64,000 nt of DNA, taken from Kiritimatiellia bacterium (GTDB lineage: Bacteria; Verrucomicrobiota; Kiritimatiellia; RFP12; UBA1067). Made by a program: the position numbers and the translations under genes. Positions 1 through 64,000 of this stretch are shown here, in pieces. Under the pieces are notes generated by a model. The model made no database searches. It had not been told where the DNA came from and saw only the letters and a program-made list of their open reading frames with translations. Location: NCBI GenBank assembly GCA_050949565.1, contig JBMNFY010000010.1:256001-320000 (forward strand), in the 5' to 3' direction. Within the stretch, counting starts at the first letter, position 1, and each line of letters opens with the position of its first letter.

Positions 1-2
1 TG

Positions 3-428
3 ACCAACACAGGCGGGCTTGAAATCTATATCGTTCCGAATATCGCGCCCGGCGTTGCGGGAAGAAGTTTAGGTAGTCAAGGAATATTAGTCAACGGAAG
101 CGTCACCTCTCATATTCTTGCGCACGAGATCGGACATCGATGCGGCTGGAAGGACATCTACATCTCGCGGCCAAATGTCCCGCCTGTGAGCGGTCCCGTC
201 TCCATTGGCCGATTGCCGCTGGACTGGAACAACGGGCCGGGACCGGAGGAGTACTATCCGCGCGGGCTACAACAAGCTACACTGATTGTGCGACTCCTCA
301 TGTATGGTACCACGGCGGGGGGCAAAGACATTCCAACTGGCTCGGTGTACGGGTTGAACAAAGAGAAGGTTCTTGCCAACATCGTAACCGGGGTGCAGAG
401 TATGAACCGTACCCCATCCCATGACTAA
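3..428 (+). CDS. C-terminal part (5' end outside window) of a secreted zinc metalloprotease / polymorphic toxin
   Basis: Frame open from base 3 to TAA at 428, in frame with ORF 186..428. Encodes ILAHEIGHRCGWKD (HEXXHXXGXXD, metzincin-like) and a downstream LLMYG Met-turn. Confidence 0.8.
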   Translation, partial: TNTGGLEIYIVPNIAPGVAGRSLGSQGILVNGSVTSHILAHEIGHRCGWKDIYISRPNVPPVSGPVSIGRLPLDWNNGPGPEEYYPRGLQQATLIVRLLMYGTTAGGKDIPTGSVYGLNKEKVLANIVTGVQSMNRTPSHD

Positions 429-445
429 TCAACTGAGGAGCAATA

Positions 446-1795
446 ATGACACTCACTAGCATTTTAGCGACTTTCACTATGATTGGTTTGGCACTCGTTT
501 CTATTGAGGCGAATGCTCAGACAAACACAACCCATCTCGATGTTGGACTGGAAATACTGTTCAAACCGTTTCCAGAGAAGGAAAACGGTTCGTCTGAAGG
601 CGATGATTCTAGGGTCGCCCGTGTGTTGGACTGGCTGGGATGCCGTAAAGGATTACCCATAACAAACGAAATAGATCGGATTCTATTTGCACCGCAAAGT
701 CCTTATCGGCCAATAGCATTCTTCATTCGCCCATACTTTTCCGTGCCGAATGAAAGAAGCTTAGGGAGGCAAGTCGTGAGCACTCTTCCGTACATTGAAC
801 GGAAAACATGTTATGTCACGGCATTGGAACACCTCGATTTCCGTAGAGATAAAGGGACTCGGCTGATGGCACAGGCGGATTCATTGTTACAGGATTGCGC
901 TATAGCAGAGACAGGTGGATATCTGGCCGCTTTACTCGACAAAGGGCTGGTCGAAAATGCCAGTGGTTGGGCAGGGCGGAATGCCCGGAAACATGTTGCC
1001 GTCCGACATGTCAAAGTCGAGGGAGATGCGGGGGGGTATTTCCGTGCCGTTCTTGCTGAAATCGGCTCTCCTTCAAAGCCGTCTTTGACAACTGTCATTT
1101 CCGAACTTTGCGATGTTTATTTTTGTGGCACCGATGAGATTTCTATAGAAGAACAAGAGTTACACCAAAGCTTAAACATCATGCGGTTCGCCCAAGACCA
1201 CAACATGACTGAACCCGAAGCTGTCCGTTTGATGGCGGATGCACTTCGGGAAACTTTACGAAAAAAAGAAACTGATGAGCGCGGACGGTTAAATTTGTAT
1301 AGCCTGATCACAGCCCTCAGTCTAAGCCGAGGGTTCGGCACAGAAGGAGTCTTGCTTGATGCGGCATTTTCTGAATGGAACCCGAATCGTTATGCGAGCC
1401 TTTTAGGGTTTCTTCGGATTGCCTCACCCCAAGCCACTCTGAATGCTGCTCGGCGTGTGATTGACGACAAAACCAATTTTACTGCACTTGAGCGTAACGG
1501 TTGCTACAAGAAACTCGCCGAATTAGCCGGTTCTCGGGAAAGCGAAAGGACAGATATTCAGAATGAAATCGTGTCATTTCTACAAACCTCAACAGAAAGA
1601 GAGCCAGACGCTTTTATTTGTCATATGCTTGACGTAAAACTTTTGAATATTTTGCCGGATTGGGAAAATTCGGAGAACCGTAGAAAACTTGCCGCAAGAT
1701 TTGCGGATCAGGGTGACCAGAATGCTATCGGGTCTTATTTCCGAGAGGTGCTACAAAAGATCGATAACAGTTCACAAAGAGAAAAGCAAAAATGA
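446..1795 (+). CDS. Secreted helical protein, putative immunity protein of the upstream metalloprotease
   Basis: 449 aa, GAGGAG RBS, signal peptide ending ANA-Q, lower GC than flanks, directly after the toxin stop. Confidence 0.65.
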   Translation: MTLTSILATFTMIGLALVSIEANAQTNTTHLDVGLEILFKPFPEKENGSSEGDDSRVARVLDWLGCRKGLPITNEIDRILFAPQSPYRPIAFFIRPYFSVPNERSLGRQVVSTLPYIERKTCYVTALEHLDFRRDKGTRLMAQADSLLQDCAIAETGGYLAALLDKGLVENASGWAGRNARKHVAVRHVKVEGDAGGYFRAVLAEIGSPSKPSLTTVISELCDVYFCGTDEISIEEQELHQSLNIMRFAQDHNMTEPEAVRLMADALRETLRKKETDERGRLNLYSLITALSLSRGFGTEGVLLDAAFSEWNPNRYASLLGFLRIASPQATLNAARRVIDDKTNFTALERNGCYKKLAELAGSRESERTDIQNEIVSFLQTSTEREPDAFICHMLDVKLLNILPDWENSENRRKLAARFADQGDQNAIGSYFREVLQKIDNSSQREKQK

Positions 1796-2040
1796 CGATG
1801 CCGCTCTCGCGGGATCATTTGTCGACTGCCGATTGGAACAACGGGCCGGGGCCGCAGGAATACTATCCGCGCGAGTTGCCGCTGGCAACGGTGATCAAGC
1901 GGTGCCTGATGTTCGGGTACACATCGGGCGGCAAGGACATTCCGGCGGGCCCAATCAAAGGGTATGACAAGGAAGGGAAGTTCGGCCCCGTTCCGGTCGG
2001 GACACAGGGGATGGAACGAAGACCGGCTCACAGTGAATAA
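1792..2040 (+). CDS. Orphan paralogous C-terminal cassette of the metalloprotease toxin (no HEXXH)
   Basis: 82 aa aligns to the end of 3..428 (DWNNGPGPxEYYPR, LMxG, GGKDIPxG, GxQxMxRxPxH). ATGA overlap with the upstream stop. Confidence 0.75.
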   Translation: MTMPLSRDHLSTADWNNGPGPQEYYPRELPLATVIKRCLMFGYTSGGKDIPAGPIKGYDKEGKFGPVPVGTQGMERRPAHSE

Positions 2041-2046
2041 TCCTAC

Positions 2047-2592
2047 GTGATGAAAGCAAAGGAGGAAGCAATGAGAATCAGGTGTGTTTTTTTGACCGCG
2101 TTGATGTTCGGCATGTGTTGGGTTGCCTTGGGGCAATATGTAAGCCCGACAGACTCTGCAACGCGTATCCATAGGGTGGCTCCGACGACGAGGCCGTGGT
2201 ATGAACCGGACGACTCGCTGGTGTCGATGACGTTTCTCGCGGAAACGGTGGTCAAGCGGGTTCCCGCTGAACAGCGGAGAGCATGGTATAACGATTCGCG
2301 CCGCCTCTCCTTCAAACCCGCGATAGACGCGCAATATATCGACCGCCCGTCCCGCGAGGCACTCCGTTTCGCGCACTTCCTTTTTACGGAGGCTCTTGCA
2401 AAACCCCTCGTGGCATGGGCGTCCCGCCCATGAAACACGGGCAAGATGCCCGTGCCACACCTGCACGCAAGGGGTTTTGCAAGAGCCTCTACGGTAAAAC
2501 AGATCGAGAGCGACCCCGAGTGCCTGCGAGCCATCGGGAATCCCGTCGATCCGAAGCGGGAGTGTCAACAAGAGAGAAAGGATAAAAAATGA
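2047..2592 (+). pseudogene. Secreted putative immunity protein interrupted by a MITE
   Basis: Signal peptide. Removing 2389-2489 plus one TACG copy restores an open 146-aa frame (..HFLFT|VKQIESDPEC..KDKK*) whose TGA overlaps the ATG at 2589. Confidence 0.8.
2389..2489. mobile_element. 101-bp MITE: IS-derived TIRs enclosing an inverted REP pair
   Basis: TIRs GAGGCTCTTGCAAAACCCCT / AGGGGTTTTGCAAGAGCCTC; 4-bp target duplication TACG (2385-2388, 2490-2493); near-identical to 48516-48618. Confidence 0.92.
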
Positions 2593-3341
2593 TGACGATG
2601 CTGATGGGTGTTTTGCTGTGCTTTTTAGGCGCTTTTCATGCGTCCGCCGCTGTGGTGTCGCAATGCGAGGCTGTCGCGGACAGAGTGCTCGTGAATGCGG
2701 ATGGTTGTGTGCTGTCATGGATATCTTTGCGCGAAGGGGCGGCATGGAGCCCGGCCATCGCGGGGGCGACGTCTTGGGGATTGCCCGCGTTGGAAACGGA
2801 GGGGATCACGTTCGATACGCCGGGCGCCCCGGCCTCGCCGTTCTGCTCCAGTGCCATTTCGGTTTCGACGCTCTTCATCGTAGCGTGTCCGGCAGAATCA
2901 TCCAATCACTTTGCCGCACTTGTCGAGGCCCCCGGGGTGGCTGTGACAGTGGCTGCCCGTGCTTTGCCGCTGACCTACGACCCCGAGGATGCCGAAGGGC
3001 TTTCCGTACGCGTCAACGGCCAACCGGTGTTGACGTTTCCCGACGGGCGGCATATCGTGGAGGTTGATTTCGCGCAGGCTGTGCCCGGCTGCGACCTTCG
3101 GATAGGCGGGGTCTCGGCATGCGCTTCGTGGCGGCAATCGTGGCGCGGCCACATATCGGAGGTTGTCGCGTTTGACACGTCGCCCGATGAGGCTGTCCGT
3201 CGGACTGTCCGTAGCTACCTCGCCCGCCGCCACGGTGTCGCGGGATACTTCCCGCCGCCCGGACCCGAGGCCGTTCTGCAGGCCATGTCGCTCGGCCTGT
3301 ATACGCACGCCCTTTTCTCAACGCAGTTGTTCATGCGATAA
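2589..3341 (+). CDS. Secreted hypothetical protein, C-terminal half LamG/ConA-like
   Basis: 250 aa, signal peptide; WRGHISEVVAFD...VRSYLARRHGV resembles LamG-type C-termini. Confidence 0.6.
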   Translation: MMTMLMGVLLCFLGAFHASAAVVSQCEAVADRVLVNADGCVLSWISLREGAAWSPAIAGATSWGLPALETEGITFDTPGAPASPFCSSAISVSTLFIVACPAESSNHFAALVEAPGVAVTVAARALPLTYDPEDAEGLSVRVNGQPVLTFPDGRHIVEVDFAQAVPGCDLRIGGVSACASWRQSWRGHISEVVAFDTSPDEAVRRTVRSYLARRHGVAGYFPPPGPEAVLQAMSLGLYTHALFSTQLFMR

Positions 3342-3415
3342 ATTACGAACGTCTCGTACCGGTTTTTATAGGCACTTACTACTCATTACCTGTTACTTCT
3401 TACTCCGTGTGCTTG

Positions 3416-4378
3416 CTACGGCGCGTTACCGGCTGGCGCGGGTGGTGCCGTGAGCCGTTCCTTGCGGTTTTGCAGCACGGTTTGAAGCTGGGCCTTGGTG
3501 ATGCCGAAGTCCATGCGCACCGCACTGCCTTCACAGGTGATGCCGATCTGCGAGGCCAGTCCCGCCGCTTCCGGCTCTTCGGCGGCGCGCAACATGGCGA
3601 GGGCACGGAGGCCCATCAACGCCTGATACACCTGTTGCGCCGTTTGTTCATCCGCCGCGGTGACCGCGAGCGCGGTCTTGAGGGTCTCAGCGTTCGGCGT
3701 TCCGATCCGCAAGCTGAGCGACTTGGCCTGACGTAAGGCCTGGGCGGTGGGCTGTGTGCCCACGATATCCGCCAAGTCCGAAGCGTGAAGGGTCAGCACG
3801 TCGCCGGGCGAAGGCGTGAATGCCGCGCGCAAGGGCGTGTTGGCGGGAAGGCTGGGACGGCGCGCGGCCAGCACATCAAGCGCTTTCACCAGCGGACCGG
3901 CTTGATCGGAAAAGAGCGCGAGCCCCGGCTTGGCAAATGCTGCGTGTTTCGTTTTTTTGTCGGCCTTATCGTGCCAACGCTGGATCACAGTGCCGTGATA
4001 GTTGGAAGTGGAATAGTCATCGGCTCCCGCAAGGATGGTCGTTAGGCGCTGCGCGTCAAATCGGCCATAGATATAGGCGACGCCGCCTTTTGATGCATCG
4101 CCGTCGCCTGCGATCACGATATGGTCGATATCCTTTTTCAGGTTCACGCCGAACATCGCTTCGATAGCCGCGAGTTTGCGCTCAGCCTCCTGACGCTTGT
4201 CGGCGTCGATCTGATCGCGCACAAAAGAGAACAGCGGCGAGGCCTGCACCGCTTTCAGATCCAGCATCAGTACCCAGTGGGTCTGGGCGGAGAAATCACG
4301 CGCTTCGATAGCGTGGAGTCGGCAGGCGCACGCCAACATCAGCGCGGCCGTGAATGCGAAAGCAGGTTTCATAGTCAT
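3416..4378 (-). CDS. Secreted hypothetical protein
   Basis: 320 aa ORF, signal peptide, AAGGA RBS, natural composition. Confidence 0.75.
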   Translation of the reverse strand: MTMKPAFAFTAALMLACACRLHAIEARDFSAQTHWVLMLDLKAVQASPLFSFVRDQIDADKRQEAERKLAAIEAMFGVNLKKDIDHIVIAGDGDASKGGVAYIYGRFDAQRLTTILAGADDYSTSNYHGTVIQRWHDKADKKTKHAAFAKPGLALFSDQAGPLVKALDVLAARRPSLPANTPLRAAFTPSPGDVLTLHASDLADIVGTQPTAQALRQAKSLSLRIGTPNAETLKTALAVTAADEQTAQQVYQALMGLRALAMLRAAEEPEAAGLASQIGITCEGSAVRMDFGITKAQLQTVLQNRKERLTAPPAPAGNAP

Positions 4379-4414
4379 GGGGAGTTCCTTTCAGAAATCA
4401 ACGATGAACCGCAC

Positions 4415-5194
4415 TTACGGTTTCAGCGGCTTGATCTCCACTTTGCGGAAATCGACCGGGTGGCTTTCCGACTGAAGCGAGATACTGCCGCCCTCGATCA
4501 GCACATTACCGCCGTTCGCTTCAATCAAACGTTTGGCATCGCCGTCTTTCGGATCGTACTGCGGCTTGTCATATTGGAGGACCGTCACGCCGTCGATGCG
4601 GTGGATGATGGTCTGGCTACCGCGCGCTTCGACCTCCACGGTGACCCACTGATCGCCGTGATAGGTCTTCGATGTCGAGCTGAGTCCGTGAGGCGTGTAG
4701 AGTGCGCCGTCCCGCTCGACATTCGTGCCCGGTGTGCAGAGGTTGGCGGTTGTCCGGTTGCCGGAGCCGAGACCGCCGAGGAATTGGACCTCAATCGAAA
4801 CCGGGAAATCCTGATCTTTGCGCATCGACTCCGGCGACTGGCCGTGGACCATCACGCCGCTGTTGCGCTTGGCCCATCCCGGACCGTCGGGCAGTTGCTC
4901 GCCGACAAAGCGGTATTCGATGCGCAGGATGTAGTTGGTGAACGGGGTTTTGTAGAAAAGGTGTCCGAAGCGGTTTTTGAACGCACCGCCATATTCGTCG
5001 TAACGCACCTTGATCAGGCCGTCCTCGACACGGAACGTATTAGCGAAATTTTCGCCTGCTGGGTAACCCTTGATTTTGGGTGTCCAGCCATCCAGGTCCT
5101 TGCCGTTGAATAGCGGGGTCCATCCGTCGTTGGCCGATGCGCAACAGGCTGCGGCGAAAATCAAAGCGGCCAAACTTTTTGCGGTCAATGTCAT
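4415..5194 (-). CDS. DUF1080 (3-keto-disaccharide hydrolase family) secreted protein
   Basis: GWTPLFNGKDLDGW, NSGVMVH, GSISLQSESHPVDFRKVEIK motifs; signal peptide. Confidence 0.92.
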   Translation of the reverse strand: MTLTAKSLAALIFAAACCASANDGWTPLFNGKDLDGWTPKIKGYPAGENFANTFRVEDGLIKVRYDEYGGAFKNRFGHLFYKTPFTNYILRIEYRFVGEQLPDGPGWAKRNSGVMVHGQSPESMRKDQDFPVSIEVQFLGGLGSGNRTTANLCTPGTNVERDGALYTPHGLSSTSKTYHGDQWVTVEVEARGSQTIIHRIDGVTVLQYDKPQYDPKDGDAKRLIEANGGNVLIEGGSISLQSESHPVDFRKVEIKPLKP

Positions 5195-5294
5195 GTCGGG
5201 TCTCCTGAAAAGTTGAAAAACACACGTGTGAGACGATCAGGCCACGTAGCCTCAAGGTTGGGAACAGTGTTACATAAGCGCGCGTCGAAGGCAA

Positions 5295-5455
5295 TGTTGA
5301 ACCTGACATGTTGAACCTGAAAAGAGCAGTTGAACCTTCAACACCCTTTAGTTTCAGGTTTCATGGTTTCATCCCAATCGGGATCGCTATCGGGATCGAT
5401 TGTTTAACCACGGAACACGGAAGGGATAAAAACTCCTAACTCCTAACTCCTAAAT
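5295..5455. repeat. Intergenic cluster of several short tandem repeat families
   Basis: GTTGAACCT x3, GTTTCA x3, ATCGGG-ATCGCT-ATCGGG, TTAACCACGGAACACGGAA, (ACTCCTA)x3. Confidence 0.75.
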
Positions 5456-7167
5456 CCGCGCACAGCGGTGAGGATATCTTTCTGCGCTTGCTTGGCGCGT
5501 AACCCGCGTGTGACGGTAATCGGTTGGCCGGTGAAGGGGTTGATCCCAGTGTAGTACATCGCGGTCGACCACGTGGACGGGGTCGGCGTGAAGATCTGGA
5601 CTTGCTCGGGTGCAAGGCGCAGGTGCCGTGAGGCGAACTGTTTGAGCGCGAGCATCTCGGCATCGCCGCAACCGGGGTGCGCCGCGATGAAGTAGTAGGT
5701 CAGAAATTGCTTGAGGTGATGACGCTCATTCGCCGCACGGAACAGCTTCACGAAATCCAACAGTGACTCTTGGCCGGGCTTGCCCATCGCGCGCAGGACG
5801 CGGGGATCGGCGTGCTCGGGCGCGAGCTTGAGTTGGCCTGAGACGTGGTGCGCGACCAGTTCGTCGATGTAAGCCGCGCCGTGATTCGGATCGGCCGCGA
5901 TCAGGTCGGGGCGAATGCCGGACGCCACAAACACTTTACGTACGCCAGGCAGGCGGCGCAGGCGTCTGAGCAGGGAAATCTGTGCGCTGTGGTCGGGCTT
6001 GAGTGCCGGACAGCAGGTCGGGAAGAGGCAACGCTTGGATGCGCAGGCACCCTGTTTGGTTTTGCGCTCGCACTCAAAGCCGTACATGTTGGCAGTGGGG
6101 CCGCCCACGTCTTGGATGATGCCGGTGAAGGCGGGGTGGCGCGTCAGGCGGCGCGCTTCTTCCACGATCGAGTCTTCGGAGCGGCTGACGACCTGTCGGC
6201 CCTGGTGGATGGCAATCGCACAGAAGTTGCACTCACCATAACAGCCACGGTGCGTCGCCAGCGAGAAGCGGATGGTGTCCAGCGCACGGACTTTGCCTTT
6301 GGCCGCGTGGATGGGATGCACGTCGAGCGTGAAGGGCAACGCATGCACGGCATCCAATTCGGCAGTCGAGAGCGGCGTGTCCGGCGGCATGTGCACCAGA
6401 CAGCGTGTGTCGATCTGCTGTAAGAGGGGGCGCGCGGTATGCGGATCCTGATTGGCGGCAAAGAGACGAAACATCTCAAGAAAGGCCGCGCGGCCTGCCG
6501 GTGTGGCTGCGGCCACCGAGGCGTAGTCGGGCAGATGCAACGCATCGGCCGGCAACGAGTCGGAGTTTGCAGGCTGCGCGTAGCAGATGCTGCGCAGACG
6601 GCGCCAATCGTGTCCGTCGCGCAGCGCATGTGCCAGCAGGGTCATGGTGCGCTCGCCCATGCCGTAAACCAAGATGTCGGCCTTGGCGTCGAAGAGCACG
6701 GGGCGGCGCACGGAGTCGGACCAGTAATCGTAGTGCGCGATGCGCCGCAGGCTGGCCTCGATGCCACCGATAACGATGGGGCGGCAGGGTTTGAATGCGC
6801 GTCGGATCAGATTGCAATACGCAATGACCGCGCGGTCAGGACGCACGTTATTGACGCCGCCGGGCGTGAAGTCGTCCTGTCGCCGCTTCTTGCCAGTCGC
6901 CGTGTAGTTGGCGACCATCGAGTCGACACAACCACCGGAAACTCCCCAGAAGAGGCGCGGCTCGCCGAGACGGCGGATGTCATCGAGGCTCGCGACATCG
7001 GGCTGGGCAATGATGGCGGTGCGAAAGCCCGCCGCCAGTAGCGTTCGCCCGATGACGGCAATCCCGCAGAAGGGCGAGTCGATGTAGGCGTCACCCGACA
7101 CCAAGATAACATCCAGCGCATCCCAACCCAGTCGCTCGATTTCGGCGGTTGTGCAGGGCAGAAACAT
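5443..7167 (-). CDS. ygiQ: YgiQ/UPF0313 family radical SAM protein
   Basis: LDVILVSGDAYIDSP N-terminus, HRGCYGECNFC motif, GGPTANMYG, EQVQIFTPTPST. Confidence 0.92.
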   Translation of the reverse strand: MFLPCTTAEIERLGWDALDVILVSGDAYIDSPFCGIAVIGRTLLAAGFRTAIIAQPDVASLDDIRRLGEPRLFWGVSGGCVDSMVANYTATGKKRRQDDFTPGGVNNVRPDRAVIAYCNLIRRAFKPCRPIVIGGIEASLRRIAHYDYWSDSVRRPVLFDAKADILVYGMGERTMTLLAHALRDGHDWRRLRSICYAQPANSDSLPADALHLPDYASVAAATPAGRAAFLEMFRLFAANQDPHTARPLLQQIDTRCLVHMPPDTPLSTAELDAVHALPFTLDVHPIHAAKGKVRALDTIRFSLATHRGCYGECNFCAIAIHQGRQVVSRSEDSIVEEARRLTRHPAFTGIIQDVGGPTANMYGFECERKTKQGACASKRCLFPTCCPALKPDHSAQISLLRRLRRLPGVRKVFVASGIRPDLIAADPNHGAAYIDELVAHHVSGQLKLAPEHADPRVLRAMGKPGQESLLDFVKLFRAANERHHLKQFLTYYFIAAHPGCGDAEMLALKQFASRHLRLAPEQVQIFTPTPSTWSTAMYYTGINPFTGQPITVTRGLRAKQAQKDILTAVRGFRS

Positions 7168-7186
7168 GGGCGTGTTGCGCTGTGCG

Positions 7187-8206
7187 TTACTCGTGTACCT
7201 CGACCGACAGGCGCAGGTAGGTTTCGACCCGCTCGCCGGGAGCGATCATGCGGAGCGTTCCGCGTTCCGCGTTCTGCGCCTGGCCTTCCGGGAAGCAGTT
7301 GGCCGGTTCGAGTCCCACCACATATTCCCCTTGTCCCATCATCTTCCATTGAATCAGGTAGGGGAGTTCCGCGACGCGGTACGTCACGCAAAATGTCAGC
7401 CCGAGGTTTTCATTCACGAGCCGGGCCGACGCGAGGCCCTGACGGTTTTTGGGCAGGGTGTGGTAGTAGACCTGCTCGGCGAAACCGGGAATCGGGGCGG
7501 TGATCTCGGCCCATTCGGCGAGACCAGACGCGGCGTGGTCATTTTGCGGGACGACTTTATGGCGGGGCATTTCGAGCCGCGCGCCGTCATCGACCAGCGG
7601 CCAGCCCAGATTCATGTGGTAGAGCAGCATCAGCGGAACTTCAGCGTAGCCGCGATTCTCAATGGTGTCGCACACGGTAATCGCACTCTCGCCGAGGGTC
7701 GCCGTGATGCGGCGCGTCAGCACGAGATTTTCAAAAAAGACCTTGCTCTGGCGGACACGGCCGCTGATGCTGAGCGTGTAGCGTCCGTCCTCTGTCCATG
7801 ACGCGTCGGTATTGACCGCTTCCGCCGGCAGATGACTGAGGCGGCCGTGCAAGCCGTGATCGTCGCCGCCGGAGGCGTTCGGTCCGCCCACGTTGCTAAG
7901 GCCGCAGCCGGTGAGCAGTCCGCCCGGCCATGTGCGCAGCCATTCGATTCCGGTGCGGTCATAGAAGGCCGGACCGACCTCGCCGTTACGCGACAACCAA
8001 GCCAGCGGGATGTCGCAAAACGTTGCCGCGCCGATGTCCATGCCGCGATCGGGATACACGGTAAAGATCAACCCGCTGCCGGTGTTGACCTCCAGAATAC
8101 GCATGCCGCGTCCTTTGCCGTCGTCCGAAACCAAGCGGCGGATCGACGCGAGCTGTTCCATGGTGCCCAAGCGCGGCGCGAGATATGAAGCATTGAGGTT
8201 TTTCAT
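7187..8206 (-). CDS. Aldose 1-epimerase family protein (DUF4432)
   Basis: PDRGMDIG, GGLLTGCGL, HGLHGRLS, LLYHMNLGWP, VGLEPAN motifs. Confidence 0.88.
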   Translation of the reverse strand: MKNLNASYLAPRLGTMEQLASIRRLVSDDGKGRGMRILEVNTGSGLIFTVYPDRGMDIGAATFCDIPLAWLSRNGEVGPAFYDRTGIEWLRTWPGGLLTGCGLSNVGGPNASGGDDHGLHGRLSHLPAEAVNTDASWTEDGRYTLSISGRVRQSKVFFENLVLTRRITATLGESAITVCDTIENRGYAEVPLMLLYHMNLGWPLVDDGARLEMPRHKVVPQNDHAASGLAEWAEITAPIPGFAEQVYYHTLPKNRQGLASARLVNENLGLTFCVTYRVAELPYLIQWKMMGQGEYVVGLEPANCFPEGQAQNAERGTLRMIAPGERVETYLRLSVEVHE

Positions 8207-8260
8207 GGTGATAGCTTAGACCGGCATGCGTTACAACGCAACTATTTTCCTGCTCTAACT

Positions 8261-11200
8261 TTAAGGAAGCAGCAGTCTAACAGGGCCGAGCAGGCCGGAG
8301 GGTTCTTGCGCGGTCGGCTTGCGGTAACGGGTCGGGATGGTTTGGTAGTGGTTATTGAGGGTGTTGTAGACCGTGATAGCCAACTGGTTGTCGCCGGCTT
8401 TCACGCGACCGGTGAGGTCCACCCGCCACGGCGGACAGACCAGCACGCGTACGGGTTCGCCGTTGACGGCGACTTCGCAGGTGGCGCCGACGCCGCCGAG
8501 ATCAAGCACGACGGGGCCTTTTGTATCACTCTGCGTGAGCGTTACCTGCCGCGCATAGACCGCGCCGCCGGAATAGCAGCTCAGCGCATCGACACGCGCC
8601 CAGTCACCAGCCGTCATTTTTCCGGTACCGCATGTCAACCGCACTGGTTCAGGGAAGGCCGCGCCGCCGGTGTAGCCGGGCGCGTGCTTGACGGCAAGGC
8701 GCACGACGACAGGCCGGGGATTGGGGGACTGGGCCGTTTGTCCGCTGGGCGTCACGCGGTATACGCGCACGCTGTTGAGGTCGCGGAGCAATGTGATGAT
8801 GGCTTCTTGATCGTCAAAGGTTGCGGCGAGCAGATCGCCGTGCAGCGTCACTTCAGCGGCAGCGAGCGCGGGTGGCGCTTGGAAGGAGTAGGTGGCTTGC
8901 GTCAAACCGCCGTCAAAGCAGTCGAAGGGCAAGACCGCCGAGTCGCCGAACCAGCGCATGGCCAGCGGATGAGCAGAGTGGTCGGTGTCGATGTCCGCGC
9001 GGTACAGAACGAGCGCCGCACGCCCGAAGGCATCGTAACGCACCAGTAGCGGTGTGCGTCCGGCACGCAATGCCACGGTGTCGCCCGGGGCATGCCGCAC
9101 GCCTCCGAGCCAGACAGCGCTCGGCGCGACGCCGCTGGATACGATCTCCGCGCGGCAAGGTTCGGCGGCGAAGACAGTGGTCTGATACACACGCGTTTCC
9201 GGTACGGCGTCGTCCGGCATTTTCACGTCGTAAAGATTGCGGTCGTAATTGCCGAGTACAAAAAACTCATCGCCGACTTTGCGGTTGAGTCCATGATGCC
9301 AGTTCTGATAAGCGGGGTGGTTCTCGACGCCTTCGCGCCATGAGAAACAGAACGGCTTCCATGTGTAGGCGCGGCCGTTCACGGTGACGGTTGTGCCGGG
9401 CGCAAGTGATGTGGCGGAGGCCAGTGCCTGCACCAGCGCGTCGGTCTCCGCTCCGGGCGGGAGTGGCCCGAAGGCGCGGAATTGCGGACCGTGCGAGTAG
9501 GTCATGCGCGACGGCATGCCGGGAACATCCCAAGTAAGATGTCGCGCTTCAGCGCCGATCAAACCGTCGAAGGCCGGCAAGCGGAAATCGCCCCATCGGT
9601 TATCACAGGTGGGGATGAGCGTGAAGTCCCATTCGCCATCGAGCGCAAGCGTACGGGAGGTTTGCGGCGCGGGCGGGACGGCAACGGGCGGAGGCGGTGC
9701 GTCGGTGAAGGCCAGCAGCAGTGGCGAGCCGTCGGCGTCGAGATGCACGGAGGTCGTGCCGTTTGTGTGGGCGATGGCACCGGCGATGGGGGTTTGTTCG
9801 CCGGTCCACGCATTCCAGCGCTCGGGGGTGCCGTGCGCGCGGAACGTACAGACGGCGGGTTCGCGCAGGTCCATGATGAAGTAGACATCGATACGGCCGA
9901 TGCGGCGGTGCAGGGCTTTTGCTCCGGCGGGTCCGCTGAAATCGGGGGTGCCGATCAGGGCGCGGATGGCGTGCGCCGCAGCGGGTTGCGGTGCGGGCGG
10001 CTCACCTTGGTGTACCGCGTGTACATTGGAAGGATCGGGCGGTTCGAGCCCGTCCAGATCGCGGCTGGCGAGCCACTCGGTCGACGCGCGGCCGGGACGC
10101 ACGTGGAACTGCTCCGCCGAGAAACAGGTTGCACCGTCACGGACCAGCGCGAAAAAGAGGCCAGCGGTTTTGTTGCCGGTTTCTCCGGGGCCGTCGCTGA
10201 CTGCGGCGGCGAGCACGTCGCCGGGCGCGAGCGACACCGTGCCGGTCCACGGTTCGCGGTAGCTGGACCATGTGGCCAGCGTGCGGCCGTTGAGATAGAG
10301 CGTGCCGCTATTGTCGCACAGCATCGCCGCTTGATACTCGCCTGCCGCACCGTTCCAGACATGCTTGAAAACCGCCTGCGGCGTGGGCTTGCGCGTCCAG
10401 ACCCAACGTCCGGTAAAGTGTTTGGCGTAGGTGCGTGGGGGGCGGGCGTCCGGTGCGGCGGGCGGGGTCCAGTGAAGGGCGCCGGAGTCCGGGGCGAACA
10501 GCCGCTTGACGAGGGCGGCGGTTTGCGGGTCGTCGTTGCCCGCGCGGTCAGTGGCTTCGGGAAGTTCCCCGAGCGCGATCACGCGTCCGCCAGCCTGCTG
10601 GAAGGCCAACGCCTTCTCAAGGGATGCGTGGCGGATCGCGAACATGCCGGGCAGCACCAGCGCACGGTAGGCTTCACCGGCTACGCAGAGACGTGCGTGT
10701 GTATCTGGACGGAGGCGTGTGCGTGACTCGCCCGGCGGCACAATCTCAGCGCGCGCAAGCGATTCGGCATCGATGAAGTCAAAGTCGATCTGCTGTGCGA
10801 TCAGATCGGCGGCCAGGGCATAGGCGCAGGACTGCGCCGCTTTACCGCGTGCCGGATCGACCACCAAGGGCTCGTGCGGCTGGATGATCGCGACATCCGC
10901 GACGTGATCGCCTTGACTGAGCAGGTAGCTGAGGCGCTCGAAGTATTTGAAGAACACCGGCATGTGACGCCAGTAGGGCATACGGAAGTGGTAACAGGGC
11001 GGTGCCCACTCCCACCAGCCGCCGAAGGTGGTGTAGTAAAGTCCGTGCAGGTTGAGCAGTGTGGTGCCGTAGAGGAAGTTGCGGTTGCTCGAATCGAAAA
11101 GCACGGTCGGCGATGCCTGCCAGCCGAGACTGTGGTAGCCCTCGACCCACACGCGTGGCCGTTCGTAGAGGTGGGCAATTGATGAGCCGACCTTGTTCTT

Positions 11201-12373
11201 GATCAGGTCGGCGCTAGAGCCGGGCGTGTCGAACCCCGGCGCGGTGTACCAGCGCATGGCGCGCATGTAGTCGCCGAACTCCATCGGGTCGCGACCGCGC
11301 GAGGCCGGGTCACATGCGTAGATCATGCCGCGGCTGTTATGCCACTCGAAGATCGGTTTGAAGTAGTAGGTTTCGCTGAGCGACACCATGACGTCGTTCA
11401 CATCCAAACGCACCTTGGGCGTTTCCGGTCCAAGGTCCGTGAAGAGCGCGGCGAGAACGGGACGCACGTCGTACCCTTTGCGTTGCTGAAACTCGGCGGC
11501 GAACGTATCGCTCCAGAGGTGCTTGTCGCCGGCAAGGCGCAGTTCGTCCTGAAAAAAGTAGTTCAACGCGCTGCGGGCCTCGGGCGGTGTGCGTGCCAGA
11601 AAGGGGTTGAAGAAGCGCTCGATCACACGCTGGCCCGATAGCGGATTGAGCGGGTCCAGTGTGTCGGGGCGGCGTTCGGCGAGAACCGCGAGGAGACGCC
11701 ACGCGCCTTTCGGCAGGGGCCAGGAGGTGGCGCGTGGATCGAGCGAACGCTTGTCGGCGGGAAACGGACGGCCATCGCGCAGCGGCAGGGCCGTGACGGA
11801 GATCGCGGCGGCTTCGTGCGGCAAGGGGGTGAGTGGTTGCGCGTCGTCCGCTGTGTGGATGTCGCGTGTCCGTAGGGTTAAGCCATGCGCGTGTAGATCG
11901 TCGGTCGTGATGCCGAGCTGACGGAAAAGGTTGTCGCGTCCGGGCCAATCCAAGGTATACCCGCTCATCCCGATACCCATGCCGCGCTTGGCCGATTCAA
12001 CAGCCATGAAGGCAAAGATATCCCACCATTCATCCGAAAAGATCGGTGGCTCGACCTTCTCTGTACGCCAGCCGTCTGATCGTGTGTGTGAGTAATTGAT
12101 CTGGGCACCCGAGACACCGGCCTTGTGTAGTTCGTCAAGTTGCCAGAGCAATCGTTCGCGGTTCAGAGGCTCGCCCGTCCACCACCAGAACGGCACCTGT
12201 CCGTAGCCCGGTGGCGGCGTTGTGAAAGCGCGTCGGAGTTCGGCTGGCGTTACATCGCGCTGAGGAAAGCCGGGAGCTTGTGCGGCATGTGACAGTGCTG
12301 GCAACATCAGCAAAAAAGTCGCAAGGACAATCGTCAGAGCCGCTAGAATTTGGTGCCATTGTTTAATCTGCAT
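8261..12373 (-). CDS. Large secreted glycoside hydrolase, GH106 alpha-L-rhamnosidase-like
   Basis: VPFWWWTG, YFFQDE, GWWEWAPPCYHFR; C-terminal LDLGGV..EVAVNG..SGLLGPVRL. Confidence 0.82.
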   Translation of the reverse strand: MQIKQWHQILAALTIVLATFLLMLPALSHAAQAPGFPQRDVTPAELRRAFTTPPPGYGQVPFWWWTGEPLNRERLLWQLDELHKAGVSGAQINYSHTRSDGWRTEKVEPPIFSDEWWDIFAFMAVESAKRGMGIGMSGYTLDWPGRDNLFRQLGITTDDLHAHGLTLRTRDIHTADDAQPLTPLPHEAAAISVTALPLRDGRPFPADKRSLDPRATSWPLPKGAWRLLAVLAERRPDTLDPLNPLSGQRVIERFFNPFLARTPPEARSALNYFFQDELRLAGDKHLWSDTFAAEFQQRKGYDVRPVLAALFTDLGPETPKVRLDVNDVMVSLSETYYFKPIFEWHNSRGMIYACDPASRGRDPMEFGDYMRAMRWYTAPGFDTPGSSADLIKNKVGSSIAHLYERPRVWVEGYHSLGWQASPTVLFDSSNRNFLYGTTLLNLHGLYYTTFGGWWEWAPPCYHFRMPYWRHMPVFFKYFERLSYLLSQGDHVADVAIIQPHEPLVVDPARGKAAQSCAYALAADLIAQQIDFDFIDAESLARAEIVPPGESRTRLRPDTHARLCVAGEAYRALVLPGMFAIRHASLEKALAFQQAGGRVIALGELPEATDRAGNDDPQTAALVKRLFAPDSGALHWTPPAAPDARPPRTYAKHFTGRWVWTRKPTPQAVFKHVWNGAAGEYQAAMLCDNSGTLYLNGRTLATWSSYREPWTGTVSLAPGDVLAAAVSDGPGETGNKTAGLFFALVRDGATCFSAEQFHVRPGRASTEWLASRDLDGLEPPDPSNVHAVHQGEPPAPQPAAAHAIRALIGTPDFSGPAGAKALHRRIGRIDVYFIMDLREPAVCTFRAHGTPERWNAWTGEQTPIAGAIAHTNGTTSVHLDADGSPLLLAFTDAPPPPVAVPPAPQTSRTLALDGEWDFTLIPTCDNRWGDFRLPAFDGLIGAEARHLTWDVPGMPSRMTYSHGPQFRAFGPLPPGAETDALVQALASATSLAPGTTVTVNGRAYTWKPFCFSWREGVENHPAYQNWHHGLNRKVGDEFFVLGNYDRNLYDVKMPDDAVPETRVYQTTVFAAEPCRAEIVSSGVAPSAVWLGGVRHAPGDTVALRAGRTPLLVRYDAFGRAALVLYRADIDTDHSAHPLAMRWFGDSAVLPFDCFDGGLTQATYSFQAPPALAAAEVTLHGDLLAATFDDQEAIITLLRDLNSVRVYRVTPSGQTAQSPNPRPVVVRLAVKHAPGYTGGAAFPEPVRLTCGTGKMTAGDWARVDALSCYSGGAVYARQVTLTQSDTKGPVVLDLGGVGATCEVAVNGEPVRVLVCPPWRVDLTGRVKAGDNQLAITVYNTLNNHYQTIPTRYRKPTAQEPSGLLGPVRLLLP

Positions 12374-12558
12374 CTCCCGTTCCTCATATCGGTTCCGTTA
12401 AGCGTGCCTAGCGTACAAACTTCTGTTGCGAATGGTCCAGCGTAATGTCAATCCCTCAACTTGTGCTTGTCCGCGCCTTGGTATTGTGTGAAAATCAGAA
12501 CCCAGTCATATCGTGTGATGGCGTACGGCGCGTCACATTGTTAATGGAGGTCTGAACG

Positions 12559-14781
12559 ATGCGAGGATGGATGAAGCTGTGGGTATGCGGAATGGCGGCG
12601 TCGGTGGCTGTCGGCGCGATGGCGTTGACGCCGGACGCGATGATGTGCGAGCTGCTGGCCAAGCCGGGGCTGGTGGCGGTCACCGATCCGACACCGGAGT
12701 TCTCTTGGGGATTCAAAGACGCGCGCCCCGGTGATTTTCAAAGCGCGTACCAGATTCAGGTGGCGTCGGGAACCACGTTTTTCAAGACCGATCAACCGGA
12801 TCTCTGGGACTCGGGTAAGGTCGCTTCGAGTCAGTCGCTTTACATCACCTACGCGGGCAAGGCGTTGCCTACCGACGCTGAGGTGTGCTGGCGGGTACGC
12901 GTGTGGGACAGCCGTGGCAAGGAGGGGCCTTGGTCGCACACCTACTCCTTTAAAACCGCGCCAGTATTGAATGGGGATTCGGCATTGCAGTATCCGCTCG
13001 CGCAAGAGCGGGTGAGGCCGGTCCGTGTGACCACTAACGCGCAGGGACGCGTGCTGGTCGATTTCGGGCGGGCGGCCTTCGGCTGGGTCGAACTGGTGCC
13101 GCCGCGCGATATGCCGCGAGGCGGTCCTTTTACGCTGCATCTCGGAGAAAAGCTGAAGGGCGACGGCGTGGACGCCAAACCGGGCGGGACGATCCGCTAT
13201 GCGAAGGTGAATGGGGCGTTGACCAGTCCGAATGTCTACCGCGTGCCGTTGATCGCCGACAAACGCAACACGAGCGGTGGCAAAGAGGGTGCGGCGATTT
13301 TGCTGCCGCCTGAGTTCGGTGTGGTGATGCCGTTCCGCTATGTCGAGATCGAGGAGTGCCCGTACACGGTGACAGCCGACACAATCCGCCAGATCGCGGT
13401 GTTCTATCCGTTCGACATGGAGGCGGCCCGTTTTGTTTCGAGCGATGACGTGCTCGACCGCGTGTTCGATTTCTGCAAGTACAGCATCAAGGCCACGAGT
13501 TTCACGGGCGTGTATATAGACGGCGACCGTGAGCGCATTCCGTATGAAGCCGATGCCTATATCAATCAGCTTTGCCACTACTGCACCGACCGCGAATTCA
13601 CGATGGCGCGCTACAGCCACGAGTACCTGATGGCGCATCCGACGTGGCCGACTGAATGGAAGCAGCACTCAGTGATGATGGCGTGGGCGGATTGGATGTA
13701 CACCGGCAACACGGAGTCGTTGGAGCGTATGTATGACGGTCTCAAAGCCAAAAAGACGCTGGAGTTCTGCGCGCGCGAAAGCGATGGTCTACTGGTGACC
13801 GGCGGCCCCTCCGCGCCGATGGAAAGCGGGCTGCGCGACATCACGGACTGGCCGGTCGGCGAGCGCGACGGGTTTGTGTTCAAGCCGGTCAATGCGGTGG
13901 TCAACGCCTTCTACTGTCTGAACCTGCGTCAGATGGCGGAGATGGCCGCGGCGCTGGATAAGACGGCGGATGCCGAGGCGTACCGAGCGAAATACGAACG
14001 GACCGTCAAGGCGTTCAACGCGCTCTTCTTCAATGCCGAGCGTGGCTGCTACGTGGATGGCGAAGGCGCTACCCACGCTTCGCTGCACGCCAACATGCTG
14101 CCCTTGGCGTTCGGCTTGGTTCCAGAGGCTGAACGCGGGCGGGTGGCGCGCTTCGTCGTTTCGCGCGGCATGGCGTGCAGCGTGTACGGCGCGCAGTATC
14201 TGCTCGAGGCGCTCTTCGAGGCTGATCAGGATGACACGGCGATTCACCTGATGACGCGCGATGAGCCTCGTAGTTGGGTCAATATGATGAAGGCCGGTTC
14301 GACCATCACGCTCGAGGCCTGGGACATCATGTACAAGCCGAATCTGGACTGGAACCACGCTTGGGGCGCGGTGCCCGTAAATATCATTCCGCGTTACGTG
14401 ATGGGGGTGCGGCCTTTGGAGGCCGGGTTCGGTAAGATACTGATCCGCCCGCAGGTCGGCTCGCTGGAGGCGATCGAGGGCTATGTGCCGACCGTACGGG
14501 GCACCGTGCGGGTGGGCGTGCGCCAAAAGCCGGGGACACAGTACTCCGTTACGCTGGAGGTACCTGTCAATACGACCGCCCGCGTCGAATTGCCGTGGTG
14601 TGAAGGCGCGACGCTCCGGATGAATGGCAAGAAGGTGAAGGCAGCACAGGTGGAAGGCGGACGCTTTGTGGTGGATGACGTGGCTTCAGGGCAGCATACG
14701 CTGGAGTGGCGGTGCAAGGAGAATACGGCATGCGGCTTGAGTTTCGGCAAGCGGCTCCGGAGGATCTTCCGCGGTGGCTGA
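12559..14781 (+). CDS. GH78 family alpha-L-rhamnosidase
   Basis: AYQIQVAS..LWDSGKV N-domain, YIDGDRERIPYEADAYINQL, TLEAW, DWNHAWGAVP. Confidence 0.9.
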   Translation: MRGWMKLWVCGMAASVAVGAMALTPDAMMCELLAKPGLVAVTDPTPEFSWGFKDARPGDFQSAYQIQVASGTTFFKTDQPDLWDSGKVASSQSLYITYAGKALPTDAEVCWRVRVWDSRGKEGPWSHTYSFKTAPVLNGDSALQYPLAQERVRPVRVTTNAQGRVLVDFGRAAFGWVELVPPRDMPRGGPFTLHLGEKLKGDGVDAKPGGTIRYAKVNGALTSPNVYRVPLIADKRNTSGGKEGAAILLPPEFGVVMPFRYVEIEECPYTVTADTIRQIAVFYPFDMEAARFVSSDDVLDRVFDFCKYSIKATSFTGVYIDGDRERIPYEADAYINQLCHYCTDREFTMARYSHEYLMAHPTWPTEWKQHSVMMAWADWMYTGNTESLERMYDGLKAKKTLEFCARESDGLLVTGGPSAPMESGLRDITDWPVGERDGFVFKPVNAVVNAFYCLNLRQMAEMAAALDKTADAEAYRAKYERTVKAFNALFFNAERGCYVDGEGATHASLHANMLPLAFGLVPEAERGRVARFVVSRGMACSVYGAQYLLEALFEADQDDTAIHLMTRDEPRSWVNMMKAGSTITLEAWDIMYKPNLDWNHAWGAVPVNIIPRYVMGVRPLEAGFGKILIRPQVGSLEAIEGYVPTVRGTVRVGVRQKPGTQYSVTLEVPVNTTARVELPWCEGATLRMNGKKVKAAQVEGGRFVVDDVASGQHTLEWRCKENTACGLSFGKRLRRIFRGG

Positions 14782-15140
14782 CGTTCCTGGGGGCCGTCCT
14801 GCTGATTGCGCTGGGCGTGATCGCGCTGGATGCCGCCGGGGTGCAAATTTGCCTCTTTCGCCGCTGGACCGGTCTGCCCTGCCTGACCTGTGGTGGCACG
14901 CGCGCGTTTGCAGCACTCGCGACCGGTGATGTGATCGGCGCATTTCGTCAGCAACCGCTTGTAAGCGCGCTGCTGACGGTGGGGGCGGCCGCTGGTGCCA
15001 TCCACGGCCTGCTGCTACTCTGCGGCAGATGCCTAACACTAAAGACATCTGAGCGCGAACGCAGAGCATTGTTGTTGGTTGTCGTTGTTCTAGCGGTAGC
15101 CAACTGGCTGTACCTGCTATGGCGATGGCGCAGCGCATGA
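14730..15140 (+). CDS. DUF2752 membrane protein
   Basis: CLFRRWTGLPCLTCGGTRAF motif, hydrophobic segments; start codon uncertain (14706 or 14730). Confidence 0.85.
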   Translation: MRLEFRQAAPEDLPRWLTFLGAVLLIALGVIALDAAGVQICLFRRWTGLPCLTCGGTRAFAALATGDVIGAFRQQPLVSALLTVGAAAGAIHGLLLLCGRCLTLKTSERERRALLLVVVVLAVANWLYLLWRWRSA

Positions 15141-15333
15141 GCCCGCTGTTCCGAAAAAGGGCAGGCGGAGTTTGAATTTAGGATACGAAGGTTTTTTGGG
15201 GAGGGCATGGCTCGGTTTTTTTGAACCGTCAAGACGCCAGGAACGCCAAGATTTTTTGGGGGCAGGGCTGGCTGCAAGTCGCACGTCGCGGGTCGCTAGT
15301 CAACCTCTCTTATTGCGACCACGCAGGGGCACT

Positions 15334-16281
15334 TCAATCCCACATGTAACGCTCGTCATCAGAGCTTTGACGTTGGCAGAACGGACGGACATCCGCGATG
15401 TCGTCGGCATCGCAGGCCAGCATGACCAGCCGGTCGATGCCGAGCGCGATGCCGCCGCAGGGCGGCATGCCGCGTTCGAGCGCGTTCAAAAAGGGCTCGT
15501 CCAGCGGATAGGCCTCTTTGCCCAACGCTTGGCGTTCGCGCGCGGCCTCTTCGAAGCGCGCGCGTTGCGCGGCGGCGTCGCACAACTCGCTGTAAGCATT
15601 CGCGATTTCAAGCCCGCCGATATAAACCTCCCAGCGTTCCGCGACGCTGGCATCGCCCGGCTTCAGCCGCGCGAGTGAAGCTGCTGGCGCCGGGTAGTCG
15701 ATCAGCACGCACGGCGTTGCGCGCGGCAGAGCGGGCTCGATGCGTGTGACCATGTCCATGTCGAAACGGTCCGCGTCCCACTGTGCGGCCGGATCCCATC
15801 CGGCCCAGCGGCGATACGCGTCGCGCACCGTCAGGCGCGGCCACGGGCCGGCCAGTTGGATGGCCGTGCCGCCGTAGGACAGCGTTGTCGTCCCGAAAAG
15901 ATCTGTGGAGACGGCGCAGACCAGCGCTTCGGTATCGGCGAGGATGTCGAGATAGTCGGCGTCCGTGCGGTACCACTCCAGCATCGTGAACTCCGGGTTG
16001 TGTCTGCGGCCGCACTCGCCGCTGCGGAAACAGGGGCCGATCTGGTAGATTCGTTCACAGCCGTCGACGAGCAGCCTTTTCATGTGGAGTTCGGGCGAGG
16101 CGCGCAGCCAGGCGCGACCGGAGGGCGGCACGTCAATATGGGTCTCCTGCGCCGGGGCGGGAATGCGGACAGGCGTTTCAACTTCGATAAATCCACGGGC
16201 ATCGAAAAAATCACGGATGGCCCGCAGGATTTTGCTACGGCGTTCGAGCATGAGTCGTTGCACAGGCGCTCCTCGGCTCAA
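15334..16281 (-). CDS. epmA: EF-P lysine aminoacylase (EpmA/GenX/PoxA)
   Basis: Class II aaRS catalytic domain only: LRASPELHMKRLL, HNPEFTMLEWYR, EIANAYSEL, GIALGIDRL. Confidence 0.92.
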   Translation of the reverse strand: MSRGAPVQRLMLERRSKILRAIRDFFDARGFIEVETPVRIPAPAQETHIDVPPSGRAWLRASPELHMKRLLVDGCERIYQIGPCFRSGECGRRHNPEFTMLEWYRTDADYLDILADTEALVCAVSTDLFGTTTLSYGGTAIQLAGPWPRLTVRDAYRRWAGWDPAAQWDADRFDMDMVTRIEPALPRATPCVLIDYPAPAASLARLKPGDASVAERWEVYIGGLEIANAYSELCDAAAQRARFEEAARERQALGKEAYPLDEPFLNALERGMPPCGGIALGIDRLVMLACDADDIADVRPFCQRQSSDDERYMWD

Positions 16282-16529
16282 TACATTTTTTCGTACTCGC
16301 CCTTGCCCAGCCGTTTCAGTTTCGTGAAGCCGGCGGCTTTCGCGCGGTCATCGAGTTTAGATTTGGAGCGTCCGATAGCCGGCGCGGTGATGACGCGCCG
16401 CACAGGCGCTCCGCAATCCGGGCACGCGGTCAGGCGCGGATCGTGGATCGACTGAACATACTCAAAGCCATTGGCGCACCGGGGACATTGTTGCTTGGGG
16501 CTTGTTGCCTCATAGTCGTAAACAGGCAT
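16278..16529 (-). CDS. FmdB family zinc-ribbon protein
   Basis: MPVYDY..CPRC..CPDCG..VRRVIT. Confidence 0.88.
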   Translation of the reverse strand: MPVYDYEATSPKQQCPRCANGFEYVQSIHDPRLTACPDCGAPVRRVITAPAIGRSKSKLDDRAKAAGFTKLKRLGKGEYEKMY

Positions 16530-16742
16530 AGTTGCTCTCACTTGATTTCTGGGTCATATCCGTATGCGCACAAGCATAGCACAACACATCGTCATATCGG
16601 TATCGAAATCGACTGTCTCGTGTAATCGATAGTGACAGGGGTGTGCGAAGGTCATGCGTTTCGGATGAAAAAGTTACTCAATTCCTAACCATGAAACACA
16701 TGTCGCAAAAGAGGTCGGGGTCTCTTACGTGTAGCATGGCGA

Positions 16743-19123
16743 TCAAACGTGAGAGGTAACAGATTGTAGCCATGTAAAGAAACAAGTTACCTTGACCCTA
16801 ATCCCTGACCTACATGCGCATTTATCCTCTGCAATAGCGGCTCGAGCCGCACCTACGGCCCGGTCATAGGCCATTTGTATCCTATCTGCAGTATACAATA
16901 ATTTCATTTCTTCCATTGAGCGATCATAGTCGGCGATACCGCCATCAGTAAGCACCCATCCATCCTCATCTCGGATCAATACATACCAGAGGTCATTACA
17001 GGCAACAACCGTTGCTGCCGCATTCTTCCCCAGGCGTATATCTGCAGGGACTTGACTTTTTTCCCTGACTTCCGGCGGAATCAAGCCGCCATATTTTTTT
17101 ATTGTCTTATCAGAAAAACCGTGTCCGGCGAGCACCTCATATGTGCAGTCCGGCACGTTATAGGTTTTTAACCCCAATTTATCTGTTTTGCGCAAAGGAT
17201 CGTTCTGCACAAACCAATATAAGTTTAATCCCCCATTTTCGTGGATAGGATCCCGTCTCATCCATCGCCCGAGACCGGGCGCGTATGGCCGGAAGTTGGT
17301 ACATCACGAGGCTGGTTTCGGCATCGAACGGCTTGGTGCTGAAACGGTGTGTGAAGGTGTCCGCGAGGTCACCAGACTGGGCGGCTATCTCGCCGAAGGG
17401 CGAGTATTCGTAATGTGCGCGGATGTTGCCGTAAACGTCAACATAAGCGGTAACGTTTCCGTTCGCATCGTAGCAGGGGAAAAACGTGCCGTCGGAGCGG
17501 ATGACCGCCAGCAATCCGCCGACGCCGCCCGCGCCTTGCAATGTGCCGGACACGTCCGGCCCCCAGAGGTAGCGGGTCACGTTCGTGGTTCCGGACTGCG
17601 CGTCAACAACTACCTCGGCGGTCTGGTTCCAGCCGTCGTAGATGAACGTGCGGGTTTCCATGACATCCCATGTCCCCGGCTGCGACGGGTCAAATGGGTA
17701 ACTCGCACCCCTGCCTGAAAGCCGTTTCTTGATTTTGGCGACGCGCAAATTCTTGTGGTTGTAGACGTACTCCAGCCTGATCGCGCCGTTGGTGGCGAAG
17801 CCGTACGGTTGGGAACGGACGAGCCTGTTCTCCGCATCCCACGTATGGTGCCAGTCCCCGAGGCGCGTCATGTTGCCGTCGGCGTCGTAGGTTGGATTAA
17901 CCACAGAGGACACAGAGGGCACAGAGATTTGGGTGTACTGGTTCAGTTCGTTGGCGAGGTGCTCTGTGGTCTTTGTGTTCTCTGTGGTTGCTATTCTGTT
18001 GCCGATGGCATCGTACGCGTAACCGTAGTCGTTCGTGCCGATGACCGCACTGATGACTTCAGAACGCGCGTTGTAACCGAAGCTGTCGGCGTTGCGCGAG
18101 ACGCGCCGTCCGGCGGCGTCGTTGGCGTAGTCGTAGGCAGAGATCAAGACAGGATTAACATGATTTCCCGCTTTGCGGGCGCATGGGTTTACATGATTAG
18201 AGACGGCGGAGATGAGGTTGCGGCGGGGTTCGTAGGTTTTGGTGACAGCCAGCGGGCCGGCGGTGTAACCGGAAACGAGGTCAGAGCCGGGGAGGCAGGA
18301 GTAGTTAACCACGGAACACACAGAACACACGGAAGAGGATACGCTGTGTAAGCGGCCGAAGGTGTCGTAGCCGTACGATACGGCGTGATCGCCGTCGAGG
18401 GCGAATCCCGTCTGTCGGCCGAATGCGTCGTAAGACCGCGTGATTGCAACGCCGTCCTGAATCTCACCGACAAGGTCAAGCCCTGCATACTCAAAGAGGT
18501 GTGATGACACCGCTGTTATGGCCGAGACCATGCGCCCGAGACGGTCATAGGCGAAGGAGATGTCGGGCGTGTTGCCGCTGTAATGGACATTGGTCAATTG
18601 TCCCAATGCGTCGTAGGCATAACTGGTTGTGACGCCACGCGACCACACGCGGGTTGCAAGACGCCCGCCTTCTGTGTAAGTGTAACGGACGCGCGCCCCG
18701 TCGGCGTAGACCTTGTTCGTGAGTAACCCGGTGGCGGCGTCGTAACACCATCGTGTTACGTCGAGGGAGGAGTTAGGATTTAGGATTGAGGAGTTGGTGA
18801 CCGACGCGAAATCGAACGTGTCGTCCCGCGTGGTGGCCATGGCGATTCTGCGGCCTCGTGTGTCGTAGGCATACGCCACCGGATAGGTCGCGCCCCATTG
18901 CGCGGTGACATTGCCCGCACGGTCGTACGCGGTGGAGACCGCATTGCCGAGCACGTCGGTCTGGGAGACGGCGCGGCCCTGGCTGTCGTAGCCGGTCGCG
19001 GTGACAGCCGTCAGGGTCCCGTATGTGGTTTCATTGGTCACGGCGCTACCAAGGGTATCGTAAACGACGGCGGTTGTCGAGACCGTCCCGGCGGCGTTCG
19101 TGACGGTGCGGGAGACGGCGCGC
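16743..19123 (-). pseudogene. Orphan Rhs core + CT cassette 6, frameshifted at ~17292; CT has His-Gly/Ala-Cys (caspase-like?) motifs
   Basis: YD repeats in ORF 17179..19041. One extra base relative to the paralog at ~20490 (MYQLRPYAPGLGRW) separates it from ORF 16743..17261 (DPIHENGGLNLY..NDPLRKTDKLG, LAGHG..VVAC). Confidence 0.85.
18031..18483. repeat. ~450-bp direct repeat between Rhs cores (copy at ~21233-21685; partial copy ~32817-33013)
   Basis: Essentially identical sequence by visual alignment. Confidence 0.85.
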
Positions 19124-19790
19124 CTTTAACACATAGACCAGATTTCAGTGTCTCTTGACAATCAATCTCGGCGAGCACCATATTGTGAATCTTGTCCGGT
19201 GCGAGAACGTACACTTTGCCCGTCGGTTTGTCGTCGTGTACGAAAATATGGTTAGGTGGGTATGCAGTATATAAGCCGACCACAAGCCCCAGTCCAGAGC
19301 GTTTTTTGCCCGTTGCATCCGAGTAACAAAGGGCTTTCAGATGCTCTGGGAATGGGTATACAAGCAACTGTTTGTCCTTTTTCACTATGCGGCACTCGTA
19401 TATTGTCCGAAATAATTCCAGTAACTCTCCCATTTTGATGAATTTTATATTCAGTTCGTCGCGGGGATACAGAACGCTCCATGTCGGTTCCGGTACCGAT
19501 AATGAGCGCTTCAACCGCATCTGGACATCGACAACCCATTTGGCAAGGACTAAATCGTTTGTCATATCGGAGGAAATCTCAATTCCCGGCAATACCGGAA
19601 CGAGCATTATTTTCTCCGTCAATCCCTCGGCGTGGATTAAATCGTTCAGATGTGCAATCCAGACAATCATTCCACCCTTGGGCAACGAAACAGCCTGTAG
19701 CATCCGACCCTCGAAGGATCTCTCAGGGGATGCTCCAGCCGTCAGAAACATGCCGCACACAACTGCGATCAGAACCAGCTTCATTTGCAT
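19038..19790 (-). CDS. Putative immunity protein (secreted; STN/secretin-N-like segment); C-terminus read out of frame from Rhs DNA
   Basis: Low GC, signal peptide, overlaps the toxin stop. The last ~28 codons lie on Rhs core sequence starting near 19123. Confidence 0.7.
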   Translation of the reverse strand: MQMKLVLIAVVCGMFLTAGASPERSFEGRMLQAVSLPKGGMIVWIAHLNDLIHAEGLTEKIMLVPVLPGIEISSDMTNDLVLAKWVVDVQMRLKRSLSVPEPTWSVLYPRDELNIKFIKMGELLELFRTIYECRIVKKDKQLLVYPFPEHLKALCYSDATGKKRSGLGLVVGLYTAYPPNHIFVHDDKPTGKVYVLAPDKIHNMVLAEIDCQETLKSGLCVKGAPSPAPSRTPPGRSRQPPSFTIPLVAP

Positions 19791-21901
19791 CCCTCCTCGA
19801 GTAGCTTCTCAATGTCAGCAAGCTTTTTTTCCAAAACCGGCACATAAGAACTATAGGCAGCGCATTCACTCTCCGCTTGGCTACGAATATTAGGTGCTGT
19901 CGCTTTGGAGTAATCAGAACAGTCCACGCCAGCGGAACAGGTGGTTCTCATGTAAGCAGCCGCACCACTGATCGCCCTCGCGACAGACAGTGCCTTTTGG
20001 TAATCACAACAGCACCAATGCTCAACTGTGGCCAACTTCCCTTTCGCCCAAGTAAATGCCTTCTCCATGCACTGGACATGCTTCCATTCATGGCCTCGAT
20101 AGGATGTGCCGACCCCTGGGATGTTTTCATCTGGATCGGTGTCGGGGTCGAAGCGTACTGTCGCTTCACATTTGGAGCCGGAGTATGAAATCCGGAACTT
20201 GTTTTTATCATTTTTTGATTGAGCAAGATGGCAGGTTTCGATTTTTAACCCTTCGAGAAGGGTCATCCCGCCCAAATCGGTCTGTCCGCCGCCTCCCGGT
20301 AGTTTTGATTTAACATAGGAAACCTTACATTTTCCGCATTCTGTCGGCCACTCGGATGCGTCAAACAAGCCCCAAGGATCTTTTTTGTTTATCGAATTGT
20401 TTTTCACAAATCCGTACAGATTCCGACCACCACGCTCCCCAATCGGATCGCGGCTCATCCATCGCCCGAGACCGGGCGCGTATGGCCGGAGCTGGTACAT
20501 CACTAGGCTGGTCTCGGCATCGAACGGCTTGGTGCTGAAGCGATGCGTGAAGGTGTGGGCGAGGTCGCCGGATTGGATGACTATCTCGCCGAAGGGCGAG
20601 TATTCGTAATGGGCGCGGATGTTACCCGCCGCGTCCACATAGTCCGTGACGTTGCCGTTCGCATCATAAGAAGGGTAATAGGTTGTTAGACTGTTAGGCT
20701 GAGCAAGATCAGCGGTAGTAACAGCGAGAAGCCCGCCGACGCCGCCCGCGCCCTGCAGGGTGCCGGACAGGTCGAGACCCCATGTGTAGTAGGTAACGTT
20801 GGTGGAAGGCGCGACCTCGTCTATCACGATCTCCGCCGCGATGTTGTACCCGTCCCACACGTAGCGGCGGGTCTCGATGGCGTCCCATGTGCCCGGCTGC
20901 AAGGGGTTGAACGGATAGTCTGCGCCTCTGCCTGAAAGTCGTTCGGTAATCTTCGCGATCCGAAGGTTGCGGTGATTGTACTGATACTTGAGCCTGACCG
21001 CGCCATTGGTGGCAAAGCCGGCGGGTTGGGAACCGGTCAGCCGGTTTTCCGCGTCCCATGTGTGATACCACTCTCCGAGGTACGTCATGTTGCCGTCAGC
21101 ATCATACGCCACGGCAATGGGAGGCGTGACGGCGGTGTACTGGTTAAGGCGGTTAGCAGTGTAGCTGTTGGTGACGGCGTTGAACGCTGACCAAACGCGG
21201 TTGCCTATGGCATCGTACGCATAACCGTAGCTGTTCGTGCCGATGACCGCACTGATGACTTCAGAACGCGCGTTGTAACCGAAGCTGTCGGCGTTGCGCG
21301 AGACGCGCCGTCCGGCGGCGTCGTTGGCGTAGTCGTAGGCAGAGATCAAGACAGGATTAACATGATTTCCCGCTTTGCGGGCGCATGGGTTTACATGATT
21401 AGAGACGGCGGAGATGAGGTTGCGGCGGGGTTCGTAGGTTTTGGTGACAGCCAGCGGGCCGGCGGTGTAACCGGAAACGAGGTCAGAGCCGGGGAGGCAG
21501 GAGTAGTTAACCACGGAACACACAGAACACACGGAAGAGGATACGCTGTGTAAGCGGCCGAAGGTGTCGTAGCCGTACGATACGGCGTGATCGCCGTCGA
21601 GGGCGAATCCCGTCTGTCGGCCGAATGCGTCGTAAGACCGCGTGATTGCAACGCCGTCCTGAATCTCACCGACAAGGTCAAGCCCGGCGTACTCAAAGAG
21701 ATGCGACGACACCGCCGTGATAGCAGATACCACACGCCCGAGACGGTCATAGGCGAAGAAGACGTCGGGCGTAGTGTCACTATAGTTGATGCTTATCAAC
21801 TGACCGAGCGCGTCGTAGGCATAACTGGTCGTTATGCCGCGCGACCAGACACGCGAGGCGAGAAAGCCGTTTCGTGCGCGTTTAATTGTGCCAACCGTCA
21901 T
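19781..21901 (-). CDS. Orphan Rhs core + CT cassette 5 (HEXXH metallopeptidase-like CT)
   Basis: YD repeats, GAGGVGGLLA, NNSINKKDPWG junction, CT contains HEWKH; ATG 21901 with AAGGGAG RBS. Confidence 0.88.
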   Translation of the reverse strand: MTVGTIKRARNGFLASRVWSRGITTSYAYDALGQLISINYSDTTPDVFFAYDRLGRVVSAITAVSSHLFEYAGLDLVGEIQDGVAITRSYDAFGRQTGFALDGDHAVSYGYDTFGRLHSVSSSVCSVCSVVNYSCLPGSDLVSGYTAGPLAVTKTYEPRRNLISAVSNHVNPCARKAGNHVNPVLISAYDYANDAAGRRVSRNADSFGYNARSEVISAVIGTNSYGYAYDAIGNRVWSAFNAVTNSYTANRLNQYTAVTPPIAVAYDADGNMTYLGEWYHTWDAENRLTGSQPAGFATNGAVRLKYQYNHRNLRIAKITERLSGRGADYPFNPLQPGTWDAIETRRYVWDGYNIAAEIVIDEVAPSTNVTYYTWGLDLSGTLQGAGGVGGLLAVTTADLAQPNSLTTYYPSYDANGNVTDYVDAAGNIRAHYEYSPFGEIVIQSGDLAHTFTHRFSTKPFDAETSLVMYQLRPYAPGLGRWMSRDPIGERGGRNLYGFVKNNSINKKDPWGLFDASEWPTECGKCKVSYVKSKLPGGGGQTDLGGMTLLEGLKIETCHLAQSKNDKNKFRISYSGSKCEATVRFDPDTDPDENIPGVGTSYRGHEWKHVQCMEKAFTWAKGKLATVEHWCCCDYQKALSVARAISGAAAYMRTTCSAGVDCSDYSKATAPNIRSQAESECAAYSSYVPVLEKKLADIEKLLEEGCK

Positions 21902-21921
21902 ATGGTACGCTCCCTTCTTCG

Positions 21922-22398
21922 TCAATCCTTCTGTTGTTCCAAGAGGATCATCGCGGTCTTCGCATCACAGTTTCTTAAACCCATAACCATCTCGCAAGGA
22001 GTTTGGGCAGCAGATGCGTAAACACTCTCTGGGTTACCCACAACCTTATCATCAATAAAAACAATATACATAAGCCCGTTATCAATCAAATCCATCCATT
22101 TTTTATTGTCGCTGTCACCCGACTCACCACCAAAAGCCCAAGCCCATACATGTTGGCTGTCCGTATTCTGTGGCAACCCAACAATGCGTTCAACCTGTGC
22201 CTTGCTCATCCCTTTTTTTATACGTGACAAAACAAAATTGTGATGCCGCTCTATTTCACTTGCCCGCTCACTGGCGGGCGTCAGGCGGATTCTTTTTATA
22301 GTATTGATTTCCCAACGTCGATATACGACCAATCCTCCGATACCAAGCAAGAAAAGCGTTGTGGCGACCTTGACTAATAAACGGTTGAACTTAATCAT
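21922..22398 (-). CDS. Putative immunity protein, membrane-anchored SmpA/OmlA(BamE)-like domain
   Basis: N-terminal TM helix; RIKKGMSKAQVERIVGLP..W.W..YIVFIDDKV pattern; low GC; GAGG RBS. Confidence 0.75.
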   Translation of the reverse strand: MIKFNRLLVKVATTLFLLGIGGLVVYRRWEINTIKRIRLTPASERASEIERHHNFVLSRIKKGMSKAQVERIVGLPQNTDSQHVWAWAFGGESGDSDNKKWMDLIDNGLMYIVFIDDKVVGNPESVYASAAQTPCEMVMGLRNCDAKTAMILLEQQKD

Positions 22399-22406
22399 AG
22401 TGCCTC

Positions 22407-25001
22407 CTATTCTGCGGAAAAATAAATGCGTTTAGCAGGACTGCTCGGGCCATCAGGAACAGTGTGGATCACCAGTCTAAACGGCTGAAGGCCACTCTTG
22501 TCAGGCCGCGCAGTTACGCTAATGTACAAGTCTGTTCCAAGGTAGACGCCAACATGCCCAGGGAAGGAAATGATGTCGCCAAAAACTGGGGTACGCATGC
22601 CTTCAACTCCAGTCAAAGGTTGCTCCCAAGTTATCGTCGTTTTGTCCCCTCCGCCATCTTTCTTTTGAATGATCCATACGACCCTGAAGCTCCCCATGTT
22701 TCGTGAATTGAACCACTCGCTGGCAGAAGGGTAGCGATAGCCGAATTTCCACCACGCATCATCACGAGGCACGATATTACTTTCGAATCCAGCATACTGT
22801 ATTACGGCCACGTATTTGCTGCAGGTTGCTCTGCTCTCGGTCGGTGCATAGTACCTTGCTAATGCCGGATCTGCCCAAATTCTAAGAGCGTGGAGCCCAA
22901 CCCTCAAGTTCGCTGGATCTTGAGGCCCTTTTACAGCATCAATCCGAGCTGTCATGTCTGCAATGACAGCTCGTACTGCCCTGGCAAAGTCTGGACTGCC
23001 TTTCTCCGATTTTTTTGCTAGCGACTCTAGCCTTGTCAGTATCGTCGTGTCTGAAGAAGTTTGGGGACGTAGCCCATTGACATCAAACACATCAACAGGA
23101 CTATTTCTGGCGAAACAGTATAAGTTGTTTCCCCCACGCTCTTCAATCGGATCTCGATTCAACCAGCGCATGAGTTTGGGGCTGTAAAAACGGTAGCCGT
23201 AGTAATAGAATCCGGTTTCGTGGTGGAGGTACTTGGTGCTGAACCAGAAGTTGAAAACTCCGGCCATCGGCCCGGATGCGGCGCGGGTTTCGCCGAAGGG
23301 GCCGTACTCGCGGTGCGCGACGGTTGCGCCAGACTCGTTAATATAGTCTGTGACATTGCCGTTGTTGTCATAGATTGGGAAGTACCACGCATCGTTGATG
23401 CGGGTGGCGAGCAGACCGCCCACGCCGCCCGCACCGCCGCGCGTTCCTGAGAGGTCCTTGCCCCAGACGTGCTCGCGAGTTTCAGTCACGCCGCCGGTGC
23501 GACTTATTTTTTCCAGCACGGGCAGCCAGCCGTCGTAGATGAAGGTGCGGGTTTCCACGGTGTCCCATGTGCCCGGCTGCGAGGGATCCATGGGATAGCC
23601 CGCGCCGCGTCCGCTCAGCACTTCCACGTGCGTCTCCACGAGACGGCTCTTATGGTCGTAGCGGTTGAAGGTTCTGCGTGCGCCGTTGGTGGCGCCGCCC
23701 CAGCCGGGCCCGGAGCGCACCAGCCGGTTCTCCGCGTCCCACGCATGGACGAAACGTCCGTCCCACGTCATGTTGCCATCAGCGTCGTGGACTGGATTAA
23801 CCACAGAGGGCACAGAGGACACGGAGATTTGGGTATACTGGTTAAGGGCATTGGCGGTATAGGTGTTGGTGACCGCATTGCACGACACCCAGATATTGTT
23901 TCCAATACCATCATACGAATAGTTGAAACAGTCGGCACCGATCACCGCGCCGGTGACTTCGGAACGGGCGTTGTAGCCGAAGGTGTTCGCGTTGCGGTTG
24001 GTCACATTGCCGAGAATATTGTAACCGTACCCTATCGCCGAATGTGACGAAACGCCGACCGTGTTTGATACGGCTGTGATAAGGTGCCTGCGGTACATGT
24101 CGCGGGTGACGGCGCGGGTGACGCTAAGCCCGTTTGCAAGAGTGACGGCATAGCCCGCGTCCCAGCCGTCGGCGGTAAGCGCGTAAGCCACAGTGAAGGC
24201 ATCGTTCGAGGTCACGGCAAGACGGTTCTCTGCGTCATAGCCATAATAAACTGGAGTGTTGCCGACATGCAACGCGGATAGGCGGCGGCGTTCGCCCAAT
24301 TCGCGGGTCAACGCGCAGGTGTTTGTGTCAACGATGACTAGCTCGTTGGTGGCGATGCCGGAGAGGCTGTTTACGTATTCGTACCGTGCGACGGCGTTTG
24401 ACGAGGCCGCAACGCGGCCAAAAACGTCGTAGGCGTGATAAACGTCCGGCGTGGCGTCACTGTAGGTGACGCTTGCCAGTTGCCCCAGCGCATCATAGGC
24501 GTTCTCTTTCCATGCTCCGCGAGCCCATGTCGTGCGGAGCGGTTTGCCGTTTTGCGTGTGCGTGTAGGCAACGTGCGAGCCGTCAGCGTAGACTTTGTTC
24601 GTGAGCAGTCCCGTGGCATGATCGTACTCCCAACGTGTCTCGTCGCCGTCATCGTTCTCGTCGCGGAAGGTGCGCATGGATATGCGGCGTCCGGCGGTGT
24701 CGTAAGTGTAGGCGACTGGGTAGGTCGCGCCCCATTGCGCGGTGACGTTCCCCGCGCGGTCGTACGCGGTGAAGATCGCATTGCCGAGCGCGTCGGTCTG
24801 GGACACGACGCGGCCCTGGCTGTCATAGCCGGTCGCGGTGACAGCCGTCAGGCTCCCGTATGTGGTTTCATTGGTCACGGCGTTACCAAGGGTATCGTAA
24901 ACGACGGCGGTTGTCGAGACCGTCCCGGCGGCGGCGTTCGTGACGGTGCGGTTGGTGACGCTGGGAGAGGGCTGGAACTTGTTGTCACTTTCTGGTTTCA
25001 T
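22407..25001 (-). CDS. Orphan Rhs core + CT cassette 4 (NlpC/P60-like amidase CT)
   Basis: YD repeats; NSPVDVFDVNG junction; CT has TCSKYVA..YAG and GDIISFPGHVGVY. Plausible ATG at 25001 with GAGAGG; the ORF extends to 25163. Confidence 0.88.
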   Translation of the reverse strand: MKPESDNKFQPSPSVTNRTVTNAAAGTVSTTAVVYDTLGNAVTNETTYGSLTAVTATGYDSQGRVVSQTDALGNAIFTAYDRAGNVTAQWGATYPVAYTYDTAGRRISMRTFRDENDDGDETRWEYDHATGLLTNKVYADGSHVAYTHTQNGKPLRTTWARGAWKENAYDALGQLASVTYSDATPDVYHAYDVFGRVAASSNAVARYEYVNSLSGIATNELVIVDTNTCALTRELGERRRLSALHVGNTPVYYGYDAENRLAVTSNDAFTVAYALTADGWDAGYAVTLANGLSVTRAVTRDMYRRHLITAVSNTVGVSSHSAIGYGYNILGNVTNRNANTFGYNARSEVTGAVIGADCFNYSYDGIGNNIWVSCNAVTNTYTANALNQYTQISVSSVPSVVNPVHDADGNMTWDGRFVHAWDAENRLVRSGPGWGGATNGARRTFNRYDHKSRLVETHVEVLSGRGAGYPMDPSQPGTWDTVETRTFIYDGWLPVLEKISRTGGVTETREHVWGKDLSGTRGGAGGVGGLLATRINDAWYFPIYDNNGNVTDYINESGATVAHREYGPFGETRAASGPMAGVFNFWFSTKYLHHETGFYYYGYRFYSPKLMRWLNRDPIEERGGNNLYCFARNSPVDVFDVNGLRPQTSSDTTILTRLESLAKKSEKGSPDFARAVRAVIADMTARIDAVKGPQDPANLRVGLHALRIWADPALARYYAPTESRATCSKYVAVIQYAGFESNIVPRDDAWWKFGYRYPSASEWFNSRNMGSFRVVWIIQKKDGGGDKTTITWEQPLTGVEGMRTPVFGDIISFPGHVGVYLGTDLYISVTARPDKSGLQPFRLVIHTVPDGPSSPAKRIYFSAE
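24143..24617. repeat. ~475-bp direct repeat between Rhs cores (copy at ~26956-27430)
   Basis: Near-identical sequence encoding ..SNAVARYEYVNSLSGIATNEL.. Confidence 0.85.
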
Positions 25002-25218
25002 CCATCCTCTCCGCTCCCGCTTCATCGGCCCAGTTTGTACATGTGTTCCCATTCGTTCCGTTAGTCGGTGTTTTAAGTTGCGACACAACTTGTTTGGCAC
25101 GAATTGTTGCCCGTCGATTAGATTGGTGTTGATAAAACAGATACATAACTTGTACGAACACAAAATACACTATGAAAACAATGACTATGCACAAAACAAT
25201 CTTGCCGAACAGCTTCAT
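24985..25218 (-). CDS. Short putative immunity protein with N-terminal TM helix, possibly truncated
   Basis: MKLFGKIVLCIVIVFIVYFVF.., 77 aa, starts just after the toxin stop, low GC. Confidence 0.6.
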   Translation of the reverse strand: MKLFGKIVLCIVIVFIVYFVFVQVMYLFYQHQSNRRATIRAKQVVSQLKTPTNGTNGNTCTNWADEAGAERMDETRK

Positions 25219-25225
25219 CACGCCC

Positions 25226-28099
25226 TCACTTTCCCATGTTTTCAGTGTTTGGATCACTCCACCACCAGGCCAGTCCATAATAGCCCAAATACACTGCGCC
25301 GGAATCTACCGCAATGTGATCTTTCCATGCTCCCAAACTGCTGTAGTCACCTGTGCCTCTGTTGTCCGAATAACAGGCGTAAAACATTCCCAGGCCTAGT
25401 TTGTGTGGGGGAGAAACTTCACTAGGGAAGACAACACCATCAAAGCTACGGTTAATTTCGAAGCCGAGCGGATATGTACCATGACCCGCATATATAAAAC
25501 CATAAATTCCAGAAGTTTCCCAAAGCGCTTTAAATTCGGAAACACTGTCGCTGTGTTTCGAGAAAATCACTTTGTATCCGCTGTTCGCATAACTAACGGA
25601 CAGTGACTCCGCTGTTCGACGATAGCTTGAAACTACCGACACGGGGAGATCGTGCCACGATGGTTTTGATGTAAATACGACTATCACGTTAGGCACAGCA
25701 ACCTCACACGGGGTTTTGCCGTCATCGGTCTTCCCATCACTATGTATTCTTGCCCATTTATGGATTTCGTTCAAATCGAGCTTTAATAGTGTGGCCAAAC
25801 CCTCCAAGGTATCACCGCTTTGCCGTATATAAACTCTACGTCTGCCCCCATCAATCGTATCTCCTTTCTTCCAAAGCCCCAAATAATCCCATCTGTTCAT
25901 TGGGTCATTCCCGACAAAACCATACTCATTCAACCCGCCGCGATCCCCGATGGGATCACGATTAAGCCAGCGCATGAGTTTCGGGCTGTAGAAGCGGTAG
26001 CCGTAGTAATAGAGTCCGGTCTCGTGGTGGAGGTACTTGGTGGAGAACCAGAAGCTGAATGCATCGGCCATCGGCCCGGACGCGGCAAGGGTCTCACCGA
26101 AGGGGCCGTACTCGCGGTGCGCGACAGTCGCGCCTTGCGCGTCGATGTAATCCGTGACATTACCGTTGTTATCATAGAGCGGGAAGTACCACGTATCGTT
26201 GATGCGGGTGGCGAGCAGTCCGCCCACGCCGCCCGCGCCGCCGCGCGTTCCTGACAGGTCTTTGCCCCAGACGTGTTCGCGGGTTTCAATCACGCCGCCG
26301 GTGCGAGTGATTTTTTCCAGCACGGGCAGCCAGCCGTCGTAAATGAAGGTGCGGGTTTCCACGGTGTCCCATGTGCCGCCCTGAGACGGATCGAACGGGT
26401 AACCCGCGCCACGTCCGCTCAGCATCTCCACGCGCGTCTCCACGAGCCGACTCATGTGGTCGTAGCGGTTGACAACCCTGCGCGCGCCGTTGGTGGAGCC
26501 GTCCCATCCCGGCTCGGAGCGCGTCAGCCGGTTCTCCGCATCCCACGCGTGCCACATCTTTCCGTCCCACGTCATGTTGCCGTCGGCGTCGTAGGAAGGA
26601 GAAAGGCTGTAAGGCTGAAGGCCGTAAGACTGTAAGACAATATTGGAATACTGGTTAAGGGCGTTAGCCGTGTAGGTGTTGGTGACGGCGTTGACCGATA
26701 TCCAACAGTTGTTGCCGATGGAGTCATAGGCGTACCGGCTGGCGGTTGATCCTATGTCCGCTGACGTGACTTCGGAACGGGCGTTGTAGCCGAAGGTGTC
26801 CGCGTTGCGGTTGGTGATGCGCCCCAGAAGGTCATGCCCGAATGACAGCGCATTCGCCATCGTGCCATTGACCGCGTTTGTGATTGTCCCGATCAAGTGT
26901 CTGCGGTGTGGATCGCGGGTGACGGCGCGGGTGATGGTGAGCCCGTTTGTGAGGATGACGGCATAGCCCGCGTCCCAACCGTCGGCGGTAAGCGCGTAAG
27001 CCACAGTGAAGGCATCGTTCGAGGTCACGGCAAGACGGTTCTCTGCGTCATAGCCATAATAAACTGGAGTGTTGCCGACATGCAACGCGGATAGGCGGCG
27101 GCGTTCGCCCAATTCGCGGGTCAACGCGCAGGTGTTTGTGTCAACGATGACTAGCTCGTTGGTGGCGATGCCGGAGAGGCTGTTTACGTATTCGTACCGT
27201 GCGACGGCGTTTGACGAGGCCGCAACGCGGCCAAAAACGTCGTAGGCGTGATAAACGTCCGGCGTGGCGTCACTGTAGGTGACGCTTGCCAGTTGCCCCA
27301 GCGCATCATAGGCGTTCTCTTTCCATGCTCCGCGAGCCCATGTCGTGCGGAGCGGTTTGCCGTTTTGCGTGTGCGTGTAGGCAACGTGCGAGCCGTCAGC
27401 GTAGACTTTGTTCGTGAGCAGTCCCGTGGCGGCGTCGTAACGCCACTGCGTTACGTCACCGTCATCGTTCTCGTCTCGGAAGGTGCGCATGGATGTGCGG
27501 CGACCGGCGGTGTCGTATTCGTAGGCGACCGGATAGGTCGCGCCGGACTGGCCGAGAACCTGACCGAGGCGGTTATACTGCGTGAACACGGCATTGCCGA
27601 GCGCGTCGGTCTGGGACACGGCGCGGCCTTGGCTGTCGTAGCCGGTCGTGGTGACAGCCGTCAGGGTCCCGTATGTGGTTTCGTTGGTCACGGCACTGCC
27701 AAGGGTATCGTAAACGACGGCGGTTGTCGAGACCGTCCCGGCGGCGTTCGTGACGGTGCGGGAGACGGCGCGGCCGAAGCCGTCGTAGGCGAGGAGCGTT
27801 GCCGCGTCCGGCCCGGCGCTCTCCAGCTCGCGCCCGTACAGCGTGCGGCGGACACGCGGCGCGGTGCTTCCTGCCTGCGAGGTCTCGGCGATGATGTCGG
27901 TGCCCGGCTCGAAGGCGCGGGTGACGGTCGTCGTTGTGCCGTCGGGCGAGACCGTGACGGTGCGGCTGAGCAGCGCGGGCGAGAACCCGGTGAGCTGCTC
28001 GCGGGTGACGGATACCGCGCCCTGACCGGACAGGAGGAAACGAGCGAGGGAACGTCCTGCCCATATCAGTATCCCGTTATTTTGTCCGTTATCCTTCAT
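25226..28099 (-). CDS. Orphan Rhs core + CT cassette 3 (LysM-like + caspase-fold-like CT)
   Basis: YD repeats; NDPMNRWDYLG; CT VYIRQSGDTLEGLA (LysM-like) then IYAGHG..FYACYS. Confidence 0.88.
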   Translation of the reverse strand: MKDNGQNNGILIWAGRSLARFLLSGQGAVSVTREQLTGFSPALLSRTVTVSPDGTTTTVTRAFEPGTDIIAETSQAGSTAPRVRRTLYGRELESAGPDAATLLAYDGFGRAVSRTVTNAAGTVSTTAVVYDTLGSAVTNETTYGTLTAVTTTGYDSQGRAVSQTDALGNAVFTQYNRLGQVLGQSGATYPVAYEYDTAGRRTSMRTFRDENDDGDVTQWRYDAATGLLTNKVYADGSHVAYTHTQNGKPLRTTWARGAWKENAYDALGQLASVTYSDATPDVYHAYDVFGRVAASSNAVARYEYVNSLSGIATNELVIVDTNTCALTRELGERRRLSALHVGNTPVYYGYDAENRLAVTSNDAFTVAYALTADGWDAGYAVILTNGLTITRAVTRDPHRRHLIGTITNAVNGTMANALSFGHDLLGRITNRNADTFGYNARSEVTSADIGSTASRYAYDSIGNNCWISVNAVTNTYTANALNQYSNIVLQSYGLQPYSLSPSYDADGNMTWDGKMWHAWDAENRLTRSEPGWDGSTNGARRVVNRYDHMSRLVETRVEMLSGRGAGYPFDPSQGGTWDTVETRTFIYDGWLPVLEKITRTGGVIETREHVWGKDLSGTRGGAGGVGGLLATRINDTWYFPLYDNNGNVTDYIDAQGATVAHREYGPFGETLAASGPMADAFSFWFSTKYLHHETGLYYYGYRFYSPKLMRWLNRDPIGDRGGLNEYGFVGNDPMNRWDYLGLWKKGDTIDGGRRRVYIRQSGDTLEGLATLLKLDLNEIHKWARIHSDGKTDDGKTPCEVAVPNVIVVFTSKPSWHDLPVSVVSSYRRTAESLSVSYANSGYKVIFSKHSDSVSEFKALWETSGIYGFIYAGHGTYPLGFEINRSFDGVVFPSEVSPPHKLGLGMFYACYSDNRGTGDYSSLGAWKDHIAVDSGAVYLGYYGLAWWWSDPNTENMGK

Positions 28100-28114
28100 T
28101 TCATTTCCCGGTTT

Positions 28115-28552
28115 TTAATAAAAAATGATCCCGTTGGATAACCTGACTTTGTAGCCAGCCTGTGAAGCTATTCGAGTTAAAACCTCTTCAACGGATGCAC
28201 TGGTCATTTGTATTGAAACTGAATTTCCAACACCGTGTGTTTCCACTTTTGATAAGTCGAATGGATCGGAAATGACGGACTTTGTTTCGTGTGACTGCAC
28301 GGTGTAGCTCACGCCGTCAGGATAACCAAGCTCCCCCACAATGTGCTTATTCAGAAGATCCATTGCCCCCGTCAAATCTGGCGACTGGATTTCTATGTTT
28401 TTTAGAGTTGTGGTTCGCAAAAATGACAATAAAGTCTTGTCTTTCGTGGACAAACCCCTTTCAGGAATGTAAGGCGTTTCTTTACAAACCGAACATCCTA
28501 GCGATAGCATAACAACACAGGCGCATAAAAAAAAGAGTTTCGTCATAAACAC
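28115..28552 (-). CDS. Putative immunity lipoprotein, STN/secretin-N-like
   Basis: Lipobox LSLGC; SIQMTSASVEEVLTRIASQAGYKVRLSNGII. Confidence 0.7.
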   Translation of the reverse strand: MFMTKLFFLCACVVMLSLGCSVCKETPYIPERGLSTKDKTLLSFLRTTTLKNIEIQSPDLTGAMDLLNKHIVGELGYPDGVSYTVQSHETKSVISDPFDLSKVETHGVGNSVSIQMTSASVEEVLTRIASQAGYKVRLSNGIIFY

Positions 28553-28589
28553 CTCTCATCAAATAGTAGGCAAATTTTTTTCGACAAGC

Positions 28590-29078
28590 CTATGGGAACG
28601 GCACATCGGCAGGTGTTATCCACACCCAATGTTCATACACATAGAATTTCATACTTGTTGCATTACACACCAATTCTAAGGCATCCCACATGCAAATGGA
28701 GTGTGCAACCACAGGCGGAATCACAGGGACTGTGTTGGTTTCTCCATTGGCTGTCTTCTCGGGAAGTTTCAATATGAAACTCAAGCCTCGTTGTTCCAAC
28801 GGGATTTTGGGGCTGTCAAAATCTCGGCTGGCCTGTTTGAAAAAATCTACCGCATCAACGATTGTTGCCGGTGGACGGAACGTCAATTCAGGGATGACAA
28901 TTTCGTGTAATTTTCTAACAATTTCCTGCTCCGAACAGACGCACCGGTTCTTTTCTGTCAATGTCGGAGTACGTTCTTTAATCGAACATCCCGCACACCA
29001 AGCAACTATCAAGAAAAATAGTCGTGCGAATAGAACAAAACTTTTTCCGTTCATTTCGCTCTTTAGAATGATTCTCAT
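28590..29078 (-). CDS. Putative immunity lipoprotein, secretin N-domain-like
   Basis: Lipobox CAGC; KLHEIVIPELTFR..IVDAVDFFKQASRDFD..GLSFILK..DALELVCNATSMKFYV. Confidence 0.72.
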   Translation of the reverse strand: MRIILKSEMNGKSFVLFARLFFLIVAWCAGCSIKERTPTLTEKNRCVCSEQEIVRKLHEIVIPELTFRPPATIVDAVDFFKQASRDFDSPKIPLEQRGLSFILKLPEKTANGETNTVPVIPPVVAHSICMWDALELVCNATSMKFYVYEHWVWITPADVPFP

Positions 29079-29105
29079 GTTTGTCCTCCGAAAAAGAAAA
29101 CACCA

Positions 29106-30749
29106 TTACTGAACCTTGACCGTTGCAGATGCGGTTATTTTCTTGGGTTTTGCGTATCCTCCTGAATAGACCACGACAATTTTTGTGTCTCCTTTGGTCA
29201 TTTTTTCAATACGCATAGCGAATCCTCTAAACTCCACATCGCGTACACAATCATTATCCTTCTTATACTTCTTCGAGTACGCGAATTTTGTTCCGAGTGT
29301 AACAGCCCACAGTATTTTTTTATCACCTCGTGTCATTCCTAACCCGTTAATCATTTGAGAAGCGAGGTCATTGACAACACTTGATGGTAATTTTATTGGA
29401 ACATTAACTATTTTTGGTGCCAGCCATTTGCCCAATGTATATGTTTTAAAATGACCAAAATATGAATCGGCATCCCCTTGTCCGCTAAATTCTGCCCACT
29501 CTGGACAGCCAAAGGAATGAGCCTCAACATCTTGGATCGTAAGAACGGCTTCCCATTCCGCGAGTCCTAAATAATCCCATTTGTTCGCGGAGTCATTATT
29601 CACAAAAATAGACAAATTCAACCCGCCTTTTTCCTCCATTGGGTCGCGATTGAGCCAGCAACCTAGTTTTGGAGCATAGTGGCGATAGCCATAATAATAA
29701 GAGCGGGTTTCTGCATCCCAGTATTTCGTAGAGAAACGGAATGTGAAGGTATCGGCGAGGTCGCCGCTTTGTGCGGTGATCTCGCCGAAAGGCGAGTATT
29801 CGTAATGGGCGCGGATGTTGCCCGCCGCGTCTACATAGGCGGTCACGTTTCCGTTCGCGTCGTAGCAGGGGAAGTAGGGCGTGCCGTTGCGCACAACGGC
29901 CAGCAACCCGCCAACGCCGCCTGCGCCTTGCAGGGTGCCGGAGAGGTCGGTGCCCCAAACGTAGTAAGTGATGTTGGTAGAGGGCGTGACCTCGTCTATC
30001 ACGATCTCCGCCGCGATGTTGTAGCCGTCCCACACATAGCGGCGGGTCTCGATGGCGTCCCATGTGCCCGGCTGCAAGGGGTTGAACGGATAGTCTGCGC
30101 CGCGTCCGCTCAACTGCTTCTTGATCTTCGCGACGCGCAAATTCTTGTGGTTGTAGACGTACTCCAGCCTGACTGCGCCGTTGGTGGCGAACCCGGCGGG
30201 TTGGGAACTGGTCAGCCGGTTTTCCGCATCCCAAGTGTGATACCAGTCTCCGTAGTACGTCATATTGCCGTCAGCGTCATACGCCACGGCAATGGGAGGC
30301 GTGACAGCGGTGTATTGATTGAGGCAATTGGCGGTATAACTGTTTGTCAGAGTATTCACCGCCGACCAGACACGGTTGCCTATGGCATCGTACGCATAGC
30401 CGTAGTTGTTTGTGCCGATGACAGCGCCGATGACTTCCGAACGGGCGTTGTAACCGAAGCTGTCGGCGTTGCGGGAAACGCGCCGCCCGGCGGCGTCGTT
30501 GGCGTAGTCGTAGGCAGAGATCAAGACAGGATTGACATGGTTAACATGATTGGAGACGGTCGTTATGAGGTCGCGGGCGGGTTCGTATGCGACCGACCGC
30601 CCAAGTCCCGCCGTGCCGGTCATGCCTGAGATCGTGGCCATGCCGGGCAGATAGGAGAAACCGAAGGCGAGCGCGGACACCACAGAGACAGAGGCGACGC
30701 ACCTGAAATCACCACGTCCCCCTTTCATTTTGGCGGGAAGCATATGCAT
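29106..30749 (-). CDS. Orphan Rhs core + CT cassette 2 (unrecognised CT)
   Basis: Short core, GAGGVGGLLA, NDSANKWDYLG, then low-GC CT. Confidence 0.87.
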   Translation of the reverse strand: MHMLPAKMKGGRGDFRCVASVSVVSALAFGFSYLPGMATISGMTGTAGLGRSVAYEPARDLITTVSNHVNHVNPVLISAYDYANDAAGRRVSRNADSFGYNARSEVIGAVIGTNNYGYAYDAIGNRVWSAVNTLTNSYTANCLNQYTAVTPPIAVAYDADGNMTYYGDWYHTWDAENRLTSSQPAGFATNGAVRLEYVYNHKNLRVAKIKKQLSGRGADYPFNPLQPGTWDAIETRRYVWDGYNIAAEIVIDEVTPSTNITYYVWGTDLSGTLQGAGGVGGLLAVVRNGTPYFPCYDANGNVTAYVDAAGNIRAHYEYSPFGEITAQSGDLADTFTFRFSTKYWDAETRSYYYGYRHYAPKLGCWLNRDPMEEKGGLNLSIFVNNDSANKWDYLGLAEWEAVLTIQDVEAHSFGCPEWAEFSGQGDADSYFGHFKTYTLGKWLAPKIVNVPIKLPSSVVNDLASQMINGLGMTRGDKKILWAVTLGTKFAYSKKYKKDNDCVRDVEFRGFAMRIEKMTKGDTKIVVVYSGGYAKPKKITASATVKVQ

Positions 30750-30794
30750 GAACCAATACCCAACAAAACACAGATCGTAAGAATAAGAATGAAC

Positions 30795-31283
30795 CTACGG
30801 AGTCGTTTCACGTTGTTCATGGCTAACACTGCGGCTCTCCGTTCCCTTTTTTCGTGGAACCAGCCTCAAATCCTTCCAGCACATGGAACCATTCATCAGG
30901 TTATTAAACGTTTGCTCGTCCGCCATATAGGCTCCATACCTGCCACATACGTACACCAATCTGTTTTTGTCTGACCATGGCTCCTTTTGATACACGAGTA
31001 TGTTTGCTTCGCGATTCGTCGGAAGCACGTAACCCTCCTGCCAGTTGAAATCTCGATATTTAGCGTCGATTTCGCACATATCGCTAAATGAATCGGGACG
31101 CCTACCATTGTGCATCGCCATATACTTCCTGACGTCCCGTGCAATAGACTCAACCTGCGCGGCTTTTTTCTTTATCTTGAGTTCGGCACCAGACAACCTT
31201 CGTGGCGGAATGATACCGAATCGCACATAGATCGCTAGTAAAAGGACAACACCTATCCAAGCAAACAACTTTTTTCTTTTCAC
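30795..31283 (-). CDS. Putative immunity protein, TM-anchored, pseudopilin-head-like
   Basis: GAGGAGG RBS; TM helix; ESIARDVRKYMAMHNGRRPDSFSDM..ILVYQKEP. Confidence 0.72.
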   Translation of the reverse strand: MKRKKLFAWIGVVLLLAIYVRFGIIPPRRLSGAELKIKKKAAQVESIARDVRKYMAMHNGRRPDSFSDMCEIDAKYRDFNWQEGYVLPTNREANILVYQKEPWSDKNRLVYVCGRYGAYMADEQTFNNLMNGSMCWKDLRLVPRKKGTESRSVSHEQRETTP

Positions 31284-31299
31284 CCATCCACCTCCTCAA

Positions 31300-34200
31300 C
31301 TATTCGAACCATCCCGAATATGGTTGGTTCTTAAAATGTCCACTTGTTCGATAAGTCTTTTTCAATACTGAGTAAACTATCCCCTTGTGCCGTCCCTGAG
31401 CACAGGTCGCCACCCATTTGAAGGACCACGACCACGCCGAACGATAAATGCCGAAAGTAAAGCTCGGGCCATCCGGTTCATCCTCCTCTGCCACGCCGCT
31501 TGCTTCGTGGTAACCTCCTTCTGTCCCATGGTCTAAGACGTAAGGTCCAATTGTGCCGCACATCAAAAATTTTCGCACGTACCGATCAATATGAATCGCA
31601 TCGCAACATTTTCTTTCCTCAGCATCCATTGTGTATGTCACATGAACCTCAAGTTTACCGCTATTCTTAGCGTATGGGACTGTTCCCCAGACAGCTGAAT
31701 AAGTCCAATTCCCTTCTGTTCCAACCATTGTTTTCCGACCCAATTTGTCAATTTTGTTCACCGGATCATTCTCAGTAAACCCATATAGATTGTCCCCGCC
31801 TTCTTCCTCAATCGGATCACGGTTCAACCAGCGGCCAAGTTCCGGACTGTAGAATCGCTCGCCGTAGTAATACAGCCCGATCTCCTCGTCCAAGTATTTG
31901 GTCGAGAACCAGAAATGGAGGTCGCGGACAAGCGGCCCCGTGGCTACGATAGTTCTGCCGAACGGGTCGTATTCGCGGTGGGCGACCACGACACCGTTAC
32001 TGTCAACATAATCCGTTATGTTCCCGTTGGCATCGTAACACGGGAAAAATGTGCCGTCAGAGCGGATGACCGCCAGCAACCCGCCGACACCGCCCGCGCC
32101 TTGCAATGTGCCGGACACGTCCGGCCCCCAAAGGTAGCGGGTCACGTTCGTGGTGCCGGTCTGCGCGTCAACCACCACCTCGGCGGTCAGGTTCCAGCCG
32201 TCATAGATGAAGGTGCGGGTCTCGATGGCGTCCCATGTGCCCGGCTGCAAGGGGTTGAACGGATAGTCCGCGCCGCGTCCGCTCAACTGCTTCTTGATCT
32301 TCGCGACGCGCAAATTCTTGTGGTTGTAGACGTACTCCAGCCTGACTGCGCCGTTGGTGGCGAACCCGGCGGGTTGGGAACTGGTCAGCCGGTTTTCCGC
32401 GTCCCATGTGTGATACCACTCTCCGAGGTACGTCATGTTGCCGTCAGCATCATACGCCACGGCAATGGGAGGCGTGACGGCGGTGTACTGGTTGAGGCGG
32501 TTGGCAGTGTAGGTGTTGGTCAGGGCATTTACCGCCGACCAGACGCGGTTGCCGATGGCATCATAAGCGTAGTCGTAGTTGTTTGTGCCGATGACCGCAC
32601 CAGTGACTTCCGAACGCGCGTTGTAGCCGAAGGTGTCGGCATTGCGGGAAATGCGCCGCCCGGCGGCGTCGTTGGCGTAGTCGTAGGCAGAGATCAAGAC
32701 AGGATTGACATGGTTAACATGATTGGAGACGGCGGATATGAGGTTGCGGTTCTGCTCGTATGTGCGTTGCCACCAGAACCCGGCGGAATTGGTCATCGAG
32801 GCGACAAGATCAGTCCCGGGGAGGCAGGAGTAGTTAACCACGGAACACACAGAACACACGGAAGAGGAGACGCTGTGGAAACGGCCGAAGTCGTCGTAGC
32901 CGTACGATACGGCGTAATCGCCGTTGAGGGCGAATCCCGTCTGTCGGCCGAATGCGTCGTAAGACCGCGTGATTGCAACGCCGTCTTGAATCTCACCGAC
33001 AAGGTCAAGCCCTGCATACTCAAAGAGATGTGATGATACCGCCGTTATGGCCGAGACCATGCGCCCGAGACGGTCATAGGCGAAGGAGATGTCGGGCGTG
33101 TTGCCGCTGTAATGGACATTGGTCAATTGCCCTAATGCGTCGTAGGCATAACTGGTTGTGACGCCACGCGACCAGACGCGGGTTGCAAGACGCCCGCCTT
33201 CTGTGTAAGTGTAACGGACGCGCGCCCCATCGGCGTACACCTTGTTTGTGAGTAACCCGGTGGCGGCGTCGTAACGCCATCGTGTTACGTCGAGGGAGGA
33301 GTTAGGATTTAGGATTGAGGAGTTGGTGACCGACGCGAAATCGAACGTGTCGTCGCGCGTGGTGGCCATGGCGATTCTGCGGCCTCGTGTGTCGTATTCA
33401 TAGGCGACCGGATACACCGCGCCCCACTGCGCGGTGACGTTGCCCGCGCGGTCGTAGGCGGTGAAGACTGTATTGGTCAGTGCGTCGGTGATCTCTGTGC
33501 GCCGCCCGAGCCCGTCATACGCATACGACGTGCGGTTGGATGCCGCATCTTCGGTGTAGGCGACCTGACCGAGATCATTGTAGGCGGTCAAAGTCGTATT
33601 GGTGCGCCCGTCGGTGGCGGAGACCTGCCGCCCGAAGCCGTCGAATGTGTAGGTGTTCGTCACAGCCGTGGAGGATACCACGGACACGATGCGACCGGCG
33701 ACCGTTTTCTGGATCGCGGGCTGGACCGAGCCGGGCGTCTCCGTCACCGTCCAGACAGCCGCCGCCCCCGCGTCGGTGTAGGACGAAACGCGGGTGACGT
33801 TGCCGTGCCGGTCGAGCGTCTCGGTCTGCGCGGTGAGGATCGCGCCGCCGGACAGTCCGAGCGCGGCCGGCGCGGGTGTGCCGAGTCCGGTCAGGCGGAC
33901 GCGGGTCACGGACGATGTGATGCATGCGGCGGAGTTCGTTTCCGCCCATACGGCTTGCGAGGTCACGCGCCACCAGATGTTGGAGGCGTCCTGCCCGTAG
34001 GTTTCGTGCGTGGCGGTGATGCGGTCGGGACCCGCATAGGATATCTGGCCGTCGCCGTCGACGTCGATGGCGGTGCGGGCGGGGACGCCCGCGCTTCCGA
34101 CTTCGTACTCGTAGAGCGTGTCGGGCGAGCCGGTGCGGGAGACGCGGATCAGGCGGGATGATGCGCTGTCGTAGAAGTTGGAGGTGACGCCGAGCGGCGT

Positions 34201-34434
34201 GACTACGGACACGGCGCGTCCGAGGTGGTCGTAGGTCGTGACGGCGTTGGTGACTGCCGGGCCGTCCGAGGGCATCGTGACGACGGTCTCGACGCGGCGG
34301 CCCTGGGCGTCGAAGGCGTCGGAGCGGATTCCGGTTGTCCGCTTGCCGTCCCAAAGCCTTTCGGTGATGGTCGCGCCGCCGCGATAGCGGGTGGTGATAC
34401 AGAGCCAAACAGTGTTGCTAGAGCATTTATTCAT
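31300..34434 (-). CDS. Orphan Rhs core + CT cassette 1 (Cys-containing unrecognised CT)
   Basis: 1044 aa YD repeats; NDPVNKIDKLG junction; low-GC CT. Confidence 0.9.
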   Translation of the reverse strand: MNKCSSNTVWLCITTRYRGGATITERLWDGKRTTGIRSDAFDAQGRRVETVVTMPSDGPAVTNAVTTYDHLGRAVSVVTPLGVTSNFYDSASSRLIRVSRTGSPDTLYEYEVGSAGVPARTAIDVDGDGQISYAGPDRITATHETYGQDASNIWWRVTSQAVWAETNSAACITSSVTRVRLTGLGTPAPAALGLSGGAILTAQTETLDRHGNVTRVSSYTDAGAAAVWTVTETPGSVQPAIQKTVAGRIVSVVSSTAVTNTYTFDGFGRQVSATDGRTNTTLTAYNDLGQVAYTEDAASNRTSYAYDGLGRRTEITDALTNTVFTAYDRAGNVTAQWGAVYPVAYEYDTRGRRIAMATTRDDTFDFASVTNSSILNPNSSLDVTRWRYDAATGLLTNKVYADGARVRYTYTEGGRLATRVWSRGVTTSYAYDALGQLTNVHYSGNTPDISFAYDRLGRMVSAITAVSSHLFEYAGLDLVGEIQDGVAITRSYDAFGRQTGFALNGDYAVSYGYDDFGRFHSVSSSVCSVCSVVNYSCLPGTDLVASMTNSAGFWWQRTYEQNRNLISAVSNHVNHVNPVLISAYDYANDAAGRRISRNADTFGYNARSEVTGAVIGTNNYDYAYDAIGNRVWSAVNALTNTYTANRLNQYTAVTPPIAVAYDADGNMTYLGEWYHTWDAENRLTSSQPAGFATNGAVRLEYVYNHKNLRVAKIKKQLSGRGADYPFNPLQPGTWDAIETRTFIYDGWNLTAEVVVDAQTGTTNVTRYLWGPDVSGTLQGAGGVGGLLAVIRSDGTFFPCYDANGNITDYVDSNGVVVAHREYDPFGRTIVATGPLVRDLHFWFSTKYLDEEIGLYYYGERFYSPELGRWLNRDPIEEEGGDNLYGFTENDPVNKIDKLGRKTMVGTEGNWTYSAVWGTVPYAKNSGKLEVHVTYTMDAEERKCCDAIHIDRYVRKFLMCGTIGPYVLDHGTEGGYHEASGVAEEDEPDGPSFTFGIYRSAWSWSFKWVATCAQGRHKGIVYSVLKKTYRTSGHFKNQPYSGWFE

Positions 34435-34491
34435 TCGTTTTACGAGTTTACTTGTTATTCTCGAAATGCTTACCAGTTTGTTGCCAGCGGT

Positions 34492-35199
34492 TCATCGTTG
34501 AAGCACTCTTGATTCCAATTGTTCAATGGATATCGTTCTTTTCGCACGAAACATTATGCGCGTCCACTCCGTTTCAAATGTCTTCGCGTACGAAGCCAAA
34601 ACAGCGTCTTTGCACGGTGATTTTGGTGGGCAAATAACAAAACGGAGTATCGCTTTAATCATGACCTCCCTTCCTGGAAGAAGAAGTGAGACATCATTCC
34701 AGAATGGAGATTCCGCGAGTGGGTCATCCATTACTTTTTTCAACAGATCATCCGTCCATCCGGGAATGTTTTCCCAGACCGCATCGTCTAGTGTGATGGG
34801 AATTGAAAGTGCCCCGCCAGACGGAATACAGTGCAGGTCCTGTAAATTCCGATACCAAACGCCTTCACGCTTCTTTAGATGGTAAACCTCGTTATTGGCA
34901 AACTTGATCTCTAATTCAATATCATAGTAACCTATCTCAAACTCTTCATCACATATAAAAATGTCATCACGCGTCCTGTTCCTAATTACGAGCAGACAAT
35001 CAACATAATCGAGCGCATTTGACGATAAACGGCTTTGTTTTTTGATGAAAGCGTCCTTATAGGCTTCGTAAGGTTCTGCTTGGAGACTGGTCCCTCGATT
35101 ATGTTCGGAAATAAAGACCTCGATCTCATTCACGGCCCGGCATCCCGTAAGACACAGCAAAATGTAAACAACAAAGAGTTTGTCGCATAGATCACGCAT
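34492..35199 (-). CDS. Putative orphan immunity lipoprotein
   Basis: Lipobox LTGC, low GC, GAAGGGA RBS. Confidence 0.72.
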   Translation of the reverse strand: MRDLCDKLFVVYILLCLTGCRAVNEIEVFISEHNRGTSLQAEPYEAYKDAFIKKQSRLSSNALDYVDCLLVIRNRTRDDIFICDEEFEIGYYDIELEIKFANNEVYHLKKREGVWYRNLQDLHCIPSGGALSIPITLDDAVWENIPGWTDDLLKKVMDDPLAESPFWNDVSLLLPGREVMIKAILRFVICPPKSPCKDAVLASYAKTFETEWTRIMFRAKRTISIEQLESRVLQR

Positions 35200-35214
35200 G
35201 ATTAGAAGTTCCCT

Positions 35215-35352
35215 TCAACTGTTAACGTTTGACATCCGAGTATGGCTTTGAAAAAAACCTTTGGGATGCCCTTGCGAATCATACCGCTCACATGCAGATA
35301 GCAACAATAGCGCAACTACAAGGATAAAAACGACAATTTTCTTATTTCCCAT
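35215..35352 (-). CDS. 45-aa small lipoprotein or truncated immunity gene (below ORF-track cutoff)
   Basis: MGNKKIVVFILVVALLLLSAC-ERYDSQGHPKGFFQSHTRMSNVNS*; lipobox LSAC; start overlaps the end of the upstream gene. Confidence 0.6.
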   Translation of the reverse strand: MGNKKIVVFILVVALLLLSACERYDSQGHPKGFFQSHTRMSNVNS

Positions 35353-35794
35353 CGATTTTCTCCTTATTTGCATTTAATAAAAGAGTCCCTTCCCTTTTCA
35401 TATCATCTTTTGTCCCCCAGCGTTTATCCTTTCCGGCACTGTACACGCCTACAAATATGCCGTCATCTCTTTTATCTATCACATATTTCACTGCCGTTTT
35501 GTAAACATCGAATATCTCATTTGTTGTAACATCAATTTGTGGGCGTTTTTGTAACAAGAACGAGTGTAGTGACCCATCGATTGGCGGGGATGTCGACAGA
35601 TATTCGCCAATAGCGTTCTGGATAATGGCAAGTTTTGAACGGTTCAGTCTTGTACGAATCGGGTTCCGGAACCGGAGCCCTGCCGACACGACTATAACGG
35701 TTGCAAGGGATAACACAGCAAGTAATACAAGGGTGGTTTTGGTTGTTTCGGTTTCCTTGAAGCTCATCATTTCAGCCCTCTCGATTTCAGTCAA
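35342..35794 (-). CDS. Putative cognate immunity protein of the full-length Rhs; T2SS pseudopilin G-like C-terminus
   Basis: TM helix; LAIIQNAIGEY..D.Y...YVI..GVYSAGKDKRWGTKDDM resembles the GspG motif; start may be ATG 35770. Confidence 0.72.
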   Translation of the reverse strand: MTEIERAEMMSFKETETTKTTLVLLAVLSLATVIVVSAGLRFRNPIRTRLNRSKLAIIQNAIGEYLSTSPPIDGSLHSFLLQKRPQIDVTTNEIFDVYKTAVKYVIDKRDDGIFVGVYSAGKDKRWGTKDDMKREGTLLLNANKEKIDGK

Positions 35795-38700
35795 TCCAAT
35801 AGAACATAGTACTAACCACGGTGCGAAAACCGCTGAGGCAGCACTTGTCTACAGCCTCTTGAACATCTCCTTGACAATTCCATCCCCTGTGGCGTTGTTT
35901 TGCCCTTAGGCACTCTAAGATATCGCTTTCGGTTGCGCACTTGCATTTCAAACCTGCTTTCCCGTATCGCAGAGTACCCGAAGAACGGATACTTAATGGA
36001 TAAACAGTGCTTACAAACTTGTTATCTGGTCTCCATCGGTTTGGCCCTCCGCCAGCCCCCACATAAACAACCGTTCCGTTATATGTTATGTCGACGTGAT
36101 ATACTCCTAAAAGATTAAGCACTTTTGCTTCCAGCATGTCAGGGTCAATTTCGTCAGCTATAACCGCGAATCCAACCTCTGGAATTGAAACGGGTAAAGG
36201 AGGCGGCGGCTTGGGCAAACACATGTTAGCAGACCAACTCCAATAAAAGCCTTCTGGGCAGAGCCCCAAATAATCCCACTTGTTTATAGGGTCATTTTTC
36301 ACAAATCCGTATAATTTTAAGTCACCGCGTTCCCCGATCGGGTCTCTGCTCAGCCAGCAGCCTAACTTCGGCGCGTAATGTCTGTAGCCGTAATAATAGG
36401 AGCGGGTCTCTTCGTCCCAGTACTTCGTGGAGAAGCGGAACTTGAAAGTGTGGACGAGGTCGCCCCACATGGCTATGGTGTTGCCGAACGCATCGTATTC
36501 GAAGTGTCCACGCACGGTGCCGTTACCGTCAACGTAATCCGTTATGTTCCCGTTGGCATCGTAGCACGGGAAAAATGTGCCGTCAGAGCGGATGACCGCC
36601 AGCAATCCGCCGACACCGCCCGCGCCTTGCAATGTGCCGGACACGTCCGGCCCCCAGAGGTAGCGGGTCACGTTCGTGGTTCCGGCCTGCGCGTCAACAA
36701 CCACCTCAGCGGTCAGGTTCCAGCCGTCATAGATAAAGGTGCGGGTTTCCACAACATCCCACGTTCCCCCCTGCGACGGGTCGAACGGATAGCCCGCGCC
36801 GCGTCCGGTCAGGACCTCCACGCGCTTTTGGATCCGGCGGTGCCTGTGGTCGTAGCTGTTGACAACCCTGACCGCACCGTTTGTAGAGCCGACCCAACCC
36901 GGCTCGGAATGCACCAAGCGGTTCTCTGCGTCCCAAGTGTGCCACATCCTCCCGTCCCAACGCATGTTGCCGTCGGCGTCGTAAACGGGGGACACCGAAC
37001 CGGCGGCGGTGTACTGGTTAAGGGCGTTAGCCGTGTAGGTGTTGGTCAGGGTATTCACCGCCGACCAGACGCGGTTGCCGATGGCGTCGTACGCATAGCC
37101 GTAGTTGTTTGTGCCGATGACCGCACCAGTGACTTCCGAACGCGCGTTGTAGCCGAAGCTGTCGGCGTTGCGGGAAACGCGCCGTCCGGCGGCGTCGTTG
37201 GCGTACGCGAAAACCGAGACAGGCGATCCGGCCCACAAGTTGGAGACCGCCGTTATGAGGTTGCGGGCGGGCTCGTACGCGACCGACCGCCCAAGTCCCG
37301 CCGTGCCGGTCATACCAGAGACCATGGCCGTGCCGGGCAGATAGGAGAAACCGAAGGCGAGCGCGGGCACCGCAGAAGAAACAGAGGCGACGCGCCCGAA
37401 TTCGTCATACCCATAAAAGACGGTGAACGTTTCCGCGCTGTAAACGGGCAATGCCTGACTGAAAGAGGACAACCGGCCTACACCGTCGTATTGCCGTTCG
37501 GACGTGTCCAGCGCGTTGGTCTCGGCGGTGACGCGCCCGCGCGCGTCGTAAGCGAAAGAGCGTGTGCCGGTGCCGTCGACGACTTCGGCCAGCCGTCCGG
37601 CGAGGTCGTAGCGGTTGGTCACGTTAGGCGTCGGGCCGGAGTACAGGACGGTCTGTATGCGCCCGTCCGGGGTGTCGCTGTATCCATGCGTGGCGGTCAC
37701 GCCGCGCGCCCATGTGCGCCGCGATAGCCTGCCGTCCGGGGTGTAGGCGTATGACGGCCCCAGCCCGTCGGCGTAGACCTTGTTGGTCACAAGCCCCGAC
37801 GCCGAGTCATAACGCCAGCGCGTGACGTCGGGCGGGCCGCCCTCGTCGCGCCATGTGTGCAGTTCCGTCCGGTTGCCGTCGGCGTCCCGCACCGTCGTGT
37901 GCGGGTATGCCGCGCCCCCGGAGCGGTAGGGCGTGCCGTCGCCGGAGTAGTGGTTGGTCGTCACGTTGCCGAGCGGGCCGGTGACGGTGACCCGATAGGC
38001 GGTGCCGGGCGAGCCGGTGTATTGGCGCGGCGAATATGCGGTCGCGTTGGTCACGCCGCCGCAGATTTCGGCGGTGTGCGCGACCGTGCCGTCGGCGTGG
38101 TATCCGGTCACGGTCTGGAGGACGCGATCCCCCGCGCTTTGCGTGACCGCCGTCTGCCGCCCGAAGCCGTCGTAGCGGTACGCGAAGGCCGCGCCCAGCG
38201 CGTTCGTGCGGGCTGTCTCGCGTCCGGCGGTGAAGACCGAGGTCTCGGCGCTCAGGGTGGCGGTGTTGAGGCGCGTCACGGTTTTCCGCGCATGGGCGGC
38301 GTCCAGCGCCTCGGTCGTGATTACGGTCACGCCGTCCGCATCGGTCGCCACCGTGCGGGCGGTGCAGGCGGGCGACAGCCCGGTGAGCTGCACGCGGGTG
38401 ACGGATGCTGTTGCCGCGCCTTGGCCGGGGATGCGCGAGACAACGGCGGAGCAGTCCCACCATGCCGTCGGTACGCCGTGGACGGAAAGCCCGAGGTCGG
38501 ATTCCTCCATCCACGACGGCGTCTCTTCGATGGCGTACTTATCCAACGCGGCCACGCCCTCCGGCGTGAAGTCCAGCGGGTCGAAATCAAGCGTCTGCCC
38601 CGCGCCGATCCGCATGGTTCCGGCAAGTTCGCCGAATCCGCCGTAGGCATAGGCGGACGCCGAGCCGTCGGGGTTGCGCGTGAACGCCAGCCGCCCGGCC

Positions 38701-41700
38701 GCGTTGTACGCGTTGGACGTGACCAGCATCGCGCCGCCGTGCCCGGCGCGCTCCGTCACGACCGCGCGCCCGAGGAAGTCCTTGCGCGTGACCGACTCGG
38801 TCGCCCACGGGCCGTTGTTGCGGCTGACCGAGACCGTGACCGTCTCGCGCCCGTCGGCGTCCCACGACGTTTCCGTTTTCACGATGCGTGAAAGCTCTTC
38901 GCCGCTGGCGGGGTCGGTCCAGCGTTCTTCTTCCACCGTCGCGCCGCCGCGATAGCGGTGGACGATGCCGGTGACGCCTGCGGAGGCGGTCCAGTCGGCC
39001 TCGTAATACGTGCAGAGATAGGGGGCCGAGACCGTCTGGACGCCGAGGGGGTCGGTAGTGACGCGGTGGTCGCAGACGCCGTGAGGGTAGGCGGTGCGGG
39101 TTTCGAGGGGGGCGGAGGCGGGGTCGCGCGCGCCGTTCTTCCAGACGCAGCGGACGGTGTTGGTGACGCGCCCGAAGCCGTCGCGGAAGGTCTCGGTGAC
39201 GGGGTGCGCGCCGCCCGCGCCGGGAAGGCTGCCGGCTGAGGTCTCGGCCTCGGCGGACCAGCCGGGCACGCCGGGGATATGCCAGTGCTCGGTCACGGCT
39301 CCGTCTCTTGAGCGCACGGCGGCGAGGCGGCAGCAGTCGTAGAGGTTGGTGAGGGCGGTGCCGTCGGAGAACTCGGTGCGCAGCAGACGGCCCTTCTCGT
39401 CGTAGGCGGAGGCCTCCCAGGCGAGGGGGCTGTCCGTCGCGGCGTGGCGCGTCTCGCGCAGGAGCAGGCGGCCGTGGGCGGCGTCGGTGATCCTGACCTC
39501 GGCCAGCGGCGAGGCGGAGGAGGCGGAGACGGCGCGGATGAAGGCGCCGCTAGGGTCCGCAGTGAAGGCGCGGGCGGCGGGGTCGTAGCCGCCGGGCGTG
39601 TAGGCGTGGCTATTGGTGACGCCGTCGCCGGTGATTTCGAGGAGCGGCAGATTGCGGAAGGCGTCGGGGACGCCCATGTCGGCGTAGCGCACGTCCAGCG
39701 ATGTCTGCCCGTCGCCGGGGACGCCCGGCGGCGGGAGGCGGGTGGTCGCGGCGGCGACGGCGGGGAGGCCGTTGGTCTCGAAGCGCGTGAGGACGCGGGC
39801 GAGGGCGGCGACGGGGAGCGCGCCGGAGGCGGGATCGCGGAGGACGAAGACGGATTCGGCGCGGGGGATATGGGCGTCGGCGGGGTCGGCGCTGTCGGCG
39901 GGGTCGGCCGGCGCGTAGGCATAGAGCGTGAGGGTGCAGGGCGGGGGCCAGAAGGGCAGGTCCGCCAGCGCTTCGGCCGGTATGCCGTCCGGCCGGGCGG
40001 CGGCGAAGGCGTCGAGGGCCTGGATCTGAGTCCTCGGACGGCTCGTAGGAGCCGTCGAGCTGGTCGAGGGCGAGGACCGGCGCGGCCCCGGGCGTCGCGG
40101 GCGGTGTAGCGCCACGGGCGGTCGCTGCCGGCGGCGAAGCGGGGCGTGCCGTTGCGGGCGGGGTTGGCGCCGTCCTCGTGGTAGGAGGCCCGGGAGGTGC
40201 GGGGGTTGCTGTCGCTGTAGGCGCCGCACTCTTCGCGGTAGACCTCGCGCAGGACGGCTGACGGGCCGATGCCGATGCGCTTGGAGACGGTGACGGTCCG
40301 CGAGAGTTCGCGGGCGGCGTCCGAGACGCTGCGGGTCTCGGTGAGGGTGGCCTCGGGGGCGTTGAGCCGGTCCTCGCGGGCCAGGGTCTCGGTGAGCCCC
40401 GTGAGGTTGTCGGTGCGGGCCGAGACGCCGGGCGTCGAGAGGACGTAGGTCATGTCGCGGATGACGTTGCCCGCCTCTTCGCGGGTGACGCGGATGCGCG
40501 CGGTGTCGCCGCCGGGGTTGGCGAGCGTCCAGGTGTAGGGGTCGGCGCCGGGGTCGGTCACGGTGAGGGCGACGCCGTGCGGGACCGGAGTGACGGTGAC
40601 GCTGCGCCAGGGGGTGGCGAGCGACGCGACGCCGTGGGCGTTGCTGGAAACGGTGAGCGTGTCCGCGAACCACGGCGAGGGCAGGACGTTCAGGGCGGCG
40701 GGGGAGAGGGCGGCCGGGGCGTCGGCCCGGAGCCAGACGAAGCCGGCGGCGCGGCCTTTGGCGGGGCGTCCCAGGGGGATGCGGAACTGGAAGGAGCCGT
40801 GGCTGTCGCCCTCGGTCTCGTCCTCCGCGCAGTCGCCGGAGGCGCAGGCGTCCCCGCAGCCGCCGCACTCGGGGCCGGAGAGGAGCTCGCGGCCGGATTC
40901 GATGCCGCAGTCGTGGTCGTGGGGCGGGACTTCGCCCTGCCAGACGGCGACGCCGTTGACGTAGAGCGTGTTGCCGCCGGTCTGGAAGGCGTAGGGGCAG
41001 TCGTCCGGCAGTCCGGCGTCGAGCGTCAGGACGCAGTTGCAGGCGCCGCTCTGATGGGTCGTCCAGTCCCGCCAGAGGCAGCCGCTGTCCAGGGGGTATT
41101 CGCAGGGCCGGCTGTAGTGCTTTTCGGCCTCGGCGCTGTAGGCGAGCCCGCCGCAGTGATCGCCGGACCAGCGGAGGGAGGGCGCGGCGATGACGAAGTC
41201 GACGGGGGGCGCGCCGCGCGCCGCGGGCGGGAGGAGCGTGAAGGCGGCGGGCGGGAGCGGGTAGACGCCGGGGCGGGCGGCCGCGAGGGTCGAGGCGCCG
41301 GCGTCGAAGGCGAGCCCCTCGACGCCGGTGAAGGGCGCGGCGGCCGCGAGTTCCAGATCATCCGGCGGGGCGCGGTGCGGGCGGGCGGCGCGGTTGACGG
41401 CGACGGGGATGGCCGGGGGGGACCCGGGGGCGATGACCGGCAGTCCGGCGGCGTCCACGGCCGTGGGGAACGAGACCCCGGGCGTCCAGGCGAGCAGGTA
41501 GAGGGGCTGCCGGTTGGCGGCGGGGGCGGAGGGGGAGGCGGCGCGCAGGCGGAGGGTGAAGTCGCCGGGCTGCGCGGGGAGCGGGAGGCGCAGGGAGTCG
41601 TCCGGCGGGAAGGCCGTGAACACGCCGCCGGTCGTGCCGCCGCTCCACTCGAGGGCGGCGCCTTCGAGGCGGACGGGGGCCGCGCGGTCGGGGGCGGAGG

Positions 41701-43147
41701 AGAGGAAGGCCTGGAAGGCGCTGCTCGCCCGCCTGAACGTGAAGGTGCGTTCCCAGATCAGGTTGGTGAGGCCGCTCCTCCCCGTCGTGACGGTGAAGGG
41801 CGGCGCGAGGAGGGCGGCGGCGAGGGTGTTGGAGAGGGAGGGGGCGGGGATGAAGAAGAGTCCGGCGGCGGCGGGGTCGGCGCCGGCGAGGAGGGCCGCG
41901 CCGTGCGTGAAGCCGGAGGGGGAGATGTCCGAGGCCGAGTGGGCGACGCCGGTGGCGCCGTAGCGGAAGATCTCCCAGGCGTCGGGCAGGCCGTCGCCGT
42001 CGAGGTCGGCGGCGGGGGTCGGGGCGCGCGGGTCGGGGTCGGAGCCGTCGCAGAGGCCGTCGCCGTCGGTGTCGCGCGTGAGCGGGCAGGTGCCGAGGGC
42101 GGTCTCAGCGCCGTCGGACAGCCCGTCGAGGTCGGTGTCGGCCATGGAGGGGTCGGTGCCGTGGATGAACAGCTCGTCGTGGGTGGAGAGGCCGTCGCCG
42201 TCGTGGTCGCTGACATCGGGGTCGAGCATGCCGAAGGCGCGCCAGCGCAGTTCGAGGCCGTCGGCGGGGGCGGCGGGGTCGTTCCGGGCGAAGGCCTCGC
42301 CGCCGCCGTTGTGCCGGGCGCCGATGAAGAGGTTGGTGAAGGCGTGGCCGCCCGAGCGGAGCGCGGAATTGGAGGGCACGCTGTAGCGGAAGGCGAAGTC
42401 GCCGTTTTTGAAGAGTTCGGACTGGAAGGAGACCGGGCAGTTGGTGTCGCGCCCGGCGTAGAGGTTCTCCCAGGTCAGCAGCAGGCTGTTCGAGGCGGTC
42501 AGGGCGTGCCAGAAGCGCCCCTGCGGCGGCACGGTGCCGAAGCTGCCGTGCAGCGGCGCGAGCAGGCTGGCGTTCTCGGGCACGGAGGAGGGGGAAGGCG
42601 TGGATAACGGGTTCTGGAACGACACCAGCCCGGAACTCGACACGTAAAGGCCGTCGACCTGGTTGGTGCCGAGGGTGAAGGACCAGCCGTTTGTCCGCAG
42701 CCAGAAGATGTCCTCGGCCACGCCGTACACGGTCCACGGCGCGTGGACCACGGCGTTGGAGGGCGCGGTGCGCCAGGCTGCGGGGTTGGTCGCGGCGGAG
42801 ATCCGGGCGAAGCCGGCGGCGTACTGGGCGGGGGTGAGCGCACCGGCGCGGGGCGCGCCGGTGCGGTCGTTCAAAGGTTCAAGACGTTCAAGAGGTTCAA
42901 GCGGGACGGCGGAGGTGGCGGCGGCGGGGACGGGCTCCGGGGCGCCGGCCGGGACCTTGCGCTTGGAACCGCCGCTGACACAGCACGCGATAAGAAAAAT
43001 CGCGATGAACACTTGGCCGAAGCGGGACTGGGCGAGGAAGCGACGCATGAGCATGCCGACAACGCCGCCGCCGGTCTCGTATGCGCGGGCGATGAACCAG
43101 AGCACGAAAGCGATGCCCAGGAAAATGAAAAGCATGTTGGGTGTCAT
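35787..43147 (-). CDS. Full-length ~2450-aa membrane-anchored Rhs polymorphic toxin (two apparent +1 indels at ~40081 and ~40030)
   Basis: ORF 39293..43147 (TM helices, GGSK, nidogen-like region, DxDGDG Ca-binding repeats) joins ORF 35787..40868 (YD repeats, NDPINKWDYLG, CT with H..NC) through a short third-frame bridge GRPVLALDQLDGSYEP. Confidence 0.82.
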
Positions 43148-43173
43148 ATTCGCGTCTTTCCGGCTACTTTAAC

Positions 43174-43308
43174 GGTGTTCTTGCAAGCCCCTCGTGGCAT
43201 GGGCGTCCCGCCCATGAACACGGGCAAGATGCCCGTGCCACTCACGCCCATGAACACGGGCAGGATGCCCGTGCCACGCCTGCAAACGAGAAGTTCTGCA
43301 AAAGCCTC
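43174..43308. mobile_element. Degenerate copy of the MITE with an extra REP unit
   Basis: GGTGTTCTTGCAAGCCCCTC..GTGGCATGGGCGTCCCGCCCATG..(CACGGGCARGATGCCCGTGCCAC)x2..TTCTGCAAAAGCCTC; no TSD visible. Confidence 0.82.
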
Positions 43309-43313
43309 TCCTG

Positions 43314-43904
43314 TCATTTGATGGTGATCCGTGTGGCGTCCGGGGCGGACATGATGGTGATGCGCTCCTGCGGCGCGTCCGCGCCGCGCGCGGTGACGCG
43401 CAGGGTGTCCCAGGTTCCGGGGTGCAGCCACTCCGGCAGGGGCGGCGGGGGGAGCCCCGCGAAGGCGACCGCGCCGTCGCGGTCGGTGAAGGCCGGGGGC
43501 AGGCAGTCGCCTGCGGCGGTGACGCGGATGAGGGCGGTGAGCCTCTGCGTGCCGTTGGACGAGGCGGCGGGGACGGCGTGGCGGGCGCGCAGGCCGCGCG
43601 GCGACAGGAACCACCCGCCGCGATCCCATCCGATGGCGAGGTCGGTCTCGCCCGCATCGAGCGCGCCGTCCGCCGGGGCGGTATCGCGGCCCAGGCAGAC
43701 CTGGACGTGGTTGGAGGGCGTGGCCTCGAAGACAAGCTCGAGGCGGAAGACGCGCGGGCCGTCGGGACCGGCGGCGGGCAGGGCGTGCGTCGCCGACACC
43801 TCGCGGTCGGCGGTCGCGGGCCCCGGCAGGGGCTGCACCTCCAGAGTGGCGGCACCCGCCGCCAGCGCGGCTGCGGCAATGGCAATAGCGATGTTGTGTT
43901 TCAT
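43314..43904 (-). CDS. Secreted hypothetical protein, first gene of the Rhs operon
   Basis: ATG 43904 with GAGGAG RBS, signal peptide, 196 aa, same very high GC as the Rhs N-terminus. Confidence 0.75.
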   Translation of the reverse strand: MKHNIAIAIAAAALAAGAATLEVQPLPGPATADREVSATHALPAAGPDGPRVFRLELVFEATPSNHVQVCLGRDTAPADGALDAGETDLAIGWDRGGWFLSPRGLRARHAVPAASSNGTQRLTALIRVTAAGDCLPPAFTDRDGAVAFAGLPPPPLPEWLHPGTWDTLRVTARGADAPQERITIMSAPDATRITIK

Positions 43905-44110
43905 CTCGTTCTCCTCGCGCGGCTTCTCGGTCTCCGGTCCTCTCTTGCCACCCGCCGGGCGGTCCTCGTTCGCGCACGGCTCACCACTATCGCTTGGCAG
44001 CAACGCCGCACCCCATCGTTGAGTGCATTGTATACTCACTGGCAGATAGAACGCAAGGCGAAAAAAGCCAACTGTCGCGGTGAAAACAAAACGCTTCGTT
44101 GGCTTTCCAC

Positions 44111-44139
44111 TTGACAGCACCCTGCCTATAGGCAAATAT
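44111..44139 (+). promoter_or_regulatory. Sigma70-like promoter with palindromic operator upstream of the HTH-MTase
   Basis: TTGACA (44111-16), 17 bp, AAATAT (44134-39), ATG 6 nt later; perfect palindrome TGCCTATAGGCA at 44123-44134. Confidence 0.65.
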
Positions 44140-44145
44140 ATGCAC

Positions 44146-45561
44146 ATGACAAAAGCAGAAACACAGGACGCAGTGCTTTACAGCACCGCCCAAGTTGCGG
44201 AAAAAGCGGGCGTTCACCGCGACACGCTTCTTCGCTGGCTCCGGGATGGCAAAGTGCCAGAGCCTAAAAGGGATGTGCGCGGTTGGCGTGTGTTTACAGA
44301 GATGGAGGCCGTTGCTATCGCGAATCGACTTCATGTCGGGGGGCAAGCTGATGGCCCGACGACTCAGGATTTTGGTTTTCTTCAGGGTATTAGCAGACTA
44401 CAGGAGTTAGACTGGGACTTCCTGAATGCAAAGACCGACTACCTGACACACGGTCTTCACCCTTACCCGGCGAAATACATTCCCCAAATACCTAATGCCC
44501 TGATTCAAGAGCTGTCCTCGGTTGAAGAAACCGTTGCGGACATTTTTTGCGGTAGCGGAACAACCCTTGTTGAGGCGCTGACTCTTAAGCGCCATGCGGT
44601 TGGTATTGATGCGAATCCTCTCGCTTGTCTCATAAGTGAGGCGAAGACAACGCGGCCTGTTGCGAGCGACGAGGCGCTCCTCCGCTCACTTGTTGACCGT
44701 GCTCAATCAATGGCGGAAACCCTTGCTACTGTCGACTCTGACTCGTTATTCCGTGAACCGCATTTCATAAGTCTGGCACCGAGGCCCCACGATGATTCGT
44801 TGCTCGCCTGGTTCGATGCGCCCGTTGTTGAAGAACTGGCCGAAGTACTTTCTTGGTGCGATGCTCTCCCAACCCAAACCAGTCGCACTTTGGCCTTAGC
44901 GGCATTTTCCGCGATTGTGGTTGCCGTCTCTAAGCAGGACTCTGATACACGGTACGTGCGTAGGGACAAGAATCTCAAGGCAGGCGACACGTTCAAACGA
45001 TTCGCCCGTTCTCTTGATTCTGCCGTGCGCGGTGTCATAGAGTTCGCCAAATTGGTTGAACCGCGATTCAACTGTCGGGTTCTCAACACAAGTGTTTTGA
45101 ACTGCCCCGACATTGGGGTCATTGATGCAGTCGTGTGCTCTCCTCCGTATCCCAATGCATGGAGCTATCATCTCTACCACCGTACCCGGATGTTATGGCT
45201 TGGGATGAACCAGTCTAAGTTCAAGGTTGAGGAGATCGGCAGCCATCGCAAGTACAGTCGAAAGCAACCCACGGCTGAAAAGATTCTTGCCTTCAGGGTA
45301 GAGATGGCAACGCTATTTGAGTGGTTGTCTCTTCATCTTCGAGCGGGACGATATGCCGCTTTTGTGATCGGCGATTCGATCATTGACGGCAAGCTTGTGA
45401 GCAATGCTGACATCCTTGCAGAGGTCGCCGATAGTTTTGGCTTCCGCGAAGTAGCCCGGATAAATCGAAATATCCAGGCGACAAAAAAGGCTTTCAACCC
45501 GAAGATCGGTAAGATTAAGCAGGAGCAGATATTAATACTCCAGAACAGGAAGGTTTACTGA
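44146..45561 (+). CDS. MerR/excisionase-type HTH fused to an N4-cytosine-type DNA methyltransferase (M1)
   Basis: YSTAQVAEKAGVHRDTLLRWLRDGKVPEPKRDVRGWRVF; THGLHPYPAKY, DIFCGSGTT, CSPPY. Confidence 0.9.
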   Translation: MTKAETQDAVLYSTAQVAEKAGVHRDTLLRWLRDGKVPEPKRDVRGWRVFTEMEAVAIANRLHVGGQADGPTTQDFGFLQGISRLQELDWDFLNAKTDYLTHGLHPYPAKYIPQIPNALIQELSSVEETVADIFCGSGTTLVEALTLKRHAVGIDANPLACLISEAKTTRPVASDEALLRSLVDRAQSMAETLATVDSDSLFREPHFISLAPRPHDDSLLAWFDAPVVEELAEVLSWCDALPTQTSRTLALAAFSAIVVAVSKQDSDTRYVRRDKNLKAGDTFKRFARSLDSAVRGVIEFAKLVEPRFNCRVLNTSVLNCPDIGVIDAVVCSPPYPNAWSYHLYHRTRMLWLGMNQSKFKVEEIGSHRKYSRKQPTAEKILAFRVEMATLFEWLSLHLRAGRYAAFVIGDSIIDGKLVSNADILAEVADSFGFREVARINRNIQATKKAFNPKIGKIKQEQILILQNRKVY

Positions 45562-45563
45562 AA

Positions 45564-47171
45564 ATGAGTAAGAAGATAATTTGCCGGATGAAGCCGTATA
45601 TTCAACCTTTTGAGCGACACTTGGCTGTGGCTGAGTTGAGCGCTTTGTCTGGAGTCGGTTTGTCGTTGGATGACGCTCAGGGCACCAACTTTGAAATCAC
45701 GACAGAGACTTCAGGCCAGACACTTGCCAGCCTACTGTCCTACTATGAATATGTTCAGGATGGTGCTAAAGGGTTTGTCACTAGTCAGGTGTTGCGGGAA
45801 GCAACGCTTTACTTTGCCCGTAACGGTATCTCTTTGCAGGACATCAGGAAGCAGTTTCCGGCAAAAGGGGATGTTACAATGCCGAATAGGCGTTGCCTTC
45901 GATATGGAACGCATGGGATTCATGAGTACCGTGGTAAGTTTTTTCCACAGTTGGTTCGATCACTAATCAACATAGCGCAGGTTCCTTCCAGTGGCATCGT
46001 GGCCGATCCAATGTGTGGTAGCGGTACTACGCTTGTAGAAGGAGTCCTTGCGGGGCGTCAAACCATCGGTCTCGACATGAATCCCCTGTCAGTGTTTATG
46101 TCACGTGTTAAGTGCGAGATGCTGCGGGTCAAGCCCGAATCGCTGGAAGAGCACTATAACAGAGTACGCGATGAATTGTTGCAATTACGGCCACGGTCGG
46201 TCGCAAAGCGACTGGAATACTTTCGGACGCTCGAACAGAAGGACCAAGACTATCTCAAGCGGTGGTTCGCTCCTCAAGTTCTAGAAGATCTGGACGTGAT
46301 AGCCGGTCATATAGCGGTTGTTGAGGAGACAAACTTACGCGACTTCATGCGATTGGTGCTGAGTAATATTATCCGGCGGGTGTCATGGCAGAAAGAGGAT
46401 GATTTGAGGATCAGGAAAGAAATCAGAACCGACATAGAGATCGATCCAATCCGAGAGTTCCTAGAAGAACTTGGGCGTTCTGTGCGGATAGTGATGGGGT
46501 TTCTTTGCCAGATTCGAGGAACGCGCTTAGGGGATGCGCAAGTTGCGGAAGGAGATGCCAAACAGATGTGTAAACATTGGCATGACCTTGCCGGAAAAGT
46601 TGACGCTGTAATAACGTCGCCGCCGTACGCTACCGCTTTACCGTATCTCGATACTGACAGATTGAGCTTGTTGTATCTCGGACTGCTACCACGAGAAGCA
46701 CATCGTGGTCGCGACAAGGAGATGATCGGTAATCGCGAGATCAGCGAAGGGATTCGACGAGAGTACCTTGAAAGGTTCCGCAAGGAAGGGAAGCTGCTCC
46801 CCAAGTCTGTTACGCGACTCATCGGCAAGATAGACCAGCTTAACGCAGGAGGCAGTGTTGGCTTCCGCCGTAGGAATCTGCCGGCACTACTCGCAAAGTA
46901 CTTCCTCGATATGAGGACGGTCCTTGCTGGCATTGCGCACATTCTTCGACCAGAGGCGCCAGCCTTCGTGGTTGTGGGGGACAATCATACAATTGCCGGT
47001 GGCCAACGGGTGGATATTGAGACTGCGGGGCTTCTGGCAGAGATTGCCCGGACGGTGGGGCTTGAAGAGGGGAATCACCTGCCAATGGAGATGCTGGTGT
47101 CGCGTGACATCTTCCGACGTAACGCCGTCGCCTCGGAAACCATCCTCGAATTCAGGAAGCCAGGTCAGTAG
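45564..47171 (+). CDS. Second N4-cytosine-type DNA methyltransferase (M2)
   Basis: THGIHEYRGKFFPQ, DPMCGSGTT, ITSPPY. Confidence 0.9.
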   Translation: MSKKIICRMKPYIQPFERHLAVAELSALSGVGLSLDDAQGTNFEITTETSGQTLASLLSYYEYVQDGAKGFVTSQVLREATLYFARNGISLQDIRKQFPAKGDVTMPNRRCLRYGTHGIHEYRGKFFPQLVRSLINIAQVPSSGIVADPMCGSGTTLVEGVLAGRQTIGLDMNPLSVFMSRVKCEMLRVKPESLEEHYNRVRDELLQLRPRSVAKRLEYFRTLEQKDQDYLKRWFAPQVLEDLDVIAGHIAVVEETNLRDFMRLVLSNIIRRVSWQKEDDLRIRKEIRTDIEIDPIREFLEELGRSVRIVMGFLCQIRGTRLGDAQVAEGDAKQMCKHWHDLAGKVDAVITSPPYATALPYLDTDRLSLLYLGLLPREAHRGRDKEMIGNREISEGIRREYLERFRKEGKLLPKSVTRLIGKIDQLNAGGSVGFRRRNLPALLAKYFLDMRTVLAGIAHILRPEAPAFVVVGDNHTIAGGQRVDIETAGLLAEIARTVGLEEGNHLPMEMLVSRDIFRRNAVASETILEFRKPGQ

Positions 47172-48367
47172 TAGTCCCAGAGCTTGTTCGACCTGCCCTT
47201 GGTCCTGTTCACACAGAAGGCGAGGTAGTGGCGGTGTTCTTGCGTTCCTTGGGGCACTATGTGGGCTAGGTAGTCGAAGCCAATGGTTGCATCCGCCTTC
47301 TCAAGACGCAAGATATCCCCAATGCTTCCGGCGCTTCGCAGGGCTTCACTTCGCAGGCGGAAGTCGTGCTTATCCGGCCAAGTCATCATGTTGACTTCGA
47401 TGACCTTCGTTCCAAGCCACATCTTGACCCCCGGCCGGTCCATCTTGCCTAGCTTGGCCGGGTCTGGGGCAAATAGAGACGGCCAGCCCCAGAAGTCGGG
47501 GGCATAATCGCGTGCTGCAAGCGGAATGAACACCTCGGGGGACCGGCGCGATGTTCCAGCGGTGACTTGACCAACGCCGATATCGGTCTGCTGTAGAGTC
47601 ATCAGGAATCCGGTCGCTGCAACAGCTTGCGGAGGCTGGACTGCTGGCGGCTGTCCGGTGCCGGAAGGTTCACGGAACGGCGTGGGGCCGGGCCACATCA
47701 CGGCGGCAGGAGCCTTTCCCACTGGCCTCGCGGAGAAAATGGGCATCCATTTACCTGGCTTCGTCCGTGCTGGTGATGCCTTCGCAGCTTGGGCTCTGGC
47801 AGCTTGGCGCTCCGTGACGATGTAGCCTTGGTCAAGGAGCTTCTCGATCAACGCAATGTCCACTCGCTTCGCCATGCCGGTTGACGGATCGCACCATGCG
47901 TTAAGTGTGCTCTCGAACTGCGTAATCAGCTTGCGGTGATCTGGTGACGAGGGGACGAGTCTCAGCAACATCGCCACCTCATAGTTCGTGTAGATGCCGC
48001 CTTCGGTGAGGTTACCCGATCCGATGGCTACGTCCGCACGCCCATCTTTCGCCTTGAAGAAATACAGTTTCGGGTGAAATGTAACACCGGCTTCATTGTG
48101 ATAAACCCATATCTCTCCGTTTACCCCTGCGCAATCAAGGAGAGCTTTTAGACCTTCCGCTGTAGTGCCACCGAAGTCCACACCAACGCACAACTGGACA
48201 CGCCCACGTTTTGCGAAATCGGCAAGCGGGGCGGCAATATGGCGGACCCCGGAATACTTCACAAAGGCCACTCCGGCACGGAATTCCGTCCAACCCGAAT
48301 CCGAGAGATGGCTTAGAAGGAAATCACCCAAGCGAATGGGGCCTTCTGGTTGCAATATCATATCCAT
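47165..48367 (-). CDS. PLD-family restriction endonuclease, BfiI/BmrI-like
   Basis: FHPKLYFF..IGSGNLTEGG..NYE catalytic motif; C-terminal DFRLRSEALR..GDI..IVPQGTQEH resembles the BfiI DNA-binding domain; GGAGG RBS. Confidence 0.85.
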   Translation of the reverse strand: MDMILQPEGPIRLGDFLLSHLSDSGWTEFRAGVAFVKYSGVRHIAAPLADFAKRGRVQLCVGVDFGGTTAEGLKALLDCAGVNGEIWVYHNEAGVTFHPKLYFFKAKDGRADVAIGSGNLTEGGIYTNYEVAMLLRLVPSSPDHRKLITQFESTLNAWCDPSTGMAKRVDIALIEKLLDQGYIVTERQAARAQAAKASPARTKPGKWMPIFSARPVGKAPAAVMWPGPTPFREPSGTGQPPAVQPPQAVAATGFLMTLQQTDIGVGQVTAGTSRRSPEVFIPLAARDYAPDFWGWPSLFAPDPAKLGKMDRPGVKMWLGTKVIEVNMMTWPDKHDFRLRSEALRSAGSIGDILRLEKADATIGFDYLAHIVPQGTQEHRHYLAFCVNRTKGRSNKLWDYY

Positions 48368-48403
48368 GTGCTTTGCCTCCTAGTAGTCTCCCTTATTGGG
48401 CGC

Positions 48404-48432
48404 TTTGTATCCAATCCTATGGAGGTTTGCAA
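48404..48432 (-). promoter_or_regulatory. Candidate promoter of the endonuclease gene
   Basis: Minus strand TTGCAA, 17 bp, TACAAA, ~36 nt upstream of the ATG. Confidence 0.4.
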
Positions 48433-48515
48433 CCCTTTTTTGATTTGCATTTTATTGTGGGTGTGTGTCAGATTCGTGATGGCAAAGGCGGCCATGACCA
48501 GCTATAATTCAAACT

Positions 48516-50165
48516 GAGGCTCTTGCAAAACCCCCTCGTGACATGGGCGTCCCGCCCATGAAACACGGGCAGGATGCCCGTGCCACGCCTGCACGCAAGG
48601 GATTTTGCAGGATTTTCTGACGAAGAGGCGCAGCGGTTGCTGAAAAACGGACGCGACAGGGCGTTTTTCCCGTTTTTCGGATGTTTCCGGGCAGACCCCG
48701 GCGCCTCCGCCCGGTCGCGGGCGGGTTTTCAGGGAGGGCAGTCTGCCGCGGGGCCGGTCAGGGAAGCATTCTGAGCATCTGCTCGGCGGCGATGACCAGC
48801 AGCCCGAAGGCCAGATGCGCCGCCACCTTCGCCGGGCCGCGCACCCGGACGTTCCGTCCGCCGTGCTCTTCGTGCAGATGGCTGTTGACGCGCTCGACGG
48901 CCGTGCGTTCGTGGTAGCGCCGGGCTTCCGCCGGGGAGAACTCGATCTTCTCGCCCCGGCGCGGGTTGTGGTCGATGAGCGCCACGTGCCCCAGCCGCGC
49001 CGACATCTCGCGGATCTCCTTGGCGTCGTAGGCGGCGTCGGCCAGATCATAGAGGTTGACGATCCGTCCGGCGGTCATCTGCGCCAGCGGGATGGCGGCC
49101 TGGCTGTCGTGCAGGCTGGCGGAAGTGAGTATGAAGCTGACCGGGATATCGCCGTCGATCACGTCCAGATGGGCCTTGTAGCCGCGCCAGCATTCTGTCT
49201 TGCCCTTGCTGTTCTTCTTGCAGCCCCAGTCGCAGGACGCGGGCAGGTCGGCCAGGTTTTCCTTCAAGCCGCGGTTGAGCTGCAGTTGCAGCCGTGTCGG
49301 ATCCGGCGGCGGCGCCGGGGGCTCGCCCTTCCTGCGCCGGCCGCGTTTGCCGCGCTCGGGGGCGGGGGCCGTCTCCGGCTTGGCCGCGGCCTTCTCGCGG
49401 GCGCGGATCGCGGTGGCGTCGCGGCTGACGTGCCCGGCGAGCTTGTCGCCATAGCGGGCCTTGACCATCGCCTCGTGGATTTCCTGCGGGCACCCGTTTT
49501 TGGCGAATTCGGCGAAGGCGCGCGAGAAGGTCGACGCCGAGGGCACTTCGCCGAGCGTCTCCCAGCCGCACAGCCGGCGCAGGGCCGGACGGTGGCGGAT
49601 GGCGTCGATCAGGCCGCTCGTGGTGTCGAAGTTCCAGACGGTCTTGCCTATGAACGCCTTGCACATCGCCAGCCGGTCGCACGGCGGGCAGCCGTTGCCG
49701 CACCAGCGGTAGGCGCCCATGTGATCCTGCGGGGCGCACAGCTCGCAGACCGCGACGAACTGGCGGTGCTTCTCGTCGAGTTCCCCGATCTCGTCCTCCA
49801 GCATCGGGAAGAGCCATGACTGGATGCTGTTCCACAACTGGCCCAGAGGGGGTTGATGTCGCGTTTCCTTCATGCGTTTTTGTCTCCTTTCCGCGTTTGT
49901 TTTTCCGTCCTTACGGATGATGGAGGCATTGTAACATATTGCGCGGCAACAAGATACAACAAAAATCGGGGGGGTAGACAAACACCCCGGAATGTGCGAC
50001 AATACCCCTGTTTGTTTTGGGCGCGGTATGGTGCCGTGCAGAAGGCGACGCGGCGTGGGGCGGAGCGTCATGCCCGGCCGCGCCGGGCGGTGGGATGGTT
50101 CGCTGACAAGACGTCCCGCCCGCAGGCCGTCAGGCGTTGCGGTGTGGGGGTTTTGCAAGAGCCTC
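48516..50165 (-). mobile_element. Complete 1650-bp insertion sequence (DDE; IS1182/IS5-like)
   Basis: TIRs GAGGCTCTTGCAAAACCCCC / GGGGGTTTTGCAAGAGCCTC; 7-bp TSD TCAAACT at 48509-48515 and 50166-50172. Confidence 0.93.
48758..49873 (-). CDS. DDE transposase
   Basis: PSASTFSRAF, SRDATAI, WRGYKAHL, DLADAAYD, RYHERTAVERVNS; likely ATG at 49873. Confidence 0.92.
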   Translation of the reverse strand: MKETRHQPPLGQLWNSIQSWLFPMLEDEIGELDEKHRQFVAVCELCAPQDHMGAYRWCGNGCPPCDRLAMCKAFIGKTVWNFDTTSGLIDAIRHRPALRRLCGWETLGEVPSASTFSRAFAEFAKNGCPQEIHEAMVKARYGDKLAGHVSRDATAIRAREKAAAKPETAPAPERGKRGRRRKGEPPAPPPDPTRLQLQLNRGLKENLADLPASCDWGCKKNSKGKTECWRGYKAHLDVIDGDIPVSFILTSASLHDSQAAIPLAQMTAGRIVNLYDLADAAYDAKEIREMSARLGHVALIDHNPRRGEKIEFSPAEARRYHERTAVERVNSHLHEEHGGRNVRVRGPAKVAAHLAFGLLVIAAEQMLRMLP

Positions 50166-50257
50166 TCAAACTGTAATTGTGAAATTGGCGCAGGGCGCTG
50201 TAGCTTCGTTGCGCGTTATCGCATGGCGGGGCGAACTATTCAGTCAGGGGGAACACC

Positions 50258-53200
50258 ATGGGATATTCTGAGGGTTTTCGTCGTAGTGTGCTCGGGCTCT
50301 GTATCGCTGGCGCGGTGTCGGCGGCATGGTCGCAGACACTCCAGCCGGTGCCGCAGGCCGATGTGGAACGACTGGCCGAGCGGATTCAAGCATGGGATGC
50401 CGCGCGGCCGGCCCGCCCGCGACGCGTGCTGGTCTTTTGGCGGTGCGAGGGGTTTGTCCACGGCAAAGCGCTGGAGTACGGCAATGAGACGCTCAAACTC
50501 GCCACCAAGGCGTTTGCAGCGGACCTGTCGAACGATTACGCGGTCTTCGCGCCCGAAAATCTGGCGAAGTATGATGCGGTTATCCTCAACAATACCACGG
50601 CGCTTGATACCCGTGCGAATCCCTTTATCGAACCCGCTCTGATCGACTATGTGCGGTCCGGCAAGGGCCTGGCCGTGATCCATGCGGGGGCCGATAACTT
50701 CTACAAGGCCGAGCGGGCGGCCGAGATGGTCGGCGGCCGTTTCTGGGGGCATCCGTGGGGTAGCGGCGGGACCTGGGCGTTTAAGCTGGATGAGCCGGGG
50801 CACCCCGTGAACCGTGCGTTCGGCGGCAAGGGAATCTCATTCGGCGACGAGATTTACCAGCAGCAGTCGCCTTTCTATAATCGCGCGAAGTTGCGTGTGT
50901 TGGTTTCGCTCGACATGTCGGACGCCGCGACCGCCGCAGCGAACGGCCAGCGCCGCGAGGATAAGGATTACGCTGTCTCTTGGATCCGCCCCTATGGCAA
51001 AGGGCGCGTCTTCTATACGTCGTTCGGCCATGATCAGCGCGCCTTTCTCGATAAGGCGGTGGTCACGCATATTCTGGACGGTATCCAGTACGCGATCGGC
51101 GATCTCAAAGCGGATGACGCGCCAGCAGGGCTTTCCGACGCTGACCTCGCCCGTGTGCGTGCCGCCTCCGAAGCGAACGTGAACGAGGTCTTTGCGTTTC
51201 TCCAAGACATCGCGGCACACACATTCCACGCGCGCACGGAAGCAGCCAATCGTGCCAAATTGGAGGCATTGCTCAAGGATACGGCGACTTCAGTTCACGG
51301 CAAGCGTGCGATTCTGCGCGTGATGCTGAACATGGGTGCGCCTGAGGATTTGGAGCCGGTTGCGGCCTGTCTGACGCCGCCGGAAACCCGCGACTGGGCT
51401 GCGGCGCTGTTGGCAGGCACGCCCGGTAAAGCGGCTGCCCGATGCTTGACACGGACGTTGCAGAGTCCCGATCCCGCCCTGCGTGTGACCGCGCTGAACG
51501 CATTGGCGATCCGGCGCGATGCCGCAGCCGTCGCTCCCGCCACGGCGGACCGCGATCCCGCTGTGGCCGCCGCTGCGTTCGCCGCGTTGGGGCGTATCGG
51601 CGACACAGATGCGCTGAAGGCACTGGCGAAACCTGCCGCAGCCGCGTACGAACCGGCCCGACTCAGGGCGCTCGCGGCTTGCATCGGCACATTGAGCGAT
51701 CAAGGGCAGGCGCGCGCAACGGTGCGTGCGGCCAAGCCGATCTTTACCGAGACGTCACATCCTGCGGCGGTGCGTGCGGCCGCAGCGCGCGCGCTGTTGT
51801 TGGCCGACAGCCGCTTCTTCGAATTCGGCATCAAAGACGCATCGCCGCTGGTACGCCAAACGGTTATCCGCGCGGCGGACGGCGTGCCGGTCGATGTTCT
51901 GGCGGGTGCGCTCAAGACGGTCGCGCCGTCCGAGCAGGTCATGCTGGCGGCGAAACTTGCGTCGCGCGGCGATGCGTCGGCGGCGGATGCTGTGGCCGCA
52001 TTGCTCACCAGCGATCAGGAGGCGGTGACGGTGGCGGCGCTGCAGACGTTGACGCAACTGGGGGCGGGACGTCATGTGCCGGCAATTGCGGCGCTGATGG
52101 AGCGCGAAGGGACGGTCGGACGCAGTGCGGTTGAGACGTTGCAGGACATGCGGGCCAAGGATGCGGGGGCCGCGTTGTTTGCGCTCGCCGAGCGTGAGCC
52201 GGACCGCCAGATCAAGCTGCTGCCGGTGTTGGGTGAGCGGATGGAATCGGCGTTGTTGCCGCGCTTTGCTCCGTTTGTCTCTTCTGACCGCGCCGAGGTG
52301 CGGCGTGAAGTGTGGAAGGCACTGGGCAAGGCGGCGGATGAGCGGAGTTGTGATACGTTGCTGACGTGGCTGCCGCAAATCCATGCGGATGAGATCAACC
52401 AGGCGGAAGCCGCCGTGCGGGCCGCTGTCAAAAACCTTGAGCCTGCCGCGCGCGCTTCGGCTTTTGTCGCGGCGTGGGGCAAGTCGGGGCCGGCCGCCAA
52501 GCGTGCGCTCGCCGCGCTGATGACCAGCTACAGTGATCCTGCATTTCTGGCACCGCTTACCGGTGCGTTGAACGATCCCGATAAGTCGGTGCGCGAGACG
52601 GCGTCGCGCCAACTGGGCGAGTGGCCGTCGATGGCACCGTTTGCGGCCTTGAGGACGGTAGTCACGATGCCGGGTGACGCGGCCCTCAGGCAGGTTGCGC
52701 TACGCTCGGCGCTCAAGTTGGCCGCTACGCAAGGTGGGGGGGAGGCGCGCAGCCGCTTTATCGAGTTGTTCAAAGCGGCACCGGATGACAAGGGGCGGGA
52801 GAGCGTGGCGGACGCGGTGTTCCGGCGCGACGGCATCGACCTGTTCCCGCTGTTGCGCGGGCTGTTTGACGATGCGGCGTGCGGTGGTGCCGCCAAGGCC
52901 CTGTATTGCCGGTTTTATGACGAAAAGTTGAAGCAGCAGGCCACGCAGCCGTTGCGCGAGATCGCGCCTAATAAGTGGAAGGCAAATGCGTCGCACGGTG
53001 GCCGTGATGCGCCGCGCGCGTTTGACCGCAAGCCTGAGACGCGTTGGACGACCGGGCGCACCTCGGAGAAAGGCATGTGGTTTACGCTGGATCTGGGCGA
53101 AAATGTCTATGTCTCGGAGGTCGTGCTCGACACCGAGCGTTCCGCCAACGACACGCCGAATGGCTATGAGGTCTTTGCTTCGACCGACGGCAAGACGTGG

Positions 53201-53401
53201 ACCGGCCCCGTGGCGAAAGGCGACGGCAATCACACCAAGAAGACGGTGATTCCGCTCTCCGTGCAGACGCGGCATCTGAAATTCGTGACGACCGGCGGCC
53301 GTGGCGGGCTGTATTGGTCGATTCACGAGATCACGGTCAAGGCAGGGCTCGACCAGAAAAAAGTGGAAGAGATCCGCGCCGTTGCGGAGTCGATCCGGTA
53401 A
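50258..53401 (+). CDS. Secreted ThuA-domain protein with HEAT repeats and C-terminal F5/8 (discoidin) domain
   Basis: GKGLAVIHAG..VGGRFWGHPW..DEIY..GKGRVFYTSFGH; HEAT-like repeats; RAFDRKPETRWTT..WFTLDLG..WSIHEI. Confidence 0.88.
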   Translation: MGYSEGFRRSVLGLCIAGAVSAAWSQTLQPVPQADVERLAERIQAWDAARPARPRRVLVFWRCEGFVHGKALEYGNETLKLATKAFAADLSNDYAVFAPENLAKYDAVILNNTTALDTRANPFIEPALIDYVRSGKGLAVIHAGADNFYKAERAAEMVGGRFWGHPWGSGGTWAFKLDEPGHPVNRAFGGKGISFGDEIYQQQSPFYNRAKLRVLVSLDMSDAATAAANGQRREDKDYAVSWIRPYGKGRVFYTSFGHDQRAFLDKAVVTHILDGIQYAIGDLKADDAPAGLSDADLARVRAASEANVNEVFAFLQDIAAHTFHARTEAANRAKLEALLKDTATSVHGKRAILRVMLNMGAPEDLEPVAACLTPPETRDWAAALLAGTPGKAAARCLTRTLQSPDPALRVTALNALAIRRDAAAVAPATADRDPAVAAAAFAALGRIGDTDALKALAKPAAAAYEPARLRALAACIGTLSDQGQARATVRAAKPIFTETSHPAAVRAAAARALLLADSRFFEFGIKDASPLVRQTVIRAADGVPVDVLAGALKTVAPSEQVMLAAKLASRGDASAADAVAALLTSDQEAVTVAALQTLTQLGAGRHVPAIAALMEREGTVGRSAVETLQDMRAKDAGAALFALAEREPDRQIKLLPVLGERMESALLPRFAPFVSSDRAEVRREVWKALGKAADERSCDTLLTWLPQIHADEINQAEAAVRAAVKNLEPAARASAFVAAWGKSGPAAKRALAALMTSYSDPAFLAPLTGALNDPDKSVRETASRQLGEWPSMAPFAALRTVVTMPGDAALRQVALRSALKLAATQGGGEARSRFIELFKAAPDDKGRESVADAVFRRDGIDLFPLLRGLFDDAACGGAAKALYCRFYDEKLKQQATQPLREIAPNKWKANASHGGRDAPRAFDRKPETRWTTGRTSEKGMWFTLDLGENVYVSEVVLDTERSANDTPNGYEVFASTDGKTWTGPVAKGDGNHTKKTVIPLSVQTRHLKFVTTGGRGGLYWSIHEITVKAGLDQKKVEEIRAVAESIR

Positions 53402-53443
53402 ATGAGAGCCCTAACGTTCAACCCTTTTGTACGAGAGACAACC

Positions 53444-54718
53444 ATGAACCTTTCACGTAGAACTTTTCTCCGCGGCTCGGCCGCGATCGCTTCAGCCGCG
53501 CTATTCAACATTGTTCCCGCGCGTGTGCTCGGCCAGAACGCGCCCAGTAACCGCATTGCTATGGCGATGATCGGCGTCGGTGGCATGGGGCGCGGCAACA
53601 TGGGCTCTTTCCTCGGCATTGAGGATGTGTCCGTGCGTATCGTGTGTGACGTCAATACCAAGAAGATGGAGGACGCCAAGCGTCATGTCGACGGGCATTA
53701 CAAAAATGCGGATTGTCTGATGATTAAAGACTTCCGTGACGTATGCACGCGCGATGACATCGACGCTGTGATGATCGCCACGCCTGACCATTGGCATGCG
53801 ATCATCGGGATTTTTGCGGCGCGCCACGGCAAGGACATCTACGGCGAAAAGCCGTTCGCGCACAATCTGCTGGAGGGGCGCGCGCTGGTCAATGCCGTCC
53901 GTCAGCACGGACGAATCTGGCAGACCGGAAGTTGGCAGCGCTCGTCCGGCGAGATGCGCCGAGCGGTCGAGTTGGTGCGCAACGGCCGTATCGGCCGGAT
54001 CAGCCGCATGGAGGTGGGGCTGCCCTCGGGTGGACGCGGCCGTCCGGCTGACCCTTCTGCGCAGGTACCGCCGGAACTTGACTGGGATTTCTGGTTGGGG
54101 CCGGCGCCGTTCCGCCCGTTTCAGGGTGTTTGTGACTTTGATTGGCGCTGGGTGCTAGAGTGGGGCGGCGGGCAGTTGATGGACTGGGTCGGGCACCATG
54201 CCGATATCGCGCAGTGGGGAATCGACCGCGACACCTCCGGTCCGATCTCGTTTGAAGGGTATGCGCCGTTTGAGCCGGATGGTATCTATGATTCACCCAA
54301 GACTTACCGTTTCACGTGCCGGTATACCGACGGTATCGAGATGACGGTGGCCGATAGTTCGCAAGTTAGGGGCGGTACCACCTGGTACGGCGAGAACGGG
54401 GCGTGGATCTGGGTGGACCGCGGCCGTTACGAGGCTTCGTCGCCGGCGATCCGCGACAGCAAGATTGAGGCGGGCGAGTTGCGCTTGCGTAGCCCTGGGC
54501 ATCAGCGCGACTTCATCGCCTGCGTGAAAAACCGTGACACGACGCTGACGCCGGCCGAGGTCGCGCACCGTTCGGCCAGTATCGGACAACTCGGCCAGAT
54601 CGCGATGCTGACCGGGCGCAAGATCACTTGGAATCCCGAGACCGAGCAGATTATCAACGATCCGGCTGCGGCGGCCTTGCTGGGACGCACACCGCGCAGC
54701 CCTTGGACGTTGGGTTGA
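53444..54718 (+). CDS. Tat-exported Gfo/Idh/MocA oxidoreductase
   Basis: SRRTFL Tat motif, IGVGGMG, IATPDHWH, YGEKP, LDWDFWLGPAP. Confidence 0.93.
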   Translation: MNLSRRTFLRGSAAIASAALFNIVPARVLGQNAPSNRIAMAMIGVGGMGRGNMGSFLGIEDVSVRIVCDVNTKKMEDAKRHVDGHYKNADCLMIKDFRDVCTRDDIDAVMIATPDHWHAIIGIFAARHGKDIYGEKPFAHNLLEGRALVNAVRQHGRIWQTGSWQRSSGEMRRAVELVRNGRIGRISRMEVGLPSGGRGRPADPSAQVPPELDWDFWLGPAPFRPFQGVCDFDWRWVLEWGGGQLMDWVGHHADIAQWGIDRDTSGPISFEGYAPFEPDGIYDSPKTYRFTCRYTDGIEMTVADSSQVRGGTTWYGENGAWIWVDRGRYEASSPAIRDSKIEAGELRLRSPGHQRDFIACVKNRDTTLTPAEVAHRSASIGQLGQIAMLTGRKITWNPETEQIINDPAAAALLGRTPRSPWTLG

Positions 54719-54735
54719 GGCGGGCACCGCCCGCA

Positions 54736-56244
54736 TTAGTCAAAAAGACGGCCGGGATTGAGCCGTCCGGTCGGGTCGAAGGTGGCCTTGAGGCGGCGCA
54801 TGCCCGCAAGGCCCTCCGGTCCGGCCATGACTGCGAGCAACTCTTTTTTGAGGCGTCCGATACCGTGTTCGCCCGCGACGCTGCCGCCCCAACTGACCAC
54901 TCGCTCCGCCCAAGAGCGGACAAGCCGCTTGCCTATTGCGTACTCGGTCATGTCACGTGGCAGGATGTTGACGTGGAGATGGTTGTCGCCGATGTGGCCG
55001 AAAATCACATGCTCAAGTTTTGCGGCTGCAAGGTCACGGCGGTAAAGGCGTATAACCTCCGGCAGGATGTCGTCGGGCACGGAGAAGTCGGTGCCGAGCT
55101 TGGTGAGGTCGGGCAGTCGGCGCTTACGCTCGGCGATCATGGCGTTGACCTGTTCAGGAACCGCATGACGGAAGAGTTTGAGCTTATCGAGCGACGACGC
55201 ATCTGCGGCGAGCCATGTGTTGCGCGGATCGCCGTGACAGGCGAGGAGGATGTCGCTGGTCAGCGCGGCAGGCGACGTTGCGTCGGAGGCCAGCGCCCAT
55301 TCCAGATAGAGGGCGACGTTCCATCCAGGCTTTGAGGGCGGCAGCGGCAGACCGGCGTGTGCGGTGCCGGTGCGGACGAACCGCAGCGAATCCGCGTCGA
55401 AGTACTCAATGGCCGTGAGCGTGTGGGGCAGGGCGGCGGAGGCGGCGGATCGGATCGCTTGAACGCACGCCAGCGCATGCGCTTCAGCGGCAAAAAAGCA
55501 CAGGATGCCAAGCGTCTGGAACGGTTTGGCGTGCAGACGCAACTCAATTTCTGCAAGAATGCCGAGTGTGCCCTCGCTGCCGATAAACAGGTCGAGCAGG
55601 TCCATGTCAGGCTTGACCCAATATCCGGCCGAGTTTTTAACGGTCGGCATGGGGATGTGCGGAAGCTCACCGGAAATCAGCCGCCCGCTGTCGGTGGTGA
55701 GTGAAAAGCGGTTACCGTCCGCCTTGTCATGGCCACGGCGCAGGGTGAGCGTGTCGCCGTCGGCCAACACCACGGTGAGCGCCTCGATGTGGGCGCGTGT
55801 CGGGCCGTAAGCAAAGGAGCAGGCACCCGATGCGTTGCAGGCCACCATGCCGCCGATGCTGGCGGTTGTTTCCGTGGGGTCCGGGGTGAACAGGTGGGCG
55901 GGGAAAGCGGTTGTGAGGTGTCGGCGCAGAGCGACCAATGAGACCCCGGGCTGGACACGTATGGTCGGAGGCGCGGCGGTGCCGGTATCGGTGCCGGAAC
56001 CGAGGATGGCGTCCATACGTGAGAGGTTGATGATCAGACCGCCGTCCGGCACCGCGCCGGCGGCGATACCCGTCCGGGAGCCCTGAACCGTCAGCGGCAG
56101 ACCGCAGGAGAACGTCTGTTTGAGTGCGGCGGTCAGCTCATGCGCACTCTTCGGAAAGGCGATAGCAATGGCGGAACCGTTTTTCCGCGATTCGTCGCGC
56201 AGATAATCCGGCGGGACAGGTGTCGTGAAACAATCGAGCGGCAT
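54736..56244 (-). CDS. FAD-binding oxidoreductase (D-lactate dehydrogenase/GlcD-like)
   Basis: PDPTETTASIGGMVACNASG, FIGSEGTLG, FGHIGDNHLHVN, GEHGIG, LNPG. Confidence 0.9.
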   Translation of the reverse strand: MPLDCFTTPVPPDYLRDESRKNGSAIAIAFPKSAHELTAALKQTFSCGLPLTVQGSRTGIAAGAVPDGGLIINLSRMDAILGSGTDTGTAAPPTIRVQPGVSLVALRRHLTTAFPAHLFTPDPTETTASIGGMVACNASGACSFAYGPTRAHIEALTVVLADGDTLTLRRGHDKADGNRFSLTTDSGRLISGELPHIPMPTVKNSAGYWVKPDMDLLDLFIGSEGTLGILAEIELRLHAKPFQTLGILCFFAAEAHALACVQAIRSAASAALPHTLTAIEYFDADSLRFVRTGTAHAGLPLPPSKPGWNVALYLEWALASDATSPAALTSDILLACHGDPRNTWLAADASSLDKLKLFRHAVPEQVNAMIAERKRRLPDLTKLGTDFSVPDDILPEVIRLYRRDLAAAKLEHVIFGHIGDNHLHVNILPRDMTEYAIGKRLVRSWAERVVSWGGSVAGEHGIGRLKKELLAVMAGPEGLAGMRRLKATFDPTGRLNPGRLFD

Positions 56245-56291
56245 CTCGCAGGGTCTCTCGTCTACGTTGCACGTGGCGCTCCTGAGCCCGG

Positions 56292-57276
56292 CTACATCCG
56301 CGAGGCAAAACGGCGTTGCAGGGCTACCATTGCACTGCCGGCCGCCGCAAACACTTCGCCAACCTGCGTTGTTTTGCGCGTGTTTTCAAGATGTGCGATC
56401 ACGTAGGCCGCATTGGGGTTTTCGGTCAATCCCAATCCAACACAGGCCGCTTCGACACGTTGCCAGTTGACCGAGCTCAGTTCGCGGATCAATGCCTGCA
56501 AGGCCTCTTCGGTGCCGATCCGTCCCAACGCATAGTAGGCACGCCGGCTCTTGCCGAGTCTGCTGATGAGGGGTTTGACGCTGGCGGACCCGATTTTGAC
56601 AAGAATATCCGTTAGCGCATCGGCCGCCCTGTTCTCTTTAGGTTCGGCAAAAGAGTTTTCAAGTCCTTCGATGACAATCGGCACGGCATGAGAGCCAAAG
56701 GCCAATATGGCCTTGGCCGCAGCCGCGTCACCCTCGCGGACGCGCTTCACAAGATCGTTTAGCGATGCCTGCGCGTCCTGCCGGAAAGTGAGGTTGACGG
56801 TCTGGCGTCCGGCGGGGTCGGGCGGAATGGACGCGGCGGTCGGCACGGTGACCGGCACACCGCACTTGCGGCATGGGATTTTCTTGCCGGCTGCACGCTC
56901 GGTGACGATCAGCTTGCAGGAACAGTTCGGGCAGATAAAACGTGATGTCGCCGTTGCTCAGGGTGACGGGGACAGTTGTGCTGCCAAAACCGGTCTGTGG
57001 TTTCTCAACGGGGATCGCCGCTGGCGGCGGCGTCGGGCGGCTGGAAGGCGGCGGTCAGCGGGGGCAACGGTGCCGTCTGCGCGGACTGCTGTTGCGGCTC
57101 CAGGGTGGGGGAGGCTGCAGAAGGACTCTGCTCCTCCTTCGGCGTTGGTGTCGGTGCTTCGGGCAATTTGATGTGCCCTTTGCAGATGGGACAAGCGATC
57201 TTACGTGCCCGAGCAGGTTCTCGGCTGCTCCGAGTCGCTGTTGACAGTGTGGACAATTAAACTTTATTGTACGCAT
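56292..57276 (-). pseudogene. Double zinc-ribbon + HEAT-repeat protein broken by three frameshifts (pseudogene or assembly error)
   Basis: IKFNCPHC../KIACPIC.. and ITF/ICPNC..KIPCRKC pieces lie in different frames (~57205, ~57030, 56938), then HEAT ORF 56292..56858. Confidence 0.7.
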
Positions 57277-57284
57277 AAGAGTTA

Positions 57285-57938
57285 CTACCGCTTGCTGTTA
57301 CGCGTTACGTGGGCGCGGGCGCAAGCCTCACGGCAGCGGCCCGCGACCCCATCCCAGTTGCCTTGCGCCATATCCTCTTTCTTGGCGATCCAGGTTCCGC
57401 CGACGGCGGCGACCGTATCGAGCGCAAGATAGCCTTCTAAATTAGCCGGGGAAATACCGCCTGTTGGCATGAAGCGGACTCCAGTATGCCGGTACGGCGC
57501 GGAAAGCGCGGAAAGGAGCTTGGTGCCGCCCAATGCTTCGGCCGGGAAAAACTTCAATAAGCGGAGGCCGCATTCAAGCGCGGCTTCAATGTCGGACGGC
57601 GTCGCGATGCCCGGCACAAAAGGCAGGTTCAATTCGCGCGCGGCCTGAACGACGCGTGGGTTAAAACCGGGAGCGACCGCAAACTGTGCGCCGGCATCGA
57701 CGGCGGTCTTGACCGTTTCAGGCGTGAGCACAGTGCCTGCCCCGACGATCAAGTCTGGACGCTCATGCGAAAGGATGCGTATGGCTTCAGCTGCGGCCTG
57801 AGTCCGAAAAGTGATTTCAACCACAGGCAAGCCGCCCGTAAGCAGGGCGTCTGCAAGCGGCAAGGCATGATCGGCGGCGTCGATGGCGACGACGGGCACA
57901 ACACCAAGTTCTGCGATGCGGTTCAAAACGTCACTCAT
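57285..57938 (-). CDS. eda: KDPG/KHG aldolase
   Basis: VEITFRT, VGAGTVL, LKFFPAEALGG, FMPTGGI; likely ATG at 57938. Confidence 0.93.
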   Translation of the reverse strand: MSDVLNRIAELGVVPVVAIDAADHALPLADALLTGGLPVVEITFRTQAAAEAIRILSHERPDLIVGAGTVLTPETVKTAVDAGAQFAVAPGFNPRVVQAARELNLPFVPGIATPSDIEAALECGLRLLKFFPAEALGGTKLLSALSAPYRHTGVRFMPTGGISPANLEGYLALDTVAAVGGTWIAKKEDMAQGNWDGVAGRCREACARAHVTRNSKR

Positions 57939-58008
57939 ATAAACTCCATGCAGTTGAGCTTCACATTTTGGCGGCATAACGTCAGAATGTCAATCTGCAA
58001 TCGCGACA

Positions 58009-60538
58009 TTACGCGAATCCGCGGTCAAAAAGGGCACGGTGGGTGTCGGTTAGCGGTTGACCAGCGCGGATTGCAGCGAGCTTTTGAGTGTCCCACACGG
58101 CTTCCGGTGACCATGAGAGGTCAATGCGGTAACGGCGAGCCGCATTTTCCTGTGTGTGTGCGGCGACGTAAAACGCGGATTCCGCAACCGTGATCCAGCG
58201 GTTGTCGAGATGGATGACGCGGAAAGCGCGACCGCGGCGGTCGGTTAAATGGAGGACGTCAGACGGCGGTGCGCTGACATCCGGGGAGAGGCAGGGGGCG
58301 GTCTCCGAGATGAAAAGCGGCGTGTGCTGATAGACCAGCGTCTCGATCGCCGGAGAGGGAACGGAACGGGGTTGGTTCAGGGTCTTCAGACAGTCGAGGT
58401 TGATTTCTGGCGAAAGCACCACCTGGCGCGCGCCCAAACGACCGAGTTCGGCAAGCGCGACACGGTTCAGGGCGTAGAGGCTCCAATCGGCGGAGAACGG
58501 CGGCTGGCCCTGATCGGCGAGCAACCGGAAACCGGCGAGGTCGGCGCACTCCCAGTCGTTCCAGCCGTCGCCGCACAACGCATCAACCGTTTTCACCAGC
58601 GCTTTCCACTCCTGCATGCGTGAGAGGAGCGGTAGCGCTAGGCGTAGCCGCGCGCGATCAGTCACCGTACACCATGCATCCAAGTCCCGTCTCAGCGTAT
58701 CATAGCCGGTGTGCCCGATGGCCAGAACGATGCACGCAAAGTTGTCAAGGCCCGCGTCGGCGGGGGGCGGGGGTGCGATTCTGAGTTTCAGCGTCCAGAT
58801 TGGCGTGACGGCATCGGCGGCGCGGACGCCGGACTCAGACGTTGAGGGTGGAGGCACGGATGGCGTTGCGGACGGTTGTTCAGCGGATGGCAGGTGCAGG
58901 CCCCATGCGTCGGCGATGCCTTGCCGACGTGCGGTGCGGGAAGCGTCCCATCGGACATTCAGTCGGGCCACGACTGACCTGCGGGCTTCGTTGAGGGCGG
59001 ACAGGGGAGCGTAAAGGGTTGCGGGATCATCCAGTTCGAGCGTCTCGAAACGCCAAGCGGTGTCGCCCAGCCTTGAAAAGGCCTTACGCACCGCACCGGC
59101 GGTCTTGTCGGGCTGCTTCGATGATGAGAGCGCTAGCGGAATCCAGGCTTCGGCGTTCACGGGCGTTGCGGACGTGGACGCGGTGTCGAGCGTTTCGGCT
59201 TGGGCAGCGATACCGTCGGGGCGCAACGACACGCGGAAGGCGACGGGGCGTCCGGTGTCGAAGTCGGCGTCACGCAGCGTGCGAACGGCATAGCGGCGGC
59301 GTACTGCCTGCGAGGCCGAGCAGAAGATCGGGGCACCGCGCGGGATGTCCGGAAGGTCTTCGTCCGGTAGGGCGACCTCCACGGGAACATCGGCGGGCAG
59401 GGTGACCACAGGGCGGGTCGCGCCGGCCGCACGTAGCGTGTTTGCCGCGAAACCGAACGGTTTGCCGCCCGAGGCCAGTTCGACCTGCAAGCCGTCGTGC
59501 TTTTCCAAGGCACGCGACGAGGTGAAGCGCAACCAGCGGGTACCGGCGCGGTCGCGAGAGACGGCCTCGACAGACCCGATGCAAGCGCCGCGGTGGCCGA
59601 TGGCGACAGGATCAATCACGGCGGCTGACGGGGCGTCGGCACCGTGCGCGTAGAGCGTGGTCCAGGGACGGCTGAAAATAGTCTGCACATCTTGGATCAG
59701 CGTCTGTTCGGCGTCGGGCGTGAGCGTCCCGTCCAGTTTGCGCCGGTAGTAGTCGGTCACGCAGGCCACGTAGAGCGGACTCTTCATGCGTCCTTCGATC
59801 TTCAACGATTGCACACCGGTCGCGATGACTTCGTCGAGCAGCGGGGCGAGGGCGAGGTCACGCATGGAGAAAGGGTAAGCAGGACGGTCGGCGGAGGGAG
59901 AGGAAGAGGGGGTGTCTGCGGCAAATTTCCCGCGACAGCAATACGCGCACCGTCCGCGGTTACCACTGCGTCCGGTCATGTGCGCCGAAAAAAGGCAGAG
60001 GCCGCTGACGCTGTAGCAGAGGGCACCGTGTACAAAGATTTCGACCTCTACGCCGGAATCCTGGACGATCTGCCGGATTTCTTCGAGCGTGAGTTCACGA
60101 GCCAGAATCACACGGGAGAATCCGAGTTCGCGGAGAGCGACGGCACCGGCGACATTATGGACGGCCATTTGCGTGCTGGCGTGTAGCTCAAGGCGGGGAA
60201 AATGATCGCGGATCAGACGGGCAACACCGAGGTCCTGCACGATCACACCGTCGGGGGCAAGGTCATCGAGAGTGTCAAGGGTCTCGATGAGTTGCGGCAG
60301 TTCAGTGTCTTGGATCAACGTATTGACCGTCACATAGATCCGTTTGCGCGGCGAGAAGGAGCGGGCGTAGGCCAGCAGGAGACGCAGTCGGTCGGGGGTG
60401 AGGTTGTCGGCATCAGCGCGCGCAGAGAAGTGTGACAGTCCCAGATAAACCGCGTCGGCACCGTATTGGAAGGCAGTCAAAGCGGCTTCGAAACCGCCTG
60501 CAGGTGCCAAAAGTTCGGGAGGGGAGGAGGGGTTGCAT
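58009..60538 (-). CDS. U32 family peptidase-like protein with long C-terminal extension (RlhA-like)
   Basis: PELLAPAG, GADAVYLG, LHASTQM, VHGALCYSVSGLC, SGNRGRCAYCCR, LKIEGRMK. Start uncertain: ATG 60538 is one base out of frame and the ORF extends to 60672. Confidence 0.88.
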
Positions 60539-60545
60539 AAATTAG

Positions 60546-60571
60546 AAGACCGGCTTTTGCAAGCCGGTCTT
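60546..60571. other. Perfect 11-bp stem hairpin in the divergent U32/dprA intergenic region
   Basis: AAGACCGGCTT-TTGC-AAGCCGGTCTT. Confidence 0.55.
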
Positions 60572-60794
60572 GGGGGGATGCTAGGAGTACACATGGAGAC
60601 AACAATCCAAGATACAACAAACCTTTTCCAATCAACAATACATACGGTACCAAACGAGACCGGAAAGGACAAGCGCTTTTTGTTTTTTTCATGCAGGAAA
60701 TTTCGTGTCTGCTTGTCAGACTCGCACGAATATGCTAATTAGCCTACTTCAAATTGTGAACCGACCGAGTGGCATAGTACTTTGAGAGGATAAT

Positions 60795-61931
60795 GTGACA
60801 GAGCGGGACGCCTTAATCGCTATGAACCGGGTGACCGGCCTGGGCGCCATTACGGCTAAACGGATGGCGGAGCGGTTCGGATCGCTGGCTGCGGCCTTCG
60901 AGGCCTCGGAAAGCGACCTGCGGACCGTGGTAGGCATCGGTCCGGACCGAGCGCAGCAGTTCTGGTCTGACCTGCAGCAGGCGCGTGCCGATGATGAGTT
61001 GGCGCGTGCGGCCAAAAAAGGGGTGAAGCTGGTCACTTGGGAAGATCCCGGTTATCCGGCCCTGCTCAAGCAGATTGCCGATCCGCCGCTGGTTCTGTAC
61101 GTCGCGGGGTCGGTCGAGGCCTTGGATCGCCCGGCGGTGGCGATCATTGGCACGCGCCGTCCAACGGTTTACGGGCGTGATTGCGCGCGTCGTTTCGGCT
61201 ATCAGCTTGCCAGTTCAGGCTATATGGTCGCGAGCGGGTTGGCACTGGGCATTGATGCCGAGGCGCATACCGGTGCGGTGCAAGCCAAGGGCGTGAGTGT
61301 GGCAGTTTTGGGCGGAGCGCTCGATCGTCTGTTTCCCAAAGAGAATGCCGGGCTGGCGCGCGCGATGATTGAGTGCGGCGGTGCGGTGGTGTCGGAGTAT
61401 CCGTTTGGACGGCAGCCGGACCGGCAGACCTTCCCGATGCGCAACCGCATCGTCAGCGGACTGAGCAGGGGCGTGCTGGTCGTGGAAGCACCGTTCAACA
61501 GTGGCACAATGATCACCGTGAGCCAAGCGCTCGACCAGAACCGCAGCGTGATGGCGGTGCCGGGACGGATCGACTCGCCAGCGTCACAGGGCTGCCACAA
61601 ATTGCTGCGTGAAGGCGCACGGTTGGCGACCTGCGCCGATGATGTGATTGAAGAACTTCAGGATTTGATGGCCGGTATGCGTCAAGCGACGAAGACGCGT
61701 CCGGCGGAACCGGCGCGTTCGGCTCAAGCCGAGCGTCCGCCCGAGTCGGTGCTGACGCCCGAAGAGCGCGCCGTACTGGTGCAGCTTGGTGTTGACGGGG
61801 TGTCGGTGGATGAGGTGGTGCGCGCGAGCGGGTTGGATGCCGGTAAAGTGAACGCTCTGCTGGTCGGGCTACAGATCAAGCGACATGTCCGGGTCTTGCC
61901 GGGCGGACGAGTGGCGCGCCGCTCGATATGA
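60795..61931 (+). CDS. dprA: DNA-processing protein DprA
   Basis: YPALLKQIADPPLVLY, VAIIGTR, SGLALGIDAEAH, FPMRNRIVSGLS; directly upstream of topA. Confidence 0.95.
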   Translation: MTERDALIAMNRVTGLGAITAKRMAERFGSLAAAFEASESDLRTVVGIGPDRAQQFWSDLQQARADDELARAAKKGVKLVTWEDPGYPALLKQIADPPLVLYVAGSVEALDRPAVAIIGTRRPTVYGRDCARRFGYQLASSGYMVASGLALGIDAEAHTGAVQAKGVSVAVLGGALDRLFPKENAGLARAMIECGGAVVSEYPFGRQPDRQTFPMRNRIVSGLSRGVLVVEAPFNSGTMITVSQALDQNRSVMAVPGRIDSPASQGCHKLLREGARLATCADDVIEELQDLMAGMRQATKTRPAEPARSAQAERPPESVLTPEERAVLVQLGVDGVSVDEVVRASGLDAGKVNALLVGLQIKRHVRVLPGGRVARRSI

Positions 61932-61971
61932 GCGGCTCTGATTTTTTAGGTGTTTAGTAAGGAAAAAAAGA

Positions 61972-64000
61972 ATGGGAAAGAAGCTGGTCATTGTGGAGTC
62001 GCCTGCCAAGGCGAAGACCATTGGGAAAATCCTCGGCCCCGGCTATGTGGTGAAATCGTCGGTTGGTCATATCCGCGATTTGCCGGAACGGACGCTGGGC
62101 GTGGATGTCGAGGCGGGTTTTGTACCAAAGTATGTGTTGTCGAAAGGCAAGTCCAAGGTTGTCGCCGAATTGAAGAAGGCGGCTCAAGCGTGTGAGGCGA
62201 TCTATCTTGCGCCCGACCCGGACCGCGAGGGCGAGGCGATCGCGTGGCACCTTCAAGAGACGTTGGCGGAGAGCGCGCAAGACAAGCCGGTGCACCGCAT
62301 CCAGTACAACGAGATCACGCCGCGCGCCGTGCGGGCGGCGTTCGAAAACCCCGGTGTGATCGACATGCAGCGCGTTGACGCGCAGCAGGCGCGCCGTGTA
62401 CTGGACCGCATCGTGGGGTATATGGTGAGCCCGATGCTCTGGCGGCGTCTCAAAAAGGGATTGAGCGCAGGGCGTGTGCAGTCGGTGGCGCTGCGTCTAG
62501 TGGCGGAGCGTGAACGTGCGATTCAGGCATTTCAGCCCGAGGCTTATTGGGTGATGGGCGCCACGGTGCGCCGTGAAGAAGAGCCGCTCGATCCGTTTAC
62601 GGTACGGCTTGCCCGTGTGGATGATGAGAAGCCGTCGATCGGCAGCGAGGAGACAGCCAAGGCGCTGCTGGACGATCTCGAAGGCTGTGCCCTGCGTGTT
62701 AGCGCGATGCGTCGGCGCGAAAGCGCACGGCGGCCGTTGCCGCCCTTTATCACGTCGACCTTGCAGCAAGCGGCCTCAAGCGTGTGCGGCTATTCGCCCA
62801 ACAGGACCATGAGCATCGCGCAGAAACTGTACGAAGGTGTGGAATTGGGAGGGGGAGGGCCGGCCGGTCTGATCACCTACATGCGTACCGACTCGGTGAA
62901 CATTGCGCGGGATGCGCAGACTGCCGCACGTGACTTCATTGTTGAGAAATATGGCGAAGCCTACTACCCGGAAAAGCCTAATTACTATAAAAGCCGTGCC
63001 AGTGCGCAGGAAGCCCACGAGGCGATTCGTCCGACTGATGTGACCCGCACGCCGGCGAGTCTCAAAGGCATTTTGGACGGTCCCGAATTGCGCCTCTATG
63101 AGTTGATCTGGAAGCGTTTCGTCGCGAGTCAGATGGCAGCGGCACGCATCGCGCAGAAGACGGCCGAGGTCGAGCCGCTCAAGGAGGGGCTTGCCCATAG
63201 CTACCTCTTTACCGCGACCTCGTCAGAGGTTCTCTTCGACGGTTTCCTCAAAGTTATGGCGCTGGATATCCGCAAGAAGAAGCCGGAGGAGGATGAGGCG
63301 GAAGAGGAGTCCGACGAAGTCGACCGTCTGCCGCCGTTGGCCGAGGGTGACCGTCTGGTGGCGCTTGATTGGCTGTGCGACCGCAAGGAGACCAAGCCGC
63401 CGTCACGTTACAGCGAAGCCTCGCTGATCCGTGCACTGGAGGCGAACGGCGTGGGGCGTCCCTCCACCTATGCGTCGATCATCGAGACGTTGAATTCGCG
63501 CGATTACACCATCCGCGAAAAGCGTCAGCTCGTGCCAACGCCGCTCGGGCTTGAAGTCAGCGATCTGTTGGTCGGTAAGTTGGGGAAACTCTTTGATGTC
63601 GGGTTCACGGCGCGCATGGAGGAGCAACTCGACCAGATCGAGGAGGGTAGTGTCGAGTGGACCGCAATGTTGACTGACTTTTATGCGAAGTTTCAACAAT
63701 GGATGGAGCGGGCCAAGGTGCCGCCCGCCGACACCGACAAGGTCAATGCGGTGCTGGAGATGCTGGCGCAGGTCGCAGACTGGGCTCCTCCTGTGCAGCG
63801 CGGTAAACGCACTTACAGCGATGAGCACTTTGTGGCCTCTGTCAAAGAGCAGCTTGAGGCCGGCGAGAAGGCGGTCACTGACCGACAGCTTACCGCGCTG
63901 GTCAAGATTGCCCTGCGCTATCGTGAACAGATCCATGAGGCCGATCAAAAGCTGATCGACATGGGCTTTGGGGACGAGGTGGCCAAAGACCGGGCAGCCC
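61972..64000 (+). CDS. topA: DNA topoisomerase I (runs off the window end)
   Basis: MGKKLVIVESPAKAKTI, PDPDREGEAIAWHL, SAGRVQS, LITYMRTDS, AQEAHEAIRPT, GVGRPSTYA; no stop in window, so absent from the ORF track. Confidence 0.96.
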   Translation, partial: MGKKLVIVESPAKAKTIGKILGPGYVVKSSVGHIRDLPERTLGVDVEAGFVPKYVLSKGKSKVVAELKKAAQACEAIYLAPDPDREGEAIAWHLQETLAESAQDKPVHRIQYNEITPRAVRAAFENPGVIDMQRVDAQQARRVLDRIVGYMVSPMLWRRLKKGLSAGRVQSVALRLVAERERAIQAFQPEAYWVMGATVRREEEPLDPFTVRLARVDDEKPSIGSEETAKALLDDLEGCALRVSAMRRRESARRPLPPFITSTLQQAASSVCGYSPNRTMSIAQKLYEGVELGGGGPAGLITYMRTDSVNIARDAQTAARDFIVEKYGEAYYPEKPNYYKSRASAQEAHEAIRPTDVTRTPASLKGILDGPELRLYELIWKRFVASQMAAARIAQKTAEVEPLKEGLAHSYLFTATSSEVLFDGFLKVMALDIRKKKPEEDEAEEESDEVDRLPPLAEGDRLVALDWLCDRKETKPPSRYSEASLIRALEANGVGRPSTYASIIETLNSRDYTIREKRQLVPTPLGLEVSDLLVGKLGKLFDVGFTARMEEQLDQIEEGSVEWTAMLTDFYAKFQQWMERAKVPPADTDKVNAVLEMLAQVADWAPPVQRGKRTYSDEHFVASVKEQLEAGEKAVTDRQLTALVKIALRYREQIHEADQKLIDMGFGDEVAKDRAA

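Follow-up and report, generated by a model that had tools for sequence, protein, structure and literature searches.

[quoted passage not shown] In T6SS Rhs effectors with prePAAR or transmembrane N-termini, an Eag chaperone encoded by a small upstream gene binds the N-terminal part. A YD-repeat shell also surrounds the C-terminal toxin in teneurins and in TcB/TcC of the Tc toxins, and teneurins are anchored by an N-terminal membrane helix. Three further systems bear on the present work. The Maf system of pathogenic Neisseria combines mafA, mafB and mafI with orphan mafB-CT modules, and MafA is a glycolipid-binding adhesin; for the passage of the toxin through the outer membrane, which is unexplained, vesicles have been suggested (part of PMC4436062). 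The same part of that paper describes WapA of Bacillus subtilis as a Sec-exported, wall-associated Rhs toxin whose CT is polymorphic and which has an immunity gene. Part of the catalogue of Zhang et al. 2012 covers PrsW-peptidase-fused and 'T2SS' (signal-peptide) RHS toxins from many phyla, including Verrucomicrobia (PMC3482391); nidogen, TSP3 and thrombospondin are absent from its text, and its supplements may list further N-terminal domains.

The locus analyzed here lies on the minus strand at 16743-43904 of the window, by which we mean the whole stretch of 64,000 nucleotides under analysis. It resembles the Maf system in its upstream exported partner, Sec-type N-terminus, variable CT, downstream immunity gene and orphan cassettes, as well as in a conserved N-terminal domain restricted to one lineage, which is the genus in Maf (part of PMC4436062). 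A Maf toxin was nevertheless rejected because DUF1020, the MafB N-terminal domain, was absent in Pfam, where TSP3_bac was the sole match. The locus also differs in having a two-helix hairpin instead of a plain signal peptide, cargo that can be a whole Rhs shell, and a partner without a detected sequence family. The prePAAR/Eag effectors share with it the N-terminal hydrophobic helices, a small upstream gene, and a Rhs shell with CT and immunity gene. However, neither PAAR nor T6SS genes were found here, and the upstream protein, unlike Eag, has a signal peptide and a predicted lectin-like sandwich fold, because of which the partner would act outside the cytoplasm.

WapA, as far as the cited part of its description goes, is alike in exporting a Rhs toxin with a polymorphic CT and immunity gene without a T6SS. 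It is unlike in belonging to a Gram-positive organism with no outer membrane and in using a canonical cleavable signal, whereas we find a diderm host, a hairpin N-terminus, a partner gene and a carrier shared with non-Rhs cargo. The toxins in the part of Zhang et al. 2012 used here likewise have membrane-embedded or Sec-dependent N-terminal trafficking parts, but the present module has no match to PrsW or another family. Teneurins and TcB/TcC are similar in the YD-repeat shell enclosing a C-terminal toxin; in contrast, Pfam found no SpvB, propeller or TcA part in our protein, and its orphan-cassette and immunity layout is bacterial and antibacterial in style. We consider that the locus is probably a T6SS-independent polymorphic toxin system with an unnamed carrier module. 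The carrier and the partner are undescribed, and the polymorphic toxin system itself is of a known kind.

Organization of the locus

Headed by a small secreted gene, the locus contained one full-length Rhs gene, six 5'-truncated cassettes of core plus toxin tip (CT) and eight small downstream ORFs (Table 1). The Rhs identity was firm, with Pfam matching RHS_repeat (PF05593, E 2.4e-17) and NCBIfam matching Rhs_assc_core (TIGR03696, E 2.9e-21) and YD_repeat_2x (TIGR01643, E 4.7e-18) in the full-length gene. The motif RDP[IM]xxxG...(D)xxGL was present at all seven core/CT junctions, of which the full-length gene has one and the six cassettes one each, and the GC content fell at each of them from 0.59-0.63 in the core (600 nt) to 0.41-0.50 in the CT. 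The seven CTs were all different, while at the nucleotide level the six cassettes were still 68-77% identical to the main core along 0.47-1.16 kb; for cassette 2 the identity was 77% over 971 nt. The arrangement proposed in the earlier note, with one full-length Rhs, six orphan cassettes and a switch to low GC after every junction, was thereby borne out. The array is a real Rhs/CT array with putative immunity genes.

The shell and core had 35.5% identity to an intact 2,541-aa gene of another genome (G029). The middle region was 31-38% identical to the Rhs-type genes of six relatives, and three of its Cys residues (C361, C368 and C373 of the alignment) were invariant. This region had no PDB sequence match below E 1.7 and no match in the ESM Atlas.

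Table 1. Features of the locus, with positions in the window
Feature	Position	Strand	Remarks
Partner gene	43314..43904	-	196-aa secreted protein; signal-peptide-like N-terminus; predicted ConA/galectin-like beta-sandwich
REP-like palindromic repeat, two copies	43188..43278	.	gap between partner gene and toxin gene
Full-length Rhs toxin gene	35787..43147	-	two 1-nt insertions in window; 2,452 codons without them
Carrier part 1: hydrophobic helix 1, Arg-rich loop, hydrophobic helix 2, GGSK motif	42959..43147	-	residues 1-63
Carrier part 2: conserved ~209-aa beta-sandwich domain	42224..42850	-	residues 100-308; earlier 'nidogen-like' region
Carrier part 3: TSP3-type calcium-binding repeats DxDxDGxxD	41960..42223	-	residues 309-396
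Middle region, ~620 residues	40094..41959	-	conserved Cys cluster ECGxCxxxCxxGDC; common to Rhs-type members only
YD-repeat shell and Rhs-associated core	36255..39725	-	ends RDPIGERG...DYLGL, motif start 36347
CT1	35790..36254	-	155 aa; GC 0.47; 7 Cys; no known family
Small ORF I1a	35345..35794	-	150 aa; N-terminal membrane anchor; charge -2 before, +6 after
Small ORF I1b	34495..35199	-	235 aa; lipoprotein-type signal, L-T-G-C read by eye
Orphan cassette 2	31300..34434	-	5'-truncated Rhs core and CT2 (31303-31728, GC 0.47)
Small ORF I2	30798..31283	-	162 aa; N-terminal anchor
Orphan cassette 3	29106..30749	-	core and CT3 (29109-29555, GC 0.41)
Small ORFs I3a, I3b	28118..29078	-	I3a 28593-29078, I3b 28118-28552; signal-like N-termini
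Orphan cassette 4	25226..28099	-	core and CT4 (25229-25867, GC 0.47)
Small ORF I4	24988..25278	-	97 aa; N-terminal anchor
Orphan cassette 5	22407..25163	-	core and CT5 (22410-23063, GC 0.50)
Small ORF I5	21925..22398	-	158 aa; N-terminal anchor
Orphan cassette 6	19781..21925	-	core and CT6 (19784-20359, GC 0.50, 12 Cys)
Small ORF I6	19041..19790	-	250 aa; signal-peptide-like N-terminus
Orphan cassette 7	16743..19125	-	core and CT7 (16746-17162, GC 0.48); split into two frames

Reading frame of the full-length gene

The window copy of the full-length gene had 1-nt insertions near 40030-40033 and 40077-40081, and its frame changed within 40094-39725. If real, these frameshifts would mean that the gene of this strain is dead. 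Cassette 7 also contained one extra base, near 17293, and another module gene of the host genome (C19) was likewise split over two frames. Taken at face value, these defects would make the locus a decayed remnant, with pseudogenes in place of the full-length gene and cassette 7 and no product made. However, contigs from public sequencing runs lacked one base at each of the two sites, 40030/40032/40033 and 40077/40081. Three runs covered both sites (X1 and X2 from DNA, X16 from an RNA library), and every contig in all three was one base shorter at each site. Dropping one base per site removed all internal stops, so the indel correction suggested earlier restored one ORF of the full 2,452 codons. 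RNA-library contigs, in which DNA carry-over is possible, covered much of the gene at ≥99% identity. The host genome (92.4% complete) was in 21 contigs, from which we infer an assembly type prone to single-base indels. Decay is therefore improbable, and on the evidence of the contigs the full-length gene is intact in nature. Numerous digester metagenomes, as well as RNA libraries, contained the locus, which is therefore likely in use.

The REP-like repeat upstream of the toxin gene had ~200-260 blastn-short matches in the host genome. Public-run contigs covered it at a depth of 620-5,646, compared with roughly 5-270 for the bins on either side, and loose contig ends were numerous at 43188 and 43241.

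The N-terminal carrier module

Judged from sequence comparison, the N-terminal ~400 residues are a modular carrier that is not specific to Rhs proteins. The second helix ends in CCVSGGSK in the window protein, and the same layout was found in the paralogues of the host genome and in relatives. A Pro/Ala-rich linker follows the G-G-S/T-K motif and leads into the beta-sandwich domain. Among 150 listed representatives, 125 started with M and carried one or more hydrophobic segments within the first 130 aa. Two or more segments were present in 88 of these 125, and a small-small-small-K motif ended helix 2 in 53 of the 88. We also considered the toxin as a lipoprotein cleaved by signal peptidase II, as the window protein reads LIAC↓C; this was rejected because the Cys is absent from paralogues and relatives, whereas G-G-S/T-K is kept.

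Out of 1.84 billion, 511 representative proteins matched the beta-sandwich domain at E≤1e-3 and, at the stricter cut-off of E≤1e-10, 217 did so; the domain was nearly always located at residues ~90-330 of the matched proteins. It had no Pfam family at E≤1. The AF2 model of the carrier module was of moderate quality (pLDDT 64), with no Foldseek match at E≤1e-3, and its best VIA match (Z 6.6) was a generic sandwich. The term 'nidogen-like' used in the earlier note was not confirmed: residues 61-400 gave no NIDO match in Pfam at E≤1, and the model resembled a generic beta-sandwich with Z of at most 6.6. The calcium-binding repeats matched TSP3_bac (PF18884) in three stretches at E 1.3e-11 in the sub-region Pfam scan and at E 5.6e-9 in the Pfam scan at E≤0.01. 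VIA aligned them to the Bap B domain with 38% identity over 47 residues. Apart from the nidogen label, the N-terminal features first read from the sequence (two hydrophobic helices with GGSK, calcium repeats and a Cys/His-rich stretch) were all seen again.

Cargo and distribution of the module

The carrier domain occurred at eight places in the host genome. The non-Rhs paralogues matched residues 1-381 only, with up to 80% identity. We scanned 29 of the 150 listed representatives, chosen to span the range of E-values at a length of at least 1,250 aa. TSP3_bac was found in 21 of them, RHS_repeat in five and PAD (arginine deiminase) in three; Colicin_M, Tae4, Peptidase_M10, DUF900, Abhydrolase_6, FlgD_ig and UPF0257 appeared once each. 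Most cargo had no family at all. One non-Rhs locus (L106) was equipped with a separate set of orphan CT pieces and small exported ORFs. As far as sequence can tell, the module is a general carrier, joined to cargo of many types. In a sample of 251 genomes, the domain was present in 11 of 29 genomes of one Kiritimatiellia order and in none of 222 elsewhere in the phylum. The lineage restriction claimed for the delivery module was thus upheld, but its assignment to a Rhs system was not, since it is fused to so many cargo types.

The peptidases, hydrolases and Ig-like domain among the cargo, together with the large part lacking any family, would also suit a general periplasmic anchor on which the cell displays envelope enzymes and adhesins of its own and which carries no weapon. 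We regard this as very improbable. The Rhs core and CT arrays with their composition switches argue against it, as do the Colicin M and Tae4 cargo, the orphan CT pieces paired with small exported ORFs at non-Rhs loci, and paralogues that are nearly identical in the N-terminal part and then diverge. CT arrays, orphan CTs with small ORFs and a shared N-terminus are marks of polymorphic toxins in the parts of PMC4436062 and PMC3482391 cited here. On the favored reading of a polymorphic toxin system, an order in which no T6SS marker was found would mount toxins as different as Rhs shells, Colicin M and Tae4, among others, on one shared, unnamed front end with its partner. The module also gives hundreds of giant Kiritimatiellia proteins from digesters and rumen, now called 'hypothetical', a feature by which they could be named.

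The partner gene

The small secreted gene had been placed at the head of the operon, and this was confirmed: it is the first gene of the array. Its product had no Pfam or NCBIfam family. The AF2 model (pLDDT 75.9, pTM 0.74) had galectin 4agg_A as the top Foldseek match in the PDB (E 4.9e-4, TMq 0.43); calreticulin, legume lectins and exotoxin A ranked next. A carrier-module match lay directly downstream on the same strand for 37 of the 67 listed partner matches, so that conserved linkage of the two genes was found in at least 37 loci; at least six of the remaining 30 matches were at contig ends. Of the 251 sampled genomes, 8 had both genes, 3 the module only, 2 the partner only and 238 neither. 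In the host genome, an intact partner preceded the module at six of eight loci, and a remnant of 23-24 aa was left at the other two.

The predicted complex of partner and module reached an ipSAE of 0.81, against 0.32 for the best control, a score that expresses model confidence and derives from small custom alignments of 8 and 10 rows. The ipSAE mark is attained in 58 of 80 solved complexes, compared with 2 of 110 mismatched pairs. Three runs agreed in at least 94% of contacts, with a partner pLDDT of at least 74. The predicted interface involved columns W74-L86 of alignment A2, which are nearly invariant, and six invariant positions of alignment A1 (D33, E35, N65, T171, R173 and G174). In these models, the partner is predicted to bind the most conserved strand of the module. 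The pair offers a testable way into how cargo exits a diderm cell and finds its target.

Secretion context and proposed mechanism

VipB, PAAR_motif, Phage_GPD and Hcp had no matches in the 92.4%-complete host genome, and VipB (TssC) was found in none of 41 genomes of the order. Residues 1-1000 of the toxin had no PAAR, VgrG or WXG-type family in Pfam (E≤0.01; sub-regions E≤1), NCBIfam or PDB sequences. A T6SS-delivered Rhs effector was rejected, as these searches found no PAAR/prePAAR/VgrG-binding domain in residues 1-1000 and no T6SS core gene in the genome. These searches agree with the non-T6SS character proposed in the earlier note, and no secretion genes lay within the window, as it had stated. 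The genome searches with ShlB, for two-partner or autotransporter parts, and with TcA_TcB_BD gave no match, and the controls of both searches gave no signal either. Secretins were found above cut-off at five places in the host genome, and the host is taken as diderm because of them. No outer-membrane component gene linked to the locus was found.

We propose the following mechanism. The operon would run from the partner gene through the toxin gene and small membrane or exported immunity-type genes to the six orphan cassettes, which could swap the toxin tip by recombination. The hairpin would enter the inner membrane with its basic loop inside, and all downstream parts would therefore face the periplasm. 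There the lectin-fold partner may dock on the module strand YGVAEDxFWL, as modeled. The shell would enclose the CT, and the Rhs core would cleave it, by analogy with solved Rhs proteins. Our best guess for the following step is that the toxin is released from its anchor near the G-G-S/T-K motif and crosses the outer membrane, with secretins as candidates for the route and vesicles also possible; in our judgement, a Rhs shell is large for a secretin. Partner and module might then serve as the surface-binding or entry part, as in MafA/MafB or colicin receptor domains, and the CT would act in the envelope of the neighbor.

We tentatively suggest that the hairpin/G-G-S/T-K/beta-sandwich module and the lectin-fold partner mark an undescribed export and delivery pathway for very large folded cargo, including Rhs shells of ~270 kDa, in a diderm cell without T6SS, T5SS or a Tc-type injector, and with the outer-membrane component encoded elsewhere; this may well prove wrong. 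Somewhat less likely still is the surface-tethered model of the earlier note, in which the toxin would stay fixed to the producer by its N-terminal helices and kill on contact only, like WapA or CdiA. The conserved hairpin is consistent with such a tether. The long linkers and calcium repeats could form a stalk, the partner could bind neighboring cells, and WapA, in the cited part of PMC4436062, is a Sec-exported Rhs that acts by contact. However, the helices would lie in the inner membrane of a diderm, leaving the neighbor out of reach unless the outer membrane were spanned or crossed, and no two-partner or autotransporter part was found, within the limits of the ShlB search noted above.

Toxin tips and small ORFs

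None of CTs 1-7 had a significant family in the Pfam sub-region scan at E≤1. CT5 resembled NlpC/P60, CHAP and endolysin-like clusters at 0.91-0.92 in an ESM Atlas feature search, sharing 132-156 features where true family members usually share at least 170, and it had no sequence relative in the 504-1,607-aa length range; the NlpC/P60 likeness is a lead only. Cassette 4 matched LysM at E 0.13, below threshold. The earlier note had aimed the CTs at the cell envelope, for which the leads are indirect.

Small ORFs, putatively immunity genes, followed six of the seven CTs, and none followed CT7. All eight had one N-terminal hydrophobic segment, and four looked like cleavable signals. The charge bias of I1a suggests a cytoplasmic body, and three others were ambiguous; the description of the immunity set as exclusively extracytoplasmic was not supported. 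For I3a, a partial match to the Amuc_1098 family (E 9.3e-13) stayed well short of the curated cut-off. The array forms a pool of new toxin tips and candidate immunity genes. Its neighbors in the window were rhamnosidases, an EpmA-like tRNA-synt_2 protein, a zinc ribbon, two DNA methylases and oxidoreductases.

Organization and integrity of the Rhs array

All genes of the array lie on the minus strand. The open reading frames and the core/tip junctions bore out the earlier count of one full-length Rhs gene, six orphan cassettes and seven toxin tips (CT1 to CT7), together with their coordinates. The full-length protein matched RHS_repeat (E 2.4e-17) and TSP3_bac in Pfam, and the TIGR03696 Rhs-associated core (E 2.9e-21) and YD repeats in NCBIfam. 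The six additional ORFs downstream are 5'-truncated Rhs cores, each with its own tip. An RDP[IM]xxxG...GL motif was present at all seven core/tip junctions, where the GC content dropped from 0.59-0.63 in the core to 0.41-0.50 in the tip. Nucleotide identity between the cassettes and the final ~0.5-1.2 kb of the main core was 68-77%, sufficient for recombination. Eight small ORFs, numbered by the preceding tip, were found after six of the seven tips; the ORF reading of the window gave none after CT7. In itself, the Rhs array is ordinary.

Coordinates of features in the window and at related loci (G000, the window's own genome; G027, a related genome)
Feature	Position	Strand	Remark
Full-length Rhs gene	start 43147 (MTPNMLF...), end 35787	-	ORF reading
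Partner gene	43314-43904	-	secreted 196-aa protein
Small ORF I3a	28593-29078	-	after CT3
REP-like units	43188-43278		two copies, between partner and toxin genes
Lower-GC block	44080-48367		adjoins array
Partner and module locus	G000:C19:20323-21980		module split over two frames
L104	G000:C17:1934000-1949000		tandem duplicate
L106	G000:C17:1104000-1111400		non-Rhs module toxin
Partner-like stretch	G027:C392:6733-7209		inside open frame

In the window, the full-length Rhs gene is read as two overlapping frames of 1,284 and 1,693 codons. Alignment to an intact 2,541-aa relative in the related genome G029 placed the frame changes between 40094 and 39725, and a three-frame reading revealed two +1 shifts in succession, separated by about 50 nt. 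We aligned the contigs of four public sequencing runs to positions 35700-44200. One DNA run (X1) omitted one base at 40030 and one at 40081, at a depth of 40 of 40. In a second DNA run (X2), this pair had a depth of 25.7 of 36.6, and a 40032/40077 pair had 10.9 of 36.6. An RNA library (X16) omitted bases at 40033 and 40077, at a depth of 9.52 of 9.52, while the contigs of the fourth run (X15) were without cover at both sites. Once one base per site was removed, the gene read through as one frame of 2,452 codons, free of internal stops. Thus, the breaks are most likely either assembly errors or private to the strain. Compared with cassette 6, cassette 7 also has an extra base near 17293. At another locus of the same genome, on contig C19, module residues 1-132 and 133-350 lie in different frames, so single-base indels may be common in this assembly.

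Base differences between the public contigs and the window were clustered at 40058-40085 and 42487-42503 in the Rhs gene, and these point to strain variants of the locus in digester communities. The 1-kb stretch around the frameshifts was present in 20 of the 24 runs listed; 16 runs held at least half of its words, and six were RNA libraries. The runs with this stretch came from 18 studies and were labelled as bioreactor, anaerobic digester, biogas fermenter or sludge metagenomes.

The N-terminal carrier module

On sequence comparison, the N-terminus of the full-length protein is best described as a shared carrier, not as part of Rhs. Searches of relatives with residues 1-1000 returned full-length matches as well as matches to residues 1-381 only. 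G029 contained eight of the full-length type, with 44-48% identity from residue 51, 63 or 96 to residue 1000, in open frames of 1,164-2,547 aa. The other type stopped at residue 381; several such matches lay in the window's own genome, at up to 80% identity, and the rest of each protein was unrelated. The layout was constant among paralogues and relatives: helix 1, an Arg-rich loop, helix 2 and G-G-S/T-K-P/T, followed by a low-complexity linker, a β domain of ~209 residues and TSP3 repeats. Helix 2 could also be read as a lipoprotein signal (LIAC/C). This reading was dropped because the Cys varied while G-G-S/T-K was conserved.

In an exhaustive phmmer search of 1.84 billion representatives, the β domain alone gave 511 matches at E<=1e-3 and 217 at E<=1e-10, nearly always at protein residues ~90-330. 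An M start and a hydrophobic segment within the first 130 residues were seen in 125 of the 150 representatives listed; 88 of these 125 had two or more such segments, the second ending in small-small-small-K in 53 of the 88. All source names were 'hypothetical protein' except one 'FlgD immunoglobulin-like domain containing protein', and the proteins with a source came mostly from Kiritimatiellia MAGs. A contig scan with the module alignment mostly recovered the TSP3 repeats of unrelated phyla. Four loci matched the sandwich domain, three titled as Kiritimatiellia/Kiritimatiellae MAGs and one only as 'uncultured bacterium'. Of 251 genomes sampled evenly across the phylum, 11 had the β domain, all within the 29 of the window's order and in 0 of the 222 others, in agreement with the lineage-specific system proposed in the earlier note.

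The structure model of the module was of moderate quality (pLDDT 64.1), and Foldseek found nothing at E<=1e-3. A wide structural search (VIA) returned generic β-sandwich matches, whose best Z of 6.6 fell short of the 7-8 that background matches usually reach at best, and a Bap-type match for the calcium repeats. With no Pfam match to NIDO at E<=1 and only these generic sandwich matches, the 'nidogen-like' description of this region was not confirmed and stays an impression. The middle region (residues ~400-1000) is conserved among Rhs-type members, with 31-38% identity and an invariant Cys cluster. Against PDB sequences it matched nothing as a protein query and at best E 1.7 as a 7-row profile, and the ESM Atlas gave no usable match. 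We found no description of the module in the literature on T6SS-independent Rhs, Kiritimatiellia Rhs toxins and NIDO-domain polymorphic toxins. As far as our searches reach, the carrier module with its partner is new.

The partner protein

Homologues of the partner, the secreted protein encoded upstream of the Rhs gene, aligned well, with 21 invariant columns. At least 37 of the 67 partner matches listed had a module match directly downstream on the same strand, as counted from the module matches listed; 162 further module matches exist. The gaps between the two matches, which contain the hairpin and linker, were as long as about 640 nt. Of the 30 partner matches listed without an adjacent module match, at least 6 were at contig ends. 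Among the 251 genomes sampled, 8 had both genes, 3 the module only, 2 the partner only and 238 neither; these counts are given without a statistic because relatives are not independent. In the window's own genome, an intact partner was present at six of eight module loci, and a remnant of 23-24 residues at the other two. The conserved upstream linkage suggested earlier was recovered, but the partner follows the module, not Rhs.

The AF2 model of the partner was an all-β sandwich (pLDDT 75.9, pTM 0.74). Its best PDB match was galectin (E 4.9e-4, TMq 0.43); others included calreticulin lectin domains, legume lectins and the receptor-binding part of exotoxin A. The galectin, calreticulin and legume-lectin matches, at modest scores, suggest a ConA-like lectin fold. 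In complex prediction, partner residues 20-196 and module residues 100-400 gave an ipSAE of 0.81, compared with 0.32 for the best control; of 80 solved complexes 58 attained this mark, as did 2 of 110 mismatched pairs. Contact agreement between the runs was at least 94%, with a partner pLDDT of at least 74. The modelled interface coincided with the most conserved residues of both proteins: on the module side VYGVAEDIFW, and on the partner side TADRE, N65 and T171/R173/G174. The prediction supports putative binding between partner and module.

The related genome G027 has an open frame of 1,165 aa that contains a partner-like stretch (E 9.3e-21) and may be a fused partner and toxin.

Cargo of the module and non-Rhs loci

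We scanned 29 of the 150 representatives listed with Pfam, choosing proteins that were at least 1,250 aa long and spanned the range of E-values. Of these, 21 contained TSP3_bac, 5 RHS_repeat and 3 PAD, with Colicin_M, Tae4, Peptidase_M10, DUF900, Abhydrolase_6, FlgD_ig and UPF0257 in one each. Colicin M and Tae4 are toxins that act on the cell wall from the periplasm. Four more loci in the window's own genome follow the order of partner, module protein and one or two low-GC exported ORFs, and their cargo matched no Pfam family. This cargo diversity and the own-genome loci are the signature of a polymorphic toxin family, the common element of which is the N-terminal module.

At the own-genome locus L104, a unit of ~6.9 kb is present in tandem duplicate with identical ORF lengths in both copies. 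It comprises a partner, a module protein of 1,282 aa whose C-terminal part has an HExxH motif, and low-GC exported ORFs of 292 and 298 aa. At L106, a 1,307-aa toxin is followed by exported ORFs. Its C-terminal HExxH region recurs in two short orphan fragments, both with a further exported ORF behind them, which argues that orphan-cassette switching is not limited to Rhs members.

Toxin tips and small ORFs

The tips are likely, though unproven, to be directed at the envelope. Each of the eight small ORFs encodes a single hydrophobic segment, at the N-terminus, and in four of them it looks like a cleavable or lipoprotein signal. Pfam gave no significant family for CT1-CT7; a search at E<=1 gave sub-threshold matches to LysM in CT4 (E 0.13) and NodA in CT2 (E 0.08). 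For CT5, nothing was found among PDB sequences at E<=10, and a word-indexed search returned its own cluster alone in the 504-1,607-aa range. Its nearest named ESM Atlas clusters were NlpC/P60, CHAP and endolysin-like (0.91-0.92), a weak lead. The small-ORF signals, the LysM match of CT4, the clusters near CT5 and the Colicin M and Tae4 members of the family support the envelope aim. It is weakened by the charge bias of I1a, which would place the body of that protein in the cytoplasm, by three other ambiguous anchors, by the lack of a CT family and by CT7 standing without a small ORF.

By eye, CT4 contains GHG and AC motifs that would be caspase-like, and CT5 contains Cys and His motifs that would be papain-like. 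A high Cys content, considered as a marker of a periplasmic site of action, was seen in CT1, CT6 and CT7 only, and this argument was dropped. I3a aligned with the model of the Amuc_1098-family type IV pilus outer-membrane protein over model positions 244-357, at E 9.3e-13 and well under the curated cut-off, and would be a secretin-N-like domain in an immunity-type position.

Export and proposed mechanism

Profiles for VipB/TssC, PAAR, Phage_GPD (VgrG) and Hcp had no match in the window's own genome (21 contigs, 92.4% complete), and VipB had none in the 41 genomes of the order. Rhs residues 1-1000 contained no PAAR, VgrG or WXG-type family in Pfam, NCBIfam or PDB sequences. As far as these searches reach, the earlier reading of a non-T6SS system whose N-terminus lacks such domains therefore holds. 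The other genes of the window are glycosidases, housekeeping genes and two DNA methylases. Five secretin-type matches above cut-off lie elsewhere in the genome. Peptidase_C39, of the double-glycine leader route, gave one weak match (E 2.4e-5, 57 of 133 positions). Genome searches with ShlB/TpsB and TcA_TcB_BD gave no match but were uninformative, as their controls were silent too.

The locus, whose architecture, carrier modularity, partner linkage and lack of T6SS markers are observed directly, is real and probably functional, a T6SS-independent polymorphic toxin locus. In the mechanism we propose, the hairpin would be inserted with its basic loop inside, and the remainder of the toxin would face the periplasm, with the partner docked on the β domain of the module. 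By likeness to solved Rhs proteins, the Rhs shell would hold the CT and cleave it. The toxin might be freed near G-G-S/T-K and exit via a secretin or vesicles, and surface binding or entry would be the role of partner and module together.

The closest working analogue is Neisseria Maf. As described in PMC4436062, the glycolipid-binding MafA is encoded upstream of MafB, which combines a Sec signal with an N-terminal domain restricted to the genus; mafI and orphan modules are present, the secretion route is unknown and both proteins are found in vesicles. Zhang et al. 2012 (PMC3482391) list, in the main text, Sec-type and PrsW-fused RHS toxins, and that text does not mention the module. The PVC giant protein described in PMC12057145 is a different one, with a plain signal peptide.

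Repeats and neighboring genes

The gap between the partner and toxin genes holds palindromic REP-like units of ~37-55 nt with the stem GGCACGGGCA...TGCCCGTG, which are also found in this gap at paralogous loci. About 200-260 own-genome matches pile up on the unit in blastn-short, and its depth in metagenome contigs was 620-5,646 compared with roughly 5-270 in flanking bins. The lower-GC block (0.47-0.53) adjoining the array encodes two DNA methylases, one of which begins with a MerR/HTH region, and, on the opposite strand, an ORF of 400 aa that belongs to no family. The block may represent a restriction-modification or defence islet.
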